Origin: an uncultured Candidatus Saccharibacteria bacterium | Lineage (GTDB): Bacteria; Patescibacteriota; Minisyncoccia; UBA6257; WO2-44-18 | Direction of reading: 5' to 3' | Length of the DNA stretch: 51,505 bases | NCBI GenBank assembly: GCA_964373675.1 | Contig: CAYJVO010000003.1 | Location: forward strand, 1-51,505 | Shown here: positions 1-51,505 of the stretch, piece by piece | Numbering within the stretch: position 1 is the first letter of the stretch | Layout: every line of letters begins with the position of its first letter | Notes under the pieces: generated by a model | What the model was told of the DNA's origin: nothing | What the model saw: only the letters and a program-made list of their open reading frames with translations | Database searches by the model: none | Made by a program: the position numbers and the translations under genes

Positions 1-649
1 CGATCTTCACCATTCGAATTACTTCCTCAATATATTTACTTTCTTTTTTATTAAAAGCAAAACCTATTAAATCACGACTATTGGTATATCCTTTAGCTAA
101 ATAATAACCGACCAATCGACAAAAATTCTTATCAACGATGATTTTGTGTTTAATAGCCGTTACTTTATTTCCTATAGGCACAATTAATTCCTGTTTTGTG
201 TCTACCTTTATGTCAAAATTTGAATTACTGACAATTTCTTGAAGATCAATCATCTTGTGATTTTTGAAAAGATTTTTAAATCGAGGAAAAATTAAAATAT
301 CGCCGCATTCTAATTGACTGGCCATCAGCCATTGCGGTTTATAATTTCTAAAATATTTACTTCTGCATCTATTTAAATACTGATGGGAAGGCTTACAAAT
401 TCCCCCACTCCCATGACAATTCTTGTGCGTTCTTATTGCATAAAACGGGTGTTCAGAAGTTGTCATTAATCCTAAAGAAAGGTTTCGCGGTTTAATATGA
501 TACGCTTTCCCATGATAAGGACGTTTAAAAATCTCTTTTACTCTACGCCATCGATTCTGATGAGTTATGACTAAATCGCCTTTTTTTATATCTTGAATTG
601 GTTTTAATAAATCATCTTGAGTATGAACGACCGCGTCAGGCAAAAGACA
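1..649 (-). mobile_element. Intein (N-terminal part) in endonuclease Q, with LAGLIDADG-like block
   Basis: After IPAH the frame reads CLLPDAVVHT (block A), TTSEHPF (block B TxxH) and RLVGYYLAKG (LAGLIDADG-like motif 1). C-terminal splice junction lies outside the window. Confidence 0.85.
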
Positions 650-1138
650 ATGCGCCGGAATCAAGGCCGCTTCCGGATTAGCGTTTAAAACGATTTTTAA
701 AAGTTCTTCGGAGTCCATGCCTAAAATAGGCCGTCCGTCAGATTGCAAATTCCCTGTCCAGGAAAGATGGGTGTTGATTTTTTTAACGGTTTCCAAATCC
801 GGCGCCAAGATAATATGATGCGCGCGCCTAACTCGTCCGCCTCGCTTGTAAATACAAGAAATTTCAACCGTCAGCAGAAACCGAGTCTCGGCAAAAGTAT
901 CCTTAATGGTCTTTCTTTTTAAATGGTTCTTTAATTTAAAAAGTCCCGACTCGGCCGGCTCTAATTTTTGCTGGATTTCTTTAAACCACGCTGGGTGAGT
1001 AAAATCTCCAGTACCCATCACCAAAATCCCCTTATCGTCTGCCCACCGATCTAATTCTTCCAAAACCATGTCTTTAGATACGGCCCGGGAATACTTTGAA
1101 TGAATATGCAGATCGGCAATAAATTTCATTTGTTCCAT
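1..1138 (-). CDS. Endonuclease Q family (PHP-domain) protein, intein-containing; 3' end runs off the window
   Basis: Manual translation (absent from ORF track, no stop in window): MEQMKFIADLHIHSKYSRAVS...GTGDFTHP...EIS...HHIILAP...SDGRPILG...IPAH. Second ATG at 1129 is the likelier start (TATAAT 7 nt upstream). Confidence 0.85.
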   Translation of the reverse strand, partial: MEQMKFIADLHIHSKYSRAVSKDMVLEELDRWADDKGILVMGTGDFTHPAWFKEIQQKLEPAESGLFKLKNHLKRKTIKDTFAETRFLLTVEISCIYKRGGRVRRAHHIILAPDLETVKKINTHLSWTGNLQSDGRPILGMDSEELLKIVLNANPEAALIPAHCLLPDAVVHTQDDLLKPIQDIKKGDLVITHQNRWRRVKEIFKRPYHGKAYHIKPRNLSLGLMTTSEHPFYAIRTHKNCHGSGGICKPSHQYLNRCRSKYFRNYKPQWLMASQLECGDILIFPRFKNLFKNHKMIDLQEIVSNSNFDIKVDTKQELIVPIGNKVTAIKHKIIVDKNFCRLVGYYLAKGYTNSRDLIGFAFNKKESKYIEEVIRMVKI

Positions 1139-1157
1139 TATACAACAAAAAAGAGCC

Positions 1158-1562
1158 TTACGGCTCCTCGTTTAAATAATAGCAGTCTCTAGTCCTACAC
1201 CTACCGTTTCTGACTTTTGCCGGATCTACTACTCGGATAAACGGCCACAAATGGCCGACTATCCACACATGTTGTTTATCAATCGCAAAAGAGCCGGGTT
1301 TCTGTTTTGAAAAAATGGTCTGGACTAATCTCTCGGCTTCTTTCTGCGAAAGCGCCCGAACATTCGGCCGAGAATTCACGTAAATGACCGAGGATCCTTG
1401 AGAATACATCGGTCGCAATTTAAAAAAATAATCCGGCCACCAAACATCAAAATCTCCGTCAACATATTCGTCTTCCACAATGACAAACGGATTAACTCCT
1501 GCCGGCAATCCCTGCTTTTCTGACTTTTTCTCAGACTGTTCTATCATTCTTTTGCCTCTCAA
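1158..1562 (-). CDS. Hypothetical protein
   Basis: 134-aa ORF filling the gap between tRNA and endoQ; no recognisable motif; start uncertain. Confidence 0.45.
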   Translation of the reverse strand: MRGKRMIEQSEKKSEKQGLPAGVNPFVIVEDEYVDGDFDVWWPDYFFKLRPMYSQGSSVIYVNSRPNVRALSQKEAERLVQTIFSKQKPGSFAIDKQHVWIVGHLWPFIRVVDPAKVRNGRCRTRDCYYLNEEP

Positions 1563-1616
1563 AAAAGCTCATGATATATTAAACAACCTAGTAAAAAGTG
1601 TCAAGCAGCTCGCTTG

Positions 1617-1696
1617 TGTCCCCGCGTGGAATTGAACCACGATCTCATCCTTCGGCCTCAGGCCCGTTGGGCCTTACGGCCCAGAGGGAGGGATGC
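1617..1696 (-). pseudogene. Truncated tRNA-Arg-like copy (anticodon stem to 3' end) with 33-nt insertion in the anticodon loop
   Basis: 1624-1655 is identical to 1714-1745 and 1689-1696 to 1746-1753; 33 extra nt at 1656-1688; different acceptor 3' strand (CGGGGAC-A); no 5' acceptor strand or D arm. Confidence 0.7.
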
Positions 1697-1706
1697 CTAC
1701 TAATTG

Positions 1707-1778
1707 TGCGCTTGCGTGGAATTGAACCACGATCTCATCCTTCGGAGGGATGCGTCCTGTCCGTTGAACTACAAGCGC
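1707..1778 (-). tRNA. tRNA-Arg(CCG), CCA not encoded
   Basis: Cloverleaf: acceptor GCGCTTG/CAAGCGC, D arm GTTC..GGAC, anticodon arm CATCC-CTCCGAA-GGATG, T arm CGTGG-TTCAATT-CCACG. Confidence 0.95.
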
Positions 1779-1853
1779 AAAAACTGATCTATAAATTTTT
1801 TCTTTTCAGAAAAATTATTTTTTAATTGACGTTCTCGCCATCTTGCTTCTTTT

Positions 1854-3248
1854 CTATTCAGGCATTTCTCGTACCCATATTATACTATGGGCGCTCGCCA
1901 GCAATATACCGATAATAAGCCACAGCATCAAGCGACCGGGTTGAAGAGTCCAAAGAAAATGATCAAAAAGACCAAAGACTAGCAACGATGACAACATGAC
2001 TATAACAATAACAGTTTGGACATTTTGGTTATTATAATTTTGAATTTGTTTAGAATTTAGAAATTTGACATTAGAAATTAACAAGCTAAGTAAAAATAAC
2101 AAAAACGCCGCGCCTCCTAAAATCCCGATCTCCGAACCAATTAGGATATAAATATTGTGTATCGGCTGCCATTGCCAGACCTCATTCATCCCAAACTGCT
2201 GATAGAAGCCGTTCTTAACCGATGATAAAACCTGATTACCGATTCCGATGCCTAGCGGGAATTTCTTTATGAGATCCCAACCCAGCTCGTTGTAATCCAG
2301 ACGTTGAACCAGCGCCGGCTCGCCCACCGAAACTTGAGCGCGGGAAAAAACGTAAGGGCTAAATGCGGCTAATAGCAAAGCGCCAATTGCTGACAGCGTT
2401 ATCAATAAACCGGCTGCCTGGCGACGACGCTCCTTTGCTGTCAAGGCGTAGCCAATAACCGCTAGCGTCGTCAATATAGCGATGGCCCAGGCGGTTCTGG
2501 AAAAAGTCAGTAAAAGACCGAGTGATATCAGGAAAATTCCGCTGGTCAGCGCTGTGGAATACGAATTTCGTACGAATATGTGAAAAATATTACCGCGGAT
2601 GGTTTCGTATATTTGTAATTTTTTCGTATTTCGTAGCCATAAATAGTACAACGCAAATAATCCGAGTAGTAAAAAGGCCGCTAGCACGTTCGGATGCGGT
2701 AAGGTGCCGTAAGCCCGCAAAATCGGCGCTCCTTCAACGATAATTTTCGCCGCTCCGCCGACCGTCGGCCCCAAAACCGATTCTCCTAGAATTCCCAGGC
2801 CCAAACTGGCTTGTCTGAAAAACTGCGCAATGCCAATTAATGATTGGAAAATCGCCGATGCGGCAATAACAGTAAAAATAGTTCTTACTCTCAAAACGCC
2901 GCCGCGGATCAACTGTCCAGTAGCGAGCGCAGTCAAAATCAGCAAGACCAACCGGACAAAATTATAAACCGCTAATCCCTTGGAATAAGCGAAGAGAATA
3001 GATGTAGCCGCGGATAGCAAAAAAACCGTTATAGCCATTCCGACGAAACTCATTCTTACGTTCTTAAGAACGTAAGAATGAGCGATGGAAAATAAAATCA
3101 AAAACGTTATAAGCAATACATCGCTTGCGTATAAAAATACCGCCTCGTATTCATGAAATCCAGTTGTGAATTGGCCAACCAAAACTCTTGTCCCAAAAGG
3201 GAGGGAAATCAGAAGGCCATACAAAGACCAGCGTGCCAGCCAAGACAT
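1854..3248 (-). CDS. O-antigen ligase (Wzy_C) family membrane protein
   Basis: Multi-TM protein with RAYGTLPHPN, TFSRTAW, GIGIGN and PIHNIYIL motifs; ATG at 3248 preferred over TTG at 3254. Confidence 0.85.
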   Translation of the reverse strand: MSWLARWSLYGLLISLPFGTRVLVGQFTTGFHEYEAVFLYASDVLLITFLILFSIAHSYVLKNVRMSFVGMAITVFLLSAATSILFAYSKGLAVYNFVRLVLLILTALATGQLIRGGVLRVRTIFTVIAASAIFQSLIGIAQFFRQASLGLGILGESVLGPTVGGAAKIIVEGAPILRAYGTLPHPNVLAAFLLLGLFALYYLWLRNTKKLQIYETIRGNIFHIFVRNSYSTALTSGIFLISLGLLLTFSRTAWAIAILTTLAVIGYALTAKERRRQAAGLLITLSAIGALLLAAFSPYVFSRAQVSVGEPALVQRLDYNELGWDLIKKFPLGIGIGNQVLSSVKNGFYQQFGMNEVWQWQPIHNIYILIGSEIGILGGAAFLLFLLSLLISNVKFLNSKQIQNYNNQNVQTVIVIVMLSSLLVFGLFDHFLWTLQPGRLMLWLIIGILLASAHSIIWVREMPE

Positions 3249-3262
3249 ACTCAAATTCTAAC

Positions 3263-3285
3263 AAAAAACCCCGTTTGACGGGGTT
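3263..3285 (-). terminator. Intrinsic terminator
   Basis: AACCCCGT-caa-ACGGGGTT hairpin followed by a T run on the minus strand, at the stop of the upstream ORF. Confidence 0.65.
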
Positions 3286-3895
3286 AACGAATGACCTCTC
3301 TGGTAGGAACTACGAGATTGAACAAAGGTTGACTAGGATCAACAGTAAATCTGTTTTGTCCTGGATACCAGGTTACAACGGCATAATTCCACCAGGCATC
3401 CCTGGCATTAATGCAATGTGTGTACCCTCTGATGTCTAAGTGCTGGCCGGTTTCCAAAAAATACTTTAATTCAAACACTAACCGTTCCTCTAAAGTAATT
3501 ACCAATAATTTATTGGGGTTGTCTAAAGCTAGGGACAAGTCGGATTCAATATTGTCTTTGACCCAAACGGCGTAATTTTTGGAAAACTTGGGTTCAGGAA
3601 CAATAGCGTTCAAATCGGAGAATCTAGTAGTGACGATTTCCGACTTAGTGCTAATAACCTTCTCTATCCTGTTGAAAATTTGTTCCGACTTTAGTTCCGG
3701 AACGATAATCAGCAATCTATTATATCCTAACCGAGACTTCGGAATTCTTATAAAAGAAAAGCTGCGCTGAATCTCAAATTGCTCCTTATAAAATTTCTGC
3801 CATTCCCGAACTTCTTTTTCATAAGGATAATAACTGGAAACATCTCCGTGGGCTAAAAGGGGAAAGAGTAAAATAAGAGCGGTTAATATCCGCAT
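3284..3895 (-). CDS. Hypothetical exported protein
   Basis: 203-aa ORF with signal-peptide-like N terminus (MRILTALILLFPLLAHG). Confidence 0.65.
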   Translation of the reverse strand: MRILTALILLFPLLAHGDVSSYYPYEKEVREWQKFYKEQFEIQRSFSFIRIPKSRLGYNRLLIIVPELKSEQIFNRIEKVISTKSEIVTTRFSDLNAIVPEPKFSKNYAVWVKDNIESDLSLALDNPNKLLVITLEERLVFELKYFLETGQHLDIRGYTHCINARDAWWNYAVVTWYPGQNRFTVDPSQPLFNLVVPTREVIR

Positions 3896-3937
3896 TATCG
3901 CTCCCTTTCAAGTTTCTGCTTAAATTATAAGGGATTT

Positions 3938-4444
3938 TTAAAAAAAATCAACTGCGATCTCCACTACGTCGCTGGGCGCCCCAGAAAACCTTGTGGTTAT
4001 TATTACTCTATCAAAAACCTCTTTTATTTTTTTGGCCAATTTTTTGGCCAATTGATTTTCCGTGGTGGTCGCCTCCCAAACATCTCCTTTCTTTTTTATT
4101 TCTATTAATCGGTCCAGCGGATCGCGCTCAAAAGCTCGGTGGCAAAAATTGCGGATTAAACCGTCCAACTCGTCAGCGAATTTATCCGGCACGTTTTTTA
4201 TCACCACCCTGCCTTCGTATTGGCGATTTACAATCATCTGGCAAGCGGGGCAAATGGTAAAATGAATCGGCAAATCTTTATTGAAATTTTTTAACCCCTC
4301 CAGATCGTGATGCCACGATTTTTTAAAATAAGCGCTGGTGCATTTTTTGCATAAAACCAAACCCTTCTTGGCGCCAAATTCCTCAACTTCGTGCTGAGAC
4401 TTTGGCAACTTAATGTCGTAAGGTTTTTTAAAAATTTTAGCCAT
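3938..4444 (-). CDS. Conserved hypothetical protein with CxxC pairs (BCAM0308/NMD3-like)
   Basis: CKKC...W...CPAC...YEG...DPLDRLI...TTENQLA pattern; family assignment from memory, not searched. Confidence 0.55.
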   Translation of the reverse strand: MAKIFKKPYDIKLPKSQHEVEEFGAKKGLVLCKKCTSAYFKKSWHHDLEGLKNFNKDLPIHFTICPACQMIVNRQYEGRVVIKNVPDKFADELDGLIRNFCHRAFERDPLDRLIEIKKKGDVWEATTTENQLAKKLAKKIKEVFDRVIITTRFSGAPSDVVEIAVDFF

Positions 4445-5564
4445 AATTCACTACTCTTATTATTTCATACACTACCGCCGCCGCAAAGACCGAAAGCAAA
4501 AATATTGCTGTCGGAAGAGAAAATTTCAAACGCAAACCTTCTTGAATAACTACTTTTTTGGCTTTCAGCCACATCCAAACGATAAAAATTCCTTCTAAGC
4601 CCAAAAATATTCCTCCGGTAAAACTCACTAATTCTATAAAACTTTGGGAAATGAAAAAGTAAATAACTAAAGGTAGGCCAATTATTAAAACCGCCGCTAT
4701 CCAAAATGGAATTTTTAAATCCAATCGCATACTGTTTTTCACATCCAAACCAACCACGATGTAAGAACTGATAAGAGATAATATTCCCAGTAAACCAACC
4801 AATGCCAGCGCCCAATCCGGTATTTTTCCAAACAAACCGGAAACTGCGTCCTCGGAAACAAAATAAGTCAAGGACAAAATGCTTAATGAAAATGCCAAAT
4901 AGGCAATGGCGGAAACTGCTACCCCCAAAATGATGGATGCCTTAATAGCCCTCGGATTTTCGTAAAACCGAATTAAAGCTGGCATGGCCACCCTCCCTGA
5001 AAGAGCAAACAGCACCGGCGCCAGCGGCATCAAAATTTCCGGCCATAATGGCCGGAAATTTTGAGCTACTGCCCCGCTGAGACCGCTCATTCCAAAAACA
5101 AAAATCATAAATATGATTGCCAAAATACCCCCGCTGATCAAAAATTCTGCCAGCGCGATTCGTTTTAAACTGGCAAAAACCGCCAATGATCCTAATGCCC
5201 AAAAAATGAGCATCTTTACAACCGGATTGCCTGCCGCAAAGATCAAATTTCCGAAGCTCTGCGCCAAAATAAGGTAAATCGTCAAAACTAAAATCATCTC
5301 CGCAATCGTCATTAAAACGCTTAACCAAAATGCCCATCTTCCCAGATAAATTCTGGCATATCCGGCAAACCGATGATCTCCGATGGTCCGCAAAACTAAA
5401 TCCGCATACATCCAATAAGCAAAGATGTAAACGACGGAAGCCAAAATCAGATAAAAAATTCCGGTAGCGATGCCGGAATTTTTAAAAACAAAAGGCAAGG
5501 AAAACATTCCCGCCCCAATGATAGTCCCGATCAATAAGCCGGTTTGCAAAAAAAGCTTTGCCAT
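4437..5564 (-). CDS. Amino acid permease (aromatic amino acid/HAAAP-like)
   Basis: GTIIGAGMFSLP N-terminal APC-fold motif; about 11 TM segments. Confidence 0.85.
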   Translation of the reverse strand: MAKLFLQTGLLIGTIIGAGMFSLPFVFKNSGIATGIFYLILASVVYIFAYWMYADLVLRTIGDHRFAGYARIYLGRWAFWLSVLMTIAEMILVLTIYLILAQSFGNLIFAAGNPVVKMLIFWALGSLAVFASLKRIALAEFLISGGILAIIFMIFVFGMSGLSGAVAQNFRPLWPEILMPLAPVLFALSGRVAMPALIRFYENPRAIKASIILGVAVSAIAYLAFSLSILSLTYFVSEDAVSGLFGKIPDWALALVGLLGILSLISSYIVVGLDVKNSMRLDLKIPFWIAAVLIIGLPLVIYFFISQSFIELVSFTGGIFLGLEGIFIVWMWLKAKKVVIQEGLRLKFSLPTAIFLLSVFAAAVVYEIIRVVNYG

Positions 5565-6037
5565 TAATCGGTATCTTCCTCGCCGATGCCTTCCTCGCGA
5601 TAAACTGCCAACTTCACTAGCTTGTCTTCAATAAACCAAAGCAAAAACAAAATGGCGACTGTTAAAACGGTGGTAAAAACTGCCAAAGAGTAGTATTTAA
5701 AAGCCACCGCCATGCCAATCGCTCCAGAAACCCACATGCCGGCGGCCGTAGTCAAACCGCGAACATTGGATTTCTGAAAAATAATTACGCCGGCGCCGAT
5801 AAAACCGATGCCCACTACTACCTGCGAAGCAATCCGCGAAGGATCCAGACTACCAACGCCGGAAAATTCCTTAAAAGCCAGGACGGAAATTACAGAAAAG
5901 AGGCAGGCGCCGAGAGAAACTAAAGCAAAAGTGCGGATGCCAGCGCCTTTACGCGCTAATTTTCGCTCAAGGCCAATCAGCGCACCCAAAAGCGCCGCTA
6001 ACAAAAGTTGCCCAAATATTTCTAAATTCTCAATCAT
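5564..6037 (-). CDS. MgtC/SapB family protein
   Basis: GALIGLER, GIRTFALV, DPSRIASQVVVGIGFIGAG, GLTTAAGMW motifs; ATG 6037 preferred over the ORF-track start 6085. Confidence 0.92.
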   Translation of the reverse strand: MIENLEIFGQLLLAALLGALIGLERKLARKGAGIRTFALVSLGACLFSVISVLAFKEFSGVGSLDPSRIASQVVVGIGFIGAGVIIFQKSNVRGLTTAAGMWVSGAIGMAVAFKYYSLAVFTTVLTVAILFLLWFIEDKLVKLAVYREEGIGEEDTD

Positions 6038-6146
6038 GTTGCTAACGCATATAATGCCAATAATGCGAATATAGACGAATGCCACGAATAAAATGAATAT
6101 ATTTGCGGTATTCGCATGTAATGCGCATAGTTTGCATTATTTTAAT

Positions 6147-6416
6147 TTACTCCACTAAATACACTTCGTCGCCCTCTCTCACTTTTTCATCAACCTTAAT
6201 GCCAACCTCCTGTCCTTTCTTTGCCGTATCTATATCCTTATGCTCATACTGCATAGAATCCATCTTTTGGCGAAGATTGGTGGTGGCCCCCCGAATTTCA
6301 ACTTCTGTTCCCTTTTCTACGGCCTTATTAAACTTCACTATCGCCACTCCGATGCCGCCGTAATAATGAGTTACCACCCCAATCGGTTTTTCTTTTTTAA
6401 CTTTTTTTACCGCCAT
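6147..6416 (-). CDS. Small beta-barrel protein (EF-Tu domain II-like / U32 peptidase C-terminal-like)
   Basis: IGVVTHYYGGIGVAIV...SMQYEH...AKKGQEVGIKVDEKVREGDEVY. Confidence 0.7.
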   Translation of the reverse strand: MAVKKVKKEKPIGVVTHYYGGIGVAIVKFNKAVEKGTEVEIRGATTNLRQKMDSMQYEHKDIDTAKKGQEVGIKVDEKVREGDEVYLVE

Positions 6417-6437
6417 AGTATTTAAATGTTTATGTTT

Positions 6438-7049
6438 CTATGTATTTTTGGCGACCTTTTTATTGCCGTTTTTTGATTTCTCTTTGGCAATCATTTCCTT
6501 AAGTTTAGCAATGAGTTTTTTGGGATCGTTTTCGTAAATTATATTCCCCGGGCCGCGATTGGCTTTTTTAACTATATCGCGGATTTCATCGGCAATGCCA
6601 CCCGTTTTTTCTAAAACACCGATTGGTTTCTGATCTTCAAAAGCAATAGTGAATTCGTTAAGCGTTCCCATGCGGCCGCAGACAATTACCACCGCGTCGG
6701 AAGAACGAGTTAGTAAAAGATTACGCCCGGAGTATTCAAAACCAGTGTAAACGATCATATCGTGGTAGTCAGTTGGCAGTTTATAACTCTTAACATGGGC
6801 TTGTTCGGAAGCCGCTGGCGATAGCCCAATAACCATTCCCCCTTCTTCTTTTGCCCCCTTAGCCGCCCAAAACGGCGCGCCAGTCGTAGCTCCAGTAACT
6901 AAAACCATTCCCTGCCGAACAACTTCCCGTCCGAGTTCCTCCGCTTTTTTAGTCGCGTCCCTAGCGCAAACGCCCGTGTCCGCTGCCCCGGAAACGCAGA
7001 TTTTGTATTTTAAATAATTATCTTCAACTGAACGCTTCTTATTGACCAT
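6438..7049 (-). CDS. LOG/TIGR00725-like nucleotide-binding Rossmann-fold protein
   Basis: VTGATTG, IGLSP, GRNLLL, GRMGTLNEF motifs. Confidence 0.85.
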   Translation of the reverse strand: MVNKKRSVEDNYLKYKICVSGAADTGVCARDATKKAEELGREVVRQGMVLVTGATTGAPFWAAKGAKEEGGMVIGLSPAASEQAHVKSYKLPTDYHDMIVYTGFEYSGRNLLLTRSSDAVVIVCGRMGTLNEFTIAFEDQKPIGVLEKTGGIADEIRDIVKKANRGPGNIIYENDPKKLIAKLKEMIAKEKSKNGNKKVAKNT

Positions 7050-7113
7050 TTTTATATTATAAAATAAATAAGTTCTAAATTCTATTTAGGGTTTAGGGGT
7101 TGGAGTTTAGGGT

Positions 7114-8475
7114 TTAAAATTCATAGCTTTCTCCTTCTTCTGGCATCACCGTTTCCACCGCCAATTCATCCCTCAATTTCTGAGCTAACACTGTCATTGG
7201 TTTTTCTTCTCCCTGAACCAAAAAAGTTTTTTTCAATGAACCTCTCATCGGCCGAACCCAATCCAATAACTGCGGCTGGTCAGCGTGGGCCGAATAACCG
7301 CCAATGGCTTTCACCCGGCACTTCACTGGCACATCTTCGCCAAAAATTCTTACGCTTTCTGCTCCGTCCAAAATTTGACGCCCTAAAGAGCCCTTGGCTT
7401 GATAACCGATTATCAAAAGCGTGCTTTTGGAATCGGGCAAATAGCGGCGTTCATGGTGCAGAATCCGGCCGCCATGCGACATCCCAGAGCCAGCAATAAC
7501 CACTTTCGGCGGCGGGACCTCGTTGATCGCCTTAGACTGTTCGGTAGTCAAAGTCATTTTTAAGCCGGGGAAATTAAAAATGGAATCGCCGCGGCGAATC
7601 AACTCTTGGGTTTCTTTGTCAAAATACTGCGGGTATTTTTTATAAACCTCCGTCAGTTTTATCGCCAATGGACTGTCAACAAAAATCGGCACGCGGGGAA
7701 TCCGGCCGTTTTCCGAAAGATCGTTCAATTCAAACAGCAACTCTTGAGTGCGTTCCATCGCAAAAGCCGGAATCATCAGCGTTCCGCCGGCTTTTACCGT
7801 CTCCTCAATCAAATCTTCAACGATTTCTTTTCTTTTTTCGGTATCTTCGTGAACTCGGTCGCCATAGGTGGATTCCACTAGGCAATAATCAACATCGGCC
7901 GGCGGAACTTCCCGCGCGCCGATAATCGGTGCCGGAGAATTGCCTAAATCACCAGAAAACAAAACTTTTTTGCCTTCGGCTTCTATTTGGATAAAAGCCG
8001 ACCCTAAAATATGCCCGGCGTTATAAAAGGTTATTGTAAAATGTCCAATGTTAAATGGATTATGATATTCAACTGCTTCCCAATTAGCCATTAATTCTTC
8101 CACCTCTCTAATGCCGTAAAGCGAAGGTTTTTTCATTTTTTCCGCTTCCTGCATCAAAATGTGCTCTGAATCCATTAATAATTCCTTGGAAGCGTCCCGT
8201 GTCGGGGCAGTTGAATACACCTTGCCGCGAAATCCTTCTTTTACTAACTTCGGCAACCGACCGGTATGGTCAATGTGGGCGTGAGTAATAAAAACCGCCG
8301 CGATTTCTTTGGGATCATACGGAAATGGTTCCCAGTTATGTTTCTCACAAAAATTACTCCCCTGATGGAGTCCACAATCTATTAGAACCCTTGACACTTG
8401 ACCCTTGACACTTGACTCCAATAAATAGTTCGCCCCAGTCACCATTTTTGCCCCGCCATGAAATATCAGTTTCAC
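7114..8475 (-). CDS. MBL-fold beta-CASP ribonuclease (YSH1/CPSF73-like)
   Basis: THAHIDHTG, NAGHILGS, SGDLG, ESTYG, AGSGM, YSAHAD motifs. Confidence 0.93.
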   Translation of the reverse strand: MKLIFHGGAKMVTGANYLLESSVKGQVSRVLIDCGLHQGSNFCEKHNWEPFPYDPKEIAAVFITHAHIDHTGRLPKLVKEGFRGKVYSTAPTRDASKELLMDSEHILMQEAEKMKKPSLYGIREVEELMANWEAVEYHNPFNIGHFTITFYNAGHILGSAFIQIEAEGKKVLFSGDLGNSPAPIIGAREVPPADVDYCLVESTYGDRVHEDTEKRKEIVEDLIEETVKAGGTLMIPAFAMERTQELLFELNDLSENGRIPRVPIFVDSPLAIKLTEVYKKYPQYFDKETQELIRRGDSIFNFPGLKMTLTTEQSKAINEVPPPKVVIAGSGMSHGGRILHHERRYLPDSKSTLLIIGYQAKGSLGRQILDGAESVRIFGEDVPVKCRVKAIGGYSAHADQPQLLDWVRPMRGSLKKTFLVQGEEKPMTVLAQKLRDELAVETVMPEEGESYEF

Positions 8476-8508
8476 GGTAGTAATTATAACAAATAAACGA
8501 ATTCCCCC

Positions 8509-8538
8509 TCCAATACTCTCATTAATGAGAGTATTGGA
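8509..8538. repeat. Perfect 30-bp palindrome TCCAATACTCTCATTAATGAGAGTATTGGA
   Basis: Read directly; intergenic, about 20 nt upstream of the TATAAT of the beta-CASP gene. Confidence 0.9.
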
Positions 8539-8567
8539 AAGAAAAAAGGGGACGTTAAAAAAACCGC

Positions 8568-8891
8568 CTAAGCAGGCGGATCTTCAAAAGAAAATTTATC
8601 TAACGCTAATCTCAATAATTCTCTGTCCTTGTCTGTTAATTTCAAATAGTTTAATAACTCTTTATTCGCGCCCAATAAAATAATGCACCCGGGGCAAGTG
8701 AGAATTTGCAAAACTTCTTTCTTCCCAATTTCCTGTCCTACCTGGAAACTATGACCATCTGCGCATTGATGCGTTGGCGTTGGTTTTGACCGCGACAAAC
8801 GCATGTTAATCTCGATCGGTTTTGGCGGCTTTGACAAAATCACCACTGCCACCGCTGCGGCCACCACCAAGATTGCAAGCAAAACAAACAT
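8568..8891 (-). CDS. Hypothetical membrane-anchored protein
   Basis: N-terminal TM helix; C..H and CPGC; resembles ORF 11948-12283 (C-terminal L.DK.LL..LL). Confidence 0.55.
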   Translation of the reverse strand: MFVLLAILVVAAAVAVVILSKPPKPIEINMRLSRSKPTPTHQCADGHSFQVGQEIGKKEVLQILTCPGCIILLGANKELLNYLKLTDKDRELLRLALDKFSFEDPPA

Positions 8892-8921
8892 ACTTAATAG
8901 TCTCCGAAGAACTAGATAGGA

Positions 8922-9527
8922 TTATAATGCTTTAATAATTTTTTGAACAGCTTCTTTTTCGTCCCACGGAATTTTTTTGCCCTCGGCTTCAAACTCAAAA
9001 GTTGCTTTTCCTAAAATCAAGAAACATTTGTAAAAGCTGAAACGCGGCGAGAATCCAGCTCGGGAAAACAGTTCTTGTAATTTTTCAAAAGTGCGCGGCA
9101 ACGCTCCGGTATCTAACCGAAAGACTGGCCAAGCCAAAAATTTGAAATGCCTCGGCAGTATCAAATCGTTAATTAAAATGTGGCCGCCGGATCTAACAAC
9201 ACGAACCATCTCTTTAAAAACGCGCGTTAATTGCTCATCAGTCAAATGATGTAAAATAAAGTTGCATAATATTAAGTCAAAAGTCGCATCGGGGAATTCT
9301 AACTTAACCGCATCCATTTGCTGAAACTGAACACCAGGGTGCTTCTTTTTAGCCGTTTCAAGAATTTCAGAATCATTATCAATGCCAATATAATTTTTCG
9401 CGGGCAGCCGCGAATACCAACCATAGCCGCAACCTACATCTAAAACTTTTCCGTCCTTAAAACCAATATAGCGAAGATAATTTTTAATCTTTCGCTTAGT
9501 TAATTGAAATAAAAGCCAAGTTAGCAT
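8922..9527 (-). CDS. Class I SAM-dependent methyltransferase
   Basis: VLDVGCGYG motif I, GID, DAVKLEFPDATFD, LHH, GG.I.I.D. Confidence 0.9.
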   Translation of the reverse strand: MLTWLLFQLTKRKIKNYLRYIGFKDGKVLDVGCGYGWYSRLPAKNYIGIDNDSEILETAKKKHPGVQFQQMDAVKLEFPDATFDLILCNFILHHLTDEQLTRVFKEMVRVVRSGGHILINDLILPRHFKFLAWPVFRLDTGALPRTFEKLQELFSRAGFSPRFSFYKCFLILGKATFEFEAEGKKIPWDEKEAVQKIIKAL

Positions 9528-9528
9528 A

Positions 9529-10971
9529 TTAACCCTTAATTACTCCCACGGGTTTTAAGCGAGCGACTTTCTGAGCTAAACCGGCGCCATGAACCGCGTC
9601 CACCACTGCCTCTACATCTTTATAAGCAATCGGCGCTTCTTCGGCTAATCCGGCCATAGAACCTGATCGGACAGCGATTCCCTGATTTTCCAGTTCTTCT
9701 TTCAAAACAGAACCGCGAACCACTCTTTTCGCTTTAGTGCGCGACATCATTCTGCCGGCACCGTGACAAGAACTGCCAAAACTTAACTCCATTGCTCCGG
9801 GCGCACCAACCAAAACATAAGAAGCTGTGCCCATTGAACCAGGAATCAAAACCGGCTGCCCGACATTTTTATAAAGCTCAGGCGTCTCCTGATGTCCCGG
9901 AGGAAAAGCACGAGTCGCACCCTTACGATGCACCACCAACTTTTTCCCATCATACTCTTCTAATTTCGCCAAATTATGCGCCACATCATAAACCAACTTC
10001 AAATCCTCTTGACACTTGATGCTTGACGCTTGAAACGTCTTTGCCCACGCTTCTCTAATTTCCCAAGTAATAAATTGACGGTTCGCCCAGGCAAAATTGG
10101 CGCAGGCGACCATTGATTTCCAGTAGTTTTGGCCTTCCGGCGATTTGAAAGGCGCGCAAGCTAATTCCGGATCCGGTACTTTAATTCCATACTTTGGCAT
10201 GGCATCCATCATCACCCGGATGTAATCCGTGGCATTCTGATGACCAAGCCCTCGCGATCCGCAGTGAACCATCACTGTTATCTGATCTTTAAAAATCCCC
10301 ATCGCCTTCGCCGCTTCCTGATTAAAAATCTCGTCAACTCTTTGAACTTCCACAAAATGATTGCCTGCTCCGATAGTGCCGAGCTGATCGCGACCGCGGT
10401 CTTTAGCAATTTTGGAAACTAGTGAAGGATCGGCATCCGTAAGCCGACCGAGCGCCTCGCAATGTTCTTTGTCTTCTGCTGTGGCATACCCCGATTCAAT
10501 CATTTTATCCACGCCTTTTAACAAAACCTCATCCAATTCTTTATTGACTAAATTCAAACGACCGCCGCGCCCGACGCCGGAAGGAACCTCATGATAAATC
10601 TGAGTCGCTAAATCAGGAATTTGGTTTTTTATCCCTTGATAAGAATGAGGGGTTCGGATCAAACGGACGCCGCAGTTAATGTCGTATCCAATCCCGCCCG
10701 GAGAAATGACGCCGGTTTCCACGTCAAATGCCGCCACCCCGCCGATCGGAAATCCGTAGCCCTCGTGAATGTCCGGCATGGCCAAGGCCCACTTTTGAAT
10801 TCCCGGCAGAGTCGCAACATTTACTAATTGCTCAAGCGAGCGATCCTTAAACAAATCTTCAACCAATTTTTCATTGACAAACACCCTCGCCGGCACGCGC
10901 ATATCATTCCGATATTCCTTTGAGATTTCCCAAATGTATTCAGAAATTTTTTTAAGGTCGGATTTATTCAT
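9529..10971 (-). CDS. rtcB: RtcB RNA ligase
   Basis: MPDIHEGYGFPIG, GYDINCG, GAGNHF, HCGSRG, DVAHN, HRKGA, PGSMG, HGAGR, EEAP.AYK. Confidence 0.97.
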   Translation of the reverse strand: MNKSDLKKISEYIWEISKEYRNDMRVPARVFVNEKLVEDLFKDRSLEQLVNVATLPGIQKWALAMPDIHEGYGFPIGGVAAFDVETGVISPGGIGYDINCGVRLIRTPHSYQGIKNQIPDLATQIYHEVPSGVGRGGRLNLVNKELDEVLLKGVDKMIESGYATAEDKEHCEALGRLTDADPSLVSKIAKDRGRDQLGTIGAGNHFVEVQRVDEIFNQEAAKAMGIFKDQITVMVHCGSRGLGHQNATDYIRVMMDAMPKYGIKVPDPELACAPFKSPEGQNYWKSMVACANFAWANRQFITWEIREAWAKTFQASSIKCQEDLKLVYDVAHNLAKLEEYDGKKLVVHRKGATRAFPPGHQETPELYKNVGQPVLIPGSMGTASYVLVGAPGAMELSFGSSCHGAGRMMSRTKAKRVVRGSVLKEELENQGIAVRSGSMAGLAEEAPIAYKDVEAVVDAVHGAGLAQKVARLKPVGVIKG

Positions 10972-10991
10972 CTCTGTGGTTTAATTCTAAC

Positions 10992-11015
10992 AAAAAACCG
11001 GCATTTCGTGCCGGT
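10992..11015 (-). terminator. Intrinsic terminator
   Basis: ACCGGCA-cgaaa-TGCCGGT hairpin plus T run on the minus strand. Confidence 0.6.
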
Positions 11016-11024
11016 GCCGGATTG

Positions 11025-11333
11025 TCAATCCTCAAATCTTATGGGGTTAACAAGCACTTTAATCCCGTCTTTCTGCAAACATCCTTCACATATACCGCCA
11101 AACGGCGACTTCCCACCTTGTTCTTTCTTCGCTTGAAAGTAATAATACGAAGAACCCCTAGACCTACCGCTGAACAGTTTACCGCCCACAACCTTATGAT
11201 CCCGGTAGCTGCTTAAATCACAGTTTTGCTGGTCAAGCGGCGGCCCCTCGTAAGTTTCTTCAATGCAGCTAAAAACAATCTCATTCTTCTCACAAATGAC
11301 GCAACGGTAAGAAAATTCATGTTTTCTTTCCAT
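11025..11333 (-). CDS. Hypothetical protein, two CxxC
   Basis: 102-aa ORF with CVIC and CEGC. Confidence 0.5.
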   Translation of the reverse strand: MERKHEFSYRCVICEKNEIVFSCIEETYEGPPLDQQNCDLSSYRDHKVVGGKLFSGRSRGSSYYYFQAKKEQGGKSPFGGICEGCLQKDGIKVLVNPIRFED

Positions 11334-11399
11334 CTAATGCTCCTCAAAGATGCTTTTAGTAGTTAAGCAAATTCGAATTTATATATCAAGCGCACCCCC

Positions 11400-11429
11400 C
11401 ATGCCACTATCGCATGCGATAGTGGCATG
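11400..11429. promoter_or_regulatory. Perfect 30-bp palindrome immediately upstream of TATAAT (candidate operator or cassette end)
   Basis: CATGCCACTATCGCATGCGATAGTGGCATG; TATAAT at 11431-11436; ATG at 11444. Confidence 0.75.
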
Positions 11430-11443
11430 TTATAATCCCCCGC

Positions 11444-11893
11444 ATGGACATATCGAAAATACTAAACAATAAACATCGAACGGAATGGGAAGAAGCGGTG
11501 TGGACAGAAATTGTTAATCATTTGGCGACGGCGAAATCTCAAAAAGATTTCAAACAAATTTTAGACAAACTATTAAGCGAAGATGAGAAGCGCATAATTG
11601 TAAATCGGGTAGCAGTTTTGGCGCTTGTAAAATCAGGAAAAAGTTATTCAGAAATCGGTAGTGCGCTTTGGGTTTCGCCGGTAACCATCAGTACTGTAAA
11701 GAAAAATTTCTGGGATAAATCCGGGCATTATAAAAGCTGCCGATCAATACCGAACAAAAAGAAAGGGTGGGGCGGCGGGATGGAAACCAAAACTAAAAAA
11801 TCTTTTTGGGACGAACTATTTAACAACATAGATCTGTGGGATTTAATTACAAATCCGCCTCGTCCACCAGGAATTGGTTTAAAAAACAAATAA
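11444..11893 (+). CDS. TrpR-like (YerC/YecD) HTH protein, paralog 1
   Basis: LLSEDEK.II..R.AV..L...GKSYSEIGSALWVSPVTISTV: TrpR-type HTH pattern. Confidence 0.8.
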   Translation: MDISKILNNKHRTEWEEAVWTEIVNHLATAKSQKDFKQILDKLLSEDEKRIIVNRVAVLALVKSGKSYSEIGSALWVSPVTISTVKKNFWDKSGHYKSCRSIPNKKKGWGGGMETKTKKSFWDELFNNIDLWDLITNPPRPPGIGLKNK

Positions 11894-11901
11894 CGGAACA
11901 A

Positions 11902-11929
11902 TCACCACTATCGCATGCGATAGTGGTGA
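11902..11929. repeat. Perfect 28-bp palindrome, second copy of the CCACTATCGCATGCGATAGTGG core
   Basis: TCACCACTATCGCATGCGATAGTGGTGA, 9 nt after the stop of paralog 1. Confidence 0.9.
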
Positions 11930-11947
11930 AGGAAATAAAAAACCGGC

Positions 11948-12283
11948 CTACTTTGGGCCGGGTGGCATTTTCAATTTGATTGGCTCTAGAAGAAATTTCA
12001 AAAGCTTTTTATCGCTATCTAATAGTTTCAAGTCGTTTATTTTTTCCGGATGCCGTTCCAATTCTCCGAGGCATTCTCGACAAGACAAAACATGGCTGAA
12101 AGTCATTCTGAAAACCGGATCGGAAACGACAACTAGCGGCTGTTTGGAACTGCAGGGAAATGGCCAGTTGGTTTCCAAAAACCCAATCTGTTCTTTTAGT
12201 TTTCTAATATCATTCGCAGCGCAAAACACAAAGACTCCAAAAAAAGAGATAACACCAAGAAGCGCGGTCCAATACCAATCCAT
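11948..12283 (-). CDS. Hypothetical membrane-anchored protein
   Basis: N-terminal TM helix, H..SC.EC. Confidence 0.55.
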   Translation of the reverse strand: MDWYWTALLGVISFFGVFVFCAANDIRKLKEQIGFLETNWPFPCSSKQPLVVVSDPVFRMTFSHVLSCRECLGELERHPEKINDLKLLDSDKKLLKFLLEPIKLKMPPGPK

Positions 12284-12309
12284 CCGGCCACCTCACTCAA
12301 AGAACTGGT

Positions 12310-12768
12310 TTAAATATCAAGTACGAGGCGGGTTTTGTAAAGATCGTCTTCTTTTTTTATATCCACTTCGTGATAAGTGACAGCTTTTATGTCTTCTTCG
12401 AATTTATCTACCGACGCTCCGGAAATTTCCGCCTCAATTTCATTATCTTTCAACTTTAAACTTTCCACTTTATAAACTCGCTTATTGATTTGGCTTCTCG
12501 CTAAAATCTCATTCAAAAAATCAACCAGCAAAGTGTTCGTATTCGCTGATTGAATTTTGATTTTTTCTGTCACTGTTTTCACGCGTGAAAGCAGTTTTTG
12601 GCGGCCCCCCAAAATGTCGGCGAGAGCTTCAGCGGCATTGATAAATAATTCCTCGATAGTTTTGCCGTAAACTTCAAAGCGCAAATCGGCAGTATGGCTA
12701 AGGATTTTATATTTCATCCCGTTAGAAGGGGCCCCAACTTCAGTTTTTCTATTATTTTTGTTATTCAT
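12310..12768 (-). CDS. Archease (RtcB cofactor)
   Basis: HTADL...YG.T.EELF.NA, L.DFLNE, IKAVTYH, VLDI C terminus; real start may be ATG 12717. Confidence 0.93.
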   Translation of the reverse strand: MNNKNNRKTEVGAPSNGMKYKILSHTADLRFEVYGKTIEELFINAAEALADILGGRQKLLSRVKTVTEKIKIQSANTNTLLVDFLNEILARSQINKRVYKVESLKLKDNEIEAEISGASVDKFEEDIKAVTYHEVDIKKEDDLYKTRLVLDI

Positions 12769-12822
12769 CGTGCTTTAATAATTCTATTCAGACGGCCGCA
12801 TTTGTTCACCTTCTAACGGGAT
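12716..12822. repeat. 14-bp inverted repeat pair ATCCCGTTAGAAGG / CCTTCTAACGGGAT spanning the murE-archease junction
   Basis: Read directly; the same arm occurs at 34500-34572. Confidence 0.75.
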
Positions 12823-14149
12823 CGTTCAGCAATTCCTCAACAATCTTTCTTTCATCCCACGCAATTTTCTTTCCTCTCTCAATATGCAGCCACGACTCAC
12901 TGCCTTTGCCGGTAATAACTACGGTATCGCCTTTTTTAGCCATCTCAATAGATTTTTTAATGGCTTCGCGGCGATCCAAAACTTTAAAATGACCGGCCAT
13001 TTTTAATTTAGAATTGAGGGCGTGCGCAAAACCCCGCTCAATGTCATTTAAAATTCTCAGCGGATCTTCATCGTAAGGATCTTCATTGGTTAAAATAACC
13101 ACATCGCAATTTTCTGCCGCAATCTTGCCCATAACCGCCCGCTTCCATTTATCCCTTCCTCCTCCTGCTGCCCCAAGAACGCAGATCAATCTACTTTTGG
13201 ATTTTGGATTTTGTTTCCCTTCGGGAGATCCCCCGTAGGGGGAAATTTTGGAATTTCCGACGGCCTGATAAACCTTTTCTAAACTGTCAGGCGTATGCGC
13301 ATAATCAATCACCAATCTAAACTTTTCCTGATTGCCCGCCGACCTGTCCGCCAAAGCTTTAGCGTCGGCGGAAGTTTTAACGGAGACGGAGATAATCTCC
13401 ATCCGCCCAGGCACGCCTTTGAAATTCTGGAATGCTTTTTTAATCACTGACCAACCAATGCCCTGCGATTCAGTAAAAGCTGATGCGGCGGCGGCATTTT
13501 CCAAATTAAAATTGCTGGCCAGCCAATCACCAATGGATACCCGGCCGTTATTCAGCTGATTTTTAATAAAACTATCACGGCTGAAATACCTTATCTCGCC
13601 TGAATTATTTATGGCATTTATAAAATAGTTTTTGTACCGATCCTCCTCGTTAATGAAAAAGGTCTTGCGCGGCTTTTTGGAACAGCGGATGATGTCATTA
13701 AAGAATTTCAGCTTGGCATCACGGTAATTCTCAAAAGACCCGTGGGCTTCAATATGCTCGGGATGAAGATTTAAAATCATGGCCGCGTCCCAATCAATAA
13801 ACCTATGTCTGTGTTGTAAAATGCCTTGCGAAGTAACCTCAACAATAGCATACCCGCATCCCGCCTTCACCGCTTTCTTCAGCAATCGCTGGATAAAAAA
13901 CCGGCCCGGCATGGTCATGGAGGTGGTATTTTTCCAATTCTCTTTTCCAACTTTAAAACGAAGTGAAGAAATAATGGCGGTTTTTTTTCCCGCCGCTTCC
14001 AAAACCGCGTTTATCAACTCCACCGTAGTCGTCTTACCCTTCGTGCCGGTCACCCCGATCACAAAAAGCTTTTTGGACGGAAAACCGTAAATAATATTCC
14101 CCGCCCAAGCAAGCAAATAATGATAGATGTCTTTTAAGAAATTAATCAC
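12806..14149 (-). CDS. murE: MurE-type Mur ligase
   Basis: GVTGTKGKTT, EVTSQG, NLHPEH, PGRME, DYAHTPD, GKG.E motifs. Confidence 0.88.
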   Translation of the reverse strand: MINFLKDIYHYLLAWAGNIIYGFPSKKLFVIGVTGTKGKTTTVELINAVLEAAGKKTAIISSLRFKVGKENWKNTTSMTMPGRFFIQRLLKKAVKAGCGYAIVEVTSQGILQHRHRFIDWDAAMILNLHPEHIEAHGSFENYRDAKLKFFNDIIRCSKKPRKTFFINEEDRYKNYFINAINNSGEIRYFSRDSFIKNQLNNGRVSIGDWLASNFNLENAAAASAFTESQGIGWSVIKKAFQNFKGVPGRMEIISVSVKTSADAKALADRSAGNQEKFRLVIDYAHTPDSLEKVYQAVGNSKISPYGGSPEGKQNPKSKSRLICVLGAAGGGRDKWKRAVMGKIAAENCDVVILTNEDPYDEDPLRILNDIERGFAHALNSKLKMAGHFKVLDRREAIKKSIEMAKKGDTVVITGKGSESWLHIERGKKIAWDERKIVEELLNDPVRR

Positions 14150-14242
14150 TTTTAAATTATAACATCAAAAAAACGTCTTATTGATGCCGTTTTTTAAGAG
14201 TACTCTTATCCGCGATCGCGTTTATAGGTAACTAACAAAAAT

Positions 14243-14830
14243 TTAGTTCCTTGCTTTCCGCAACGCCTCTTTTAATCTTTCCTTAAATCCAGAAACTTTA
14301 GGGTCAATTTTGGAAATTGTGGCTTTGGCTTGCTGTTTGGTATAACCCAAACTTATTAAGGTTTCTTCTAGCTCTAAATCCGATTCCATCAGTCCCAACG
14401 CTTGCGCGGAAGCCGATCCGCCGCCATCGTCCAATTTGCCCTTTAAATCCACTACCACCCGCTCGGCAGTTTTTTTGCCGATGCCGGAAGCTTTGGTCAA
14501 AAGATCGGTTTTTCCATTGTTGATAGCCGCCGTCAGCTGATCAATCGGCGCTACGCTCAAGATCGCCATTGCTGTTTTCGGGCCAATGCCGCTAACAGTA
14601 TTTAATTTTTCAAAAAGATAAAGCTCCTTCTCGCTCAAAAATCCGAAAAGCTCAAACGGCTCGTTTTCGCGGTTATAAAGAGAGCAAAAAATTTTGATTT
14701 GCGATCCCGGCTGTGGTAAACTCTGGGCGTTCCGCGGAGAAAGAAAAACCTTGAAACCGATTCCACCCGCTTCCAAAATCACGAAATTTTCCTTTCTACC
14801 GACAAGCTTTCCGGATAGAGAATAAATCAC
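14243..14830 (-). CDS. ruvA: Holliday junction branch migration protein RuvA
   Basis: GGIGF, L.GF, VSGIGPKTA, GIGKKTAERVVVDL, LISLGY. Confidence 0.95.
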   Translation of the reverse strand: MIYSLSGKLVGRKENFVILEAGGIGFKVFLSPRNAQSLPQPGSQIKIFCSLYNRENEPFELFGFLSEKELYLFEKLNTVSGIGPKTAMAILSVAPIDQLTAAINNGKTDLLTKASGIGKKTAERVVVDLKGKLDDGGGSASAQALGLMESDLELEETLISLGYTKQQAKATISKIDPKVSGFKERLKEALRKARN

Positions 14831-14853
14831 ACATTAAGTATAAACTATGACTA

Positions 14854-15200
14854 ATGACTATGACTAATGACCAAAAAATAAATAATTACGGCTTTAGATT
14901 CAAAGATTGGGATATTTATAATGATGCCCGTTATTTTAGGATTTTTGTGAACAATATTCTTAAAAAACTTCCTCCTGAAGAAAAATATATCCTTGTAAAT
15001 CAAACTAAACGAGCCTTAATTTCCATAATTCTAAATATTGCTGAGGACGCTAACAGAACTACGGATAAAGAATTGCTTGTATTGATTGCTGTTTAGACAA
15101 CCAATATATTACCGAAAAAGAATATGAGGAGATATTAGTTAAGGCAGAAAGTATAGCTAAAAGACTTCGCAAATTTTCTTCTCATTTATCATCGTCATAG
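14854..15200 (+). pseudogene. Four-helix-bundle protein (23S IVS protein/bAvd-like) with internal deletion and frameshift
   Basis: FKDWDIY...FPxEEKY-like...NQ.KRA..SI.LNIAE in one frame; after 15072 the family-like tail (ACIDCCLDNQYITEKEY...KRLRKF) continues in another frame to TAG at 15200. Confidence 0.75.
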
Positions 15201-15231
15201 TCATAGTCATTTGTTATTAGTCATAGTAAAT

Positions 15232-17007
15232 ATGTTTAAACTGGTATCCCAATTTGTTCCAAAAGGCGATCAGCCGCAGGCCATCGCCAAACTAACGGAC
15301 GGCATCCAAACTGGCTTAAAAGACCAAGTTCTTTTAGGCGTTACCGGCTCCGGCAAGACCTTTACTATGGCCTCGGTAATGGAGAAAATCGGCCTGCCGA
15401 CACTTGTTATCTCACCCAACAAAATCCTCGCCGCCCAGCTTTATCAAGAGTTCAAACAATTTTTTCCGAATAATGCCGTACACTATTTTGTTTCCTACTA
15501 TGACTACTACCAGCCAGAGGCCTACATTCCTCAAACCAACACCTATATCCAAAAAGACGCTCGCATCAACGAAGAAATAGACAAGCTCCGTCATGCCGCC
15601 ATCCAAAGTGTGCTTACCAGAAAAGACACGATCGTTGTCTCTTCCGTCTCCTGCATCTATGGCATCGGCGATCCCAATGAATACCAGCGCGCCCGCCTGG
15701 AACTCAAAACAGGACAATCTGTCGGCCAAAAAGATTTGGAACGCAGTTTAAGTTTTCTCCAATATGAACGCACTACCAAACGCCCGCTTCTCGGCCAATA
15801 CCAGCTTTTAAAAACCGCCCTGGAAATTCACCTTGTAACTGACGAACTTGTCCACATTGAATTTGATCGCGGCCGAAAAATAAAATCCGTTACGAAACTC
15901 GTTAACTCGTTAACTCATCAACTCATTAACTTAATCATCTATCCGGCCAAATTCTGGGTCACACCCCAAAACAAACTCAAACTGGCCCTCAAGAATATTA
16001 AAGCGGAAGCGGAAGAGCGCGTTGAAGAATTACAGTCCGCCAATAAATTTATGGAAGCCGACCGCCTAGAAAAACGCACTGGATTTGATTTGGAAATGCT
16101 CGCTAAAAAAGGTTATATTAATGGAATTGAAAATTATTCCCGTCATTTGAGTTTCCGTGAACCCGGCGAGCCGCCAATGACGCTTTTAGACTACTTCCCA
16201 AAGCCGTTTCTGCTTTTCATTGACGAATCCCATATTGCCATCCCCCAACTTCGCGCTATGGAAGCCGGCGACCGAATTAGAAAAGCCACCCTGATTGAAC
16301 ACGGCTTCCGACTGCCTTCGGCGCTGGACAATCGGCCGCTGAAATTTGAAGAATTCAATTACAAAATCGGCCAGAGAATTTATGTTTCCGCCACCCCCGG
16401 TCCCTATGAGTTGGAAAAGACGGGGCAAATCGTTGAACAACTGGTAAGACCAACTGGTATTTTGGATCCTAAAATTTCTATTCGGCCGGCCCAAAATCAG
16501 ATCAAAGACCTCTTGGAGGAAATCAAAAAACGGATCGCCTGCAATGAACGGGTTCTGGCGCTGACACTAACCAAAAGATCTGCCGAAGATTTGACGGAAT
16601 TTCTGCTTTCCCAAAAAATCCGGGCGCAATATCTTCATTCAGAGATCAAAACCCTAAAGCGCCCTGAAATTCTCAATGCTCTGCGGCGCGGCAAAATTGA
16701 TGTTGTCGTTGGCATCAATCTTTTACGCGAGGGATTGGATCTGCCAGAAGTAAGCTTGGTGGCAATTTTAGACGCCGACCGCGAAGGATTTTTACGCAAC
16801 TACCACGGCCTCATCCAAATGTCTGGCCGCGCCGCCCGCTCAGTTAACGGCAAAGTAATTCTATATGCTGATTTCATCACTGGATCAATAAAAAAAGCGA
16901 CTGTGGAAACTTTGCGGCGGCGCAAAATCCAAGAAAAATTCAACAAAAGCTACGGCATTATCCCGCAGACTATTCAAAAAGAAATTTCTATTGACTCTAT
17001 AAACTAA
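15232..17007 (+). CDS. uvrB: Excinuclease ABC subunit B (short, no C-terminal UVR domain)
   Basis: GDQPQAI, LLGVTGSGKTFT, YFVSYYDYYQPEAY, DESH, DNRPL, NLLREGLDLPEV; ATG 15232 preferred. Confidence 0.96.
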   Translation: MFKLVSQFVPKGDQPQAIAKLTDGIQTGLKDQVLLGVTGSGKTFTMASVMEKIGLPTLVISPNKILAAQLYQEFKQFFPNNAVHYFVSYYDYYQPEAYIPQTNTYIQKDARINEEIDKLRHAAIQSVLTRKDTIVVSSVSCIYGIGDPNEYQRARLELKTGQSVGQKDLERSLSFLQYERTTKRPLLGQYQLLKTALEIHLVTDELVHIEFDRGRKIKSVTKLVNSLTHQLINLIIYPAKFWVTPQNKLKLALKNIKAEAEERVEELQSANKFMEADRLEKRTGFDLEMLAKKGYINGIENYSRHLSFREPGEPPMTLLDYFPKPFLLFIDESHIAIPQLRAMEAGDRIRKATLIEHGFRLPSALDNRPLKFEEFNYKIGQRIYVSATPGPYELEKTGQIVEQLVRPTGILDPKISIRPAQNQIKDLLEEIKKRIACNERVLALTLTKRSAEDLTEFLLSQKIRAQYLHSEIKTLKRPEILNALRRGKIDVVVGINLLREGLDLPEVSLVAILDADREGFLRNYHGLIQMSGRAARSVNGKVILYADFITGSIKKATVETLRRRKIQEKFNKSYGIIPQTIQKEISIDSIN

Positions 17008-17037
17008 AAGCTATAAGCTAGAATCTATCTCAATAAT

Positions 17038-17301
17038 ATGCCAATTACCAAATCAGCCAAAAAAGCGTTGCGCCAAAGCATCCGCCGCCGCGAACGCAAT
17101 TTATCCACAAAGAAAAACCTTAAAGAAGTTCTTAAAACTTACAAAAAGCAGGTGGCCGCCAAAAATTTTGATGAGGCCAAAAAACAACTTTCTCTGGTGT
17201 ATCAAAAACTGGATAAAGCGACAAAAACAAATATTCTAAAAAAAAATACCGCTTCACGGCTGAAATCACGATTAACTAAACTAATAGCCGTTAAGCGCTA
17301 A
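17038..17301 (+). CDS. rpsT: 30S ribosomal protein S20
   Basis: MPITKSAKKALRQS...KNTASRLKSRL. Confidence 0.96.
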   Translation: MPITKSAKKALRQSIRRRERNLSTKKNLKEVLKTYKKQVAAKNFDEAKKQLSLVYQKLDKATKTNILKKNTASRLKSRLTKLIAVKR

Positions 17302-18036
17302 ATCCAGAAGCGCCTCTTCGTATTCCAGTTTGCCGGATTTGATGGCGACGTCGTAGTCGGCCATTTTTGTTTTCAAATCGCCATCAACCTGTGAGGCCAT
17401 AATATTAAAAACAGCAGCCGGCTCTTCGCTGCAAAGTAAAAAAGAAAGCGCTGAAAGTCGACTAGCTAAAGCTGATTTTTTTAACCGTTGAAGTAAAGAA
17501 AAAAAGTTCGGGTAAGCAAAATCATGTTCGGGCTTTCCGCCGAGTGCTAATTTATCTAGTTCGTTAACCGCGAACCAAATATCTGATCCGCTGGCGCGAA
17601 TTAAATCATTGATCGCATTTGAATCCATTTCTGGGCCTCGTTTAGCTGCTTCTTTTTTTATAAATGCAGCAAACTGCGCTCCAATTAATGGCTTAAACTC
17701 TTCCGATAAATAAGGTTTTTTAAAAAGAAAATTAAAATCTTTTCCTAAATGCCTTTCGGCAACTATAAATAAATGAGAATGTTTTTGTTGAGAGGCCAAT
17801 TTTATTAATCCTGCTAAAGCCGCGGGCGCTTCCTTGCACCGAATAATGCTCAACCTAGATCCGCCAAAAAGCGACTGCGCGCTCAAAGAATCCCTTAAGA
17901 GATCTATTTCTTCTCCGTTTTCCAAATCAAAATGTTCCACTGTCAAACCAGAATGTTTTTCTTTATATTTACCGATCAGCTCCTTTAGCTTTTGCTGTCG
18001 CCGATAAGCATCGGGGCCGTAGAGATAGAGAATCAT
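17281..18036 (-). CDS. holA: DNA polymerase III delta subunit
   Basis: YLYGPDAYRR, SLFGG, NELDKL and D..IKSG...EEAL; head-to-head with rpsT as in many bacteria. Confidence 0.8.
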   Translation of the reverse strand: MILYLYGPDAYRRQQKLKELIGKYKEKHSGLTVEHFDLENGEEIDLLRDSLSAQSLFGGSRLSIIRCKEAPAALAGLIKLASQQKHSHLFIVAERHLGKDFNFLFKKPYLSEEFKPLIGAQFAAFIKKEAAKRGPEMDSNAINDLIRASGSDIWFAVNELDKLALGGKPEHDFAYPNFFSLLQRLKKSALASRLSALSFLLCSEEPAAVFNIMASQVDGDLKTKMADYDVAIKSGKLEYEEALLDLALNGY

Positions 18037-18043
18037 TTATCCA

Positions 18044-18988
18044 TTATATCAATAATCTGTTTAGCGGTAACTTCTGGCATTTTGGGCAATAATGCGCTGA
18101 TCTGCCGCCTAATTTAATTCGCTTTATTTGAGTTCCGCATCTTTGACATGAGTCTCCTTCGCGCTGATAAACTAAACGTTCATCAGTATAGGCGCCGGGT
18201 TCGCCAGCTGTATCGCGGAAGTCGCTTGTTGAAGTGCCGCGAAGTTTTACGGCTTTTTTTAAAATCTCTCGCATCGCCTTATAAATCGCTTTTAGTTCCT
18301 GATCCTTTAATTTATTCGCCGACTTGAACGGATGTACTTTCGCTTTCCATAAAATATCGTCCGAATAAATATTACCAATGCCGGCAATCACCTGTTGATC
18401 CATTAATACTTGTTTAATTTTTCTTTTTTCTCCCCTTATTAAACTCATAAACTCAGCGACTGTTAAATTGGGCGAGAGCGCGTCCGACCCAAGATTTACT
18501 AACTCCGGCAAATTCTCAACCTCTTTAGTCCGCCCCAAAATGGCTTTCGCGAATTTCCGCAAATCGGAAAGCGCCAGCATCTTCCCGTTATCCAGATAAA
18601 AAATGAGGTGAATATATTTATTATATGGGTCCTCAACGGCCGCCTTCGGCTCTAGCGGAATAACCTGACACCTGACACCTGACACCTGACACTTGACGCT
18701 CCACTTTCCAACAAGCATATGCCCGGTCATCTTTTGGTGGATTAAAAGAAGCTTATCGCCGGACAGATAAATTAAGATGTTTTTCCCTCGCCGCTCAACA
18801 TTAATAATTTTTGATCCCCGAATTGCCTTTTCAAATTCTTTAACATGCGCGTGCTTCCTTGCCCGCCATTGATCTAACGGATCTTTAATTCCTTTTGGCC
18901 AATCCGACCAAACACCAACGATCCGCCGCCCTACTACTTTGTGGTTTAAATCGTTAACCACAGTTTGAACTTCCGGTAATTCTGGCAT
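18044..18988 (-). CDS. mutM: Formamidopyrimidine-DNA glycosylase
   Basis: MPELPEV, RRGK, H.KMTG, GIGNIYSD, C-terminal CQRC...CPKCQ zinc finger. Confidence 0.97.
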   Translation of the reverse strand: MPELPEVQTVVNDLNHKVVGRRIVGVWSDWPKGIKDPLDQWRARKHAHVKEFEKAIRGSKIINVERRGKNILIYLSGDKLLLIHQKMTGHMLVGKWSVKCQVSGVRCQVIPLEPKAAVEDPYNKYIHLIFYLDNGKMLALSDLRKFAKAILGRTKEVENLPELVNLGSDALSPNLTVAEFMSLIRGEKRKIKQVLMDQQVIAGIGNIYSDDILWKAKVHPFKSANKLKDQELKAIYKAMREILKKAVKLRGTSTSDFRDTAGEPGAYTDERLVYQREGDSCQRCGTQIKRIKLGGRSAHYCPKCQKLPLNRLLI

Positions 18989-18995
18989 GCGGATT

Positions 18996-20333
18996 TTAGT
19001 GTTTTTCTAAATTCCCCCAATTTTCTCCGTAAGAAAAATCCACCTTCAAAAACACGGATAAATTATAAACCCCTTCCATAATTTCTTTAATTCTGGGTGC
19101 AACTTCTGTTAACAAATCCTTTTTGATTTCAAAAAGAAGTTCGTCGTGGATAGACAAAAGAAGCCGCGCTTCTTTTTGCCAGATTTTTCCCTGTTTTAGA
19201 AAATCTGTCACTTGGATCATTGCTAGTTTTATAATATCCGCCGCCAACCCCTGAATCGGCATATTGATCGCCGCCCGCTCAGCTTCCGCCGCCACCCGCC
19301 GATTTTCCGAAACGATGGCCGGCAGCCAACGCTTGCGGCCGTTCAAATTCTCCACATATCCAACCTCCCTTGCCTTATTAATCGTTTTTTCCTGCCAACG
19401 TTTTACTTCTGCAAAATCACTAAAATACTCGGCAATAAAATTCTCCGCCTCTTCACGGCTTAAACCTGTATTGCGAGCAAAAGCATCTGGCCCCATACCG
19501 TAAATAACGCCAAAATTCAAAGTTTTGGCAAAATGCCGTTGTTCTTTGGTAACTCTTTCCACCGGCATGTTAAAAACGTTAGCCGCCGTGATAGCGTGAA
19601 TGTCCAAATCTTTTTTGAATGCCTCAATCATTTTTGGATCCTTCGTCACTGAAGCAAGCACCCGCAATTCAATTTGGGAATAATCAAAAGAAACCAGAAG
19701 ATAGCTCTTTTCGGCGACAAAAACTTCCCGCACGCTTGGCGGCACATTCTGCAAATTGGGGTTTTGCGAGCTCAAACGGCCGGTGGCCGTACCGGTCTGC
19801 AAAAATTCCGTATGAATTCGGTTTCCTTTGTCCGTAGCGGCAAGTTCCTTCAGTGGTTCAATATAAGTTGATTTAATTTTAAAAAGCTCGCGGTATTTTA
19901 AAATTTTCTCTACTGCTGGATGGCGGTCCTTGATTTTCATCAACGCCTCCGCGTCCGTGGAAAATGAACCGGTTTTTCTTTTGGGGATGCCGCGAGTGTC
20001 TATTTTTAATTTCTCAAACAAAACTTCCGAAAGCTGTTTTGGCGAATTTAAATTAAATGGGAAACCAGCCAAGTCGTAAATTTTCTTCTCCAAACCAGCT
20101 AATTCTTTTGCCAAATCTTTGGACATCTTTTTCAAAAGCTTCGGGTCGGCCTTAATGCCGGTCTTCCGCATTTCTTCCAAAATCGGGATTAGCGGCAGTT
20201 CAATCTCGCGATAAATTTTTTCCAGCCCTTCTTCTTTCAATTTCTTCTCCAAAACTTCCGGCGAATCAGCCTTAACCAGGCCCGGCGCATCGGAATTCAA
20301 AAGCCATCGCGCGATTTCTATTTTAGTTATCAT
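18996..20333 (-). CDS. polA: DNA polymerase I, polymerase domain only
   Basis: TGRLSSQNPNLQN, DYSQIELR, AK.LNFG..YG, N.PIQG.AAD, HDEL. Confidence 0.93.
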   Translation of the reverse strand: MITKIEIARWLLNSDAPGLVKADSPEVLEKKLKEEGLEKIYREIELPLIPILEEMRKTGIKADPKLLKKMSKDLAKELAGLEKKIYDLAGFPFNLNSPKQLSEVLFEKLKIDTRGIPKRKTGSFSTDAEALMKIKDRHPAVEKILKYRELFKIKSTYIEPLKELAATDKGNRIHTEFLQTGTATGRLSSQNPNLQNVPPSVREVFVAEKSYLLVSFDYSQIELRVLASVTKDPKMIEAFKKDLDIHAITAANVFNMPVERVTKEQRHFAKTLNFGVIYGMGPDAFARNTGLSREEAENFIAEYFSDFAEVKRWQEKTINKAREVGYVENLNGRKRWLPAIVSENRRVAAEAERAAINMPIQGLAADIIKLAMIQVTDFLKQGKIWQKEARLLLSIHDELLFEIKKDLLTEVAPRIKEIMEGVYNLSVFLKVDFSYGENWGNLEKH

Positions 20334-20352
20334 TACTCGCTTGATCTTGCGT

Positions 20353-20372
20353 CGTTTTGACGCGTCAAAACG
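20353..20372. repeat. Perfect 20-bp palindrome CGTTTTGACGCGTCAAAACG, downstream of TrpR-like paralog 2
   Basis: Read directly; 6 nt beyond the stop at 20379. Confidence 0.9.
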
Positions 20373-20378
20373 TTCCAG

Positions 20379-20843
20379 TTATGCGCGGCCGTTTTTAAGG
20401 CCCATTCCCGAGGGCCTGGGCGGATTTTTAAAAATTTCCCAAATATCAATATCGCCCAACAATTCTTCAAAAAGCGGCTTCTTACTTACGGTAATTGGTA
20501 AGGCCTTCTCCTTTTTAAGTTTTTTGAAGAAACGCTGGCTTCTGTAAATACCGGGGCTATTAAAAAAATTCTTTTTAAGAGCGCTGATGGTCGCTGGCGA
20601 CATCCACAAAATCCGACTAATTTCTCTGGGTCCTTTACCAGAACGCATCAATGCCACCGCCGCCAATCTTTTGGTTATTATTGATTTCTCGTACTCGCTA
20701 AACAACACATCAATAATCCTGCCTGTTTCTTGTTTGGTTTTAGTTCGGGCCAATTTTTCTAAAAATCTGTTCCACAAAAATTCCCGCCATTCAATCCTGT
20801 GTCGGCTCTGAAAATCTTCAACTTTTTCATTGGTTTTATTCAT
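20379..20843 (-). CDS. TrpR-like (YerC/YecD) HTH protein, paralog 2
   Basis: Aligns by eye with paralog 1 (HR.EW, SE.EK.II, SP.TIS, NPPRP.G.GLKN); ATG 20843 preferred. Confidence 0.8.
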   Translation of the reverse strand: MNKTNEKVEDFQSRHRIEWREFLWNRFLEKLARTKTKQETGRIIDVLFSEYEKSIITKRLAAVALMRSGKGPREISRILWMSPATISALKKNFFNSPGIYRSQRFFKKLKKEKALPITVSKKPLFEELLGDIDIWEIFKNPPRPSGMGLKNGRA

Positions 20844-20862
20844 AGTTATAACATTATACATC

Positions 20863-20886
20863 ACCGTTTTGACGCGTCAAAACGGT
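20863..20886. promoter_or_regulatory. Perfect 24-bp palindrome upstream of TATAAT (candidate operator or cassette end)
   Basis: ACCGTTTTGACGCGTCAAAACGGT; minus-strand TATAAT at 20858-20853. Confidence 0.75.
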
Positions 20887-20913
20887 AGTTAAAAAATTGG
20901 GAACGGTCCCCCC

Positions 20914-21816
20914 TCATTTATTTAGACGCTCCAACAGACTCTTAAAACCCAATTTTTGGAAATATTCCGCCAATTTTTCTTTATTCAGCTCCCCCGCCGA
21001 AAGCGAAGCGAGATCGCTGACGGCGATTGGGGCGTCGCGGCGGATGAAGGCTAGTTTTTTGGACATTAAAGCGATTTCTTTTTGCCCTTCCAGTTTTTTG
21101 GAAATTTTTTCCGGAATGATGCCAATGCTCGCGAAAACTTCTTCAAGGTTGCCGTATTCTTTTAAAAGCGGCTGGGCGGTTTTAGGCCCCACTCCCTTGA
21201 TGCCCGGGATGTTGTCGGAAACATCCCCCACCATTCCTTTGTAGTCCGCAAGCTGATTCGGTTTGAGTCCATACTTTTCTTCTACTCCTTTTTCGTCATA
21301 AATTACGGTTTCGGAAAGGCCAGTTTTTACAATTTGAGCCAATACTTTTTCATCGCGCACGAGCTGCAGCAAATCATTATCGCCAGAGAGAATCACTACT
21401 TTTAAATCCGAGCCATCTTGTGGTGAGCCTGTCGAACCACCAAATTGCTCCGCAAGCGTCCCGATAATATCGTCGGCTTCAAAACCCGGCACGTCAAAAG
21501 TTTTGACACCAAATGCCTCAAAAACATCTCGGGCCTTAATAATTTGCGGCACTAAATCATCGGCAGTCGGCGGCCGGTGAATTTTGTATTCTTTGAAAAT
21601 TTCATCGCGAAAAGTCGGCTCGGGACGGTCAAACGCGGCGGCGGCATAATCAGGTTTTTGTTCACGAAAAACTTTCAACAAAATTCCGCAAAGTCCGTAA
21701 ATCGCCCCGATCGGCTGGCCATCCGGCGTCGTCAAAGGCGGAAGCGCGTGAAAAAACCGATGAATCAACGCATTGGCGTCAATAAGTAATAAAACGTTCG
21801 TTTTCTTTTCTGCCAT
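20914..21816 (-). CDS. 5'-3' exonuclease (stand-alone PolA N-terminal domain)
   Basis: LIDANALIHR, AFD, EADDIIG, SGDND, GD.SDNIPGIKGVGPKTA. Confidence 0.93.
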   Translation of the reverse strand: MAEKKTNVLLLIDANALIHRFFHALPPLTTPDGQPIGAIYGLCGILLKVFREQKPDYAAAAFDRPEPTFRDEIFKEYKIHRPPTADDLVPQIIKARDVFEAFGVKTFDVPGFEADDIIGTLAEQFGGSTGSPQDGSDLKVVILSGDNDLLQLVRDEKVLAQIVKTGLSETVIYDEKGVEEKYGLKPNQLADYKGMVGDVSDNIPGIKGVGPKTAQPLLKEYGNLEEVFASIGIIPEKISKKLEGQKEIALMSKKLAFIRRDAPIAVSDLASLSAGELNKEKLAEYFQKLGFKSLLERLNK

Positions 21817-22276
21817 GACTAAAGTTTACCCAAATTGTGTCTTTTGGTAAAAGTTTTTTTATTTTCTCTCCCCACTCAATTAGCACAATGTTAAATGGAT
21901 AATGTAAAATGGATTTAAAATTTAAAACGTCTAATTCCTTAATGTTGTGAATTCTGTATAAATCAACATGATAAAAGTTTTGTATTTTATCCCGATACTT
22001 GATACTTGATACTTGATGCTTGATGCTTGATGCTTGATACCTTCTAAATATAAGGAATGTCGGGCTGACTATCCGATGTTTTATACCAAGCGCTTTTGCA
22101 AACCCCTGAACAAAAGTGGTTTTACCGGCGCCAAGATCGCCGCTCAGGGCAACAACAGTGGCATATCGCATGCCTGCCTGTCCGGTAGGCAGGTCGCTTT
22201 TTACATTTAACAAACGCTTAGCAAGCTTGGCCGCTACCCGTTTGGTTTGCGCGGCGCTTCTTGAAACAAACCTCAT
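21779..22276 (-). CDS. tsaE: tRNA threonylcarbamoyladenosine biosynthesis ATPase TsaE
   Basis: GDLGAGKTT, SPTF, HVDLYR, IEW. Confidence 0.95.
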   Translation of the reverse strand: MRFVSRSAAQTKRVAAKLAKRLLNVKSDLPTGQAGMRYATVVALSGDLGAGKTTFVQGFAKALGIKHRIVSPTFLIFRRYQASSIKHQVSSIKYRDKIQNFYHVDLYRIHNIKELDVLNFKSILHYPFNIVLIEWGEKIKKLLPKDTIWVNFSHGRKENERFITY

Positions 22277-22277
22277 G

Positions 22278-23279
22278 CTAAATCAACATCCCTTCCGGCG
22301 GCTGAATCCCAAGGTGTTTGTACGCCGCTTCGGTTACCATGCGGCCAGCGGGCGTGCGGGCCAAAAAACCGATACTCATCAAATATGGCTCGTAAATATC
22401 CTCAACATTGCCGCGCTCGTCGTTGAGCGCCGCCGCCAGCGTCGCCGCTCCCACCGGACCGCCTTTAAATTTTTTAATAATTACCTCCAAAAGCCGGCGG
22501 TCTTGCGGTTCCAATCCCAAATCGTCAATTTCCAGCATTTCCAAAGTTTTGCCTGCTGTCTCTGCAGTAATAACCGGCAAAGAGCTGACTTCGGCGTAAT
22601 CTCTGACGCGCTTAAGCAAACGGTTGGCCACCCGCGGAGTAAAACGAGAAGCTTTAGCAAGAATTTTTATAGCCGCCGGCTCAATTTTAATTCCCAAAAC
22701 ATCGGCGGAACGCTTTAGAATCGCCTCAATATCATCCAGCTCGTAATAATCTAATTTAAAAGAGGCGCCAAAACGAGAACGCAATGGCCCAGAAAGCAAA
22801 TTTGCCCGAGTGGTTGCGGCAATCAAAGTGAAAGCCGGCAAGTCCAGCGCTAAACTCCGCGCCGCTGGCCCTTTGCCAATCATAATGTGAAGCTTGCGGC
22901 TTTCCATTGCAGGATACAAAACTTCTTCAATCATCCGATTCAACCGGTGCGCTTCATCAATGAACAAAATGTCTTTTTCTTCAAGGTTGGTCAATACTGC
23001 TGCCAAATCGCCTGCCTTTTCCAATGCCGGACCGGAGGTAACCTTTAAATTGGCGTTTAATTCTTTAGCGACCAAATGCGCCAAAGTAGTCTTGCCAAGT
23101 CCGGCCTGGCCATAGAATAATAGATGGTCGCAGGCCTCTTGACGTTTTTTGGCCGCTTCTAAAATAATTTTTAGGTTGCGCTTGATCTTTTCCTGACCAA
23201 CATATTCCTTCCAGCTGGTCGGCCGCAGGACTTGATCAACGGTTAAATCATCTTTAGATTGACTTGACATTTTAATCAT
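22278..23279 (-). CDS. ruvB: Holliday junction helicase RuvB
   Basis: LRP, GQAGLGKTT, FIDEAHR, ATTR, RF, TPRVANRLL, EPYL. Confidence 0.97.
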   Translation of the reverse strand: MIKMSSQSKDDLTVDQVLRPTSWKEYVGQEKIKRNLKIILEAAKKRQEACDHLLFYGQAGLGKTTLAHLVAKELNANLKVTSGPALEKAGDLAAVLTNLEEKDILFIDEAHRLNRMIEEVLYPAMESRKLHIMIGKGPAARSLALDLPAFTLIAATTRANLLSGPLRSRFGASFKLDYYELDDIEAILKRSADVLGIKIEPAAIKILAKASRFTPRVANRLLKRVRDYAEVSSLPVITAETAGKTLEMLEIDDLGLEPQDRRLLEVIIKKFKGGPVGAATLAAALNDERGNVEDIYEPYLMSIGFLARTPAGRMVTEAAYKHLGIQPPEGMLI

Positions 23280-23299
23280 AATATGCTAACATTCTCGCA

Positions 23300-23460
23300 G
23301 AAATCATTAACCAGTGGGCAAAAGAACTTCTTTTAGATATTTAGGATAGTTTGGCTCAGGCTGGACTACTCCTCTGGGGAGTTCCAACCTCTTTTAAAAT
23401 TTTTAGAAGAGTCCCATTTCCCCCGCCGAAAGGCGGACTTGCCCACTGATCAATGATTTC
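23300..23460 (-). ncRNA. Candidate structured RNA (161 nt), family unassigned
   Basis: Ends pair over about 22 nt (continuous with two G-U pairs on the minus strand); several internal hairpins. Confidence 0.4.
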
Positions 23461-25160
23461 TACCAACTTATCGGCCCTGTCGCGCTCTCCACTTCTTCAA
23501 AAGTAGTAAGCCCGGAAATAACTTTTAAAATTCCGTCCTGTTGCAAAGTTACTATTCCTTGCTTCAAACCTTGATGCTGAATTGCCGCCTCCGTAACTTG
23601 CGCCGTAATCAGCTCTTCCATTTCGTCGCCGATCCCCAATAGCTCAAAAATTGCGATCCGACCTTTATAACCCAGGTTTCCACACTGAGAACATCCTTTG
23701 GCTTTAAAAATTTTAATATCTTTAGAACCTTCTTTTTTCGCTCGGTCTGGCAGATTTTTAACCAATTTCTCAATGTTACGCTTTAAATCCGCGCTCATCC
23801 TTTGAGAAATTTTGCAGTTTTCGCAAAGCCGCCGCACCAACCGCTGGGCGATCACTAAATTAAGCGCCGGACCGATGCTGGCCGGCTTCACCTTCAAGTC
23901 CAGCAGGCGAGGGACTGCTCCGGCCGCCGAATTAGCGTGCACTGTAGAAAAAACCAAATGTCCGGTCAAAGACGCCTGAATGGCTATTCCCGCGGTTTCC
24001 TGATCCCGAACTTCACCAACTAAAATCACATCCGGATCCTGACGCATAATAGACCGCAAGCCGTTAGCAAAGGTATAACCGGCGTCCTCAGCTACTTGAG
24101 TTTGCTCAATATCCTCTAAATGATATTCAATCGGATCTTCAATGGTAATAATTTTTATTTCCGGCGTTCTTTTGTGCAGCAAAAAAGCATACAAAGTGGT
24201 CGTCTTTCCTGAACCAGTGGGGCCGGTGTTGAGAATCATGCCGTTGGGAGACTTTAATTCCCGTTCAATAATTTCCAAGTCGTCTGAGCGTAAACCGAGT
24301 TCGTTAAGTTTTAATTGAATGGTTTTTGGATCCAAAACGCGCATTACAATCGTCTCGCCAAACTCAGAAGGAATAATCGAAACCCGCATCTCAATTTCCC
24401 GATCCGCTAAAGCAATGCTGAACCGGCCGTCCTGCGGCTGATCATGAACATTCAGCTTTAAATTGGAAAGAAGTTTAATTCGCGAATCAATATGTTCATA
24501 AATTTCTTTAGCAAGGTCTGGCACAACATCATACAACAAGCCATCAATCCGAAAACGCAAACGCACGCCTTTTTCTTCAGTTTCAAAATGAATATCCGAA
24601 GTCCGATTGCTAAGCGCTCCGGCCAGCACAATTTCTAAAAGTTGGGCGGTGGAAAGAGTCTTAAAGTCAAAATCCTCAATTTCTTTTTTAACTTTTTTTA
24701 AATCTGTAAGTTTTTTATAAAGCTTATCAAAACGATCCCGTTCAATGCTGACTTTTCCGGTTATTGCTTCGGTTTTTTTGGAAACGAACTTATAATTGGC
24801 CCAAACTTGTTCTAAGGAACTAAGTGAGGCGATAAAAACTTTAATCCGATACCCCTGCGTTTCCCAGTCTTTGAGAAGTTTTTTTACTTTGGAATCTTCC
24901 AGATCAAAAACCGCTACCGCCGCATTTTTGGCTCTTAATTGAAAAGGCGCGACCCTAAATTGGCGCGCCTCTTTTTCATCTAATAATTTTAAGGCATCCA
25001 CTTGAACCGGTTTGCCAGCAGCGCTGAAATAATCCAATCCAAGAACCGAAGCTTTTCTCTGCGCTTCTCTTTCCTCGCTCTCGCGGCGAAATTTTGGGAG
25101 TAAATCCGATCTGTCCTGAGCCATTAATTTGATGGTAGCCAAATACTCTTTAAATAGCAA
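23460..25160 (-). CDS. GspE/PilB family type IV pilus assembly ATPase
   Basis: SDIHFE, RFRIDG, PQDGR, GPTGSGKTT, TIEDPIEY, RQDPD.I.VGEVRD, TGHLV.ST.H, CENC..CSQC. Confidence 0.93.
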   Translation of the reverse strand: MLFKEYLATIKLMAQDRSDLLPKFRRESEEREAQRKASVLGLDYFSAAGKPVQVDALKLLDEKEARQFRVAPFQLRAKNAAVAVFDLEDSKVKKLLKDWETQGYRIKVFIASLSSLEQVWANYKFVSKKTEAITGKVSIERDRFDKLYKKLTDLKKVKKEIEDFDFKTLSTAQLLEIVLAGALSNRTSDIHFETEEKGVRLRFRIDGLLYDVVPDLAKEIYEHIDSRIKLLSNLKLNVHDQPQDGRFSIALADREIEMRVSIIPSEFGETIVMRVLDPKTIQLKLNELGLRSDDLEIIERELKSPNGMILNTGPTGSGKTTTLYAFLLHKRTPEIKIITIEDPIEYHLEDIEQTQVAEDAGYTFANGLRSIMRQDPDVILVGEVRDQETAGIAIQASLTGHLVFSTVHANSAAGAVPRLLDLKVKPASIGPALNLVIAQRLVRRLCENCKISQRMSADLKRNIEKLVKNLPDRAKKEGSKDIKIFKAKGCSQCGNLGYKGRIAIFELLGIGDEMEELITAQVTEAAIQHQGLKQGIVTLQQDGILKVISGLTTFEEVESATGPISW

Positions 25161-25187
25161 GAACCTATCTCAAAAAATCTTTGGGAT

Positions 25188-25216
25188 TTGACATTTCCAT
25201 TAATTTTTGATAAAAT
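25188..25216 (+). promoter_or_regulatory. Sigma70-type promoter
   Basis: TTGACA-17 nt-TAAAAT upstream of ORF 25241. Confidence 0.7.
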
Positions 25217-25240
25217 AAAACAGCATTTTGAAGGTGGATA

Positions 25241-25639
25241 ATGAAAAAAATTGCCGGTCCGGCATTGCTGTTCCTGACAGGGTGCGGCTGGATTGAAATC
25301 CGGGGCAATTTGCCGGGACTTTCCTATCATGTCTTAGAAGTCGTCAATAAAAGCGACTATGAGCTGGAGATAACCGCCAGCGGCGAGCGCGTCAGGTTTG
25401 AATCCGAAAACGAAACCAGCGAACGCCTGCTCCCAACCCAGACGGGAGTAATCCGTTTCCGATCTTTTTCCCAATACGGAAGCGATGCCAGCGTCGCCAT
25501 CAAGGCCTGGAAAAAGGGACGGCTGGTGGAAGCAATTTCCGGCAAGGTTTATGTCCACGCCTATGGGTCGCATTCTTCGGTCTGGATAGTGAGAAATGAG
25601 GACTTTAACCGCCAGAATATCTGGCGATTGCCCTGGTAA
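25241..25639 (+). CDS. Putative lipoprotein
   Basis: MKKIAGPALLFLTG|C lipobox; own promoter and a terminator-like hairpin (GCCCTGG-taaa-CCCAGGGC, 25630-25648). Confidence 0.7.
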   Translation: MKKIAGPALLFLTGCGWIEIRGNLPGLSYHVLEVVNKSDYELEITASGERVRFESENETSERLLPTQTGVIRFRSFSQYGSDASVAIKAWKKGRLVEAISGKVYVHAYGSHSSVWIVRNEDFNRQNIWRLPW

Positions 25640-25667
25640 ACCCAGGGCATTTTTATTCTCCTTCGCC

Positions 25668-25908
25668 GAAAACCCCGGGCGGCCTACTCCGCCGAAGTAG
25701 CTCCGGCTACGAAGGCTGGATAAGCCCGCGGGATGAAGGCAAGGAGAACCCTTCCGTAGCTCCGCCTTGCGGAGCGAAGGAGGGTTTTGGCTTCGGAAGA
25801 ATTCCGCTAAGAAACCACGGCCGCCACGCCCCGCCAAAAGCGTGGGGCTCCGCCGAGTCTGACTCGGCTCCGCTTCCAGCGGGGCCAAGGGTAAGGCCGG
25901 GGAGTTTC
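25668..25908. repeat. GC-rich structured intergenic segment with nested REP-like hairpins (possible ncRNA)
   Basis: Ends pair (AAACCCCGG / CCGGGGAGTTT); internal hairpins at 25749-25784, 25852-25868 and others. Confidence 0.6.
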
Positions 25909-25927
25909 ATTTGAAACGACAAGCTAA

Positions 25928-26198
25928 AAACCTATCTCAAAAATACTCCCAAGCCGCGTTGCGAGAAATTTTCTCGTCCCGCTGCGTTGCTCCTCGTCAA
26001 TGTAGTTAAAACTACAATTTCCTCTTCGCGCCTTGCAGGGACGAGAAAATTTCCGCAACCCTTCGGGATACTGCCAATTTTGCCTATCGCGGCGTCGCTC
26101 CTTCTCTGAGTATCGCAAAGGATACACCTTCGTCGTCGCTCCTTGCGCTAGAAAAAATTGACTAGTATCGCGGCCGGGAGTATTTTTGAGATAGATTC
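25928..26198. mobile_element. MITE-like element, copy 1
   Basis: 19-bp perfect inverted repeat CTATCTCAAAAATACTCCC (25932-25950 / 26176-26194); no credible ORF; subterminal similarity to copy 2. Confidence 0.75.
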
Positions 26199-26209
26199 AA
26201 GCTAAAGCT

Positions 26210-26764
26210 ATGGCCGGACATAGTCATTGGAAACAAATCAAAGCGCAAAAAGGCGCGGCGGATAAAAAGAAAAGCGCGGTTTTTTCAAAACTCTTAAATG
26301 CCATTTCCGTAGCGGCGCGACAAGAATCTAATCCGGCATTTAATCCGCGCCTGCGTTCAGCAATGGAAAAAGCCAAAGACAATAAAATTCCGCAAGAAAA
26401 CATAGAGCGAGCCATCGGCAAGGCATCGAAAAATAAAAACTTGGAAGAAATCATTATTGAAGCTTACGGTCCGGAAAAAACGGCCTTGATTATTGAAGCG
26501 ATAACTGACAATAAAAACCGGACTATTGCGGAAATCCGGCATCTTTTAGACGCAAATAAGGCAAAGATGGCCGATCCAGGAAGCGTTTTATGGGCTTTTG
26601 ATCCGCCAGCCCCGCAGACTACGAAGCAAACTAGTGGAGGCGGAGAGTGGAAAGCCAAATTTCCTCAGCAAATATCCGACGAAGGAAAAAGGAAGTTGCA
26701 AATAATTATAGAAAAACTGGAAGAACATAATGATGTGCAATGCGTTATAACAAATAGCCAATAG
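26210..26764 (+). CDS. yebC: YebC/PmpR family protein (short form)
   Basis: MAGHSHWKQIK, NPRLR, AK.NKIP..NIERAI, YGP, TDNKNRT..EIR, LE..NDVQ.V. Confidence 0.92.
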   Translation: MAGHSHWKQIKAQKGAADKKKSAVFSKLLNAISVAARQESNPAFNPRLRSAMEKAKDNKIPQENIERAIGKASKNKNLEEIIIEAYGPEKTALIIEAITDNKNRTIAEIRHLLDANKAKMADPGSVLWAFDPPAPQTTKQTSGGGEWKAKFPQQISDEGKRKLQIIIEKLEEHNDVQCVITNSQ

Positions 26765-26820
26765 CCACTAGGGTTTAGCTAATAGGGTTGAAACCCTAAA
26801 ACCTAAACCCTAAACTCTAA

Positions 26821-27291
26821 ATGAAAATATTAGGTATAGATCCCGGTACTTCCAGAATTGGTTATGGTTTAATTAAAGATGGCAGTGAATTGAAATTAAT
26901 AGATTGCGGAGTAATAGAAATTACCGAACCTGATAAAAAAATTCTTATTCTAGGCAAAAAATATGCCAAGCTTTTGAAAAAATTTCAGCCGGATTTAGTG
27001 GCAATAGAAAAACTTTTTTTTGCTAAAAATAAAAAAACGGCTCTGGGGGTTGCTCAATCCCGAGGAGTATTAATTTTAAAAAGTTTAGAAGCCAAAATCC
27101 CCATTGCGGAATATGGACCAATGGAAGTAAAGCTGGCCACTACTGGCTACGGATTATCGGACAAAAAAGCCGTGGCCACAATGGTAAAAATATTTTTAAA
27201 AGCCGACTCTTTAAAGGGGTATGATGATGCCAGCGATGCCTTAGCTATTGCAATAGCCGCCTCTTTCCATCAGAAACAAAACAAAATTTAA
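26821..27291 (+). CDS. ruvC: Crossover junction endodeoxyribonuclease RuvC
   Basis: ILGIDPG, AIEKLFF, RGV, VK.A.TGYG..DK, DDASDALAIA. Confidence 0.95.
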   Translation: MKILGIDPGTSRIGYGLIKDGSELKLIDCGVIEITEPDKKILILGKKYAKLLKKFQPDLVAIEKLFFAKNKKTALGVAQSRGVLILKSLEAKIPIAEYGPMEVKLATTGYGLSDKKAVATMVKIFLKADSLKGYDDASDALAIAIAASFHQKQNKI

Positions 27292-27315
27292 TTCGTTTAG
27301 TATAACGAGCAAACA

Positions 27316-27343
27316 TTGACATTCATTTTTGTACGCTTATAAT
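27316..27343 (+). promoter_or_regulatory. Sigma70-type promoter
   Basis: TTGACA-16 nt-TATAAT. Confidence 0.75.
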
Positions 27344-27403
27344 ATTTATTTATCGTTTTTAAATTCTATAAAGGTCGCATAGAATTTGATGGAATTCTAA
27401 ATA

Positions 27404-27565
27404 ATGGCAAAATACTCAACTGACGAGGATTTCATCTTAACCGCCGCTGAAGACGATGGCCTCTTAAGTGATGACGGTGAAGAAAAAGAAGGAGGCGGCG
27501 AAGAAAAAACTGAAGACGAAGATGAAATGGAGGCAGAGGAAGAAACGGAAGAAGAAAAAGAATAA
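27404..27565 (+). CDS. Small, highly acidic hypothetical protein (53 aa; below ORF-track cutoff)
   Basis: MAKYSTDEDFILTAAEDDGLLSDDGEEKEGGGEEKTEDEDEMEAEEETEEEKE; bracketed by a consensus promoter and a terminator. Confidence 0.7.
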   Translation: MAKYSTDEDFILTAAEDDGLLSDDGEEKEGGGEEKTEDEDEMEAEEETEEEKE

Positions 27566-27571
27566 GAAAAG

Positions 27572-27605
27572 AAAAAACCGCCAAGGCATTGCCTTGGCGG
27601 TTTTT
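27572..27605. terminator. Bidirectional intrinsic terminator
   Basis: AAAAAACCGCCAAGGC-att-GCCTTGGCGGTTTTT. Confidence 0.85.
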
Positions 27606-27619
27606 GTATTATAATTTAT

Positions 27620-27765
27620 TAGAACCTATCCCAAAAATATCCCCAAGCTGCGTTCTTAGCCATTTTCTCCGCAGGACGAGGCGCGATGAGAAAACTGTAG
27701 TCGCTCCTTGCACTTTCTAAAATTTGCCAGTATCGCAGCCGGGGATATTTTTGGGATAGGTTCTA
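27620..27765. mobile_element. MITE-like element, copy 2
   Basis: 25-bp perfect inverted repeat TAGAACCTATCCCAAAAATATCCCC including terminal TA (possible target-site duplication). Confidence 0.8.
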
Positions 27766-30167
27766 CTGTGGTTATTACTGTGATTAGAAAGCTGTTATTA
27801 GCATCTGCGGCTGCTGCCTGCTTGGCGGCAGTTTTTAGCATCTTTTTCTTTTTTGCCGTTCTCAAAGATCTACCCAGTCCAGAACTTATAGAAAACCGAA
27901 GAATTGCTCAATCTACTAAAATTTACGACCGAACTGGTCAAATTTTACTTTATGAAATCCACGGGGAAGAAAAACGCACCGTTATTCCCTTCTCCGAAAT
28001 TCCAGAACAGGTAAAGCAAACCACTATTGCCATAGAAGACGCGAATTTTTATCAACATTCGGCTTTTGATTTACGCTCTCTTTTGCGCGCCTTAATGGTT
28101 AACCTTTCTCAAGGCCGGATTGCTCAAGGTGGCTCCACTATTACTCAACAATTGGCAAAAAATGCCTTTCTTTCTCCGGAAAGAACCTTTACAAGAAAAA
28201 TCAAAGAGTTGGTCTTGGCCATTATTTTAGAAAAGCGGTATTCCAAAGACGAAATTTTGAATCTTTATCTTAATCAGATTCCTTATGGCGCCAATGCCTA
28301 CGGCATTGAAGCGGCTAGCCAGACTTACTTTAAAAAATCTGCCAAAGAATTAAAGCTGGCCGAAGCCGCTCTTTTAGCTAGTCTGCCGAAAGCACCGTCA
28401 TACTATTCCCCGTGGGGGCCGCATTCGGATGAACTAATAGCTAGGAAAAATTACACTCTAGAACAAATGGCTAAATTAGGATTTATCAGCGAACGGCAGA
28501 AAAACGAAGCTAAAAAAATCCAATTCCAATTCGCCACTCCCAATACCGGCATCAAAGCGCCTCATTTTGTGATAGCCGTTCAAGAATATCTTAATAAGCA
28601 ATATGGCGAAGATTTCGTAAGAACTGCTGGCCTGGAAGTAACCACTACTCTTGATTGGCCAATGCAGGAATTGGCGGAAAAAGCAGTTCTAGAAGGGGCG
28701 CGGCGAAACTCTGACCTTTATCAGGGAAAAAACGCGGCTCTAGTAGCTCAAGACAGTTCCACCGGACAAATTCTGGCATTAGTCGGCTCACGAGATTATT
28801 TTGACAAAGAAATTGACGGGAACTTCAATGTTGCCGTTCAAGGATTGCGTCAACCGGGCTCGGCAATCAAACCGTTCGTCTATCTTGCCACTTTTAAAAA
28901 AGGGTTTACGCCGGACACGATCATATTTGATGTACCGACTGAATTTGTGCCAAACAATGAAAACTGTCCGCTAATTGTTGATTTCGCCAATGAATCAAAA
29001 GAATGCTATCATCCGCAAAATTTTGATGAAAATTTCCGCGGTCCCATAACGCTTCGCAATGCGCTTGCCCAATCAGTTAATATTCCCGCGGCTAAAACCC
29101 TGTATCTTGCCGGCATTGATAATGTTTTAAAATTGGCAAAAGATTTCGGAATCACCACTTTAACCGAACGAAGCCGCTATGGACTATCACTGGTATTAGG
29201 CGGCGGAGAAGTAAAACTAATTGAATTGGTTCAGGCCTATTCAATACTGGCGCAGGAAGGATTAAAACATAAACAAACTTTTATACTAAGAATTACTGAT
29301 CAAAATAAAAAAGTTTTGGAAGAATACCGTGATGAGGCGGAACAAATCATTGATCCGCAATATCCGCGTTTAATTAATGACATTCTTTCTGATGTTCAAG
29401 CTCGCGCTCCTCTTTTTGCCAACAGTCTAAACCTTACCGTCTATCCCAATCAAGAAGTATCCCTGAAAACCGGCACTACCAATGATTATCGCGACGCTTG
29501 GGCAATCGGTTATACCCGTTCTTTGGTTGTCGGCGTGTGGGCCGGCAATAATGACAATCAACCAATGCAAAAACGCGGCAGTAGTATTTTAGCGGCTATT
29601 CCGATCTGGAACGCTTTTCTTTCCGAAGCTTTAAAAATCCGATCTTTAGAAACTTTCACTAAGCCAGAACCTATTTTTGCCGACAAACCGGCTCTGCGCG
29701 GTGAATATCTCATCAACGGACAAATTCACGATATTCTTTACTATGTCAATAAAAATCGGCCGCTTGATCCGCCGCCAGCTAATCCAGACAGCGACCCTCA
29801 ATTCAAAAACTGGGAAGAGCCGATTGAAGAATGGCTTAAAAGCAACCGAGATAAAATCAATCTTTTGGCAAGTTTAACACCAATCGGTAGTCTTAATTTA
29901 GAGATATTGTCGCCAACTAAAGGAAGTGCGATCTTTAATAATAAAATTAGCGTATCAACGCAAGTTTCTTCCCCGGCAGACATTACCAAAATGGAAATCT
30001 GGTTTAATAACAAAATTATTTCTCAACAAAGCGGAAATTTTGGAAAAAATTGGTCTTACCAAAATATTGTATCAGCCTCCGATGTCCAACTGCAAAATCT
30101 TTTCAAAATTGTTGTTTGGGACAATCAAAATAATAAAACCGAAAAAGAAATAATCCTCTATAAGTAG
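27708..30167 (+). CDS. Class A penicillin-binding protein (PBP1A family)
   Basis: IEDANF..H, GGSTITQQL, RKIKE, YLNQIPYG, RQPGSAIKP (SxxK), SVN (SxN), KTGT; first ~20 codons come from the MITE, so the true start is probably GTG 27768 or 27780. Confidence 0.93.
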   Translation: MHFLKFASIAAGDIFGIGSTVVITVIRKLLLASAAAACLAAVFSIFFFFAVLKDLPSPELIENRRIAQSTKIYDRTGQILLYEIHGEEKRTVIPFSEIPEQVKQTTIAIEDANFYQHSAFDLRSLLRALMVNLSQGRIAQGGSTITQQLAKNAFLSPERTFTRKIKELVLAIILEKRYSKDEILNLYLNQIPYGANAYGIEAASQTYFKKSAKELKLAEAALLASLPKAPSYYSPWGPHSDELIARKNYTLEQMAKLGFISERQKNEAKKIQFQFATPNTGIKAPHFVIAVQEYLNKQYGEDFVRTAGLEVTTTLDWPMQELAEKAVLEGARRNSDLYQGKNAALVAQDSSTGQILALVGSRDYFDKEIDGNFNVAVQGLRQPGSAIKPFVYLATFKKGFTPDTIIFDVPTEFVPNNENCPLIVDFANESKECYHPQNFDENFRGPITLRNALAQSVNIPAAKTLYLAGIDNVLKLAKDFGITTLTERSRYGLSLVLGGGEVKLIELVQAYSILAQEGLKHKQTFILRITDQNKKVLEEYRDEAEQIIDPQYPRLINDILSDVQARAPLFANSLNLTVYPNQEVSLKTGTTNDYRDAWAIGYTRSLVVGVWAGNNDNQPMQKRGSSILAAIPIWNAFLSEALKIRSLETFTKPEPIFADKPALRGEYLINGQIHDILYYVNKNRPLDPPPANPDSDPQFKNWEEPIEEWLKSNRDKINLLASLTPIGSLNLEILSPTKGSAIFNNKISVSTQVSSPADITKMEIWFNNKIISQQSGNFGKNWSYQNIVSASDVQLQNLFKIVVWDNQNNKTEKEIILYK

Positions 30168-30174
30168 AACCTAT

Positions 30175-31290
30175 CTAGGTTGTTTTTATGGGCATTAAAA
30201 TATAAAAATATGAATTGTCATTTACCGGTTTAAGAACGGCGGGACGGCTTTCATTATTGATGCAAAAAATTATTTCCGGAGAATCCATAACTCGCAAACC
30301 ATCCAGCAAATACCGCCAATTAAAACTGATTTCTTTAAAATCTTTGCCTTTAATTTTAGCCGGTATCAAATAGTTATTTTCGCCCAGATACTGATTAGCG
30401 GAATAAACTTCCAAAGCTTTTTTTCCCTCTGTCATTTTAATTCTTATATCATTAACTTTACCGCTAAAATTACTCACTAACTTAAGCGCATTAACCAGGT
30501 AATCTTTATCAAATTGACTTTCCGTTTCTAATTCTTTTGGAATAATTGAATCGTAATCGGGGTATTCGCCGTCAATTAATCTGGATACTATTTCCAAATC
30601 TTCATTTTTAAACATTACTTGGTTCGGATCAACAAAAATCATCACATTTTTATCCTGCGGTAAAATCCTAATTAATTCCTGAACGGTTTTTAAAGGGAGG
30701 ATTATTTTAAAACCTCGGTTAAAATTTGTTTTAAATTGATTAGTGTTAATGGTTTTTTCCGAAAGTCTAAAACTGTCCGTGCCAGCTAGTTTTAGAAAAG
30801 TTATCTGAAAATCAAATAAAACGCCGCTTATTTCCGGTCTAATCTCGGAAATTTGAACCGAAGACAGAACTTTTAATAAAGAATTTTTTAAAATATCGCC
30901 ATTAATTTCCAGATAATAATCAGTATTTTCCAATTTAGGGATTATTGGGAATTCTTCCGGATCTATTCCTTGAATAGCCGCTTCATAATTATCAGTTTTT
31001 ATTAAAAGATTATTTTTTTTGGTTTCTAAATCAATTTTATCTGAATTAAGATTATTAATTATTCCGTATAATATTCCAAACGGCACGCTGATTTCTCCTT
31101 CTTCAATGATTTTTCCCGAAGTTAAATAAGAAATTCCTAATTCTAAATTAGTGGTAACCGTTTTAATGCGGTTATTAAATGTTTTAATTAAAACATTTTT
31201 TAAAACTGGCAAAGTTGTATTTTCCGAAACTGCTTTTTCCACAGCCGCCAAAGCGATTTTTAAATTATTTCTTAATATAATTAATTTCAT
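30175..31290 (-). CDS. dnaN: DNA polymerase III beta sliding clamp
   Basis: LPVLKNVL, TNLE, EEFP, TDSFRL, SRLIDGEYPDY, F N..YLLD, LMPI. Confidence 0.97.
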   Translation of the reverse strand: MKLIILRNNLKIALAAVEKAVSENTTLPVLKNVLIKTFNNRIKTVTTNLELGISYLTSGKIIEEGEISVPFGILYGIINNLNSDKIDLETKKNNLLIKTDNYEAAIQGIDPEEFPIIPKLENTDYYLEINGDILKNSLLKVLSSVQISEIRPEISGVLFDFQITFLKLAGTDSFRLSEKTINTNQFKTNFNRGFKIILPLKTVQELIRILPQDKNVMIFVDPNQVMFKNEDLEIVSRLIDGEYPDYDSIIPKELETESQFDKDYLVNALKLVSNFSGKVNDIRIKMTEGKKALEVYSANQYLGENNYLIPAKIKGKDFKEISFNWRYLLDGLRVMDSPEIIFCINNESRPAVLKPVNDNSYFYILMPIKTT

Positions 31291-31396
31291 TTATTTAATA
31301 AATTAGTTGTAGATGTAGTAGGAAATAATTTTGTTGATAACCTTAAATTTATTCCTATTTTTTTATTTATAATTCTTAAATCCTGTTAATTATTTG
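31291..31396. other. Probable oriC unwinding region (DnaA box plus DnaA-trios)
   Basis: TTATCAACA (minus, 31340-31332), 10-nt spacer, then TAG TTG TAG ATG TAG TAG (31304-31321); AT-rich; between dnaA and dnaN. Confidence 0.75.
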
Positions 31397-32755
31397 TTAG
31401 CTTTTACTAATCATATCTTTGACCATTAGAATATTCTGATTCAGTTTATGATTTTTATTGATTTCCTCCCCTATTTTTCCACAGGCATAAATAGCAGTTG
31501 TGTGATCACGCTTCCCCAATTTTTCCCCAATTGACGGATAAGAAAGGTTTAAAATTTCGCGCATTAGATACATGGTAACCTGCCGTGGTTCCACTAATTC
31601 TTTTTTCCGCGAACGACCGGTTAAATCGCCGGTAGTAATTTCGTAAAATTCCGCAACGCAGTTTAGAATTTGGCCCGGACTCACATTATGTGAAGATTCC
31701 TGAATATTCTGATTGATTAGCTCCTCCACCTTTTTAGGAGTTAACTCGCCCTTATTTTGCTGATAAAATAGGACTTGATTAAGAACTCCTTCCAGTTCCC
31801 GGAGATTTTTTTGGGCTTTGGTTGCCATAATCTTGAGATATTGGTCATCTAACTGCGTTCCTCTTTCTACTAGTTTGTTTTTTAAGACAGCCAGCCTTAA
31901 TTCAAAATCCGGATAATCAATACCTACAGTCATGCCGCCGGCAAAACGCGACTTTAGCCGTTCGTGAAGAGTAGGAGTAAAATTCGGCGGGCGATCGGAA
32001 GAAATGATTATTTGTTTATTATTCTCATAAAGCGCATTAAAAGTATGGAAAAATTCTTCTTCAGTTGATCCTTTTCCAGTAATGAACTGAATATCGTCAA
32101 TAATTAAGACATCTACCAAGCGGTACTTTTCTTTAACTGTTTCCATTCTTTTGGAACGAATGCCGGCAATGACATCGTTGGTGAATTTTTCCGAAGGCAC
32201 ATATCTTACTTTTATTTTATTTTGGTAACGATTTTTGATTTCGTTTCCGGCCGCCTGAATAAGATGAGTTTTTCCTACGCCGACCCCGCCGTATATGAAT
32301 AAAGGATTATATTTATTGCCAATGGATTCAGTGATGGCTAGACAGGCGCTGTAAGCGAGTTCGTTTGATTTGCCGATAACAAAAGAATTAAGGGTATAGC
32401 GGGGGTTTAAATTAGTTTCCGGATCAAGTTTGAATTCCGAGAATCCGATTTGACTTGGAGATGATGCTTTAACTTCCAATTTTTCTTTTGCCAAACCCGA
32501 CTGCGGATCTTTAATTACCGCATAATCAATTTTTTTAGTGGTTTCATCAAGATTTCTTAAGGCGCGAAGAACAATTTTCCCATATTTATTTTCTACCCAT
32601 TCTTTTGCAAAACTATTGGGAAGTCCGATTAAAGCAACCCCCTCTTTTTTTTCTAGTAAAGAAGTGTTTTTAAACCAAGTAAGAAAATTTGGTCTCGAAA
32701 TTTGCAGTTCAATTTCACCAAGAGCAGCTCGCCAAATTTCATTGAGACCATTCAT
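31397..32755 (-). CDS. dnaA: Chromosomal replication initiator DnaA
   Basis: NPRYT...FVIG.SN.LA, YNPLFIYGGVGVGKTHL, IDDIQF, RELEG, RDHTT. Confidence 0.98.
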   Translation of the reverse strand: MNGLNEIWRAALGEIELQISRPNFLTWFKNTSLLEKKEGVALIGLPNSFAKEWVENKYGKIVLRALRNLDETTKKIDYAVIKDPQSGLAKEKLEVKASSPSQIGFSEFKLDPETNLNPRYTLNSFVIGKSNELAYSACLAITESIGNKYNPLFIYGGVGVGKTHLIQAAGNEIKNRYQNKIKVRYVPSEKFTNDVIAGIRSKRMETVKEKYRLVDVLIIDDIQFITGKGSTEEEFFHTFNALYENNKQIIISSDRPPNFTPTLHERLKSRFAGGMTVGIDYPDFELRLAVLKNKLVERGTQLDDQYLKIMATKAQKNLRELEGVLNQVLFYQQNKGELTPKKVEELINQNIQESSHNVSPGQILNCVAEFYEITTGDLTGRSRKKELVEPRQVTMYLMREILNLSYPSIGEKLGKRDHTTAIYACGKIGEEINKNHKLNQNILMVKDMISKS

Positions 32756-32821
32756 AGTTTTAATTTTATGCTCTTGCCACCAGCCGTCAAATAGCTACAA
32801 TAAAATAAAGTGTTAATTGTT

Positions 32822-32830
32822 TGTGGATAA
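32822..32830 (-). promoter_or_regulatory. Consensus DnaA box
   Basis: TTATCCACA in the dnaA-rpmH intergenic region. Confidence 0.75.
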
Positions 32831-32842
32831 ATAAAAATCATC

Positions 32843-32977
32843 ATGTCTATCACCTATCAGCCAAAAAAACGGAAAAGAGCGCGAACTCATGGTTTTTTGA
32901 CGCGCAGTCGGACGCCGGGAGGCCGGCGAGTTTTAAGAAATAGACGGAGAAAAGGCCGACATCGGCTTACGCCGTAA
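32843..32977 (+). CDS. rpmH: 50S ribosomal protein L34 (below ORF-track cutoff)
   Basis: [44 protein letters not shown]. Confidence 0.96.
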
Positions 32978-33017
32978 GCAAAGAGGATAGAGAAAAGAGG
33001 AAAGGGAACAGAAAATT

Positions 33018-33338
33018 ATGTTGTCGAAGCAGCAAAGATTGCCGATTCAAAAATTTATAGGGAAAAGCGGCAAAATAGTTAAAAGCCGCTATTTTTTATT
33101 AAAAATTTTTGAAACCGGCAATGCCTTTTGCCGATTCGGCGTTATTATTAGCAGTAAAGTGGCAAAAAGAGCTGTTGATCGCAACAGATTAAAAAGGCAA
33201 ATATTTAATTTTTTCCGCATTGCCGGACACGCATTGCCGATTGCCGATTATTTGCTAATTGTTTCGGTAAATGCGGTAAAACTCGGCAAAGAGGAATTAA
33301 AAAACGAACTCTCCAAATTACTAACAACTAACAACTAA
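33018..33338 (+). CDS. rnpA: Ribonuclease P protein component
   Basis: RFGVIISSKVAKRAVDRNRLKR (RNR motif); canonical position after rpmH. Confidence 0.92.
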   Translation: MLSKQQRLPIQKFIGKSGKIVKSRYFLLKIFETGNAFCRFGVIISSKVAKRAVDRNRLKRQIFNFFRIAGHALPIADYLLIVSVNAVKLGKEELKNELSKLLTTNN

Positions 33339-33359
33339 CAACTAACAACTTTTGCTTTC

Positions 33360-34103
33360 ATGGGTTCTTTATTCAACACAATTTTATACCAGCCGTTATT
33401 TAACGCTCTAGTTTTTTTATATAAATACGTAGCTTTTCAAGATTTGGGCATCGCCATTATTTTATTGACAATCCTTATTCGTTTTATCCTGTATCCGTTT
33501 TTCTACAAAAGTTTTAAAAATCAGACCCTGATGCAGCGGCTTCAGCCGCAGATTCGCAAAATCCAGCATGACCACAAAGATAATCGGGAAAAACAAGCTC
33601 AAGTCCTAATGGCTCTTTATAAAGAGCATAAAGTCAACCCTTTTTCCGGATTTTTGCTGATTTTGCTTCAACTGCCGGTATTAATTGCCCTTTACCAGCT
33701 TTTTTTAAAGGGTTTTACCCCAGAATCCTTTGTTAATTTGTATGATTTTATATCGTCTCCGGATCAGATTAACCATTCTTTTTTAGGCTTGATTGATTTG
33801 CAAAGCCGCAGTATAGTGATGGTTGGTTTGGCGGCTTTAGTCCAATATTTTCAAGGACGGCTAGCCTTGCCAAAATTTTCTGCTTCAGAAAAAGATCCGT
33901 CTTCTAGAATTGTCAGGCAGATGGTGTTTATCGGACCGATTTTGACCGTCGTCTTTTTAACATCTCTGCCGTCCGCCATAGGGTTGTATTGGTTGGTAAC
34001 TTCGCTATTTTCCATCGGTCAGCAGATTATAATTAACCGTCAAATAGAAAAAGAACAACAAAGACATGGAAAATCTGAAAATAGCAGTCAAAACCATGCT
34101 TGA
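33360..34103 (+). CDS. yidC: YidC/Oxa1 membrane insertase (short form)
   Basis: DLGIAIILLT..IR, MQRLQP, NP.SG.L..L.QLP, P.A.GLYW. Confidence 0.93.
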   Translation: MGSLFNTILYQPLFNALVFLYKYVAFQDLGIAIILLTILIRFILYPFFYKSFKNQTLMQRLQPQIRKIQHDHKDNREKQAQVLMALYKEHKVNPFSGFLLILLQLPVLIALYQLFLKGFTPESFVNLYDFISSPDQINHSFLGLIDLQSRSIVMVGLAALVQYFQGRLALPKFSASEKDPSSRIVRQMVFIGPILTVVFLTSLPSAIGLYWLVTSLFSIGQQIIINRQIEKEQQRHGKSENSSQNHA

Positions 34104-34500
34104 ACGCGCCGGCTTTGCGGATGCGGGGATTGAGGTTGATTCAGAAAACAGAAAAATAACGATTTTTATTAATGAAAGCGAGTGGTTTCAAAAAATAATT
34201 CCTAATTTCGTTAGCGATTTGGAGCACATAGTAAAGTTATTGGCGCGAAAAAACAGTTTGGAGACGGTTTTCGTGGATGTGAATAATTATCGCCGAGATC
34301 GGGAAAAGCTCATTATTGAATTGGCGCAGGCGGCAGCCCGAAAAGCGCTGACCACTAAATCCCCCGTTGATTTACCGGCCCTTAACGCTTACGAACGGCG
34401 GCTAGTGCATGTGGAATTGGCAACTAGACCGGATGTTAAAACTGAAAGCATTGGCGAGGGTAAAGACAGGCACGTGGTCATCAAGCCGATAGAGCTATAA
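34066..34500 (+). CDS. Jag/KhpB-like R3H-domain protein
   Basis: VDVNNYR, L.AYERRLVH, TESIGEG.DRHVV; follows yidC. Confidence 0.88.
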   Translation: MENLKIAVKTMLERAGFADAGIEVDSENRKITIFINESEWFQKIIPNFVSDLEHIVKLLARKNSLETVFVDVNNYRRDREKLIIELAQAAARKALTTKSPVDLPALNAYERRLVHVELATRPDVKTESIGEGKDRHVVIKPIEL

Positions 34501-34572
34501 TCCCGTTAGAAGTAGCCCGCCCTTAGGGTCCTTCGGACCGCGCTCGCGCGCGGGCGAGACTTCTAACGGGAT
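34500..34572. repeat. Hairpin element with 14-bp arms ATCCCGTTAGAAGT / ACTTCTAACGGGAT and a nested GC-rich core, between convergent genes
   Basis: Read directly; core includes GCCCGC..GCGGGC and GGTCC-TTCG-GACC. Confidence 0.8.
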
Positions 34573-34763
34573 AGTTTTTTGTTAATTAGTTCCAGAGTTT
34601 TGGTTGTATCTTGGAGCATTTCTAGGTAGCGCCGGTTGATTTCGTTGGCGGTTTTAAGATAAACCAGCGCTAGGTTAACATAGAGCGCTCCTTTTGCTTC
34701 ATTAGACATCGGTTTTTCCAAAAATTTTTGAAGTTTGGTAAGATCCATAGTGTTATTTTTCAA
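34563..34763 (-). CDS. Hypothetical protein
   Basis: 66-aa helical ORF overlapping the upstream gene; its stop lies inside the hairpin arm. Confidence 0.55.
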   Translation of the reverse strand: MKNNTMDLTKLQKFLEKPMSNEAKGALYVNLALVYLKTANEINRRYLEMLQDTTKTLELINKKLSR

Positions 34764-35937
34764 ACCAAGATTTTGTTGCCAGCAATCTTTTAAGCAAAAT
34801 TCTTTTTTCTAGTGGCAGGCGGGGGTTTTTAGTAAGAACTTCTAAGTTCTCAAACATTCTTCTTTTGGCAGTTGGACCCAATCCTTCAGTTTTAAGATTT
34901 TCTTCAATTATTTGTTCCATTTCTTCCAGCGGTCGCGGATTAAGCTTTTTGTCATAAATTGCGAAAATAAGTTCCTCGGTAACTTTATTTTCAATAAGAC
35001 GATCCAGTTCTTCCGATAATTTTTCTTTATCGGTTTTTTCCAAAAGTTTTAAGGCATCATCTGTTCGCTCCAGTTCTTTTAGGTATTTCTTGGCATCTTG
35101 AAGATTTTCCAGTTTCAATCCTTTTTCACTTTCGGGATTCAAAAAATCGCCAAAGATTTTTGCCACTTTCTTTTGGACTTTTTCCCGAACCATTTTTCCG
35201 GTTGGCAAAGTTTCAATCAAGAATTTTTTGGCCAATTCCAGTCTTTGCCGGGCCTCTTTGGTTAACTCTAAGAGTTCTATGTCCGATTCTAATTTTTCCA
35301 TAGTGGTTTGGCGCAGCATTTCATCCTCTTTGTTTCTAAAAAACCAGCCGATCAGCTCGGAACTTTTTATGTTAAAAAATTCGCGCCAGCCGACGGTTTT
35401 GAGCTTTTCCTCTTTGAGGAGTTTGGTTTCCTTCAAAACCTTTTCCAGTATTGCTTGGGGCGCGATGGCCTTTAGAGATTCATATTCCGGCTTGTATCCG
35501 CTGACAAAAATAAGCAGATCCAGATTCAGCGTTTCTTTTTCTATTTTTTCATTAAACCCGCGATATTGTTGAAGATTTTCGGCGATGAGCTTCACTAATT
35601 CAGGGGTTTCAATGGCCTCTTTTTCTAAATATTCATCCAGAAATTTAAATTCTTTCCTTTTTTCTTTTTCTTTAATTTCCAAACCAGCCTTTTTATAAAT
35701 TTCTTCAGTATATAAATCTTTAAGGCCGTCGCGCGCCCATTCTTTGAACATAAAAGCTTCATGCCGTTTTTCAATTTCCTCGGCATTTTCATTAGTTAAC
35801 TCTAAAGATTCGGCATCCGGATAGCTTGATAAAAATTTAAGAAACTCCGGATTGTTGAGAGTTTCTTCAAAGCGAGATATTTTTCCTGCCTGCTCAATTG
35901 CTTCAGGCGTAGGAACAGGAAACTTTTCTTTGCTCAT
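34753..35937 (-). CDS. Hypothetical E/K-rich helical protein
   Basis: 394-aa ORF; TACAAT 9 nt upstream of the start. Confidence 0.7.
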   Translation of the reverse strand: MSKEKFPVPTPEAIEQAGKISRFEETLNNPEFLKFLSSYPDAESLELTNENAEEIEKRHEAFMFKEWARDGLKDLYTEEIYKKAGLEIKEKEKRKEFKFLDEYLEKEAIETPELVKLIAENLQQYRGFNEKIEKETLNLDLLIFVSGYKPEYESLKAIAPQAILEKVLKETKLLKEEKLKTVGWREFFNIKSSELIGWFFRNKEDEMLRQTTMEKLESDIELLELTKEARQRLELAKKFLIETLPTGKMVREKVQKKVAKIFGDFLNPESEKGLKLENLQDAKKYLKELERTDDALKLLEKTDKEKLSEELDRLIENKVTEELIFAIYDKKLNPRPLEEMEQIIEENLKTEGLGPTAKRRMFENLEVLTKNPRLPLEKRILLKRLLATKSWFEK

Positions 35938-35957
35938 GCTCGCCTTATTGTATCACA

Positions 35958-37061
35958 TTACAAACCGAGACTATAGAGTTTATTATCAATACGATTTAAG
36001 AAATATAGCTTATTATCCTGGATTTTAATGCGGTCCATGTCTATATTTTTGTTTTCTATTCCGGCATCAAAAATTGTAAAAATAAGGTTATTGATTGTAC
36101 TATCTATTCCTAAAGAATGCGGGATCAAATATATGTTATCAGCATAATAATTTATTTTTTTAAGATAGTCGTCCGGAAATCTAATAAGATTATTTTGATT
36201 AGCTGGCACAGCGCAATAGATTCGATTTGTCATGTTGTCATAAACACATTCATCAGGAACGGTGATAAATGACAGGGTGGCTAAAGATCGATTTTTATCG
36301 TCAATGAATTCCAATAGGGGCCTTCTATTTTTATTGGACAGTTTTAGTCCCAGCGAGCCGTTAGAAAACCATTTAGTTATTAAGCCAAGTTCTTTTTTAA
36401 TAATCGGTTTAACGGTTTTATTTCTTATGTTGAAGGACCATACCGAGCCATCAACTTCTTGGGATGGTTTTTCCATAATATAAATCTCATCTGGCGAAAC
36501 CCACTCTAATAAGACGTCCTTTTGATTGAAGCTGATAATTTCGGAAGATTGATTGTTTGATAGCGTTAATAAGTTAAGCGAATTTTTGTTTCCATTATTT
36601 TTAAGGTAGATTAATCTGTCAGAGGACTTGGGATCCCAGTCGGTAGCTACAGTTCCGTCCGGCAAGGGATTCCAGATTTTTCTTGCAGTATCAAATACAG
36701 CAAAAACTTCTTTTAGCGGATAACCAAAGGAAATGATTGCTTTTGATCCGTCAAATGAAGAATTTATATTGCTCAAACTTTGAATTGTTTGCGTTAAAAT
36801 GATTTCTTCAGCGCCGCCGGGCGATATTCGGTAAATACTGCCATTAAGATTAAGATAATAAATTTCTTTGTTAGCAGTTATCCAGTAATCAAAAACCGAC
36901 GCATCCGTTACAGGATTTATTTTTTTGATTAAAAGTTCTTCGCCTAATTTTGTTACCGGGCTTTTGGGCAGAACTTTTGATTGTATAAAATATCGCCATC
37001 CAGCATAAAGCAGCAAACCAGTTATTAAAATTATTCCTGTTATAATTAGAATTTTTTTCAT
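35958..37061 (-). CDS. Membrane-anchored extracellular protein, beta-propeller-like
   Basis: N-terminal TM helix; beta-rich repeats (SFDG, DWDP, EWVSP). Confidence 0.65.
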   Translation of the reverse strand: MKKILIITGIILITGLLLYAGWRYFIQSKVLPKSPVTKLGEELLIKKINPVTDASVFDYWITANKEIYYLNLNGSIYRISPGGAEEIILTQTIQSLSNINSSFDGSKAIISFGYPLKEVFAVFDTARKIWNPLPDGTVATDWDPKSSDRLIYLKNNGNKNSLNLLTLSNNQSSEIISFNQKDVLLEWVSPDEIYIMEKPSQEVDGSVWSFNIRNKTVKPIIKKELGLITKWFSNGSLGLKLSNKNRRPLLEFIDDKNRSLATLSFITVPDECVYDNMTNRIYCAVPANQNNLIRFPDDYLKKINYYADNIYLIPHSLGIDSTINNLIFTIFDAGIENKNIDMDRIKIQDNKLYFLNRIDNKLYSLGL

Positions 37062-37070
37062 AGTTTACCG

Positions 37071-38138
37071 TTATCGCGCCGTTTCTGCAGCTTGCAGTCT
37101 AGCTGAAGCAGTATTCGCGGCTTGTCTTGTTTGAATTACGGCTTGGTTAGCGGCATTTGCTTGTTGGAGTAATTCGCTATAAGCTCTATTGACCATAGCC
37201 AGGGTTTGAAAGAAGCTTGCTTCTTGGTTTTTGGGTGCATCTCCGTAGTCTTTTTCGGCTTGAATAACTTGAAGTTTTTGTATCTTTGCCCTTTGCGATA
37301 ATTCAAGGTACTCAAGCTCTTTGGCTTTAGCATTAAGTTCTGCCACTTCCCATTCGTTCCTTAATTTATTTATTTCTCCAAACTTTGCGCCTTGTTCTGA
37401 TAATTTTTGTTCGGCCTCCTGCTTTTCTGACAACAATGATCGCAATTTCTCCTCATATTCCTTTCTTTGTTGTTCCTCTTCTTGCCGTCTTTTTCCAATG
37501 ATTTCATTAAGGCTAAGCCTTTCTTCTAATTCTAAAACTTTTTTGGCAAGGGGTTTTATTTCCGGCAGTTTCAATTTAGTTAGTTGCGGATCAATGGTGC
37601 GAAGAATAATATAGGATCCAAAAAGCAGCGCCAAACCGTAAATTGCATTTAAAATCCGGTCTTTAGCGTCTTTCTGCAGAGAAGGATTGCCGGCAGAAAT
37701 CGTATATTGGATTGCGCCGAATATAATCATAGCCATTGCTACTAAACCGGCAGCACCCATGCCAAATTGAAAAACGGTTCTTACAAATTCTGCCGGACTG
37801 GAAATTGTAGTTTTTAGTCCTTCCGGCGTAGGAATGGGAATAATTAGTTTATAGCCCCCTGACTGTTGAGCCGACTGTTGTGCTCGGAGTTTATGTGCTC
37901 GGCGTTCAATAGTCTGTTTTTCTTCAGGAGTTACTTGACCTGCGCCCGTTTCTAAAAATTTTTCAAAATTCTCTACGAAAAATCCTTGCTCTTCCTGCAA
38001 TCTTTTTCTGGCTGCCGCGGTTTTTTCCGCATCTGTCTCTTGAGCAAAAACAATGCTAGAAAATAGAAAATAGAAAATAGAAAATAGGGTCAAAATGAAT
38101 GCCGTTCCAATTTCCAATTTCTTAATTTCTAGTTTCAT
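37071..38138 (-). CDS. Pilin-like (TrbC/VirB2-type hydrophobic hairpin) protein with coiled-coil tail
   Basis: Signal peptide; FGMGAAGLVAMAMIIFGAIQYTISAGNPS...AKDRI.NAI.GL.LL..SYIIL.TIDP.L. Confidence 0.7.
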   Translation of the reverse strand: MKLEIKKLEIGTAFILTLFSIFYFLFSSIVFAQETDAEKTAAARKRLQEEQGFFVENFEKFLETGAGQVTPEEKQTIERRAHKLRAQQSAQQSGGYKLIIPIPTPEGLKTTISSPAEFVRTVFQFGMGAAGLVAMAMIIFGAIQYTISAGNPSLQKDAKDRILNAIYGLALLFGSYIILRTIDPQLTKLKLPEIKPLAKKVLELEERLSLNEIIGKRRQEEEQQRKEYEEKLRSLLSEKQEAEQKLSEQGAKFGEINKLRNEWEVAELNAKAKELEYLELSQRAKIQKLQVIQAEKDYGDAPKNQEASFFQTLAMVNRAYSELLQQANAANQAVIQTRQAANTASARLQAAETAR

Positions 38139-38144
38139 GTTTTT

Positions 38145-38837
38145 TTATTGGCTTAAAAAATTTAATGAATTGCTGGTGGATTCCAGAACTTGTTTTAAAT
38201 TTTTGACTAAAACGCTGATATTTATATTTATTCCCGCAGGCAGAGACGCCAATTCTAAAATATTTGGATTTTCCGGTGTGCCTTCCGGCCGCTGGCCGTT
38301 AACTGTCCATTCAAAATTAAGCTGGTTTAAGCTGGCAGTGTTGAAAAAATACGGCAAAGCTTTAAAGATATTATCGGCTAAAGGCGTTATTACCACTTCT
38401 GGTTCGGCAATTGGTATAACAATAGTTTCTTCTAAATTGGCGCCTCGGTAGCGGCGGACTTCTATTCTTATTGTTTTGTCTTGTCGTTCAAAACGTAGTG
38501 GAATATAAGTCAAAGTTTTTAATCCCAAACCAGATTTTTGGAGCTGATTATTTATAAACCAGCGAACCTCATTCCCGGCTAAATTAACTATTCTGCTATT
38601 TTCCAGCAATTCAAAAGCGATTTCTATTGGTGAAGTCGGTGAGGGCAGAGCTTTGCCTGGGTAATCCGGCGGAACATAAGAATTGGCTTTCCAGGAAACC
38701 ATAAACTCTGGCGCTTGTTGGCCTCTAGAGGACAGAGGATAGAGGATAGAGAAAAGCAAAGAAAATAAAACAAGCGTAATCGCAAAATTCGTGAAAATAC
38801 TGCCCTCCCTCCTCTTTTCCCTATGCTCTTTTATCAT
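38145..38837 (-). CDS. Hypothetical exported Ig-like protein
   Basis: TM/signal helix, SWKANSYVPPDYPGKALP, W.ING/VNG beta strands. Confidence 0.65.
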   Translation of the reverse strand: MIKEHREKRREGSIFTNFAITLVLFSLLFSILYPLSSRGQQAPEFMVSWKANSYVPPDYPGKALPSPTSPIEIAFELLENSRIVNLAGNEVRWFINNQLQKSGLGLKTLTYIPLRFERQDKTIRIEVRRYRGANLEETIVIPIAEPEVVITPLADNIFKALPYFFNTASLNQLNFEWTVNGQRPEGTPENPNILELASLPAGININISVLVKNLKQVLESTSNSLNFLSQ

Positions 38838-39229
38838 ATCTTTTTAATCACTTCCGTTATCCTTTTTGCTTTTTGAGCTACCGGCGCGGCTGACTTTACT
38901 TCTTTTAAAGCGGCGATTCTCTGAACTTTTTCTTTCAGTTCACCTTGTTTCCCTTTAGCCATCAATTCCGGATGCCGATCTAAGTAAACCGTGGCCGCCA
39001 TTGCAAGGGTATAGGCCGGTAAAACGCTTAAGACCGGTATCAACTCTAAAATATTGCCGATCAGAGCATAATGTCCTCTTACTCCTTTAATCCTAAAATA
39101 GATTTGAGTGATCGGAAACATAACGGCTGCCACAACCCAGTTCACTACTGGAATCCAGTTAATTAGGTCAGCGATAATGCCGGCAAGGATGAGAAAAACT
39201 GCTTCAGTCGTGGAGATTTTCGGGCTCAT
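38834..39229 (-). CDS. Hypothetical membrane protein
   Basis: D..NWIP, ELIP.LS.LP hydrophobic segments; ATGA-type overlap with the next gene. Confidence 0.65.
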   Translation of the reverse strand: MSPKISTTEAVFLILAGIIADLINWIPVVNWVVAAVMFPITQIYFRIKGVRGHYALIGNILELIPVLSVLPAYTLAMAATVYLDRHPELMAKGKQGELKEKVQRIAALKEVKSAAPVAQKAKRITEVIKKI

Positions 39230-40926
39230 TGTTGTTGTAATACCTGTTCCGGTTTGGTGGTAATGATTTGGTCTTCTAAATACGACGCGATTACTTGAAT
39301 TGCCACATGGTTGGGACCGACAAAAAACAGTCCTTGCCCAATCCCGACTTCTAGTAAAAGATTTTTTTCATATTCAGTTAAATTGAAAGCTTTGGCCACC
39401 ACATCAATGGTTGCCGGCGCTTGTTTTAAAAGGAGCTGCAGAGAGGAGTTAGTAATAATTGGTCGGCCAAAAGGAGAATTCAGGAAATCTTCAACATCTT
39501 GAGTAACAGTAGTGACGCCAAGGTAATATTTACGGGCACGTTTTACCAGACCAAAAAGAAATGAAGCGCCTTCGGGGTATTTCATCATCCACCAAGCTTC
39601 ATCTACAATCAGAACTCGTTTTTTCAATTCAGCGCGGATCAAATTCCAGATAAAATTTAAAATAATGTACATAGCGATCGGCCGCAGTTCTTCTTCCAAG
39701 TCGCGGATGGAAAAGACGATCAGACGATTTTTGATATCAATATTAGTCGGCTTATTAGTGAAGCCGGCAAAACTCCCTTTAGTGAAGCGGTAAAGCCGCT
39801 GGGCAAGATCGTGGCCGCCTTTCATATTGGCAAGGACTTTTTCTAAATCTTCCAAAAGCGGGGGTTCGGCTTTGGAAAAATCTTTGCCGGGGATAATATC
39901 GCGGGCGGCATAAGTTTCACTAATGGCTTGGTCAAGCATTGCTTCTTCTTCAGAGGTGATTTCTCCGAGCATGAGTTTCAGGAGGCCAGCCAGATTTACA
40001 ATATGGGAACGCAAAACTTCAGCTGGATCTTCGTCTTTAGGGATAATCGGGATTTCAAAGGGATTGATGTTATCTGTGGAGGTTAGCGAGATTTTGAATA
40101 AACTGCCGCCGACAGCATTGGCAAGGTTTTGATATTCATTTTCCGGGTCAATGATGACAACATCGGTTCCAAGCATCAGGAGACGCAGAGTTTCCAGTTT
40201 GGTGGCGTATGATTTTCCGGCTCCGGATTTGGCAAAAATTACCATATTGGCGTTTTCTAAAGAAAAGCGATCAAAAACTATCAAAGTATTGTTATGGCGA
40301 TTAAGACCGTAGAGCATGCCGTCATCAGAAGTAAGATTGGCTGACACGAACGGGAAAAAGGAAGAAACTGGACTGGAGTTTAGCGGAGTATGGATAGATA
40401 ATTTGTCGGTTCCCAGGGGCAAGGTTGAGCTTAAACCTTCCAATTGCTGGAAAATCGCCGGTTTGGCATAAATTAGCCGGCTTTCCAAAAGATTGCTGAT
40501 TTGCGCTTCTAATTTATTGAGATTTTCCAGCGTATCGGCGTAAAGAGTGATGTATAATCCAACATTAAAGAGCTGTTCTGTGGCTTGCTGGAGTGAATCT
40601 CGGAGCGCTTCAATGTCTTGAAGAGCGGTTTCCAAAACCGGATTGCGCACCAATCCTTTTTCTTCCTGTTCGCTGATTTGGGCCTGCACCTGAGCGGCTT
40701 TTTTGCGAAGATTTTTAAGAGCCAGAGCAGTATCAATAGAGTGAACGAATATGGAGATGTCCAATAAATTCGGAAGATTAATGATCGGCGAGAACCATCC
40801 GGTTGAAAGATAGCGAGGGTAAGAAAAGATAAAAAGAGTCTTGGCAAACTTTTTTCCCAGCTTCAAGTAATTGGAATCAATTTCCAACGCCGGCGGGGCT
40901 AGTAAGTCTTTAAATTGTTGGTCCAT
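39226..40926 (-). CDS. VirB4/TraE-like ATPase
   Basis: YGLN, FDRF, AKSGAGKS (Walker A), IDPENEY, INPF, IVDEAW (Walker B), RARKY, TQD. Confidence 0.9.
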   Translation of the reverse strand: MDQQFKDLLAPPALEIDSNYLKLGKKFAKTLFIFSYPRYLSTGWFSPIINLPNLLDISIFVHSIDTALALKNLRKKAAQVQAQISEQEEKGLVRNPVLETALQDIEALRDSLQQATEQLFNVGLYITLYADTLENLNKLEAQISNLLESRLIYAKPAIFQQLEGLSSTLPLGTDKLSIHTPLNSSPVSSFFPFVSANLTSDDGMLYGLNRHNNTLIVFDRFSLENANMVIFAKSGAGKSYATKLETLRLLMLGTDVVIIDPENEYQNLANAVGGSLFKISLTSTDNINPFEIPIIPKDEDPAEVLRSHIVNLAGLLKLMLGEITSEEEAMLDQAISETYAARDIIPGKDFSKAEPPLLEDLEKVLANMKGGHDLAQRLYRFTKGSFAGFTNKPTNIDIKNRLIVFSIRDLEEELRPIAMYIILNFIWNLIRAELKKRVLIVDEAWWMMKYPEGASFLFGLVKRARKYYLGVTTVTQDVEDFLNSPFGRPIITNSSLQLLLKQAPATIDVVAKAFNLTEYEKNLLLEVGIGQGLFFVGPNHVAIQVIASYLEDQIITTKPEQVLQQQ

Positions 40927-40943
40927 GTTTTAGAATTTAGATT

Positions 40944-41618
40944 TTAGGATTTAGGATTGTTTTCTAACACACCTTTTTTCTCAATTGTTTCCGGATTGTA
41001 AAGATTGTAGAAGAGTTCCGTCACCGAAGCGGTGTCTAGGGCAATAGCATTTAAACCGATTGCGCCAAGCGCGCTGACGACCTGTTTCACTCGTTGACCG
41101 AGCTGTACTAAACCTTTGGCAATTTGCTGTTCTTTTTCTTGTTGAGTAGCCTGCGGCGAGGTTTTTTTGCCGAAGAGCCCCATAATTTTGGCGGCGATTC
41201 CCGCTGCGATTTGAGGGATTTGGATCGGATCAAAAGGTATAATGACAAAAAAAGTCTTGTTCATAATCGGGTTTTCGGTTATAAAGGAGGAAACGAATTG
41301 GCGATACTCGCCAATTTGATTTTTTAAAAGTTCATTTTGTTCCTCCTGCTGGCGAGTGCTCAATTTTTCCAAATAGCGATCCAGATTAATTTTTCGGGAG
41401 TGAATGAAAAATTGAAGCGAAAAGTCCAGCGCGTTTAAAAGATTTTGGTAACCGTAAAGAATAAGATTTTGCTCTTCTTCGGATTTCAGGTCAAAATTTA
41501 CGCCGGCAACCATTAAGATTTGGCGAAGGGCGCCGTTTTTTAAAATAATCACGCCATCGCGGACTTCTTCAATTTCCACTATTTGCTGAGAAAATTTTGC
41601 TGTTGTTGGTTGAGCCAT
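40944..41618 (-). CDS. VirB4-associated protein (TraE N-terminal-like)
   Basis: DGVIILKNG.LR.IL.V..VNF.LKSEEEQ, F.LQ..I.SR; position between PrgI-like gene and VirB4. Confidence 0.7.
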   Translation of the reverse strand: MAQPTTAKFSQQIVEIEEVRDGVIILKNGALRQILMVAGVNFDLKSEEEQNLILYGYQNLLNALDFSLQFFIHSRKINLDRYLEKLSTRQQEEQNELLKNQIGEYRQFVSSFITENPIMNKTFFVIIPFDPIQIPQIAAGIAAKIMGLFGKKTSPQATQQEKEQQIAKGLVQLGQRVKQVVSALGAIGLNAIALDTASVTELFYNLYNPETIEKKGVLENNPKS

Positions 41619-41655
41619 ACTTTAATTATTGTTTAGAAATCAGAAATTGGAAATT

Positions 41656-42129
41656 TTAGCGGTAGTCTATTTTTCTTGCGAATCTTTTTTGGCTGAACGC
41701 TTGTTTATACACATCCAGCCTTTCTTTTTGCGCCATCTGAGTTGGGATCCGCAGAGTGGTGGTGATTTTCAGCCAAATTCTTTTAAGCGGAGAAACAATT
41801 TCCAGACGAGGGGCTTCCGGTATTTTAATTTCCGGAACAGCAGCGATTTCTTCAGATTTTTTCCATAAATAAAGTTTTGGTTGAGTCGCGTATTTTAAAG
41901 CCGAAGCGATTATCACCGGCATTGGTCGGCCATTATACTTTAAAAATGCCAAAATTGCCGCTGTCGTCCCGAGGATTGCAGTGACGATGAACCAAAACCA
42001 GAGTTTCAGGACAAAAAACAGCAAGAAACTGATCAGTCCGGCCGCCGCCAAATAAATAAATTGTTTGAGCGTCAGCGGCCCGACGATTTTATCCTCCATT
42101 TCTATAAATTGTGGAACTTGAAATTGCAT
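41656..42129 (-). CDS. PrgI family protein
   Basis: QFQVPQFIE.EDKIVGPLTLKQF, two TM helices, YNGRP. Confidence 0.85.
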   Translation of the reverse strand: MQFQVPQFIEMEDKIVGPLTLKQFIYLAAAGLISFLLFFVLKLWFWFIVTAILGTTAAILAFLKYNGRPMPVIIASALKYATQPKLYLWKKSEEIAAVPEIKIPEAPRLEIVSPLKRIWLKITTTLRIPTQMAQKERLDVYKQAFSQKRFARKIDYR

Positions 42130-42133
42130 ATCA

Positions 42134-42639
42134 GTTGATGAGTTAAAGAGTTGATGAGTTGATGAGGTTGACTTTGTTTTCCGGAAAATTTTCTATGAAT
42201 TTTATGTAGCCAAAAATTGCTTTTCTAAGGTTAATATACTGGCCCGAAACTTTTTTTGCTGTTTCTTGGTCAATAAACCCTTTATCGGAACATCGTAGGA
42301 TATTGGTTCTTGTTTCTTCTAATTCCGCTATCGCAATATCCCTTAATATATGTATTTTATCGCGTTTATGCTGTTTATAATAAGCCTCAGCAATATTATT
42401 AGTTATTGAAGAAGACGATCTATTTAATTGATCAACGCTTCTAAACCGCTCGTCTTTGGGAAAAGCTTTAGTGAGCTCGCGAACTTCCAGTTCTAGATCT
42501 TTAGCCATATTGTAAATTTTTAAGTTTTCTATTCCTGTAGCCATTGAAATTATTCCTCATTAACTGTAGCGAAGCCAAGTCTGACTTAGCGAAGCCAAGT
42601 CTGACTTGGCGAAGCGTAACTCATTAACTCTTCAACTCA
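42134..42639. mobile_element. Putative cassette: 8-mer array - four-helix-bundle gene - CTCATTAACTGTAGCG end
   Basis: Both ends recur without the gene at 49053-49137 and 49581-49665. Confidence 0.55.
42143..42544 (-). CDS. Four-helix-bundle protein (23S IVS protein/bAvd-like)
   Basis: ENLKIY, FPKDERF...DQL.RSS.SI..NIAE, IA..EL.E. Confidence 0.88.
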   Translation of the reverse strand: MATGIENLKIYNMAKDLELEVRELTKAFPKDERFRSVDQLNRSSSSITNNIAEAYYKQHKRDKIHILRDIAIAELEETRTNILRCSDKGFIDQETAKKVSGQYINLRKAIFGYIKFIENFPENKVNLINSSTL

Positions 42640-43226
42640 GTCTTCATATTGCTATAATGAACCTTTTTTGGTTCATCATCGTGGGTCGGAATAGGGCCGA
42701 TACTCGGAACCTTAAAAGCTTGGGGCGCTTGTCCCGCCAACGGCGAGAGTTTTGGCGGGGACGGAGCCTCTGTTTGTTCCGGTATAGTTAAAATAAATCC
42801 TGGTTTGGAAATAAAGAATTTATATAAAGAATAGCGATTGGATTTTAGCCAATTAATTTTTTCTTCAGCTGTTCCCCCGGGTATAGCTTTTGAGAATTGT
42901 TTTTGTAGAAATTCTAATTCTGTTGCAGGTAGTGATTCATAAACAGCTTTCATAGCTTCTTCGTTAAGAGAATCAATTACCGCTTTCATAATCACCGGCT
43001 TAGCTGATTTTTCCCATTCCTCCGAGGTTAAATTACCTCTAAAAGCTGGAGCGCCTTCTATGATGAGTATCCATTCAATATCTTCCCAATCTTCAGGTTT
43101 AAAATTAGTTAATATCCGTTGAAGATTGCTTTGGGTCAAAGAATAGTCTTTTTTTTGTAAAGCTTCCCAAACCGTTGGTTCCCAGATCGGTATTGAATTT
43201 ATAATTATTTTTTCTACTGCTGGCAT
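42624..43226 (-). CDS. Hypothetical protein
   Basis: 200-aa ORF with Pro-rich linker; last codons and stop lie inside the repeat end. Confidence 0.65.
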   Translation of the reverse strand: MPAVEKIIINSIPIWEPTVWEALQKKDYSLTQSNLQRILTNFKPEDWEDIEWILIIEGAPAFRGNLTSEEWEKSAKPVIMKAVIDSLNEEAMKAVYESLPATELEFLQKQFSKAIPGGTAEEKINWLKSNRYSLYKFFISKPGFILTIPEQTEAPSPPKLSPLAGQAPQAFKVPSIGPIPTHDDEPKKVHYSNMKTELKS

Positions 43227-43290
43227 AATTAGGTTTTTTTCTCAGCGCTTTTTTCTTTTTTTTCACCTTCCTCTTCTATTAATGCTTTAG

Positions 43291-44820
43291 CTAATTCTTT
43301 CGTCTTTTTTTCTTCGGCATCGTTTCATGGCGTCCGAAGCCGAGCTTTAGTCCCTCTAAGAGTTCGTTAGCAACAGCGGGTTCCATTTTAATTAAGTCAA
43401 GTCTCTTATTTCTTGCTAATTCAGATAGAATAAGCATTTTCATTGGTTTTGGAGCAAATTTGTATCTTCTAGCTATTTCTTCCAAAGATAATCCTTTGAT
43501 TGATTGTTCGTAAGGTTTCAATATCTGTTTTTCAGCCGTCATGCGAATATTAGCTAGTCCAGCGCCAGCTGTTCTCAAAAGCGGCACTTTCTGCATACCC
43601 GCAACTATGTTGCGACCGATTTGAGTTCTTAGTGGCCAAGAGCCGGCCCGCAAACCGATTCTTCCAGTTTGACCAATGGCGAAGTTTTTCACGGCTCCGG
43701 TTTGACCAATGGCGAAGTTTTTCACGGCTCCGGCCCATCTTAACCCCATATCTGCTCCGCTGATGCTCATAGAATTGGCAGCCATTAGTCCGCCGACCAT
43801 TAAACCAGCCGAAATAATAATTTGAAGAAAAAGTCCTAGGGCATCTTGAATTAAAAGCCCATCATTAACAAAACGCGCAATTTGACTTGAGGCCGTATGC
43901 TGGTTAATCGATTCGCCAATTTTATCAACGGTCACTAAAGCAAGATAGATGAAGAAGGTTGCGGCTGGCAAAAAGAAATTCCACTGTAAGAATTTTGACC
44001 ACCAATTCCTCCAAAGGTGGCTAAGATTTGGGAAAATCCACATCAGCCAAGCCAGTGGCATTAAAAGAAGAAGAATGGTGAGCATGATATAGCGGATCAA
44101 AAGCATAAATCCCGTGACGAACATTACTATAGCCGTAATGGCTCCAAAAATAATCATGAAAATGGGGGCTAAAACTAATGAAATTAATTTAAAAACTACT
44201 CCCTCAACATCAGAAATATCATTCCTGACCGATAACAATTTTTGGGGATTAAAAGCGGCCATAATATTGTTGGTGAAAAGCGCTGGATCACCACCGGCTC
44301 CTTGATTGACAAAGACGGCTGCCAGCGCATTATTGAAATCTACAATTGGTGCGGCAATCACTAAACTAAAATTTACTAATAAAGCCGCAACAATGAGTTT
44401 CCACAGAGTTTTTTTAATGGCATAACTTTCAATTCTTAAAATAGTTGCAAAGGCAATAATGATAATTGCTAACACGAAACCGAGATTGGTAATGTCTAAG
44501 ACGACACCAAACCCGTTTTTTAAAAGATGATTGGTATCCAGATTAAAGACTTGGGCGTTGAAAGCGAGCATGAAATTAATAAGATCCGTCCCTACGCTAA
44601 TTAAGTACTGAATGGCGATTGCCGGAATGAATGTAACATACCGCAGTAATAAGGATATGCCTTCCTCTACGCAGGCATACAAGTCACCAGGACCGCAATT
44701 TACGAAAGCCGGCTGCGTTAATAACTCGCTGACATTTTGAGCAGAAGCGAAGTTCGCCGCAAAAAGAAAAACGGCAATCAGTGAAATTAATAAAATTTTA
44801 TTTACGGAATGTTTCTGCAT
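43291..44820 (-). CDS. VirB6/TrbL-like polytopic membrane protein
   Basis: D..NL.F....IIIAF.TIL, L..LI.AALLVNFS, R.I.L..L..L.PLA......P, W..WW..F..W.FF.P; possible frameshift near the 3' end. Confidence 0.7.
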   Translation of the reverse strand: MQKHSVNKILLISLIAVFLFAANFASAQNVSELLTQPAFVNCGPGDLYACVEEGISLLLRYVTFIPAIAIQYLISVGTDLINFMLAFNAQVFNLDTNHLLKNGFGVVLDITNLGFVLAIIIIAFATILRIESYAIKKTLWKLIVAALLVNFSLVIAAPIVDFNNALAAVFVNQGAGGDPALFTNNIMAAFNPQKLLSVRNDISDVEGVVFKLISLVLAPIFMIIFGAITAIVMFVTGFMLLIRYIMLTILLLLMPLAWLMWIFPNLSHLWRNWWSKFLQWNFFLPAATFFIYLALVTVDKIGESINQHTASSQIARFVNDGLLIQDALGLFLQIIISAGLMVGGLMAANSMSISGADMGLRWAGAVKNFAIGQTGAVKNFAIGQTGRIGLRAGSWPLRTQIGRNIVAGMQKVPLLRTAGAGLANIRMTAEKQILKPYEQSIKGLSLEEIARRYKFAPKPMKMLILSELARNKRLDLIKMEPAVANELLEGLKLGFGRHETMPKKKRRKN

Positions 44821-46196
44821 ATCCTGATTTGAATTTCTAATTCCGCAATTCTCTTTGAAACCTTTTCTTTAATGGCATCGTTTTCTTCTTGGGCATTTGC
44901 CAAAACGTCGCTGGTGGCCTGAGGATTTAATTTTTCAGAAGCATTGCCATAAATTGTTGTCAACGATGCCCAATCGCCCTGCGGGACTTGTCTAATTTGT
45001 GAAAGCATTGCCTGTGCCTCATCAATCAGAACTTGATTTTGCCGCAGATCCTCAGTTAAACGATCAATAATTGTTTGTTCTTTAGCAATTTCATCCTGCA
45101 AAGCAATCCGCGGACTGCAGTTATTAAGTTCATTAAGTTTGTTAATTAACAATTGTTCTTTAGAAACGGAATCGTTGATAAGCGCGGCTGCCGATTGGCG
45201 GGGAATTATTACATTATTTATTTGATCAATAAATTTGGAACGGGCAAGGTTAAAGGAATTGTCGTTGGTCCGAATATAATTCAAACAGTTTTGACGGGCG
45301 GCGCCGCTTAATCCGGCACAGTTTCCAGTAACAGTTTGGGGAACGCTGCCGCCGCGGGGCGCCTTGGCAGTGCTAACGCCGCGTAGCCCTTCTCCGCCGG
45401 CAAGAATCAAGCGATTAAACAAGGCATCGGCGACTGCACCGACATAAGCTTCTATTTGATCCGCTGAAAGTATAAAATCAATATCAGAACCAACTGCTTT
45501 AGCAACTGTAGATCCTAAAATTGATCCTGGGGTAGTTACTACGCAGTTACGGCCATTTTCGTCGCATTGCTTCAAAGAAAAGAAGCCGTTGCCAGAGATT
45601 CCTTCACTAAAGGCCGCTGCTGATGCGCGAGCGGCTGCATGATTCTGGGCAGATTCGGCAATAAGAGTTGCAGTGTAAAAATTATTTTGTGGCTTTAACA
45701 TTTCTCCGTAAGCGATCCAGCTTCCACTGCGAAAATCATTGTAAAATCCTTGAATATTTTCCACGATTTGGTCTAAGGTGCAGCTAATTTGTTGAGTAAA
45801 TTTGGGTACGGGGGCTAGCAGCAGCTGCACTTGTAAATTAAATGGCGAACAGAGGAAGCCTAGACCGGCAAGCTGGGCCGCATCTCCGGCGGCGGCACTA
45901 GCAGCATCACTTAAAAATCCCTGCCAGTCAGTAATAAACCGTGGCTTTCCGCCTCCTTGGACAAATTGGATAATTTGATCTACCAACATATCCAACACTC
46001 GTTTTTTTAGAGAAGAAACAACAAAAGTTTGCGCCCATTCATAGAGTTGTTGAATAAAACTTCCAGTATTGTCGGCTAAAAGCTGGACATTGGTTTCAAT
46101 GACCGGAATAGAAGCCCGGACGGGGTTCACTAAAATTACATTTTGGCCTATTAAGCCAATAATCGTTAGGGTTATTACGATTAATTTTAATTTCAT
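44802..46196 (-). CDS. Hypothetical exported Cys-containing protein
   Basis: Signal peptide; FITDW..F, LCSPF, CTL, GSW.A, C....C...TPG; coiled-coil C terminus. Confidence 0.7.
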   Translation of the reverse strand: MKLKLIVITLTIIGLIGQNVILVNPVRASIPVIETNVQLLADNTGSFIQQLYEWAQTFVVSSLKKRVLDMLVDQIIQFVQGGGKPRFITDWQGFLSDAASAAAGDAAQLAGLGFLCSPFNLQVQLLLAPVPKFTQQISCTLDQIVENIQGFYNDFRSGSWIAYGEMLKPQNNFYTATLIAESAQNHAAARASAAAFSEGISGNGFFSLKQCDENGRNCVVTTPGSILGSTVAKAVGSDIDFILSADQIEAYVGAVADALFNRLILAGGEGLRGVSTAKAPRGGSVPQTVTGNCAGLSGAARQNCLNYIRTNDNSFNLARSKFIDQINNVIIPRQSAAALINDSVSKEQLLINKLNELNNCSPRIALQDEIAKEQTIIDRLTEDLRQNQVLIDEAQAMLSQIRQVPQGDWASLTTIYGNASEKLNPQATSDVLANAQEENDAIKEKVSKRIAELEIQIRICRNIP

Positions 46197-46197
46197 T

Positions 46198-46944
46198 TTA
46201 GTTGTTCAGGGCTTGAAATTTTTGTTTTAAGACAGCCAATTCTTTATTTAAATCATCGTTCGCTCTAAGCGCCAGCACTGTTTGAAACGGATCCTGTTGA
46301 TAATTGAGAATAATTTCAAAAACCGTTTTTTGAGCAGTTAAAAGCGCAATTTCTTCTTTATGAAGTTCTTTTAAAGAAGACGGAACGGCAAGTTTTTTTA
46401 ATTCAGTAACAGTTTTTTCATAAGCGGTTAATAAACTTTTTAAGTTTTCCGCAACAAATCCCTCATCTTTTTTAAACCGCGGCACATTACTAGAAAGAAC
46501 ATTTTGGAAAAATGCAAGGTAGGCGTTGACAGAATTTTTATCATTTTGGGGAGAAATTATGATTTCCGAATCACGAACTATTGGTTTAAAAGATTGGTAG
46601 TCAAAATTTGCCAATGTTTCGTCAATTAGTTGGTCCAGTACTGCTTCCGGATCAGCGACCGATAACCAGGGTTTTTCTCCTATTAATTCTGGCCCGTTGG
46701 CATTACGGGACAAAATTTCTTGGCTTAATTTGGACGCGATTTTTTCGGTGGAATTGATAACTTTGACGTTTCGGTCGGAGCCCTGACCCAAAGGCGTCGG
46801 GGTTGTGGCTGATTCTAAATTTTGAATTTTAAAAGCCGCTGGCTCACCGAGTATTTCTTTGTTGGAATTTTTTTGAAAAACAATCAAGCCGGCAAAAATT
46901 AATGATCCAACAATCAGCGTTATTGATAAAATTTTTGAAACCAT
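46198..46944 (-). CDS. Hypothetical membrane-anchored protein
   Basis: N-terminal TM helix; VP.SL.ELH helical C terminus. Confidence 0.65.
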   Translation of the reverse strand: MVSKILSITLIVGSLIFAGLIVFQKNSNKEILGEPAAFKIQNLESATTPTPLGQGSDRNVKVINSTEKIASKLSQEILSRNANGPELIGEKPWLSVADPEAVLDQLIDETLANFDYQSFKPIVRDSEIIISPQNDKNSVNAYLAFFQNVLSSNVPRFKKDEGFVAENLKSLLTAYEKTVTELKKLAVPSSLKELHKEEIALLTAQKTVFEIILNYQQDPFQTVLALRANDDLNKELAVLKQKFQALNN

Positions 46945-46998
46945 TTTCGTTAATTCTTTATATTTTTACCCTTTATTCCTTATTTCCCATTCTTTAAC

Positions 46999-47406
46999 TT
47001 AGGGTGTGCACCAGCAAATACCGGCAAACCAAAGCGCTCCTTGAGGTGGGGGACACAGTAAATTTAGGCAGCCGGGAATGATTCCGGTTGGTGTTGGAAT
47101 ATCAAACGGTGGTCCGGGAATCGGCGTTGCCGTAGGCGCAAAACTCGGGACCGGAATACCGCCTTGGCGAAAGACTAAGGGATTGTGAGTCGTTTTTTGA
47201 CGCAGCACTGCTTCATATCCTCTGTAGGTAGTGAGATGTTTTAAAAGCCGGCGGGCTTCGCTTGTAGAAAATTGCTCTTTTACAGCTTCACGAAGATAGC
47301 GAAGCGGATTAGAATTTTTAGGCAATGAAAATGATTGAGCGCTTAATGCGGGTCTATAAAATATGCTTGTAGCAACCAAAATTGCTGTTAGAAATAGCAG
47401 TCGCAT
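46999..47406 (-). CDS. Hypothetical exported protein with Cys-rich C terminus
   Basis: Signal peptide; PGCLNLLCPPPQGALWFAGICWC. Confidence 0.55.
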   Translation of the reverse strand: MRLLFLTAILVATSIFYRPALSAQSFSLPKNSNPLRYLREAVKEQFSTSEARRLLKHLTTYRGYEAVLRQKTTHNPLVFRQGGIPVPSFAPTATPIPGPPFDIPTPTGIIPGCLNLLCPPPQGALWFAGICWCTP

Positions 47407-47428
47407 ACATTATTATTATAGGTTAATG

Positions 47429-48292
47429 CTATAAGCTGAAAAAGTGAGAAAGAGTGGATAACTTTTCTAAACTTAAATCCTGCGGTCTTGTATTGACCGG
47501 AAGACCATTTTTGGCAAGAATTTCAGCAATTTTTGACTTATCCACAGATAATCCCCCCTTCGCTAAAGCTACGGAGGGCAGGCCACTAGTCAAATTATTA
47601 AGAAGGGTCTTTCTCGGCTGTTTAAAAATAATTTTTATCAACTTATAGTAGTTTTTCTCCGCTTCCCTAGTGGTTAATGGCTGAACCCTAGTGGCTAGTT
47701 TTATAATTGCCGATTCCACTTTCGGCGGCGGTGAGAAATTAGACGGCTTTAAATAAGATATTATTTTTGGCTCGGCCCAAAACTGCACCGCCGCCGCCAG
47801 CAAATTCATCCCACACATAGGACATTTCCTACGTGTGGGATTCATTTTCGGCGGATGAGCGCAAATTCGTTCCGCGACCTCCCTTTGAATAGTCAGCACA
47901 GTCAGCGCCGGCTTATTTTCCAATTCGCTCAAAATCCGCAAAAGCTTGCCGGTGATGTAATAGGGAATGTTGCCCACTACTTTGAAGAATCCGGAATATA
48001 GAATATAGAATTCAGGGTTGGCTAGTACTTTTAGCGCATCGCCGTGAATAATTTTGGCGTTTCCTAAATTTTGTATCCTAAATTCTAAATCCTCGGCTAA
48101 ACGAGGGTCTTTCTCTATACCAATGACTTTGCAACCGATTTTCGCGCATTGTTCCGCAAGCGGTATTGTTAATGCTCCCTTTCCTGGACCGATTTCCACA
48201 ATCGTCTCGCCGGCGTTTAATTCCAAAGCGGCGATTATTTTTTGAATCGCTGAACGTTTAATCAAAAAATGCTGTCCTAATTTGCGTGACAT
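47429..48292 (-). CDS. rsmA: 16S rRNA adenine dimethyltransferase RsmA/KsgA
   Basis: LGQHFL, VEIGPGKG.LT, IEKD, GDAL, VGNIPYYIT, Q.EVAERI, F.PPPKVESA, F.QPRKTL.NNL. Confidence 0.96.
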   Translation of the reverse strand: MSRKLGQHFLIKRSAIQKIIAALELNAGETIVEIGPGKGALTIPLAEQCAKIGCKVIGIEKDPRLAEDLEFRIQNLGNAKIIHGDALKVLANPEFYILYSGFFKVVGNIPYYITGKLLRILSELENKPALTVLTIQREVAERICAHPPKMNPTRRKCPMCGMNLLAAAVQFWAEPKIISYLKPSNFSPPPKVESAIIKLATRVQPLTTREAEKNYYKLIKIIFKQPRKTLLNNLTSGLPSVALAKGGLSVDKSKIAEILAKNGLPVNTRPQDLSLEKLSTLSHFFSL

Positions 48293-48335
48293 AATGCTAA
48301 CTGCTCTAACTTTTACACGAATTACACGAAGTTAG

Positions 48336-48749
48336 TTATTTTTTAAATTTAGCATTTATTATGCGTTTTGGTTTCAGATATTTTTGTTTGAAGTTCACAA
48401 TCATTCCCAAAGATAGGTTAGAAAATTCTAAATAACGCAGAACTTGATAGAAGTCGTTTCTTGTGGTGAATGGTTTGTTTTTTAACTCGATCACAATGAT
48501 TCCCTCGATTACGAAATCCGCCCTGTTAATATCATCACCAGTCTTTGAAATTAGTTTTTCTCTTTCGTACTTGATCCCCGTCTTCATAAGCAGTTTTTCT
48601 AATAGATCGCCGTACTGTTTTTTTCTCGCATATCTTCCGAGGGAGTCTTGGGTTTTAAAAAACAAGCCGACGAGTCTGTAAGACAAATCTTTATGTAGAA
48701 TATTTATTGTTTGTGTTATTCGTGTATTAGTTCGTGTTGTTGGTTTTAT
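48336..48749 (-). CDS. GxxExxY family protein, possibly degenerate
   Basis: ILHKDLSY.L.G..F....LGRYARKKQY, RADF.IE..I..ELK, Q.L.YL, G..VNF; frame open to ATA 48749 with no ATG; motif Glu appears as Lys. Confidence 0.7.
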   Translation of the reverse strand: MKPTTRTNTRITQTINILHKDLSYRLVGLFFKTQDSLGRYARKKQYGDLLEKLLMKTGIKYEREKLISKTGDDINRADFVIEGIIVIELKNKPFTTRNDFYQVLRYLEFSNLSLGMIVNFKQKYLKPKRIINAKFKK

Positions 48750-51505
48750 ATTTCAGATTCTTCAATGTAAATATCCTCCTCGGATTCTTGATATTTAGGC
48801 CTGCCGATTTGTTTTACCTCAGTTAATTCCGGTGGAATTTCGCCGAGGAAACGCGATGGCAAGTTATAAAAACTTAAAAACAGATTTTTTCGGGCGCGGG
48901 TCATAGCGACATACATCAGCCGGCGTTCTTCTTCCGTGTCGTCCAGCGATCCGTAAGACATTTGGTGCGGCAAAGTGCCTTCGTTGCAGCCGGCAACAAA
49001 AACCGTTTCAAATTCCAAGCCCTTGGCGAGGTGGATGGTCATTAGGCTAATAGTTGATGAGTTGATGAGTTGATGAGTTGATGAGTTTTTTTCGGTCCGA
49101 AACTCATTAACTGTAGCGTCAGCGTGACTCTTCAACTGATTAGCGGGTTGATCGGCTGATTGAAGAAGCGAAACGCGTTCTAAAAATTCGCCCAAGTTTT
49201 CAAAGCCGGAGGCAAAGACGATTAATTCGTTGATGTTTTCCTTGCGTTCCTGGTAGTTTTTATAGTTTTTTTCCAAATAATCAAAGTAATCGGCATTATT
49301 TAAAAACCAACTAATCAATTCCAGGATTTTGAGGTTTTTTCCGAGGCGTGGCAGTTCTTCCAAAAGCAGTTCGGTCACTGATTTGGTGAAATTTTTAACA
49401 ATTCTCTCGCGGCTGACCTCATCTTTAGGGTTGGCGGCAATCCGTAAAGCGGCAACAATGTCTTTTATTTCTTTTCTTTCATAGAATTTCAACCCGCCGA
49501 AAATTTTATAAGGAATGTTAGCTATAATTAACGTTTGTTCAATCGCGCGGGACTGGGCGTTAGTGCGATAGAGTATCGCGGTTGATGAGTTAATGAGTTG
49601 AGGAGTTGAGGAGTTTTCTCGGCCGTCGAACTCATTAACTGTAGCGTTAGCGCGACTCATTAACTGTCTAATTTTGTCCGCGATAAAATCCGCTTCTTGT
49701 TCCGCATCTTCGCAGGCGGCGACTTGAATCAAATCCCCGCTGGGATTTTTCGTCCACAACTCTTTAGGTTTTTGAAATTTGTTGTTTTTTATTACCGTTG
49801 AAGCGGCATTAATGATATTGGAAGTGGAGCGATAGTTTTGTTCCAGCAGTACTACTTTGGCGTTCGGCCAGTCTTTTTCAAAGTTTAAGAAATTACGGAA
49901 ATCCGAACCGCGGAATCCGTATATTGAATTATGGACAACAAAGTCATTAGCAACGTAATTGTGGACATTTTTTACGTCTAAGTCATAAACATAACCGTCG
50001 TACTGTTCCACCTCAACCTTTTTTACCGTTTTTTCTATTACTTTCTTGCCGTTTTTGACAGCGATTTGCATAGTAGGCCGAACATGAGATGCCGGCTGAA
50101 AAAAAAGCCTTTTTCCTTTTGTCAGGCAAGCGCTTCTAACAATTTCTACTTCCGAACTTGCTGTCATCAAACGTTCAGCAATTTTTTCAATTTCGCTGTA
50201 ATTAAGACGAGCGATTTCCAGTCGCCAATCTGTTATTTTGCCTTTTCTCGTAGTGAATCCCAGCTTCTCAATCGCTGTTTTTAGTGCTGAATCTTTTGTA
50301 TTGACGCTGATTCTGCTCATTCCCCACGGATGCGCTAAACTTTTTCTGCGATCATCAAATAACGTCAAACGAATGCGCAATCGTCGGGAAGAATGGCGTA
50401 TTGTTCCTTTTGGCAGCCAATGGGGATAGCTAAAATACAACAATTCGTCTTTCATTAATTTCCGGACACGGCTTTTGGTGTCAATGGCATCAAATAATTT
50501 GTCTACATGGCTTTGGGGGATTAACATATCGCGGTTGTTAGTGTCAAAAACGAGCGTTGGCAAGCCGTAATTAAATGCATAATAGTATTCGTAATATTCA
50601 GCTTCCGCTCGAGAGAAACATACTTTCAGAATCCACATTTTATCGGCCCTTTCTTGATTAGTTCTAACCATTAGTCCCAGCTGACGTTTGTCTCTGCTCC
50701 AGCGGGAGCCTTTGGTAAGGCCAATTCTAAACCCCTTATCTTTTCTGTACATTAAGTAAACGTAGAAAATATCATCTAATAGCTGCGTTTTTGTAAAAAT
50801 AATATGATTGGGTGTTAACTTAAGAGTTTTTTTGTCCGTAGTTGTTATTTTTATCAATGCGCCGCGATATCGAAATTTTTTTATTTTATCTATATTAGCA
50901 AAGCAGATTTTTTCGTCGCCTGCAGCCGCAATCACTCTGTTTTTAAGAGAAATATTTTTAATCATTTTTAATCCGCCATCGGTTGCAATTTGCGTTTCGG
51001 GCAGCACGCACTGGGCATCATCGCCAACAACCGTTAAGTTTTGAGACCCCTTTGATAAAAGTTTTATCAGTTGATATTGGGCGGGATTAACATCTTGGTA
51101 TTCGTCCACCAAGATATAACGGAAGCGTTTTTGATATTTTTCCAGAACTTTCGGATGATTTTTAAATATCCAAACCACTTTCTCTATAAGATCGTCAAAG
51201 TCCAAGGCGTTGTTTTTAACGAGCGCCGCCTCATATTTTTTAAAAATGTCCAGCGCGGTTTTGTCCAGGTATTCTTCCGGATCAATGAGTTCGTTTTTAA
51301 CATTTCCGATTTTGGCTTTTGCGGTCAGTGGGTTGTAGCGGTCTTTGGAAATATCCATAGTCTTCATTATTTTTTTCATAAGACTCAACGAATCGTCTTC
51401 ATCAAAAATAGTGAAGGAGGCAGTTCGGCCGACCGACGTCGCTTCTTGTTTTAAAATCCGAGCGCCGAGAGAGTGGAAAGTGCCAATAAACGGGGTTGAT
51501 GGGTT
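48746..51505 (-). CDS. pcrA: ATP-dependent DNA helicase PcrA/UvrD, intein-containing; 5' end beyond window
   Basis: GTFHS, DFDDL, VDEYQD, VGDDAQ|intein|SIYGFRG, LEQNYRS, LYRTNAQSR, MTIHLAKGLEF, EERRLMYVAMTRA; frame stays open to the window end. Confidence 0.95.
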   Translation of the reverse strand, partial: NPSTPFIGTFHSLGARILKQEATSVGRTASFTIFDEDDSLSLMKKIMKTMDISKDRYNPLTAKAKIGNVKNELIDPEEYLDKTALDIFKKYEAALVKNNALDFDDLIEKVVWIFKNHPKVLEKYQKRFRYILVDEYQDVNPAQYQLIKLLSKGSQNLTVVGDDAQCVLPETQIATDGGLKMIKNISLKNRVIAAAGDEKICFANIDKIKKFRYRGALIKITTTDKKTLKLTPNHIIFTKTQLLDDIFYVYLMYRKDKGFRIGLTKGSRWSRDKRQLGLMVRTNQERADKMWILKVCFSRAEAEYYEYYYAFNYGLPTLVFDTNNRDMLIPQSHVDKLFDAIDTKSRVRKLMKDELLYFSYPHWLPKGTIRHSSRRLRIRLTLFDDRRKSLAHPWGMSRISVNTKDSALKTAIEKLGFTTRKGKITDWRLEIARLNYSEIEKIAERLMTASSEVEIVRSACLTKGKRLFFQPASHVRPTMQIAVKNGKKVIEKTVKKVEVEQYDGYVYDLDVKNVHNYVANDFVVHNSIYGFRGSDFRNFLNFEKDWPNAKVVLLEQNYRSTSNIINAASTVIKNNKFQKPKELWTKNPSGDLIQVAACEDAEQEADFIADKIRQLMSRANATVNEFDGRENSSTPQLINSSTAILYRTNAQSRAIEQTLIIANIPYKIFGGLKFYERKEIKDIVAALRIAANPKDEVSRERIVKNFTKSVTELLLEELPRLGKNLKILELISWFLNNADYFDYLEKNYKNYQERKENINELIVFASGFENLGEFLERVSLLQSADQPANQLKSHADATVNEFRTEKNSSTHQLINSSTISLMTIHLAKGLEFETVFVAGCNEGTLPHQMSYGSLDDTEEERRLMYVAMTRARKNLFLSFYNLPSRFLGEIPPELTEVKQIGRPKYQESEEDIYIEESEI
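49053..49137. repeat. 85-nt element in frame in pcrA, copy A
   Basis: (GTTGATGA)x4 + 18 nt + CTCATTAACTGTAGCGTCAGCGTGACTCTTCAACT. Confidence 0.85.
49581..49665. repeat. 85-nt element in frame in pcrA, copy B
   Basis: GTTGATGA GTTAATGA GTTGAGGA GTTGAGGA + 18 nt + CTCATTAACTGTAGCGTTAGCGCGACTCATTAACT. Confidence 0.85.
49928..51010 (-). mobile_element. Intein (361 aa) in PcrA/UvrD motif III
   Basis: DAQ|CVLPETQI (block A), LTPNH (block B), VYDLDV (block F), VVHN|S (block G); removing it restores GDDAQSIYGFRG. Confidence 0.95.

Follow-up and report, generated by a model that had tools for sequence, protein, structure and literature searches.

The 51.5-kb stretch of DNA analysed here (the window) contains two genes for TrpR-like proteins, each enclosed by its own pair of palindromes; we refer to the palindrome-bounded units as cassette 1 and cassette 2, and their features are collected in Table 1. 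Going by its nearest PolA and Mur-ligase relatives, the DNA is from an ultra-small CPR (Patescibacteria) bacterium of Parcubacteria/Harrisonbacteria type. As stated in the initial annotation of cassette 1, two perfect palindromes with a common 22-bp core surround the TrpR-like gene, and the outer bases differ between the copies, with each copy still symmetric. The gene is indeed on the strand opposite to that of all its neighbours, and it does lie between rtcB and archease, though two small unannotated frames, ORF102 and ORF111, also intervene. When these two were considered as possible cassette parts, no homologue of either was found beside any other member of the TrpR-like family. The core, CCACTATCGCATGCGATAGTGG, has exactly two occurrences in the window even with up to 3 mismatches permitted, and the chance expectation is none (100 shuffles). 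Folded as single-stranded DNA, the two sites yield -14.3 (upstream) and -12.5 kcal/mol (downstream), with z-scores of -7.8 and -7.2.

Table 1. Positions of the genes, promoter elements, terminators and palindromes of the two cassettes and their surroundings
Feature	Position	Strand	Description
rtcB	9529–10971	-	
ORF102	11025–11333	-	small, unannotated
Upstream palindrome, cassette 1	11400–11429 (core 11404–11425)	.	30 bp, perfect; CATGCCACTATCGCA-TGCGATAGTGGCATG
Extended -10 promoter element, cassette 1	11428–11436	+	TGTTATAAT; read in the sequence
TrpR-like gene 1	11444–11893	+	149 aa, stop TAA, Pfam PF01371
Downstream palindrome, cassette 1	11902–11929	.	28 bp, perfect; TCACCACTATCGCA-TGCGATAGTGGTGA; core identical to upstream copy
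Right-end flank, cassette 1	11930–11947	.	AGGAAATAAAAAACCGGC; within 90%-identity block common to L020
Terminator	11943–11961	-	archease–ORF111 unit
ORF111	11948–12283	-	small, unannotated
archease	12310–12768	-	
Near-perfect palindrome in archease CDS	12572–12595	.	24 bp, variable loop; ACTGCTTTCACG-CGTGAAAACAGT
polA polymerase-domain gene	18996–20333		
Downstream palindrome, cassette 2	20353–20372	.	CGTTTTGACG-CGTCAAAACG; 6 nt past stop
TrpR-like gene 2	20379–20843	-	154 aa, 44% identical to gene 1
-10 element, cassette 2	20853–20858	-	TATAAT; 9 nt ahead of ATG at 20843
Upstream palindrome, cassette 2	20863–20886	.	ACCGTTTTGACG-CGTCAAAACGGT; includes -35 TTGACG (20875–20880)
Terminator	20899–20913		
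polA 5'-3' exonuclease gene	20914–21816		

Organization of the two cassettes and the proteins they encode

The upstream palindrome of cassette 1 is separated by a single T from the hexamer TATAAT (11431–11436), the preceding TG completing the extended -10 element. This palindrome is a probable operator over the -35/spacer region of the gene 1 promoter. The start codon follows only 7 nt past the -10, and the mRNA of gene 1 would therefore be leaderless or nearly so. At the opposite end, 8 nt lie between the stop codon and the downstream palindrome, beyond which there is a convergent terminator; the right-end flank overlaps the T-tract of this minus-strand terminator. Cassette 2, located between the two polA genes, has a promoter of the form TTGACG-16-TATAAT, in which 11 of 12 positions match, and its downstream palindrome is placed 19 nt ahead of the ATG of polA-pol with no terminator between them. 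The possibility that cassette 2 has split polA was rejected, because PolA in this clade is normally a polymerase-domain-only protein of about 430–525 aa. The palindrome pair of gene 2 (CGTTTTGACGCGTCAAAACG) differs from that of gene 1, in agreement with the earlier expectation that each paralogue would have a pair of its own.

The product of gene 1 matches the Pfam Trp_repressor family (PF01371) over residues 20–98 with 42.8 bits against a cut-off of 27 (E 5.6e-11), and its other Pfam matches are weak hits to helix-turn-helix (HTH) families, all below cut-off. Residues 1–100 of the AF2 model show the all-helical TrpR fold, in which helices D–E form the HTH, with a pLDDT of 86–95 over residues 11–90, and superpose on the E. 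coli TrpR and on the YerC-type protein 3kor of S. aureus. The best Foldseek matches of the model include 3kor, 1tro and 6f9k (probability 1.00), the fit to TrpR structures having a TM-score of ~0.65 (target-length normalised) and an rmsd of ~2 Å over 77 residues. Sequence matches in the PDB are to 3kor, 3frw and 3g1c, which are TrpR-like proteins from structural genomics; 3g1c is a HisR (PMC9413887). The protein scores below the cut-offs of both NCBIfam equivalog models, with 24 bits against 67.25 for TIGR01321 (TrpR) and 21.1 against 42.2 for TIGR02531 (YerC/YecD-HisR). The C-terminal 50 residues are modelled with low confidence and contain a conserved motif, DLWDLIxNPPRPxGxGLK. Taken together, the scores under the NCBIfam cut-offs and the conserved C-terminal extension indicate that these proteins form a separate branch of the TrpR/HisR superfamily.

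Recurrence of the arrangement and form of the sites

A profile search with this family recovered 623 cluster representatives at E <= 1e-3, and 21 loci from CPR genomes and metagenomes were examined. In 15 of the 21 homologues, the upstream (200 nt) and downstream (150 nt) flanks have a word of 12 nt or longer in common, as against 5% of 201 control ORFs, a control set that includes neighbours touching the same palindromes. Of the 21 loci, 16 have a perfect palindrome (arms of 9 nt or more) upstream of the gene and 18 have one downstream, and in most family members the downstream site is located 0–45 nt past the stop codon. The pattern spans MAGs of Parcu-, Harrison-, Lipton- and Saccharibacteria, as well as metagenome contigs. 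Hence, the proposal that homologues elsewhere would have paired palindromes holds for most of them; a clear pair is missing in L026, which has none, in L004 and L025, which have one on a single side of the gene in the scanned flanks, and in L007, in which the sites are imperfect. A limited search of the literature found no description of a gene-plus-two-sites arrangement of this kind. The feature seen in the window is one instance of a conserved and apparently previously undescribed arrangement. The long perfect palindromes also account for the frequency with which contigs of these organisms are broken at genes of this type.

The operators of HisR (=YerC) and TrpR are 20-bp palindromes whose consensus is lineage-specific, with cacTTTAnnnnnnTAAAgtg reported for HisR and TGTAcTnGTnnACnAgTACA for TrpR (PMC9413887). 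These published operators agree with the cassette-1 site, CACTATCGCA-TGCGATAGTG, in their 20-bp frame and in the outer CACT..AGTG. Across the family, the sites fit the frame RCTATSN-N4-NSATAGY, which consists of 7-nt arms (RCTATSN) and a 4-nt self-complementary centre (cassette-1 instance: CCACTATCGCA-TGCGATAGTGG), and many of them are extended or doubled to form super-palindromes of 38–46 bp. In a comparison of 15 distinct sites, positions 4–7 (CTAT) are nearly invariant, and positions 3 and 8–11 are variable but complementary across the arms (15/15 at 3 and 8–10, 13/15 at 11), counts that are biased by the palindromes having been picked in part for being palindromic. All changes in the orthologue series CCACTATCGCA, CCACTACTCCA, CCACTATCTTA, CACTACTCCT/CCACTATCCCT are mirrored on the opposite arm.

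The relationship of the sites to the promoter is similarly regular. The upstream copy ends 1–5 nt ahead of an extended -10 in most loci, the motif TGnTAnnnT being present after the upstream palindrome in W1, L001, L002, L005, L006, L008, L011, L013, L020 and L023, and the extended -10 lies 6–9 nt ahead of the start codon. In these predicted promoters, such a placement is that of a classical autorepressor site. The autoregulation put forward in the initial annotation is thus supported in that a putative operator of the TrpR/HisR type overlies the gene's own promoter, and the conclusion is one drawn from position. Two cassettes with different sites are present on one molecule both in the window and on the single contig that carries L004 and L009. 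As the sites differ between cassettes of one genome, the determinant of recognition appears to move with the cassette, a pattern that favours the encoded protein over a host factor.

Empty sites, probable lateral exchange and additional palindromes

Alleles without a cassette were found for both loci of the window. The gene order RuvB, TsaE, 5'-3' exonuclease, PolA(pol), Fpg is kept in 4 relatives, with PolA 59–73% identical; the gap between the exonuclease and polymerase genes, which is 580 nt in the window, is 0–100 nt in these relatives and contains no TrpR-like gene. Similarly, cassette 1 is absent from L035 and L037, which retain the order Mur ligase, archease, RtcB; in these relatives, archease and rtcB overlap or are separated by 107 nt. 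No leftover palindrome is seen at the empty sites of L016–L019, L035 and L037, and no target-site duplication is visible at the junctions of cassette 2. An unrelated 12-nt inverted repeat, CACTAATATACT..AGTATATTAGTG, is present in L018.

Evidence on the age of cassette 1 comes from a syntenic relative, L020, in which a methyltransferase gene, the cassette, an archease remnant and the Mur ligase gene occur in succession. The window and L020 are 90% identical solely from 11403, the left edge of the upstream core, to 11947, which is 18 nt beyond the downstream palindrome, and the flanks outside the cassette are 56–68% identical. The TrpR-like gene has a dS of 0.38 (dN 0.04) between the two, as compared to 2.8 (dN 0.27) for archease, 4.5 (dN 0.24) for the Mur ligase and saturation (dN 0.44) for the methyltransferase. 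The low dS of the cassette relative to that of its flanks indicates that it is far younger than the host genomes. Furthermore, orthologues at 59–69% identity are found in unrelated contexts, namely beside sugar-modification genes, beside NUDIX/TopA/DprA, and beside a tRNA and Band_7. It had been suggested earlier that the gene might be a mobile cassette and that empty alleles would retain a single palindrome: the empty alleles exist and the palindrome-to-palindrome block seems to behave as a laterally exchanged unit, whereas the palindrome expected at the empty sites is absent.

Palindromes related to those of the cassettes were also detected outside them. The one in the archease coding sequence agrees with the cassette-2 core at 15 of 18 positions, with 0.05 such matches expected by chance, and may serve as an additional operator or as a landing site. 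At the same archease codons, L035 has a different palindrome with 2 compensatory pair changes, and L037, which is four codons shorter there, has no palindrome. In L020 and L010, the N-terminal half of archease is lost and the cassette-1 palindrome is found at exactly that position; both flanks of this solo (fourth) copy are inverted copies of the sequence at the right end of the cassette. Distant extra copies were recorded in L008 (7781), in L004 (2865; L009 type, same contig) and in L020 (6082/6135). Searches of the window for more operator copies, using CTAT-N8-ATAG and allowing mismatches, recovered just the cassette sites, the archease site and one non-palindromic chance match.

Certain neighbours recur across the family, including RtcB/archease (the window, L020, L026), a DUF4147/MOFRL kinase-like gene (L007, L009), an HtrA-like protease (L004, L029) and a PD-(D/E)XK nuclease (L003, L008); polA, UvrA, DnaG, TopA/DprA and RNase H are further neighbours. 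In several distant homologues, the downstream site falls on the promoter of a co-directional neighbour (DUF4147 in L007/L009, HtrA-like in L029), an arrangement which has the appearance of ordinary local regulation, not of a cassette boundary, and in these members the site probably serves as the operator of the neighbour too. The extra sites, together with the recurrent neighbours, suggest that the family probably has targets besides itself.

The symmetry of the sites is a separate matter. Perfect symmetry over 28–46 bp exceeds what selection for binding accounts for, and it includes bases that TrpR-type proteins seldom contact. In L020, whose orthologue is 91% identical, symmetry is limited to the 22-bp core, from which it follows that the symmetric extensions of 4 and 3 bp arose in the lineage of the window; in L038, the two copies differ at 2 half-site positions, and each is perfectly symmetric. 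Moreover, counted at a minimum arm length of 10 nt, the window contains 9 perfect palindromes where 0.9 are expected, among them those of 34 and 35 bp inside the unrelated coding sequences of a Wzy-like protein and a permease. Template switching at quasipalindromes is known in E. coli (PMC7202029). The initial annotation had taken the symmetric divergence of the outer bases for selection on pairing; hairpin-templated (quasipalindrome) mutation could equally explain it, and hairpin-templated correction, beyond protein binding alone, probably maintains this perfect and outward-growing symmetry.

Interpretation, significance and relationship to known systems

The interpretation that we favour, with moderate confidence, is that each cassette encodes a self-contained and autorepressed regulator of the TrpR/HisR family, from a CPR-specific branch, with predicted operators on both sides, and that it is exchanged laterally as a block. 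In this scheme, in which we infer DNA binding, repression, the function of the second site and the way of moving from the sequences, the 149-aa protein, most likely as a dimer, would bind the 18–22-bp palindrome. Because the upstream operator covers the -35/spacer region against the extended -10, its occupancy would shut the gene's own promoter, resulting in negative autoregulation. The second operator might cooperate with the upstream site via a loop of ~500 bp, perhaps through the conserved C-terminal extension; the operator-to-operator distances of 457–554 bp are without significant helical phasing (Rayleigh p ~0.1) and thus lend no support to looping. Alternatively, or additionally, protein bound at the second operator could act as a boundary against transcription entering the cassette. 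Palindrome, promoter, gene and palindrome would together turn over in evolution as one unit, which is inserted between genes that lie side by side in relatives. A point against the scheme is that a regulator of itself alone makes little physiological sense, and the sites in the window flank only their own genes, with the exception of one degenerate copy in archease.

An alternative is that the protein is an ordinary chromosomal local regulator, with the downstream and other palindromes being operators of neighbouring or distant targets, such as RNA/DNA repair or stress genes, and with the apparent mobility reflecting the fast gene gain, loss and transformation-mediated replacement that are typical of CPR bacteria. 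Neighbours that recur in unrelated lineages, the extra distant sites of L008, L004 and L020, and the operator-like palindromes within archease in both the window and L035 are consistent with this view, as are the downstream site of L007, located 12 nt ahead of the TAAAAT -10 of the next gene, and the lack of a terminator between the regulator and polA-pol in cassette 2. We nevertheless consider it unlikely: in the gene 1 orthologue group (the window, L011, L013 and L038) a convergent gene or a terminator lies beyond the downstream site, which hence is not a promoter operator there, close orthologues differ in their neighbours, and a tenfold contrast in dS bounded by the palindromes is unexpected under generic gene turnover. 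An origin of the palindromes as RNA hairpins (a 3' terminator or mRNA stabiliser, or a 5' attenuator) unrelated to DNA binding by the protein is very improbable. The upstream copy precedes the -10 and so lies outside the transcript of the gene, a 3' hairpin alone would not need identical upstream and downstream copies, and the invariant CTAT..ATAG arms in a HisR/TrpR-like 20-bp frame point to recognition by a protein, even though a transcribed downstream copy would form a stem of 12–13 bp, symmetry holds even at the central bases, and the archease site of L035 includes one G-T pairing. Identity with intrinsic terminators was rejected, since a terminator scan does not flag the palindromes, which have no T-runs and are followed by separate canonical terminators (Table 1). 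A search for known RNA families over the palindromes or in L020 returned nothing besides a tRNA at 1707–1778.

A different view is that the cassettes are true mobile elements. Their palindromes would be ends for recombination that extrude as hairpins or cruciforms and are recognised by the HTH protein; a host enzyme, or the HTH protein itself through an activity not yet recognised, would cut and join, and autoregulation would be secondary. The absence of any transposase or recombinase catalytic domain in a 149-aa protein, in which Trp_repressor alone scores above the Pfam cut-off, weighs against this, as does the absence of relatives in IMG/VR, GenBank phages and PLSDB plasmids; PADLOC (defence systems) gave no match, and PHROG a single non-significant one (E 0.006). 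It is true that both cassettes are insertions relative to empty sites, that the block of recent ancestry stops at the palindromes, and that the neighbours vary among orthologues at 59–69% identity. Likewise, the cassette-specific sites argue for recognition by a cassette-encoded protein, the solo palindrome of L020/L010 is situated exactly at the junction of the archease deletion, and L020 and L011 contain the palindrome together with the promoter as tandem duplicates. Yet target-site duplications are lacking and the empty sites have no palindrome, each type of site in the window belongs to one cassette only, with nothing to suggest several transposed copies, and the copies in the window (outer bases) and in L038 are individually symmetric though different, unlike the hybrid att sites of site-specific recombination. 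On this evidence, a mobile element in the full sense is improbable to the same degree as the purely local regulator. A bolder form of the idea, which we find doubtful while granting it an appreciable chance, is that the operator-bounded repressor cassettes represent a new minimal mobile element, in which the TrpR-like protein would recognise both palindromic ends, silence the cassette and direct its excision, its integration or its replacement, with palindromes, including those seeded in host genes such as archease, as the landing sites. If so, the cassette would, upon insertion, take control of neighbouring genes (for example polA-pol, or archease plus rtcB).

The favoured interpretation, that of laterally exchanged autorepressor cassettes, has wider implications. 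Recognisable regulators are few in the tiny genomes of the CPR/Patescibacteria, and hardly any of their regulatory sites have been defined by experiment. The TrpR-like family provides ready, predicted protein–operator pairs, with dozens of natural specificity variants in which the cognate site is written twice beside the gene, and these pairs allow the DNA-recognition rules of the TrpR fold and gene control in uncultivated bacteria to be tested directly. If the block truly moves as a unit, it would be among the smallest self-regulating mobile modules known, and repressor and operators would spread together, rewiring neighbouring repair genes (polA, RtcB/archease).

Several known systems share individual aspects of this organization. 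In REPtrons, RAYT genes, coding for HUH tyrosine transposases, are flanked by REP palindromes, which are dispersed in many copies. REPtrons and the Rickettsia palindromic elements resemble the cassettes in having a palindrome-flanked gene and in-frame palindromes within coding sequences (here those of archease, the permease and the Wzy-like protein); in contrast, the cassettes lack a catalytic domain, and a given palindrome type is by and large limited to its own cassette. An insertion sequence or transposon of the REPtron/RAYT or IS200/IS605 kind was rejected, as there is no transposase domain, no target-site duplication at the cassette-2 junctions and no dispersed ends in the 51.5 kb. In the lambdoid immunity region, a repressor gene lies between OL and OR, CI mediates a loop by cooperative long-range binding, and the region is exchanged as a specificity module. 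The cassettes are comparable in that a repressor gene lies between operators of its own, here predicted ones, and the block is exchanged between genomes; they differ in the protein family and in the lack of a phage context, the lambdoid operators being three-site arrays that control divergent lytic promoters. The pdif (dif) modules of Acinetobacter plasmids and the Xer-dependent IMEX are recombinase-free, small gene modules that lie between short inverted-repeat sites and are shuffled among replicons (PMC6449649). Both these modules and the cassettes are small units bracketed by short sites without a recombinase of their own. The pdif sites are, however, 28-bp asymmetric XerC-6-XerD sequences common to the modules of a host, whereas those of the cassettes are perfect palindromes of 18–46 bp. 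Ends of the Xer/dif type were rejected for the cassettes because their symmetric sites differ between the two cassettes of one genome, and for the same reason one host recombinase is unlikely to serve both.

The pathways for Trp and His are generally missing from CPR genomes, and no amino-acid biosynthesis regulon is evident for the cassettes, as opposed to HisR and TrpR. With the HisR (YerC)/TrpR regulators, including autoregulated trpR, they share the fold, the PF01371 domain and a 20-bp palindrome frame over the promoter. HisR is usually single-copy (PMC9413887), whereas the cassette genes occur as several paralogues per genome. Beyond this, the cassettes are set apart from both regulators by the extra C-terminal extension of ~50 aa, a second predicted operator just past the stop codon, perfect sites of up to 46 bp and lateral exchange.

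Genes recurring beside the TrpR-like family

Comparison of loci from CPR relatives and metagenomes (L-numbers in the table) revealed that certain genes recur next to TrpR-like genes. A PD-(D/E)XK nuclease lies directly 5' of the TrpR-like gene in both a Harrisonbacteria and a Saccharibacteria locus, which represent distant lineages, and different lineages repeat the same downstream co-directional neighbours, namely RtcB, a DUF4147/MOFRL protein and a trypsin/HtrA-like protease. The RtcB of one relative with an empty archease/rtcB site contains an intein (L035, 6799-9717).

Table. Coordinates of recurring neighbours and palindromic features
Feature	Locus and positions	Placement
PD-(D/E)XK nuclease gene (PDDEXK_1)	L003 3186-3869; L008 3003-3854	same strand as TrpR-like gene
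RtcB	L026 3453-4853	downstream, co-directional
DUF4147/MOFRL (glycerate-kinase-like)	L007 3794-5077; L009 4557-5861	downstream, co-directional
Trypsin/HtrA-like protease	L004 4554-5738; L029 3467-4750	downstream, co-directional
107-aa membrane-anchored ORF	window 8568-8891	
30-bp perfect palindrome, TCCAATACTCTCATT/AATGAGAGTATTGGA	window 8509-8538	just downstream of 107-aa ORF
34-bp perfect palindrome	window 3049-3082	inside Wzy_C-like membrane protein CDS (1854-3254, -)
35-bp perfect palindrome	window 5030-5064	inside Trp_Tyr_perm permease CDS (4437-5564, -)
Palindrome and -10, tandem duplicate	L020 2885-2982; L011 452-560	upstream of TrpR-like gene
Two operator-type palindromes, GGTGCTATCAT(GT/AC)ATGATAGCACC	L020 6076-6152	tandem repeat, 53 nt apart
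Archease operator-like palindromes	window 12572-12595; L035 about 6379-6402; L020 3988-4009	

Palindromes within and beyond the cassettes

The 107-aa ORF is a paralogue of ORF111, the small ORF flanking cassette 1 (the TrpR-like gene between rtcB and archease), with 30% identity (E 2e-4); searches with Pfam and NCBIfam models gave no match for either of them. Perfect palindromes are also found within coding sequences of the window. The one in the permease falls in a variable loop of the protein, and the permease length at this loop is unchanged vs the homologues in L034 and L036. A reverse-transcriptase (RVT_1) gene adjoins the Mur ligase in L034 (3994-4983).

In archease, the same codon positions hold operator-like palindromes in three genomes, with a different sequence in each; in L020, the syntenic relative carrying cassette 1, and in L010, the site coincides with a deletion that has removed the N-terminal half of archease.

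Tandem duplication of the palindrome together with the -10 element has resulted in three flanking palindromes and two promoters, and the L020 duplicate additionally takes in the first 15 nt of the TrpR-like ORF. The separate operator-type pair of L020 is followed by non-coding sequence that is GC-rich and looks structured, but has no match in Rfam. Metagenome contigs often end inside or right after palindromes (the start of L010 and the ends of L013-L015); repeated perfect palindromes probably break assemblies.

The split DNA polymerase I at the second cassette

DNA polymerase I of the window (18996-21816) is split into a 5'-3' exonuclease gene (300 aa) and a polymerase-domain gene (445 aa), with the 3'-5' exonuclease-like domain almost absent. 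A PolA of similar size with the polymerase domain only is the norm among the CPR relatives listed, and the separate exonuclease gene is likewise present in all four relatives examined. In the empty exonuclease-polymerase gap of one of these loci (L018, 3901-4000) we observed a 12-nt inverted repeat, CACTAATATACT ... AGTATATTAGTG, whose arms are 45 nt apart and start with the CACTA motif of the TrpR-like family sites. In the window this gap is occupied by cassette 2, and no terminator was found between its TrpR-like gene and the polymerase gene; therefore, the latter may now be transcribed from the cassette promoter.

Follow-up and report, generated by a model that had tools for sequence, protein, structure and literature searches.

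Small accessory or selfish genes probably travel as single-gene units that carry their own flanking inverted repeats. These units come in two designs: four-helix-bundle (4HB) and GxxExxY genes form IVS-type cassettes, and TrpR-like genes are bracketed by palindromes. The evidence comprises cassette anatomy, repeat statistics, presence or absence at syntenic junctions, an arm-cargo link, and the discordant age of TrpR-like cassette 1, all documented below. The window, that is, the whole analysed stretch of 51,505 nt, belongs to a Harrisonbacteria-like CPR genome, an ultra-small bacterium with very short intergenic spacers. Outside the cassettes, the window carries recognisable housekeeping genes. 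The cassettes and their parts are as follows.

11400-11929, forward strand: TrpR-like cassette 1 (palindrome, ORF, palindrome)
11400-11429: its left perfect palindrome (30 nt), with the 22-nt core CCACTATCGCATGCGATAGTGG at 11404-11425
11444-11893, forward strand: its ORF (149 aa), preceded by TATAAT at 11431-11436
11902-11929: its right perfect palindrome (28 nt), with the identical CCACTATCGCATGCGATAGTGG core at 11905-11926
14829-15235, forward strand: 4HB cassette 1, a decayed copy that occupies the divergent RuvA/UvrB junction
14829-14874 and 15189-15235: its arms, with ATGACTA/TAGTCAT units
14854-15096, forward strand: its ORF, helices 1-2 only
20353-20886, reverse strand: TrpR-like cassette 2, between two PolA ORFs
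20353-20372 (downstream) and 20865-20884 (upstream, extending over 20863-20886), reverse strand: its palindromes CGTTTTGACGCGTCAAAACG
20379-20843, reverse strand: its ORF (ATG start, 154 aa; open frame 20379-20864)
20853-20858, reverse strand: its TATAAT
42125-42646, reverse strand: 4HB cassette 2, intact, in a T4SS-like operon between the gene at 42624-43226 and the PrgI-like gene at 41656-42129
42125-42177 and 42613-42646: its arms, with AGTTGATG/AACTCATT units
42143-42544, reverse strand: its ORF
about 42567-42612: its inner 21-nt tandem repeat
48291-48749, reverse strand: GxxExxY (PD-(D/E)XK) cassette at the PcrA/KsgA junction
48291-48330 and 48710-48749: its arms, with ACACGAA/TTCGTGT units
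48336-48686, reverse strand: its ORF, in a frame that stays open to 48737 without an ATG

Profile matches agree with the assignment of these five genes, in an earlier note on this DNA, to three families: two TrpR-like, two 4HB (TIGR02436), and one GxxExxY (TIGR04256). The ORF of 4HB cassette 2 matches TIGR02436 over its full length (83.6 bits, cut-off 24), and the Xanthomonas S23p structure (PDB 2gsc) is part of the evidence for the family. 4HB cassette 1 matches the same profile over the N-terminal half only, and is frameshifted, as its C-terminal helix runs in another frame to approximately 15198. The GxxExxY ORF (56 bits against TIGR04256, cut-off 35) keeps the D...ExK nuclease core; its ATG is gone, and in the ExxY motif the conserved E is replaced by K. 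For both TrpR-like frames, matches to TrpR-type profiles are below the curated cut-offs; the structure model confirms the fold, as residues 1-91 form a TrpR fold followed by a disordered tail, with no catalytic domain. Two of the five cassette genes, 4HB 1 and GxxExxY, are decaying copies, which makes two thirds of the 4HB and GxxExxY copies in the window degenerate; cassette copies would seem to decay.

The bracketing repeats stand out statistically. For 56 genes, the upstream flank was scored against the reverse complement of the downstream flank, and the five cassette genes took ranks 1-5 (z = 13.4, 13.6, 7.8, 4.4, and 4.5, each reached by at most one of 200 shuffles). Hence the repeats do bracket each copy specifically, as had been proposed, but they are not of one style: the TrpR-like genes are flanked by perfect palindromes, and the other three by arms of tandem units. 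Perfect zero-loop palindromes of at least 20 nt number seven in the window, against a chance estimate of ∼0.05. There are also 14 tandem-repeat arrays with 6-9-nt units versus ∼0.35 expected (0-1 per Markov simulation), and six of them lie no more than 30 nt from the end of a gene (2.1 expected, P = 0.013). In the minimum-energy fold, every cassette is predicted to be closed by 20-36 long-range pairs.

Such repeats could in principle be terminators, operators, or attenuators of the neighbours, surrounding ordinary, vertically inherited small genes that form no cassette units. This explanation is very improbable and has been largely refuted. Intergenic hairpins are indeed common in the window, but the five genes occupy all top ranks for bracketing, no T-runs follow the arms, which base-pair over the intervening ORF, and pseudogenes account for two of the copies.

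Syntenic junctions in relatives bear on the same question, as they are either vacant or taken by another cassette. The RuvA/UvrB junction spans 400 nt in the window versus 13-60 nt in most relatives; in L006, it contains a 4HB gene of another clade than that of 4HB cassette 1, and in L004, L007, and L011, arm-like remnants. The junction between the PolA ORFs, occupied in the window by TrpR-like cassette 2, measures 0-26 nt in L001, L003, and L006, and such empty junctions in closer relatives argue against vertical inheritance. L082 has neither 4HB cassette 2 nor the GxxExxY cassette at the syntenic junctions. The TraC-like/VirB4 junction is occupied by 4HB in L099, by GxxExxY in L105, and in the window by a solo array. 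Elsewhere, the 4HB design was found in other CPR lineages (L094, L096, two copies in L098, L099, and L105), L094 sharing both the junction and the arm units of 4HB cassette 2, and the GxxExxY design in L102-104, at the same PcrA/KsgA junction, and in L100 and L105-108. Since sampling of the relatives centred on loci where cassettes were already known, apparent hot spots carry an ascertainment bias. These comparisons support the view that the cassettes are discrete units gained and lost.

In favor of vertical descent, 4HB cassette 2, the GxxExxY cassette, and TrpR-like cassette 1 are found at the same junctions in L094, L102, and L088, respectively, and there are no empty alleles in the contigs of the window's own population that span the three left-hand cassettes. 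The first two shared junctions also fit old vertical inheritance with repeated loss. The GxxExxY gene and its L102 homologue share 68% identity, with only 49-55% identity in the flanking KsgA, but the third codon positions are saturated in this pair and in the pair of 4HB cassette 2 and L094, and the ages are not comparable. The case of L088 is different: TrpR-like cassette 1 retains 90.6% nucleotide identity (80% at third codon positions), versus 66-68% (44-47%) in the flanking archease and Mur ligase genes, although L088 is a 3.9-kb metagenome contig that could conceivably be a chimeric join, even if the same contig was recovered in four samples. Judged by these identities, the cassette is much younger than the genes around it, contrary to what is expected for vertically inherited genes.

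In the TrpR-like design, the gene has one and the same perfect palindrome on its upstream and its downstream side. This holds for each of six independent homologues examined, and the six share the layout of palindrome, 5 nt, TATAAT or TACAAT, 7-9 nt, and ATG, so that the upstream palindrome overlaps the gene's own promoter. This would be a leaderless, self-repressed helix-turn-helix gene; the dimer it encodes most likely attaches to the perfect palindrome over the gene's own -35/-10 region. The second, identical palindrome, located 0-10 nt past the stop codon, would be bound by the same protein. We infer operator binding and autoregulation of the TrpR-like genes. The block may move or recombine between lineages as a whole, from palindrome to palindrome. 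With palindromes over their own promoters, these units do not belong with the 4HB and GxxExxY cassettes, and the single class suggested earlier has to be split.

The 4HB and GxxExxY cassettes are ∼410-520 bp long and consist of an ORF between inverted arrays of 7-8-nt tandem repeats, predicted to fold into stems 23-36 bp in length. The arms reach up to or across the start and stop codons of the ORF, and the units are placed exactly at gene junctions, one arm providing the last codons and the stop of the upstream gene. The same build is seen in the 23S rRNA intervening sequence (IVS) encoding S23p: in Coxiella, such an IVS is 428-444 nt long, with a 28-bp terminal stem and heptamer repeats beside the start codon (PMC4990558), and 23S_rRNA_IVP ORFs have been reported from CPR rRNA insertions (PMC11270868). 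The difference is that the cassettes described here reside at junctions of protein-coding genes. By this analogy, the 4HB and GxxExxY cassettes look like IVS-type stem-loop elements in protein-coding operons. Thus, the "minimal mobile or recombinogenic units" of the earlier note survive as units of gain and loss, given the empty or refilled junctions and the comparison of TrpR-like cassette 1 with L088, but they are not an undescribed class as far as 4HB is concerned, where an already known element occurs in variant form.

The arms are linked to the cargo. Arm k-mers are shared more within cargo clades than between them (Jaccard index 0.072 vs. 0.009, permutation P = 0.0002): ACACGAAC units accompany GxxExxY, (T)AGTTxxx units the clade of 4HB cassette 2, and CTCTAAA units the second 4HB clade. 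As the arm unit is passed on together with its cargo clade, the unit of descent is cargo plus arms. The fact that arm units follow the cargo over phylum-level lineages and different junctions also contradicts an origin as regulatory repeats of the host. It could, on the other hand, reflect homing-like spread by the cargo, with the GxxExxY nuclease or a 4HB pentamer recognising its own 7-8-bp arm repeats in an iteron-like manner. We consider this distinctly unlikely, and equally so its further step, in which the cargo protein would cut or remodel repeat-bearing sites and repair would copy the cassette in. The arm unit is kept with cargo at 61-71% amino-acid identity, when neutral flanks should have been randomised, GxxExxY preserves its nuclease core, different cargoes reuse the same junctions, and solo arrays could be targets. 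However, the arms persist in the window although GxxExxY and 4HB 1 are degenerate, the 4HB proteins have no catalytic motif, and we know of no activity for either family. Coxiella S23p is apparently not expressed (PMC4990558).

What defines an IVS is that its sense transcript is processed by RNase III. In a wobble test of the cassettes, arm mismatches on the sense strand are A.C in 43 cases and G.U in 19 (p = 0.003), and 12 of 14 cassettes have an arm duplex of greater stability on the antisense than on the sense strand (p = 0.011). The mismatches favor the antisense strand as the one that folds and speak against simple selection for a sense-RNA stem; such processing by RNase III may not be what the cassettes are selected for. 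In attC sites, it is also the strand opposite to the ORF that folds, and this would be compatible with integron-like cassettes, whose folded bottom-strand sites are served by a tyrosine recombinase encoded elsewhere. In a related version, 4HB proteins would be Avd subunits of DGRs, as 4HB cassette 2 weakly matches the Avd model and a neighbouring gap in L001 holds a reverse transcriptase and a 4HB fragment. Both versions are hardly credible: the cassettes are scattered singly and not in an array beside an integrase, the repeats bracket the ORF instead of forming one 3' site, the Avd score (25 bits) is far under the cut-off of 80, and no integrase, reverse transcriptase, or template/variable repeat pair was found in the window.

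Hairpins and arrays without an ORF also occur, many with units of the same families (unstranded unless indicated).

6045-6141: gene-less hairpin with AATAATGC-type units, between the start of an MgtC-like gene and 6147-6416
7074-7116: small hairpin with a TTTAGGG array, junction 7050-7113
8387-8416: CTTGAYA-type array in an MBL-fold RNase gene
8509-8538: orphan 30-nt perfect palindrome TCCAATACTCTCATTAATGAGAGTATTGGA, intergenic, in the style of TrpR flanks but with no gene
10005-10034: CTTGAYA-type array in rtcB
15896-15931: single-arm array AACTCGTT/AACTCATT (unit family of 4HB cassette 2) in a variable loop of uvrB
18663-18697: ACCTGAC heptamer array in a lineage-variable loop of mutM
21991-22038: CTTGAYA-type array in tsaE, an 11-aa insert
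26754-26821: gene-less hairpin with TTTAGGG/CCCTAAA arms, YebC/RuvC junction
40929-40958: solo array of TTTAGGA/TTTAGAA heptamers, TraC-like/VirB4-like junction
49036-49138, reverse strand: ORF-less pcrA hairpin 1, in frame, peptide ...ATVNEF..QLINSST
49572-49678, reverse strand: ORF-less pcrA hairpin 2, in frame, sharing 89% identity with hairpin 1 over 38 nt

Each gene-less site noticed earlier (6045-6141, 7074-7116, 8509-8538, 26754-26821, and pcrA) proved to be a hairpin fold or a unit array, the two pcrA hairpins being strong ones, and the unit type at 26754-26821 is that of the arms of the L006/L105 4HB clade. These elements might be taken for REPIN- or MITE-like hairpins mobilised in trans by a transposase of the HUH/Y1, RAYT, IS200/IS605, or other type, with the ORFs as passengers, an explanation we regard as unlikely. 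It would account for the abundance of hairpins and arrays that share these unit families but lack an ORF, for community contigs that join the same arms at other loci, and for the asymmetry of mismatches, which implies that one particular strand is folded, as in single-strand transposition. A Pfam scan of 20 ORFs, among them all those of 100 aa or more that had no other assignment, shows no transposase or integrase in the window itself, as the earlier note had stated. This fits mobilisation in trans, but no such transposase was present in ∼51 kb or noticed during unsystematic inspection of related loci. Moreover, random passengers would not be associated with clade-specific arm units over distant lineages, and the arms extend over the start and stop codons of the very ORF that they flank. 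If the cassettes are single-gene units, as we prefer, they would encode no transposase themselves and would insert by recombining at hairpins or arrays, their stems would be a target of RNase III or of some other structure-specific activity, and the ORF-less elements may be either derivatives of cassettes or their landing pads.

In-frame hairpins and arrays appear to survive inside core genes, pcrA being an example. Both pcrA hairpins use AGTTGATG/AACTCATT units, as do the arms of 4HB cassette 2, and both sites are empty in PcrA of L102; pcrA of L082 carries a different insert at the site of hairpin 2.

The 51.5-kb window is tightly packed with genes, with a median spacer of a few tens of nucleotides. 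Its GC skew turns between ~26 and 33 kb. Besides dnaA-dnaN-rnpA-yidC, it carries a series of genes for repair and replication and a T4SS-like operon with genes for a pilin and for PrgI-like and VirB4-like proteins. Scattered among these are five small genes, from a four-helix-bundle family (4HB), the GxxExxY family and a TrpR-like helix-turn-helix family, each with flanking repeats specific to that copy:

TrpR-1, 11444-11893, + strand: TrpR-like gene, identical perfect palindromes on both sides, core CCACTATCGCATGCGATAGTGG
4HB-1, 14854-15096, + strand: frameshifted 4HB gene, inverted arrays of ATGACTA-type units
TrpR-2, 20379-20843, - strand: TrpR-like gene, identical perfect palindromes on both sides, core CGTTTTGACGCGTCAAAACG
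4HB-2, 42143-42544, - strand: 4HB gene, inverted arrays of AGTTGATG units
GxxExxY, 48336-48686, - strand: GxxExxY gene, inverted arrays of ACACGAA units

This arrangement, described in an earlier note made from the sequence alone, is also seen in other CPR genomes. In a comparison of 56 genes, with the upstream flank of each scored against its own reverse-complemented downstream flank, the five cassette genes ranked 1-5. The minimum-energy fold of each whole cassette is closed by 20-36 long-range pairs (23-36 terminal pairs in the 4HB and GxxExxY types). Tandem arrays of 6-9-nt units are in ~40-fold excess over the window (14 observed, ~0.35 expected) and are enriched near gene boundaries. Ribosomal or other known RNAs do not explain the repeats, as an Rfam scan of the whole window at gathering thresholds found a single tRNA-Arg and no rRNA or other known RNA, and an E-value scan of 25.0-27.9 kb yielded sub-threshold noise only.

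The NCBIfam models assigned 4HB-2 (83.6 bits) and 4HB-1 (36.1 bits) to PF05635/TIGR02436, with a cut-off of 24, and the GxxExxY gene (56 bits, cut-off 35) to TIGR04256 / PF13366 PDDEXK_3. The latter retains D74 and E84-x-K86, that is, the D...ExK core, and is a regular family member apart from the E of ExxY, which is replaced by K, and the lost ATG; it and the frameshifted 4HB-1 are decayed copies. The TrpR-like genes score below the curated cut-offs of both NCBIfam models (24 bits against 67, and 21 against 42), while Pfam PF01371 is recorded for their homologues. The earlier note had united the three families in one class, but they follow two designs, tandem-unit arms in the 4HB and GxxExxY cassettes and perfect palindromes in the TrpR-like ones.

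The arms of the first design touch or overlap the start and stop codons of the ORF: the C-terminus of 4HB-2 (...LINSSTL, then stop) is arm-encoded, and in GxxExxY homologues the N-terminus MRTDTNT comes from ACGAAC units. The GxxExxY cassette fills the junction between the pcrA stop and the ksgA start, genes that overlap in L082, a syntenic metagenome locus. 4HB-2 lies between the PrgI-like gene and a gene of the T4SS operon, whose last four codons and stop are supplied by the arm, and 4HB-1 occupies the divergent spacer of RuvA and UvrB.

This anatomy recalls the intervening sequences (IVSs) of 23S rRNA with an S23p / 23S_rRNA_IVP ORF, which occur in Leptospira, Coxiella, Xanthomonas and Brucella and sit in helix 25 or 45. 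The Coxiella IVS, 428-444 nt long, has an S23p four-helix-bundle ORF under reductive evolution, with heptamers in tandem at its start codon, and RNase III cuts the terminal stem of the element, which measures 28 bp (PMC4990558). The origin and spread of IVSs have been debated since the 1990s (hypotheses are reviewed in PMC4990558), and 23S_rRNA_IVP-family ORFs are already known inside CPR rRNA insertions (PMC11270868). Our cassettes are similar to them in size (~400-500 nt), in the terminal inverted repeats closing a stem of at least 20-30 bp around the ORF, in the tandem heptamers at the start codon, and in the sporadic distribution, ORF decay and short ORF-less versions. The likeness extends to the protein in the 4HB cassettes, as 4HB-2 matches PDB 2gsc, the Xanthomonas S23p structure, although not in the GxxExxY and TrpR-like ones. 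Unlike the S23p IVSs, the cassettes reside at junctions of protein genes or in frame inside such genes, and none lies in rRNA; the same design carries a second cargo, the GxxExxY nuclease; and the arm unit is specific to the cargo clade. In the 4HB type we see a known element, varied and relocated, rather than, as had been proposed, an undescribed class. We use "IVS-type" for the 4HB and GxxExxY units as a label for anatomy and homology, processing by RNase III being putative. In the literature searched, we found no paper with an IVS-like design outside rRNA, GxxExxY cargo, cargo-specific arms, or palindrome-bracketed TrpR-like units.

The window was compared with relatives. The nearest, L001-L013, come from a UvrB-based scan of species-representative genomes and are Candidatus Harrisonbacteria / Parcubacteria MAGs with UvrB identity of 71-79%. 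They retain the order MBL-fold RNase - Mur ligase - RuvA - UvrB - S20 - HolA - MutM - PolA(pol) - PolA(5' nuclease) - TsaE - RuvB - PilB. L082, from a KsgA-based metagenome scan (KsgA 66% identical), is syntenic with the window across 37-51 kb. An exact-protein look-up of RuvA for near-identical strains returned one 2-kb contig only. The phmmer/jackhmmer searches of the relatives' loci with the five proteins were too insensitive for the 4HB genes and missed the copy in L006; this ORF was first read by eye and then confirmed by NCBIfam, together with the 4HB copies in L098, L099 and L105.

Occupancy of five gene junctions in the window and its relatives
RuvA / UvrB: window, 4HB-1 cassette, 400 nt; most relatives, 13-60 nt; L006, complete 4HB gene from a different clade, arms of CTCTAAA type; L004, L007 and L011, arm-like heptamer remnants, two of them of the window's ATGAC(A/T)A type
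PolA(pol) / PolA(5' nuclease): window, TrpR-2 cassette; L001, L003 and L006, 0-26 nt; L002, TrpR-like cassette reversed, with its own palindrome, plus another ORF; L013, something else
PcrA / KsgA: window, GxxExxY cassette; L082, empty; L102-104 (more distant, KsgA 49%), GxxExxY gene
gene 42624-43226 / PrgI-like: window, 4HB-2 cassette; L082, empty; L094, 4HB gene with the same arm units
TraC-like / VirB4-like: window, solo heptamer array only; L099, 4HB gene; L105, GxxExxY gene

Orthologous junctions are thus empty, filled, or filled with different cargo. Ages are discordant for TrpR-1 and its copy at the same locus, beside the archease and Mur ligase genes, in L088, with the caveat that L088 is a short metagenome contig, though seen in four samples: the cassettes are 90.6% identical in nucleotide sequence (80% at third codon positions), whereas the archease and Mur ligase genes are 66-68% identical (44-47%). 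The high identity runs from the left palindrome to ~20 nt beyond the right one and then collapses. With this phylogenetic incongruence, one of the checks called for in the earlier note, the evolutionary record of gain, loss and transfer upholds the earlier proposal as far as cassette-like units are concerned, but not the novelty of the 4HB type or the single shared design. We found no empty alleles in the source population, as community contigs matched at 97% likeness show no alternative forms; those matched at 85% contain many joints, but these belong to related taxa and do not count as empty alleles.

Some junction gaps of the relatives (L001 6931-8296, L011 17554-18371, L013 18720-19108) hold other small genes of selfish type, namely, a reverse transcriptase accompanied by a 4HB fragment, pairs read by eye as toxin-antitoxin-like, and a GIY-YIG-like nuclease. 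An unannotated ORF family (MAQKKSRFVSAFDV...) recurs in different gaps of L001, L002, L003 and L011. DNA polymerase I consists of two ORFs, 18996-20333 and 20914-21816, with the 5' nuclease and the polymerase domain and no 3'-5' exonuclease domain. We rejected the idea that the TrpR-2 cassette had split it, as the two adjacent ORFs are common to the window and all relatives with both parts.

In Harrison-, Wolfe-, Jorgensen-, Sung-, Brenner- and Falkowbacteria alike, the arm unit goes with the clade of the cargo. Counting non-coding flanks alone, the k-mer Jaccard index of the arms is 0.072 within cargo clades and 0.009 between them (P = 0.0002). Since neutral flanks should be randomised at 55-70% protein identity, the arm sequence itself, beyond its complementarity, seems to be constrained or co-inherited with the cargo.

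The mismatches within the arms are asymmetric. On the sense strand, A.C mismatches outnumber G.U pairs (43 vs 19, p = 0.003), and in 12 of 14 cassettes the antisense strand gives the more stable arm duplex (mean 7.9 kcal/mol, p = 0.011), as it does in both hairpins of pcrA. A stem in the sense RNA, excised by RNase III without religation as in S23p IVSs, would be expected to show the opposite bias, and so is unsupported as the selected role. A search of RNA-seq runs found none that contains the locus. The relevant fold may instead be single-stranded DNA of the bottom strand or a cruciform, by analogy with single-strand recombination systems, or it may be an antisense RNA; alternatively, a strand-specific mutation bias may mimic the pattern. 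Splicing of the hairpins by RtcB and archease was set aside, as nothing points to it; RNase III ends are not known to be RtcB substrates.

The TrpR-like cassettes have on either side a perfect palindrome, 20-30 nt long and with no loop. After the copy upstream of the gene come 5 nt, TATAAT, 7-9 nt and ATG; the second palindrome copy follows the stop codon. Therefore, the promoter would lie within or beside the palindrome, and the mRNA would be essentially leaderless. This bracketed layout was found in six of the six independent homologues that could be read (two in the window, L002, L088, L089-91, and L092-93). The palindrome sequence varies among them; one sub-clade retains the outer CCACTA...TAGTGG with a variable centre. 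Proteins with the helix SPVTIS(T/I)(V/I)KKNF have a common outer half-site, while the two with SPATISAL and SPQTISAI have other half-sites, a correspondence that fits direct recognition of the palindromes by the proteins. The family is small, with 212 representatives among 1.84 billion clusters.

An AF2 model predicts a TrpR fold at residues 1-91 (pLDDT about 70-80) and a disordered tail with the conserved motif W-D/E-L..NPPRPxGxGLK, and contains no catalytic domain. Foldseek aligned it with 1tro, 3kor and 3frw at TM of 0.6-0.69, with E-values of only about 0.04. The predicted six-helix fold and the palindromic sites are shared with the TrpR and YerC/YecD repressors, and the ACTA/TAGT half-site cores are reminiscent of the trp operator. 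The differences are the scores under both curated cut-offs, the additional C-terminal motif, and the sites, which are perfect palindromes of 18-32 bp duplicated on either side of the gene. A TrpR regulon would call for more such sites, but the 51 kb contains no further copies of either palindrome, even with up to four mismatches allowed.

Some insertion sequences have a terminal inverted repeat that overlaps the promoter of the transposase gene and serves as the binding site of a helix-turn-helix repressor, e.g. InsA of IS1. Similarly, the TrpR-like units have identical repeats at their ends, the left one overlapping the promoter, a small product predicted to bind both ends, and a block transferred as a unit. 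Unlike such elements, the product has no DDE or other catalytic domain, each end is itself a perfect palindrome, and no target-site duplication is seen. The most economical reading of the sequence is that the product would repress its own gene at the upstream palindrome, the downstream copy serving as a second binding site, for a loop or a roadblock. As both copies are perfect and identical, an added process at the DNA level, such as gene conversion or recombination between the copies, is suggested; recombination could also explain the opposite orientation in L002. The TrpR-like units would then be a compact case of a regulator travelling with its own predicted operators. Palindromes of the same style, perfect and zero-loop, with no TrpR-like gene nearby, are found at 3049-3082 (34 nt, in an O-antigen-ligase-like membrane protein gene) and at 31177-31198 (22 nt, in dnaN).

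Repeats of cassette style also occur without a gene. Those at 6045-6141, 7074-7116, 8509-8538 and 26754-26821, and at 49036-49138 and 49572-49678 in pcrA, listed in the earlier note, each fold as a hairpin or form a unit array, the two pcrA hairpins being very stable. The latter have units in common with the 4HB-2 arms, down to CTCATTAACTGTAGCG. At precisely these two sites, PcrA of L102 shows gaps, of 15 and 24 residues, and PcrA of L082 has inserts that belong to another hairpin family, rich in GC. The heptamer arrays found in mutM, in tsaE (as an insert of 11 aa), in the MBL-fold RNase gene and in rtcB fall in loops that vary between lineages. The proposed link between cassettes and in-frame repeats of core genes is therefore real, as seen from the common units and the L102 gaps; as to its direction, a solo repeat could be what is left of a cassette, as had been proposed, or a target for one. 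In mutM (18663-18697), tsaE (21991-22038) and the T4SS pilin gene (38057-38087), the unit length of the heptamer array is not a multiple of three, so that slippage of a single unit would throw the gene out of frame, and phase variation may occur in all three.

A further gene-less inverted-repeat family, absent from the earlier list, is formed by a 67-nt promoter-like element before yebC (25929-25950 / 26132-26198) and before the PBP gene (27620-27644 / 27697-27765). Its two copies are 79% alike, and each has an inverted partner arm of 22-25 nt, located 96-225 nt upstream and complementary at 25 of 25 positions at the PBP gene. The non-coding, GC-rich region 25640-25930, which follows the lipoprotein ORF 25241-25639, is dense in hairpins, has no Rfam match, and resembles in style the GC-rich hairpin peptides (VIASASEAIS) inserted in L082 PcrA.

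Other known classes match the cassettes in part. REP/REPIN and MITE repeats are likewise short, multi-copy, hairpin-forming and intergenic, with no transposase in the unit and one strand apparently the folded one; here, however, the arms consist of 7-8-nt units in tandem and not of a single conserved palindrome, and many copies have a family-specific ORF in the loop. The inverted repeats agree with insertion sequences and MITEs, but a Pfam scan of 20 ORFs of the window found no RAYT or other transposase and no integrase, as the earlier note had remarked, and no target-site duplication is clear: a possible TATG duplication at 4HB-1 falls inside an arm unit, and TrpR-2 has none. An integron gene cassette is a promoterless ORF with a single attC, arrayed by intI/attI; here, repeats bracket each ORF, the cassettes are single and scattered, no integrase was found in the ORFs scanned, and the TrpR-like units have their own promoter. 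Similarity of 4HB-2 to the DGR accessory protein Avd is low (25.4 bits, cut-off 80), with no reverse transcriptase in the window. A phage vector gained no support from IMG/VR viral contigs, where no TrpR-like or GxxExxY relatives were found, nor did a defence role from PADLOC, which gave no hits.

A broader reading, which we consider unlikely though worth stating, is that 23S rRNA IVSs are only the part residing in rRNA of a larger class, so far unrecognised, of mobile cassettes that lack a transposase and occur in CPR bacteria, perhaps also in others. A member would consist of one small gene (4HB, GxxExxY nuclease or TrpR-like) and cognate inverted repeats recognised by its own product. It would spread between genomes and operon junctions via single-stranded DNA or a cruciform, formed by the strand opposite the ORF, and would leave behind hairpins with no ORF, which would turn into in-frame inserts of core proteins. 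The IVS design, seen here outside rRNA together with a second cargo, arms specific to the cargo, orthologous sites both empty and filled, and a strand bias in the stems, offers a comparative handle on movement and on the roles of the 4HB and GxxExxY proteins, very common families of no known function. The cassettes account for part of the variation between otherwise syntenic CPR genomes, and their repeats for odd repeat-encoded peptides in PcrA, TsaE and MutM and for contig breaks. Metagenome contigs, including L088, L089-L091 and Logan contigs, often end exactly at TrpR palindromes or AGTTGATG arms, repeats that therefore break short-read assemblies.

Several other features of the window are of note. 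The segment 8500-12800 (methyltransferase - RtcB - small ORF - TrpR-1 - small ORF - archease) is a variable island with an RNA-repair pair; it is missing from L001 and L003, where the MBL-fold RNase gene adjoins the Mur ligase gene. The pcrA gene (48746-51505, extending past the window end) carries a 361-aa intein after VGDDAQ with Intein_splicing/Hint domains, and L082 and L102 have no intein. An exact 33-nt tandem duplication (peptide GAVKNFAIGQT twice) is found in the TrbL-like gene at 43663-43728. Finally, the 3' half of tRNA-Arg(CCG) recurs at 1614-1655 as a 42-nt copy with 90% identity, ~50 nt from the intact tRNA gene (1706-1778); this copy may be an old attachment-site scar of an integrated element.

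Follow-up and report, generated by a model that had tools for sequence, protein, structure and literature searches.

A TrpR-like gene flanked by two copies of its own palindrome between the halves of a split DNA polymerase I: a putative self-regulating repressor/operator cassette of Parcubacteria-type bacteria

Introduction

The Trp_repressor family (PF01371) includes E. coli TrpR and HisR/YerC, small all-helical dimeric repressors, of which E. coli TrpR represses its own gene and can bind its operators as tandem dimers. For TrpR and HisR/YerC, 20-bp palindromic operators with a lineage-specific consensus have been described (PMC9413887). Here we describe a gene, B, from an uncultivated Parcubacteria-type bacterium, which sits between the exonuclease and polymerase halves of a split DNA polymerase I and whose product shares the fold and the family signature of these repressors. 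Compared with their 20-bp operators, the cores shared by the two palindromes of a cassette measure 16-26 bp here, while sites of 36-42 bp, each made of two mirror-image 18-20-bp sites, match the tandem-dimer mode of TrpR binding. Unlike TrpR and HisR, however, the cassette family has a C-terminal extension of ~55 residues, a second putative operator at the 3' end of the gene and several paralogs, and it does not lie beside amino-acid biosynthesis operons, except for aroK/thrC in the homologous loci L001 and L014.

Repressor looping is exemplified by lambda CI between OR and OL and by the auxiliary operators of lac, gal and deo. The cassettes resemble these systems in possible mechanism and not in family, as the operator copies are a few hundred bp apart with the repressor gene inside the potential loop, but the protein belongs to another family, with at most a hypothetical oligomerisation domain, and the loop would enclose the repressor gene only. 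The C proteins of restriction-modification systems are small autoregulators of the helix-turn-helix type; their palindromic boxes abut the promoter that yields a leaderless transcript, and they form non-cross-reacting specificity groups; the likeness lies in putative autoregulation, boxes at the promoter and diversified protein/box specificity. C proteins have an Xre-type fold and no downstream copy of the box, whereas the cassette proteins have a TrpR fold and a downstream copy, and no restriction or methylase gene adjoins a cassette in any examined locus. In addition, the ~0.55-kb unit with one ~150-aa open reading frame, palindromes at both ends and presence or absence between the halves of split genes (polA, comEC) recalls IS200-type insertion sequences and free-standing homing-endonuclease genes. 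The cassette, however, lacks an HUH/Y1 or nuclease domain and shows no sign of recent transposition, the gene splits pre-date it, and none of the enzymes expected of an IS200/IS605-like element (HUH/Y1 or DDE transposase, serine/tyrosine recombinase) was found.

Patescibacteria have tiny genomes with few recognisable regulators, and their control of transcription is almost unstudied, so that a compact, testable unit such as this cassette is of particular interest. In the literature on Patescibacteria we found no description of this protein family or of this layout.

Results

The window (the full 51.5-kb stretch of DNA analysed, to which every window-wide site count refers) carries B on the minus strand (20379..20843; 154 aa; ATG at 20843, stop codon at 20381-20379), flanked by two copies of the perfect 20-bp palindrome CGTTTTGACGCGTCAAAACG, which occurs exactly twice, at 20353-20372 and 20865-20884. 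The upstream copy lengthens into a 24-bp perfect palindrome, ACCGTTTTGACGCGTCAAAACGGT (20863..20886), our proposed operator O1, while the downstream copy, proposed operator O2 (20353..20372), lies 6 nt past the B stop codon and 19 nt from the ATG of the polymerase gene. The order on the minus strand is palindrome, GATG, TATAAT, 9 nt, ATG, the B reading frame, 6 nt and the second palindrome. O1 contains the -35 hexamer TTGACG (20880-20875, minus strand), which forms a near-consensus promoter (11/12 matches) with the -10 box TATAAT (20853..20858, minus strand) placed 16 bp 3' of it. No Shine-Dalgarno sequence is present in the 9 nt between TATAAT and ATG, a spacing shared with the B orthologs of L001 and L014, and the B mRNA would be leaderless or nearly so, with its start predicted 1-3 nt ahead of the ATG at 20843.

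No further match to CGTTTTGACGCGTCAAAACG was found in the window when up to three mismatches were allowed, none arose in 100 shuffles, and no additional B site was found in the window or in the fetched loci. With the 20-mer at both flanks only, no matches in shuffles and a layout that recurs in about 20 non-redundant homologs, a chance origin of the bracketing was rejected. The preliminary description of this DNA had reported these palindromes, the upstream one 24 bp long and placed before TATAAT, and had argued that independent repetition of the layout makes chance unlikely; both points hold. As RNA, the downstream palindrome of B forms a weak hairpin (z -0.97) without a T-run, and an Rfam search of the window returned only a tRNA (1707-1778), hence no known RNA family at the cassette.

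A second TrpR-like gene, paralog A (11444..11893, plus strand; 149 aa), is 44% identical to B at the protein level (E 2e-42) and has the same layout, with palindromes unrelated to those of B in sequence. Its 30-bp perfect upstream palindrome CATGCCACTATCGCATGCGATAGTGGCATG (11400..11429) abuts an extended -10 box, TGtTATAAT (11428-11436), with 7 nt between this box and the ATG, and its 28-bp perfect downstream palindrome TCACCACTATCGCATGCGATAGTGGTGA (11902..11929) lies 8 nt past the stop codon. As hairpins, the A palindromes are very stable (-19 to -22 kcal/mol, z about -5.6 to -6). The two proteins share HR.EW, the helix-turn-helix and NPPRP.G.GLKN, while the helix reads SPVTISTV in A and SPATISAL in B. 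The paralog relationship and common layout proposed earlier were recovered. Neither the A nor the B palindrome was found in the 51.5 kb except around its own gene. The A cassette is 90.6% identical to its copy in L020, in protein and DNA alike (dS 0.375), whereas the eight genes flanking A are 49-80% identical to their L020 counterparts (dS 1.5 to saturated), and the block of high identity spans palindrome to palindrome (11403-11947).

Assignment of B to the TrpR family, as the preliminary description had it, was borne out by Pfam, where B reached 28.8 bits against PF01371, just above the cutoff of 27, and A 42.8 bits. In contrast, both proteins fell below the cutoff of 67.25 bits of the NCBIfam TrpR model TIGR01321 (B 17.7, A 24.0), and against the YerC/YecD-HisR model TIGR02531 (cutoff 42.2) A scored 21.1 bits and B had no match; A and B therefore form a separate subfamily. 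Residues about 16-95 of B constitute an all-helical domain of the TrpR type, with a helix-turn-helix in the place of TrpR helices D and E and the recognition helix SPATISALKKN, and were modelled by AlphaFold2 with block-mean pLDDT values of 84-92. Model confidence is low in the tail (residues 100-154) except for a short helix, DIWEIF, before the conserved NPPRPsGmGLKN; across the family, this C-terminal extension of ~55 residues conserves YKSxR and D[IL]W[ED]L..NPPRPxGxG[LI]K. The model superposes on E. coli TrpR, and in a Foldseek search PDB ranks 1-38 were all TrpR or TrpR-like chains (target TM-score 0.62-0.72; best match about 2.3 A rmsd over 82 residues), with E-values of only about 0.02-0.3. 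The family is limited to Parcubacteria/Patescibacteria-type genomes, with several paralogs per genome.

Besides Trp_repressor, Pfam returned only sub-threshold helix-turn-helix families for A and B, among them weak similarity to transposase and paired-domain helix-turn-helix domains, and no transposase or nuclease domain; neither Pfam nor the fold searches revealed a catalytic domain in B, whose ~150 aa are taken up by the TrpR fold and the tail. PADLOC models gave no match and PHROGs only marginal ones (E about 0.006-0.008), and no homologs were found in viral contigs, phage records or plasmid records. An identity as transposase, nuclease, defence or phage protein was thus left unsupported by Pfam, Foldseek, PADLOC, PHROGs and the viral and plasmid records. 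A match to the Pax-6 paired domain (E 0.076) was set aside as a generic helix-turn-helix resemblance, and the best PDB sequence match, 8vd6 'CAP REPEAT', was disregarded because it is a de novo designed repeat protein (PMC12339374).

Among 30 fetched loci, the succession of palindrome, -10 box, ATG, stop codon and palindrome was found in the approximately 20 non-redundant homologs mentioned above. The two copies of any cassette match each other over a shared core of 16-26 bp and differ between paralogs, such that each of the five paralogs (L002-L006) in one metagenome-assembled genome has a different palindrome. The proximal palindrome end lies 12-26 nt 5' of the ATG in 18 homologs, and in about 18 the palindromes overlap the -35/spacer region of the gene's own promoter. 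Several cassettes have extra copies, namely two upstream sites in L001, L014, L020 and L003, three in L022, and three downstream sites in L026, as would be typical of cooperative operator arrays.

The view that A and B represent a family of diversifying protein/palindrome pairs was supported in part. While the layout and the paralog-specific palindromes agree with it, the palindromes are only partly private because each clade holds an invariant box: the centre TGACGCGTCA is present in every member of the B clade, with one-base variants in L009, L013 and L018, and CTAT-N8-ATAG in every member of the other two clades. In all of them, variation is confined to spacer and flank positions. CTAT-N8-ATAG also occurs in the window at 11816-11831 and 26208-26223. 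Likewise, covariation between helix and palindrome, the check that had been suggested, gave a mixed answer. The two residues that follow Ser in S-x-x-T-I-S vary in step with the variable positions of the operator (B clade: PA with AAAAC, TG with AAGAC, TA with AATAC, WS with GAGGT and RN with TACCA; elsewhere V with CTAT-C[G/T], Q with CTAT-GA/T and N with CTAT-CA), but these helix/operator classes coincide with phylogenetic clades and thus amount to few independent events and not to a demonstrated code. In the proximal upstream site of L003 the GCTAT/ATAG boxes are retained with asymmetric spacers, which is what one would expect of a protein that reads the boxes. In L002 and L015 the recognition helix has been lost by in-frame deletion, yet perfect palindromes of 38 and 32 bp are kept, a persistence that we count against a repressor function.

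In every cassette the boxes of the upstream site recur in the downstream site, and both sites change in parallel between orthologs. The downstream site is kept whether the next gene is co-directional or convergent, and it keeps its place relative to the TrpR-like stop codon (-42 to +20 nt) and not to the next start codon. In L010 the downstream site resembles a hybrid of two upstream palindromes, and that of L028 lies between A and T runs, resembling a bidirectional terminator. The centre-to-centre spacing of the two sites gave Rayleigh p-values of 0.03-0.3 depending on the period assumed, from data that are not independent.

Upstream of the B cassette lies a 5'-3' exonuclease gene (20914..21816, minus strand; 300 aa; Pfam 5_3_exonuc_N and 5_3_exonuc), the upstream half of the split DNA polymerase I, with a terminator-like hairpin, GGGGGGACCGTTCCC followed by AATTTTTT (20899..20913, minus strand), directly 3' of its stop codon. 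Directly downstream is a stand-alone family-A DNA polymerase domain gene (18996..20333, minus strand; 445 aa; Pfam DNA_pol_A), for which no separate promoter was recognised in the sequence. Its product lacks a 3'-5' exonuclease domain, and its 120 best homologs are all 429-525 aa long. Synteny at this junction, a comparison that had likewise been proposed, showed the cassette present in some relatives and absent from others. Of 11 related genomes, six have an empty junction, with gaps ranging from an overlap to 100 bp, four have it occupied by three different TrpR-like lineages, and in one, L038, it is filled by an unrelated gene, with a solo CTATGACGCGTCATAG site 5' of the polymerase gene and no TrpR-like gene. 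The polymerase tree does not separate occupied from empty genomes, which are interleaved on it. In this clade polymerase and Competence-domain genes normally stand alone and cassette-free junctions are common, which led us to reject the cassette as the cause of the polA and comEC splits.

Cassettes were found next to polA halves, comEC halves, metG/tatD, aroK/thrC, rpsL and Band_7 genes. At the comEC/metallo-beta-lactamase junction, four lineages have a cassette and two have none. At the syntenic polA junction of L028, the occupant is 39.5% identical to B, with flanking genes at 62-74%. In four other syntenic pairs the cassette protein and its neighbours are conserved to a similar degree, which points to a resident gene passed on vertically. 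Wherever cassettes are closely related, they have the same genomic context, usually at the identity of their neighbours, and movement, if any, is therefore rare. The symmetry of each copy past its shared core, the varying occupancy of one junction among relatives and the high conservation of one cassette relative to its flanks had escaped the preliminary description.

Discussion

Judging from its anatomy and its relatives, B is probably an autoregulated TrpR-family repressor with two putative operators flanking its own gene, and the cassette most likely represents a self-regulating repressor/operator unit that comes and goes at a few gene junctions. We infer that a B dimer would occupy the palindrome immediately 5' of its -10 box and, as this palindrome contains the -35 hexamer, that bound protein would therefore exclude RNA polymerase from what appears to be a strong promoter with a leaderless or near-leaderless transcript. 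B would also bind the second operator copy at the 3' end of the gene, with two possible consequences. Occupation of both sites might loop the ~500-bp gene and tighten autorepression, perhaps with dimer-dimer contacts through the conserved C-terminal helix/NPPRP tail; counting against this option are the low confidence at which the tail is modelled and a site spacing without convincing helical phasing, and DNA looping is not known for TrpR proteins. Alternatively, B bound at O2 might act as a roadblock that meters read-through into the next gene. Given the exonuclease gene's own terminator-like hairpin and the lack of a recognisable polymerase promoter, the polymerase half is probably under the control of B, on a transcript that starts at the B promoter. 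The gene, its promoter and its two putative operators behave as one compact cassette, subject to gain, loss or replacement at a small number of tight gene junctions, and the operator spacers and flanks diverge with the protein.

A role of the palindromes mainly as nucleic-acid structures, be it hairpin insulation, a terminator for the upstream gene or a 3' stabiliser or terminator for the transcript, would account for an exact symmetry that exceeds any plausible protein contact, for the stable hairpins of A and for the A and T runs in L028. We consider it very improbable, since the upstream copy lies 5' of the predicted transcription start and thus outside the gene's own mRNA, most downstream copies have no T-run, the B downstream palindrome forms no significant hairpin, and neither the same-sequence copies nor clade-wide boxes with varying paired spacers would be explained. 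Intrinsic termination as the main role was rejected on the missing T-runs, the weak B hairpin and the ordinary terminators, GC stems with T-runs, that the genome has elsewhere. With its boxes, its independence of orientation and the weak hairpin in B, the downstream site appears protein-like and not RNA-like. A protein site there could still belong to the next gene as its operator or promoter element, in which case B would be a local regulator of the polymerase gene and no true bracketing would exist. A co-directional gene does follow within about 10-60 nt in B, L028, L037, L002, L012, L016, L001, L014 and L010, and the solo CTATGACGCGTCATAG site of L038 stands 5' of the polymerase gene in a spacer without a TrpR-like gene. 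However, what comes after the downstream palindrome in A, L020, L024, L025 and L022 is a convergent gene or a terminator, no -10 box lies at promoter spacing after that of B, and the position of the site follows the TrpR-like stop codon, making this improbable as well.

A minimal mobile or selfish cassette, in which the palindromes would mark both ends of a unit exchanged horizontally and serve as sites of recombination or insertion, possibly recognised in hairpin or cruciform form, deserves more attention, although we regard it as unlikely. The TrpR-like protein would then be a site-recognition or maintenance factor, junctions of essential gene pairs would be colonised, and autoregulation would be secondary. 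The changing occupancy of the polA and comEC junctions, the interleaving on the polymerase tree, the divergent occupant of L028 and the A cassette, which has outconserved its flanks in L020, are in line with this, as are the symmetry of the copies past their shared core, expected of a hairpin-recognised site, the hybrid-like site of L010 and the weak resemblance to transposase and paired-domain helix-turn-helix domains. Indeed, such patchiness and the cassette-limited identity of A would not be predicted by a plain housekeeping regulator, and a regulator with no visible targets beyond its own flanks seems more selfish than useful. On the other hand, the 150-aa protein has no catalytic domain and no homologs in the viral, phage, plasmid or defence collections searched; no transposase, integrase or nuclease consistently adjoins the cassettes in the examined loci, target-site duplications are absent, the only direct repeats at the flanks are the palindromes themselves, and near-identical cassettes at different sites were not met among the fetched loci. 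Hybrid att-like arms are also lacking, each flank being self-symmetric, unlike the crossover product of two different sites. An att- or dif-type recombination module was not supported, given these private, self-symmetric outer arms and the lack of a consistently adjacent recombinase, with the downstream site of L010 as a possible exception. There is only a small chance, in our estimate, that the cassettes represent a previously undescribed, enzyme-less selfish element of Patescibacteria, an exchangeable unit of regulator and operator whose palindromes serve as operators and exchange boundaries. If true, such an element would time and again colonise the tight junctions of paired essential genes (split polA, split comEC, metG/tatD) and capture downstream transcription, and hence be hard to lose.

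If B and its homologs are autoregulators, as we favour, the unit consists of a ~150-aa TrpR-type protein, a consensus promoter of the leaderless type and two copies of a clearly defined putative operator, and in the window it is the probable source of transcription for the polymerase half of the split DNA polymerase I. Roughly 20 natural protein/operator variants can be drawn on, several of them mutually distinct pairs in one genome, which, should the proteins bind these sites, would offer a natural series for the co-divergence of helix-turn-helix and operator without cross-talk as well as a source of small orthogonal repressor/operator pairs. In addition, presence and absence at the same junctions, together with one cassette that outconserves its flanks, suggest that regulator/operator units may move as modules between genomes.

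The exact symmetry of the palindromes extends beyond their cores. Eight zero-loop perfect palindromes with arms of at least 8 bp were found in the window against 0.9 expected from shuffles (maximum 4), half of them (four) being the cassette palindromes of A and B. The outer arms differ between the copies of one cassette, and still 115 outer base pairs are symmetric; between L012 and L002, a 1-bp indel is itself symmetric. Template switching has been documented to homogenise and expand inverted repeats (PMC7202029, PMC8604942, PMC13100816). The exact symmetry and the variable length are most readily understood as a by-product of mutation, whereby template switching during replication, acting on a selected dimer-binding core, would extend and homogenise the arms. 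Long perfect palindromes unrelated to the cassettes are also present in the window, two of them inside coding genes, and such individually extended exact palindromes suggest an unusually active template-switch mutagenesis in this lineage.

Organisation of the TrpR-like cassettes

Gene B and its paralog A represent a TrpR subfamily specific to Patescibacteria, in which each gene forms a self-bracketed cassette of a predicted repressor and its putative operators. B (ATG at 20843, end at 20379, minus strand; 154 codons) lies between the only two copies of the 20-mer CGTTTTGACGCGTCAAAACG in the 51,505-bp window (20353-20372 and 20865-20884); a search allowing up to 3 mismatches gave no third site, and 100 shuffles gave 0. 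The upstream copy extends to a perfect palindrome of 24 bp (20863-20886) and is separated by GATG from the -10 box TATAAT (20858-20853, minus strand), which precedes the ATG by 9 nt without a Shine-Dalgarno sequence. In a consensus scan the promoter, TTGACG-16-TATAAT, matched at 11/12 positions, with its -35 hexamer within the palindrome. The downstream copy begins 6 nt past the stop and ends 19 nt ahead of the start codon of the following gene (ATG, minus strand). The preliminary description had reported this pair of palindromes and judged chance an unlikely explanation; the pair is present, and the arrangement is real and far beyond chance.

A (11444..11893, plus strand; 44% identical to B) is preceded by a perfect 30-bp palindrome (11400-11429) that adjoins the extended -10 box TGtTATAAT, then 7 nt and the ATG, and is followed, 8 nt past its stop, by a 28-bp palindrome (11902-11929); the 22-bp core CCACTATCGCATGCGATAGTGG is common to both. 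The protein motifs quoted earlier were all found in the two paralogs, both of which pass the Pfam Trp_repressor cutoff of 27 bits (B 28.8, A 42.8) and fall far under the NCBIfam equivalog cutoffs for TrpR proper and YerC/YecD. An AlphaFold2 model of B, built on an alignment of 13 sequences, is confident (block-mean pLDDT 84-92) over roughly residues 16-95, the TrpR-like domain, and of low confidence past residue 100, except for a short DIWEIF helix just ahead of NPPRPxGxGLK. TrpR or TrpR-like structures make up all of the top 38 Foldseek matches from the PDB (TM ~0.62-0.72; the best at ~2.3 A rmsd over 82 residues), and the assignment to the TrpR family is sound. At E <= 1e-3 an exhaustive profile search gave 1,044 cluster representatives; of the 150 best of these, only about a dozen outside the query family have the NPPRP tail, and other members carry alternative short C-terminal motifs (GRGRWKFLN, RRTKYG, KGIGVxGD). 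Relatives with a named source come from Parcubacteria and 'Saccharibacteria' MAGs; searches of viral contigs, of phage records and of plasmid records gave no homologs, and those of PADLOC and PHROGs no significant matches.

The same layout recurs in the 30 loci fetched with relatives, which amount to about 20 distinct cassettes once duplicates are dropped. In almost all, a palindrome of 18-42 bp with no loop or a 2-nt loop stops 12-26 nt short of the ATG, enough room for a -10 box, and a second starts between -42 and +20 nt relative to the stop. One MAG, CAYIBZ01, holds five paralogs (L002-L006), each with a different palindrome. A partial second TrpR-like paralog also lies at the contig edge of L001 (3-275, minus strand), ~1 kb away from that locus's B-type cassette.

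Palindrome sequence and protein clades

The proteins fall into three clades. Palindromes of the B clade always retain the centre TGACGCGTCA, with one-base variants in L009, L013 and L018, and vary over the three to five positions that follow it. The A clade (A itself, L020 and L024) and the third clade (L003-L006, L022, L025, L026, L028 and L037) retain CTAT-N8-ATAG, often as two mirror-image units of 18-20 bp that form a 36-42-bp palindrome. The exception, L005, has TCACGCGTAA-type boxes within an 88-bp repeat (4831-4918 and 5412-5499; the same on both sides of the gene, and identical in L029) built of 18-bp arms, CTTTCACGCGTAAAAGAA and TTCTTTTACGCGTGAAAG, around a ~50-bp spacer that holds its own small hairpin. 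Because the proximal upstream site of L003 keeps its boxes intact despite asymmetric spacers, the boxes look like the selected element.

The variable palindrome positions are tracked by the two residues after Ser in the S-x-x-T-I-S motif of the helix-turn-helix. The residue and palindrome classes coincide, however, with phylogenetic clades, so that the covariation is suggestive rather than independent evidence, and the earlier proposal of diversifying protein/palindrome pairs has partial support. CTAT-N8-ATAG has 4 matches in the window in all against 0.37 expected; two of the four are further sites, at 26208-26223, overlapping the ATG of ORF 26210..26764, and at 11816-11831 within gene A, in the region coding for ELFNNIDLW.

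Occupancy of gene junctions

B separates a 5'-3' exonuclease gene (20914..21816) from a stand-alone family-A polymerase gene (18996..20333), the two forming a split DNA polymerase I (18996-21816) whose ~445-aa polymerase lacks the 3'-5' exonuclease domain. Such polA splits, like those of comEC, are the norm in this Parcubacteria clade (the window and loci L031-L043); the cassette was rejected as the cause of the polA split, the best 120 homologs of the polymerase gene all being 429-525 aa long.

The synteny comparison proposed for this locus, made across 11 related genomes, found a junction that is variably empty or filled by different lineages. It is empty in six of the 11 (L031, L032, L033, L035, L039, L040; gaps from an overlap up to 100 bp). 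The window has a B-type cassette here, and L028 and L037 a third-clade cassette with CACTGCTATCACGCGTGATAGCAGTG at both sides. L036 has a spacer expanded to ~1.27 kb (1734-3000) with a TrpR-like gene that is more distant and lacks the NPPRP tail, ringed by about nine GCTTTCCCTTGGGAAAGC-type repeats (a GCTTTCCC-TT-GGGAAAGC-type inverted repeat); longer repeated segments also lie on either side of it. L038 (2004-2500) has an unrelated 129-aa HExxH-containing ORF and, ~70 nt ahead of the polymerase gene, a solo CTATGACGCGTCATAG site, which may be the relic of a lost cassette or the operator of a regulator encoded elsewhere. Genomes with a filled junction and those with an empty one are interleaved in the polymerase tree, and between L028 and the window the flanking genes are 62-74% identical, the occupants 39.5%, without DNA similarity. 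L034/L035 carry a second, partial gene for the exonuclease N-terminal domain (86-532, 148 aa) ~1.6 kb upstream of the full one, in a genome that also carries L020.

The two halves of split ComEC, a stand-alone 'Competence' gene and a metallo-beta-lactamase gene, are separated by a B-clade cassette in L002, L012, L016 and L043, and their junction is empty in L041 and L042. Cassettes also lie at metG|tatD, upstream of aroK-thrC, at M50 peptidase|rpsL, between two Band_7 genes and beside an IS30-like gene. At the A locus, the syntenic L020 has flanking genes 49-80% identical (dS 1.5 to saturated) and a cassette 90.6% identical in protein and DNA alike (dS 0.375), the high-identity block running from palindrome to palindrome (11403-11947). 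Because cassettes in four other syntenic pairs are about as conserved as their neighbours, and closely related ones invariably have the same genomic context, the cassettes are for the most part stable residents that are occasionally gained, lost or replaced, such changes being confined to the cassette itself.

Proposed function and alternatives

The best-supported reading is that the cassette protein is a TrpR-family autorepressor. TrpR and HisR/YerC bind 20-bp palindromes of lineage-specific consensus (PMC9413887); in the cassettes the palindrome lies over the -35/spacer region of the promoter belonging to the same gene, a strong promoter in B, and the putative repressor would act there on its own gene. 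Since a terminator-like hairpin (20899-20913) lies at the end of the exonuclease gene and the consensus scan found no promoter ahead of the polymerase gene, the latter is probably transcribed from the B promoter. We propose that the downstream palindrome is a site for the protein too, because its boxes are common to, and co-vary with, the upstream copy, because it is present whatever gene follows, and because in B it makes a poor RNA hairpin without a T-run. It might serve looping via the C-terminal tail, or a roadblock metering read-through. There are two other explanations: that the downstream site is simply the operator of the next gene, which we consider improbable, and that the palindromes are purely structural, acting as hairpins, which seems very improbable.

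A mobile or selfish cassette would account for the patchy occupancy, for a single junction holding three lineages and for the high-identity block of A and L020, but no enzyme, target duplication or hybrid arms were found among these loci and no recent movement was seen; we regard it as unlikely, and it does not exclude autoregulation.

Exact symmetry and further palindromes

The two copies of a cassette share a core of 16-26 bp, and their outer arms are unlike, yet each copy is exactly symmetric, with 115 symmetric outer base pairs in total outside the common cores. L002 has CATATTCCC-core-GGGAATATG upstream versus ACTCCT-core-AGGAGT downstream, and L012 differs from it by a 1-bp indel in both arms. 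Such individually extended symmetry fits template switching, which is documented to homogenise and expand inverted repeats in E. coli and yeast (PMC7202029, PMC8604942, PMC13100816). The further long perfect palindromes of the window, two of them within coding genes, are also consistent with it.

In L010 (sites at 3890-3957 upstream and 4451-4473 downstream), the downstream GTGTATTGACGCGTCAGCAC reads as the left half of GTATTGACG|CGTCAATAC and the right half of GTGCTGACG|TGTCAGCAC, two upstream palindromes, a pattern expected from crossing over at the centre of the palindrome. In L020 the palindrome, -10 box and first codons of the A-type gene are duplicated in tandem (3866-3998, 76-bp period), and there is an extra palindrome copy at the 5' end of an archease homolog (4969-4990); L022 has three upstream copies in tandem (3761-3901) and more downstream. 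In L002 (5001-5423; also L015), an in-frame deletion of 11 residues removes the turn and recognition helix of a B-clade gene that still has perfect palindromes of 38 bp and 32 bp on either side.

The coding palindromes of the window, a perfect one of 34 bp at 3049-3082 (CTCATTCTTACGTTCTTAAGAACGTAAGAATGAG, encoding HSYVLKNVRMS) and one of 35 bp with a 1-nt centre at 5030-5064 (TCAAAATTTCCGGCCATAATGGCCGGAAATTTTGA, encoding QNFRPLWPEIL), sit in ORFs that look like genuine membrane-protein genes (1854..3254 and 4437..5564, minus strand); it is unusual for coding sequence to contain palindromes this long, and they fit active mutagenesis by template switching. At 8509-8538 a perfect palindrome of 30 bp, TCCAATACTCTCATTAATGAGAGTATTGGA, lies ~20 bp upstream of TGTTATAAT, which is followed after 7 nt by the GTG start of a metallo-beta-lactamase/beta-CASP-like gene (7114..8475), in the leaderless-type promoter layout of the cassettes; it is likely to be an operator for some other regulator.

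What the first reader, a model, noticed from the sequence alone, without database searches (positions are those of the whole stretch)
42134..42639. Four-helix-bundle gene sits inside an element whose gene-less versions occur elsewhere in the window
Seen: left end is four 8-mers (GTTGATGA GTTAAAGA GTTGATGA GTTGATGA, 42134-42165). Right end is CTCATTAACTGTAGCG...AGCG..ACTCATTAACTCTTCAACT (42556-42639), roughly inverted relative to the left array. The same two ends, 18 nt apart and with no gene, occur twice in pcrA. The cargo gene's stop and the upstream gene's stop both lie in the repeats. The cassette interrupts the VirB-like cluster just upstream of prgI. Inference: this is a small mobile or excisable unit (full form versus empty form) with no transposase. 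Its only protein is of the fold that, as Avd, partners reverse transcriptases in DGRs, which hints at an RNA-linked or trans-mobilised mechanism.
Basis: partly seen in the sequence, partly recalled or inferred. Interest (0 to 1): 0.8.

Follow-up and report, generated by a model that had tools for sequence, protein, structure and literature searches.

The report
Mobile four-helix-bundle cassette with repeat arms
A small gene of the long-mysterious "23S rRNA intervening-sequence protein" family sits between inverted arms made of tandem 8-base repeats, gene-less copies of the same arms lie in frame inside a helicase gene, and comparison with relatives shows such cassettes come and go like a mobile element that carries no known transposase.

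Summary
A 133-aa four-helix-bundle (4HB) gene (PF05635, 23S_rRNA_IVP; 42143-42544, minus strand) lies between inverted arms built of GTTGATGA-type octamers. Two gene-less, in-frame copies of the same ends sit in pcrA. A one-armed array sits in uvrB. A second, frameshifted 4HB cassette with different arms (ATGACTA units) lies at 14844-15230.

Comparison with relatives supports evolutionary mobility. Of 80 related VirB4-type clusters, 68 have no 4HB gene. The other 12 carry 15 genes of several subfamilies at three different junctions. The closest syntenic relative has no 4HB gene at the prgI junction. One relative has an orthologous cassette with the same arm type. Members of the same 4HB subfamily sit in ribosomal-protein operons elsewhere.

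The pattern is general. Strong inverted arms flank 23 of 38 distinct 4HB genes (Patescibacteria, Cyanobacteria, Bacteroidota, Gemmatimonadota, viral contigs) against 8 of 746 control ORFs. The arms are built of 7-8-nt tandem units.

There is no reverse transcriptase, transposase or integrase in the window. The arms show no G·U bias, so an RNA-based mechanism is not supported. This is best read as an IVS-type selfish cassette with MITE-like derivatives. The mobility mechanism is unknown. I found no published description of the repeat arms.

The parts
42133..42166 (.). Arm next to the 3' end of the cargo gene: four tandem octamers (A)GTTGATGA / GTTAAAGA. It holds the 4HB stop codon (42143-42145) and ends 4 nt from the prgI start codon (42127-42129).
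42143..42544 (-). Cargo gene: a 133-aa four-helix-bundle protein of the 23S_rRNA_IVP family (PF05635). The last ~10 residues (KVNLINSSTL) are encoded by the arm and are predicted disordered.
   Evidence: Pfam 89 bits vs cut-off 33.8; AlphaFold pLDDT 90.2, residues 124-133 below 50; Foldseek 2GSC, 2RLD, Avd; N-terminus MATG... conserved in homologs
42549..42566 (-). Inner 5' arm (CTCATTAAC on the + strand) plus TGTA. On the gene strand it reads TACAGTTAATGAGGAATAA and supplies a GAGG Shine-Dalgarno-like motif 10 nt before the ATG.
   Evidence: TACAGTT + octamer conserved in relative L002
42567..42615 (.). G+C-rich internal hairpin made of a 20-nt unit (TAGCGAAGCCAAGTCTGACT) repeated 2.5 times. 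The gene-less copies have only TAGCG-YY-AGCG here, and relative L002 has a different small hairpin (CTCCCCTTTCGGGGA).
   Evidence: (D1, I4)
42617..42640 (.). Outer 5' arm (TAACTCATTAACTCTTCAACT). It pairs with the octamer array and contains the stop codon of the upstream 200-aa ORF (42624-42626).
   Evidence: (I1-I3)
49052..49140 (.). Gene-less copy B: four octamers, an 18-nt loop, then CTCATTAACTGTAGCG TC AGCG TG ACTCTTCAACT. It lies in frame in pcrA (peptide QLKSHADATVNEFRTEKNSSTHQLINSST) just before the ISLMTIHLAKGLEF motif.
49581..49665 (.). Gene-less copy A: the same architecture, in frame in pcrA (QLMSRANATVNEFDGRENSSTPQLINSST) just before AILYRTNAQS.
15896..15931 (.). One-armed array of the same octamer family (AACTCRTT x4.5 on the + strand), in frame in uvrB (peptide LVNSLTHQLINL).
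14844..15230 (+). Second 4HB cassette, frameshifted (a pseudogene), between ruvA (minus strand) and the uvrB start (15232). Its arms have a different unit: ATGACTA(A) x3.7 (14844-14871) and TCATAG x6 (15189-15227). They are inverted, 38 nt long and 76% complementary.
42624..43226 (-). Upstream host ORF (200 aa, no Pfam family). Its last codons (ELKS*) are supplied by the cassette arm. The closest relative reads ...KKVHYSNMKTILKDKI* instead.
41656..42129 (-). Downstream host gene prgI (PF12666).

Best explanation
The region is a small selfish cassette of the same kind as the ORF-bearing intervening sequences (IVS) of 23S rRNA. Here it is lodged between two protein genes of a T4SS-like operon in a Patescibacteria (CPR) chromosome.

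SHOWN:
- The unit is one four-helix-bundle (IVP/S23p family) gene bracketed by inverted arms made of 3-5 tandem 7-8-nt units.
- Gene and arms are gained and lost together across relatives.
- Different subfamilies, each with its own arm unit, occupy different junctions of the same operon.
- Gene-less hairpin derivatives with the same ends occur in the same genome, including in-frame copies in variable loops of essential genes.

INFERRED:
- The gene-less copies are MITE-like derivatives or trans-mobilised partners of the full cassette.
- The arms act at the DNA level as terminal or subterminal repeats. They are probably arrays of binding sites for the cassette's own protein, whose solved homologs are crystallised with five chains per entry. 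Strand cleavage and joining would be done by host enzymes or by an activity of the 4HB protein not yet recognised.
- Within tight operons the promoterless gene is expressed by read-through from the host operon.
- When transcribed, the long stem may be cut by RNase III, as in rRNA IVS. That would explain why such insertions are tolerated, but it is not tested here.
For: Family and fold:
- Pfam PF05635, E 2.9e-25; pLDDT 90 four-helix model; TM 0.80/0.90 to 2GSC.

Anatomy and folding:
- Arms and gene-less copies.
- The ends of the full element pair (-125.8 kcal/mol, z -4.2).
- The gene-less copies fold well on both strands (z -3.4 to -5.8).

Gain and loss:
- Among 80 related VirB4 loci, 12 carry 15 4HB genes: 7 upstream of prgI, 2 between prgI and the TraC-like gene, 4 between the TraC-like gene and virB4, and 2 elsewhere.
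- On the VirB4 tree the window's sisters L004 and L005 lack the gene. The orthologous cassette (L008, 62% aa identity, same arm type) sits in another clade, next to L007. L007 has a different subfamily and different arms at the same site.
- The closest syntenic relative, L229, has no 4HB gene at the junction.

Same subfamily elsewhere:
- It is found between rplA and a dCMP deaminase gene (L201) and upstream of rplK (L207). The arms there also have an 8-nt period.

Full and empty pairs in other genomes:
- L043 and L071.

Generality:
- Inverted-arm score >=13 in 23/38 distinct 4HB genes vs 8/746 control ORFs (Fisher P 1e-27). Tandem 6-9-nt periodicity in a flank in 32/38 vs 142/746.
- This includes plasmids of Cyanobacteria, Bacteroidota and Gemmatimonadota and viral contigs.

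Arm and protein relatedness:
- Arm 6-mer similarity rises only among close protein relatives (Jaccard 0.02 baseline, 0.04 at 45-60% identity, 0.13 at 60-80%).

DNA-level arms:
- G·U 22 vs A·C 23 among transition mismatches.

Orientation:
- All 13 cassettes inside the T4SS-like operons are co-oriented with the operon.

No mobility enzyme:
- No RT, transposase or integrase in the window.
Against: - No movement has been seen. Mobility is inferred from a patchy distribution, which multiple losses could partly explain.
- No target-site duplication is visible at any of the three two-armed copies.
- The 4HB protein has no known catalytic or DNA-binding motif. Binding to its arms is pure inference.
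- The overall protein/arm correlation is not significant (Spearman 0.03, permutation p 0.33). Only the close-relative bins show it.
- Fifteen of the 38 4HB genes lack a strong inverted pair by my ungapped score. One (L085) has direct rather than inverted arrays.
- Outside tight operons the orientation bias is weak (22/34 and 21/33).
- Tandem 7-mers are common in these genomes generally (19% of control flanks), so arrays could be pre-existing landing sites rather than part of the element.
- The source genome is not available, so the copy number of this family is unknown.
- Both independent assemblies show only the full allele.
Confidence: 0.68

Rival explanations
1. This is a domesticated RNA-level module and not a mobile element. 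The arms form an mRNA stem (an RNase III or other processing site) that uncouples or tunes expression of the flanking cistrons. The 4HB protein is a resident regulator of that stem. Gene-less hairpins are independent regulatory or structural stems.
For: - Strong predicted folding of the full unit and of the small copies.
- Precedent of RNase III-cleaved IVS stems around homologous ORFs (PMC4990558).
- Gene, arms and position are conserved between the window and L008 despite 62% protein identity.
- The cassettes are co-oriented within operons.
Against: - No G·U over A·C excess in the arms (22 vs 23).
- For the pcrA copies the antisense strand folds much better than the mRNA strand (-41.7 vs -27.0 kcal/mol).
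- The gene is absent from 68 of 80 related operons, including the closest ones.
- The same subfamily appears in unrelated operons.
- A cleaved stem inside the pcrA coding sequence would destroy the mRNA, yet the frame is kept open.
Confidence: 0.15
2. Retro-mobility. The cassette RNA is copied by a reverse transcriptase encoded elsewhere, with the 4HB protein acting like Avd. The cDNA then integrates, and the tandem units arise by reiterative copying of a short template.
For: - Structural similarity to Avd and to the Avd subunit of the DGR ribonucleoprotein (4DWL and 8UB7, TM 0.70/0.83-0.85).
- Tandem 7-8-nt arrays are what reiterative templated synthesis would make (inference).
- DGRs are common in CPR bacteria (my own knowledge, not tested here).
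Against: - No RT in the 51.5-kb window or among the called genes next to 4HB genes in relatives.
- No template/variable repeat pair.
- Only 8% sequence identity to Avd; the protein is much closer to the non-DGR members 2GSC and 2RLD.
- The arms show no strand asymmetry.
Confidence: 0.07
3. The tandem arrays are pre-existing, slippage-generated features of these genomes that mark permissive hot spots. 4HB genes, and other hairpins, are captured there by homologous or illegitimate recombination between arrays. The arms then belong to the target, not to the element.
For: - Tandem 7-mers are frequent in control flanks (19%) and inside many genes of the window.
- The two pcrA sites and the prgI junction are hit by different repeat families in different genomes.
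- 'Empty' PcrA relatives often still read NSST (AACTCATCAACT-like) at site A.
Against: - Close 4HB relatives in different genomes and loci share arm units (L007/L011 GCCACTA; L043/L041/L071/L021 AAAATNA; L084/L086).
- All four members of the window's subfamily have an 8-nt period, while most others have 7.
- Inverted pairs are about 55 times more frequent around 4HB genes than around control ORFs of the same genomes.
Confidence: 0.1

Closest known systems
ORF-bearing intervening sequences (IVS) of 23S rRNA (Leptospira, Coxiella burnetii, Xanthomonas-type S23p/IVP)
   Same: - Homologous cargo protein (PF05635; 2GSC is the best structural match).
- The ORF sits in the loop of a long stem formed by terminal inverted repeats.
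- Sporadic distribution.
- Gene-less short forms exist in other bacteria.
- Long suspected to be a mobile element whose ORF aids mobility (PMC4990558).
- IVP ORFs also occur in CPR rRNA insertions (PMC11270868).
   Different: - Here the host is a protein-coding operon, and for the gene-less copies a coding sequence read in frame, not rRNA. The only Rfam match in the window is one tRNA.
- The arms are tandem 8-mers.
- RNase III excision is untested and would be harmful inside pcrA.
MITEs and palindromic elements inserted in frame in genes (Rickettsia palindromic elements, Coxiella QMITEs), and REPINs
   Same: - Short, multi-copy hairpin elements with inverted ends.
- They tolerate insertion in frame in variable loops of conserved proteins.
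- A longer gene-bearing relative is present in the same genome.
- Reviews: PMC10969869, PMC5896051, PMC3116915 (titles and abstracts only).
   Different: - The full-length partner encodes no transposase or RAYT, only a 4HB protein.
- No target-site duplication is visible.
- The ends are arrays of tandem units rather than a single terminal inverted repeat.
Cyanobacterial STRR (short tandemly repeated repetitive heptamer) arrays
   Same: Dispersed arrays of tandem 7-nt units of unknown origin. In cyanobacterial plasmids such arrays flank 4HB genes (Stanieria, Geminocystis, Pseudanabaena, Nostoc).
   Different: - As far as I could find, STRRs have been described as repeats and not as ends of a gene cassette.
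- The window's family has an 8-nt period.
Avd, the accessory protein of diversity-generating retroelements
   Same: Same fold (TM 0.70/0.85). Avd is part of a nucleic-acid-handling complex (8UB7).
   Different: Only 8% identity. No RT, template repeat or variable repeat nearby.
23S_rRNA_IVP genes embedded in cas operons (Zhang et al. 2013, PMC3936711)
   Same: Single IVP genes wedged between adjacent operon genes (cmr3|cmr2, cas6|cas4). I saw the same in Pseudanabaena (cas6|4HB|cas4, with AAAAGCT/AAAAGCC arrays on both sides).
   Different: That paper read the association as functional (with nucleases). The flanking repeats and a selfish-cassette reading were not discussed in the passage I read.

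Membership tests
23S_rRNA_IVP / four helix bundle protein family (PF05635, TIGR02436) | Profile HMM score above the curated cut-off | tested here: met
   89 bits vs 33.8, residues 6-110 on profile positions 1-104 of 106
23S_rRNA_IVP / four helix bundle protein family (PF05635, TIGR02436) | Up-down four-helix bundle resembling XCC0516 (2GSC) and BT_0352 (2RLD) | tested here: met
   pLDDT 90.2, helices 9-25, 30-56, 60-87 and 93-119; TM 0.80/0.90 and rmsd 1.2 A to 2GSC
23S_rRNA_IVP / four helix bundle protein family (PF05635, TIGR02436) | Conserved Q..R...S...N..E motif (GxxRxxxSxxxNxxE of Lin 2006 / Zhang 2013) | tested here: met
   Q39, R42, S46, N50, E53 and E76 are invariant across 10 diverse sequences including the window's; motif quoted in PMC3936711
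23S rRNA intervening sequence (IVS) | Inserted in a hairpin loop (helix 9, 25 or 45) of the 23S rRNA gene | tested here: not met
   Rfam's only match in the window is one tRNA. The cassette lies between a 200-aa ORF and prgI.
23S rRNA intervening sequence (IVS) | Terminal inverted repeats that close the element into a stem | tested here: met
   22-nt arms, 91% complementary. In the MFE fold of the 536-nt unit the ends pair with each other.
23S rRNA intervening sequence (IVS) | Excised from the transcript by RNase III without religation | not testable with these tools
   Needs RNA end mapping or an in vitro RNase III assay
MITE (miniature inverted-repeat transposable element), for the gene-less copies | Terminal inverted repeats, small size, no coding capacity of its own | tested here: met
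   85-89-nt hairpins
MITE (miniature inverted-repeat transposable element), for the gene-less copies | Target-site duplication flanking each copy | tested here: not met
   No direct repeat borders any of the three two-armed copies (reading)
MITE (miniature inverted-repeat transposable element), for the gene-less copies | Shares its ends with an autonomous element that encodes a transposase | tested here: not met
   The ends are shared with the 4HB cassette, whose only ORF is not a known transposase. There is no transposase in the window.
MITE (miniature inverted-repeat transposable element), for the gene-less copies | Many dispersed copies in one genome | tested here: inconclusive
   Three two-armed copies and one one-armed copy in 51.5 kb. 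The source genome is not in the collections.
Diversity-generating retroelement (Avd-RT system) | Reverse transcriptase gene adjacent to the Avd-like gene | tested here: not met
   No RT domain in any sizeable ORF of the window
Diversity-generating retroelement (Avd-RT system) | Template repeat / variable repeat pair (~100 bp, adenine-specific differences) | tested here: not met
   Only short tandem and inverted repeats around the gene
Integron gene cassette | attC site with RYYYAAC / GTTRRRY core sites, and an IntI integrase with an attI array | tested here: not met
   The window's octamers do not fit the cores. Arms of other subfamilies (GCCACTA, AAAATCA, CTTCTGCC) share no core. No integrase is present. 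The cassettes are single and dispersed, not in arrays.

The most novel reading that the evidence does not exclude
PF05635 four-helix-bundle proteins are the specificity factor of a previously unrecognised, pan-bacterial class of mobile cassette. The multimeric protein reads the tandem 7-8-nt units of its own arms. The cassettes and their gene-less derivatives would then be the source of the dispersed heptamer arrays (cyanobacterial STRRs, CPR arrays), of the rRNA IVSs, and of many in-frame loop insertions in essential proteins. They would spread without any classical transposase, integrase or reverse transcriptase of their own.
Probability: 0.3. Interest if true: 0.9.

Novelty: new variant of a known kind. 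Interest (0 to 1): 0.74.

Why it matters
The IVS protein family has had no known function since IVSs were found around 1990. It is annotated thousands of times as 'four helix bundle protein' or 'S23 ribosomal protein'.

Three consequences follow if these genes are generally the cargo of cassettes with inverted tandem-repeat arms:

1. Their scattered positions inside cas, restriction/BREX-like, ribosomal and secretion operons reflect selfish insertion, not functional partnership.
2. Heptamer arrays such as the cyanobacterial STRRs get a candidate origin.
3. The unusually variable loops of conserved CPR proteins (here PcrA, and probably UvrB, TsaE and Fpg) are partly explained by in-frame hairpin elements.

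The idea also gives simple experiments. One is to test whether the protein binds its own arms. Another is to run a mobilisation trap in culturable hosts that carry the same architecture.

Tried and rejected
1. Exact look-up of the 133-aa protein found nothing. The 121-aa version found one 2.1-kb Logan contig identical to the window. Look-ups of prgI and the upstream ORF found only that contig and one other short contig, both with the full form and both broken inside the 20-nt duplication. So there is no evidence for an empty allele.

2. A profile of the in-frame insert peptide, searched against 5.8 billion proteins, returned only small ORFs over long (ACTCATCA)n arrays in unrelated organisms. 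None had a 4HB gene nearby.

3. A scan of metagenome contigs for CTCATTAACTGTAGCG gave 107 single matches.

4. Rfam found no family at the element.

5. The promoter/terminator scan gave one weak promoter-like site (TTGGCT-18-AATAAT, 9/12) just upstream of the 4HB ATG and no terminator at the arms. This is not above background.

6. The integron-cassette idea was rejected (no core sites, no integrase).

7. The G·U vs A·C test for an RNA stem showed no bias.

8. A global protein-identity vs arm-similarity correlation was not significant. Only the close pairs share arms.

9. A ten-sequence 4HB alignment was too diverse for the search for related loci. A four-sequence one worked.

10. Eight literature searches found nothing on repeat arms around IVP genes. 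The library holds only open-access papers, so prior description cannot be excluded.
Full report
**1. What is in the window**

The window is a 41% G+C chromosomal stretch of a Patescibacteria (CPR, Paceibacteria-like) bacterium. It holds dnaA, dnaN, rnpA, yidC, ruvABC, uvrB, pcrA and a T4SS-like cluster. The best VirB4 relatives are CPR MAGs at no more than 78% identity.

- 42134-42165 is GTTGATGA GTTAAAGA GTTGATGA GTTGATGA.
- 42556-42639 is CTCATTAACTGTAGCG, then a 20-nt unit repeated 2.5 times, then AGCG TA ACTCATTAACTCTTCAACT.
- The outer right arm pairs with the left array (22 nt, 91% complementary).
- Between the ends, on the minus strand, lies a 133-aa ORF (42143-42544). It matches PF05635 (23S rRNA-intervening sequence protein) at 89 bits against a cut-off of 33.8.
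- Its stop codon lies in the second octamer.
- The stop of the upstream 200-aa ORF lies in the outer right arm.
- The prgI start codon is 4 nt from the array.

Chance does not explain the motifs. The two-octamer pattern gave 12 matches against 0.02 expected. The 16-mer occurs three times exactly.

**2. The gene-less copies**

The same two ends, 18 nt apart, occur at 49052-49140 and 49581-49665. Both copies lie inside the UvrD/PcrA-type helicase gene, which also carries an intein and runs off the window end.

Both are in frame. They add the peptides ...ATVNEF...NSST(H/P)QLINSST immediately before the conserved AILYRTNAQS and xxLMTIHLAKGLEF strands. Relative to Geobacillus PcrA, site A is 16 residues longer.

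Only one orientation and one frame of this element is free of stop codons. GTTGATGA arrays contain TGA in every frame. That explains why all copies have ACUCAUCA on the mRNA strand.

A one-armed array of the same family sits in frame in uvrB (15896-15931).

**3. A second cassette**

A phmmer scan of the six-frame translation found a second 4HB remnant at 14851-15093. The C-terminal helix continues in another frame, so the gene is frameshifted. It sits between ruvA and the uvrB start.

It too is bracketed by inverted tandem arrays, but with a different unit: ATGACTA(A) x3.7 on the left and TCATAG x6 on the right, 38 nt at 76% complementarity. So the architecture recurs in the window with unrelated arm sequences.

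**4. Relatives: the gene is not fixed**

I fetched 80 loci around VirB4 homologs from GTDB genomes and scanned them with an iteratively built 4HB profile.

| Position of the 4HB gene | Genes |
|---|---|
| Upstream of prgI | 7 |
| Between prgI and the TraC-like gene | 2 |
| Between the TraC-like gene and virB4 | 4 |
| Elsewhere | 2 |
| Total (in 12 loci) | 15 |

- Sixty-eight loci have no 4HB gene.
- On a VirB4 neighbour-joining tree, the window's sister lineages (L004, L005) lack the gene.
- One more distant genome (L002 = L008) has an orthologous cassette at the same junction. It shows 62% protein identity, the same GTTAATGAGTT-type arms, the same TACAGTT joint and a different small G+C hairpin.
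- The sister of L008 (L007) has, at the same junction, a 4HB gene of another subfamily with GCCACTA arms.
- The closest syntenic relative found through PcrA (L229; pcrA-rsmA-...-prgI-virB4 in the same order) reads ...KKVHYSNMKTILKDKI*. The window reads ...KKVHYSNMKTELKS*. L229 then has an unrelated ~90-nt hairpin and then prgI, with no 4HB gene.

This places the cassette's boundary right after ...NMKT, at the start of the arm.

Members of the window's own 4HB subfamily (54-58% identity) sit in quite different places in other CPR genomes. One is between rplA and a dCMP deaminase gene, another is upstream of rplK. Their arms again have an 8-nt period (TATGAGTT/AACTCATA; CTAGTTNG/AACTANNN).

**5. 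Full and empty pairs elsewhere**

- In L043 the same AAAATCA-type hairpin occurs without a gene at three or more intergenic junctions of the operon. It occurs once with a 4HB gene in its loop.
- L071 shows the same pairing.
- The two PcrA sites are hot spots in many relatives. Each genome carries its own repeat family at both sites: the window has NSSTHQLINSST; L229/P0121 has a GTCATTGCGAGCGCTAGCGAAGCAATCTC hairpin at both sites; P0122 and P0126 have others. Many relatives have none, and P0153 has the window's family.

**6. Generality**

Every 4HB gene found in the VirB4 loci is flanked by short tandem units. The unit differs between elements.

The same holds for 4HB genes on plasmids of Stanieria, Geminocystis and Pseudanabaena. 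In Pseudanabaena the gene lies between cas6 and cas4, and the arrays are direct rather than inverted. Nostoc PCC 7120 has an array on the 3' side only. Gemmatirosa and Riemerella also fit. Most 4HB genes on IMG/VR contigs fit as well.

| Measure | 4HB genes | Control ORFs of the CPR loci | Fisher P |
|---|---|---|---|
| Ungapped inverted-repeat score >=13 between 130-nt flanks | 23/38 | 8/746 | 1e-27 |
| 6-9-nt periodicity in at least one flank | 32/38 | 142/746 | 9e-17 |

Several of the eight control 'hits' are genes next to gene-less hairpins, or are the window's own pseudogene.

Arm sequences are shared only among fairly close protein relatives. The arms therefore evolve fast but stay complementary within each element.

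**7. What the arms are**

Among 45 transition mismatches in the arm alignments, 22 would be G·U on the gene strand and 23 would be A·C.

For the pcrA copies the antisense strand folds far better than the mRNA strand (-41.7 and -39.4 vs -27.0 and -24.2 kcal/mol).

A stem selected as RNA should favour G·U. The even split points to DNA-level inverted repeats: terminal or subterminal repeats, or arms regenerated from one another.

Arrays of 3-5 copies of a short unit in inverted orientation at both ends resemble the multiple protein-binding sites at transposon ends. The only protein the cassette encodes is the 4HB protein. Its solved homologs 2GSC and 2RLD each have five chains per entry, and XCC0516 is described as a homopentamer in PMC4990558.

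Avd, which has the same fold (TM 0.70/0.85), is part of a nucleic-acid-handling complex.

I therefore propose, as inference, that the 4HB protein recognises its own repeat units. The chemistry of movement would come from host functions or from an unrecognised activity of the invariant Q/R/S/N/E/E constellation.

**8. The protein**

AlphaFold gives a confident four-helix bundle (pLDDT 90.2). The last ten residues, encoded by the arm, are disordered.

The best structural matches are XCC0516 (2GSC) and BT_0352 (2RLD), followed by Avd (4DWL, 8UB7) at 8% identity.

The long N-terminus (MATG...) is conserved in homologs, so the start is at 42544. A GAGG motif supplied by the inner arm lies 10 nt upstream.

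**9. What is not there**

No reverse transcriptase, transposase, integrase or rRNA lies in the window. No template/variable repeat pair is present. No target-site duplication is visible. No empty allele appears in the two other assemblies of this population.

**10. Comparison with known systems and novelty**

The closest known thing is the ORF-bearing 23S rRNA IVS. It has a homologous ORF inside a stem of terminal inverted repeats and a sporadic distribution, and it was long suspected to be mobile (PMC4990558). It fails the defining feature of an IVS, because it is not in rRNA.

The gene-less copies behave like in-frame MITEs or Rickettsia palindromic elements, but they lack target-site duplications and a transposase-bearing parent.

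IVP genes inside cas operons have been reported and read as functional partners (PMC3936711). The flanking arrays seen here suggest selfish insertion instead.

I found no paper that describes tandem-repeat arms around IVP genes or links them to heptamer arrays. The search covers open-access literature only.

I rate this a new variant of a known kind, with a substantial chance that it marks a distinct class of mobile cassette.

**11. Limits**

- Mobility is inferred from distribution, not observed.
- The sample of 38 genes was collected opportunistically.
- The inverted-repeat score is crude: it is ungapped and ambiguous about repeat register.
- The mechanism is hypothesis.

Noticed in passing
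window 21994-22040 (tsaE), 18663-18697 (fpg), 33320-33350 (end of rnpA), 38057-38087 and 38726-38751 (T4SS pilin-like and neighbouring ORFs), 8387-8416, 10008-10033, 48062-48093 (rsmA): There are many one-armed tandem 7-mer arrays (GATACTT x6.7, ACCTGAC x5, ACTAACA x4.4, TAGAAAA x4.4 and others). Several lie in frame inside conserved genes. TsaE and Fpg are about 30 residues longer than their Pfam profiles at those points.
   Followed up: partly
window 26753-26821: A gene-less hairpin with TAGGGTT / AACCCTA heptamer arms lies directly upstream of the ruvC start. A lone TTTAGGG x4.6 array lies at 7085-7116.
   Followed up: no
window 11444-11893 (+) and 20379-20864 (-): Two paralogous Trp_repressor-like (PF01371) genes are each flanked on both sides by the same perfect palindrome: CCACTATCGCATGCGATAGTGG around the first and CGTTTTGACGCGTCAAAACG around the second. 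This is a different 'gene between matching hairpins' architecture.
   Followed up: partly
window 18996-21816: DNA polymerase I is split. The 5'-3' exonuclease ORF (20914-21816) and the polymerase-domain ORF (18996-20333) are separated by the second Trp_repressor-like gene with its palindromes.
   Followed up: no
window ~49928-50944 (pcrA residues 149-487): pcrA carries an intein (PF14890 Intein_splicing and a Hint domain) in addition to the two hairpin inserts. The gene runs off the window end at 51505.
   Followed up: partly
window 43663-43733: A 33-nt tandem duplication (2.2 copies, 97% matching) lies inside the 509-aa TrbL-like membrane protein gene and repeats the peptide GAVKNFAIGQT.
   Followed up: no
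L209, L213, L215 (IMG/VR contigs), 4HB genes at about 660-1060: 4HB cassettes sit inside the coding sequence of a large PglX / type IIG methyltransferase-like gene, at the same point (...GRYSLD..G | cassette | ..DNVIP..DDI...RPIYWLF) in three diverged contigs. The host gene is split there. Two of the three have CAGTGRT/ACCACTA-type arms.
   Followed up: partly
L229 2180-2245 and 2681-2764; PcrA homologs P0121-P0180: The two PcrA loop sites are insertion hot spots across CPR relatives. Each genome has its own repeat family, and it is present at both sites. This suggests saturation of the few permissive sites, or replacement of one hairpin by another.
   Followed up: partly
L005 3600-3728 and L229 9086-9175: At the orf200|prgI junction the closest relatives carry a different ~90-nt hairpin (GGGATGCTCATGTTTGTGGCTAAA...TTTAGACAAACATGGCA) in place of the 4HB cassette. 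The junction is a repeated target for unrelated hairpin elements.
   Followed up: partly
L085 (Pseudanabaena galeata plasmid pPg_01, 46268-46627): A 4HB gene lies between cas6 and cas4. It is flanked by very long direct (not inverted) heptamer arrays: AAAAGCT x17 upstream and AAAAGCC x10 or more downstream.
   Followed up: no
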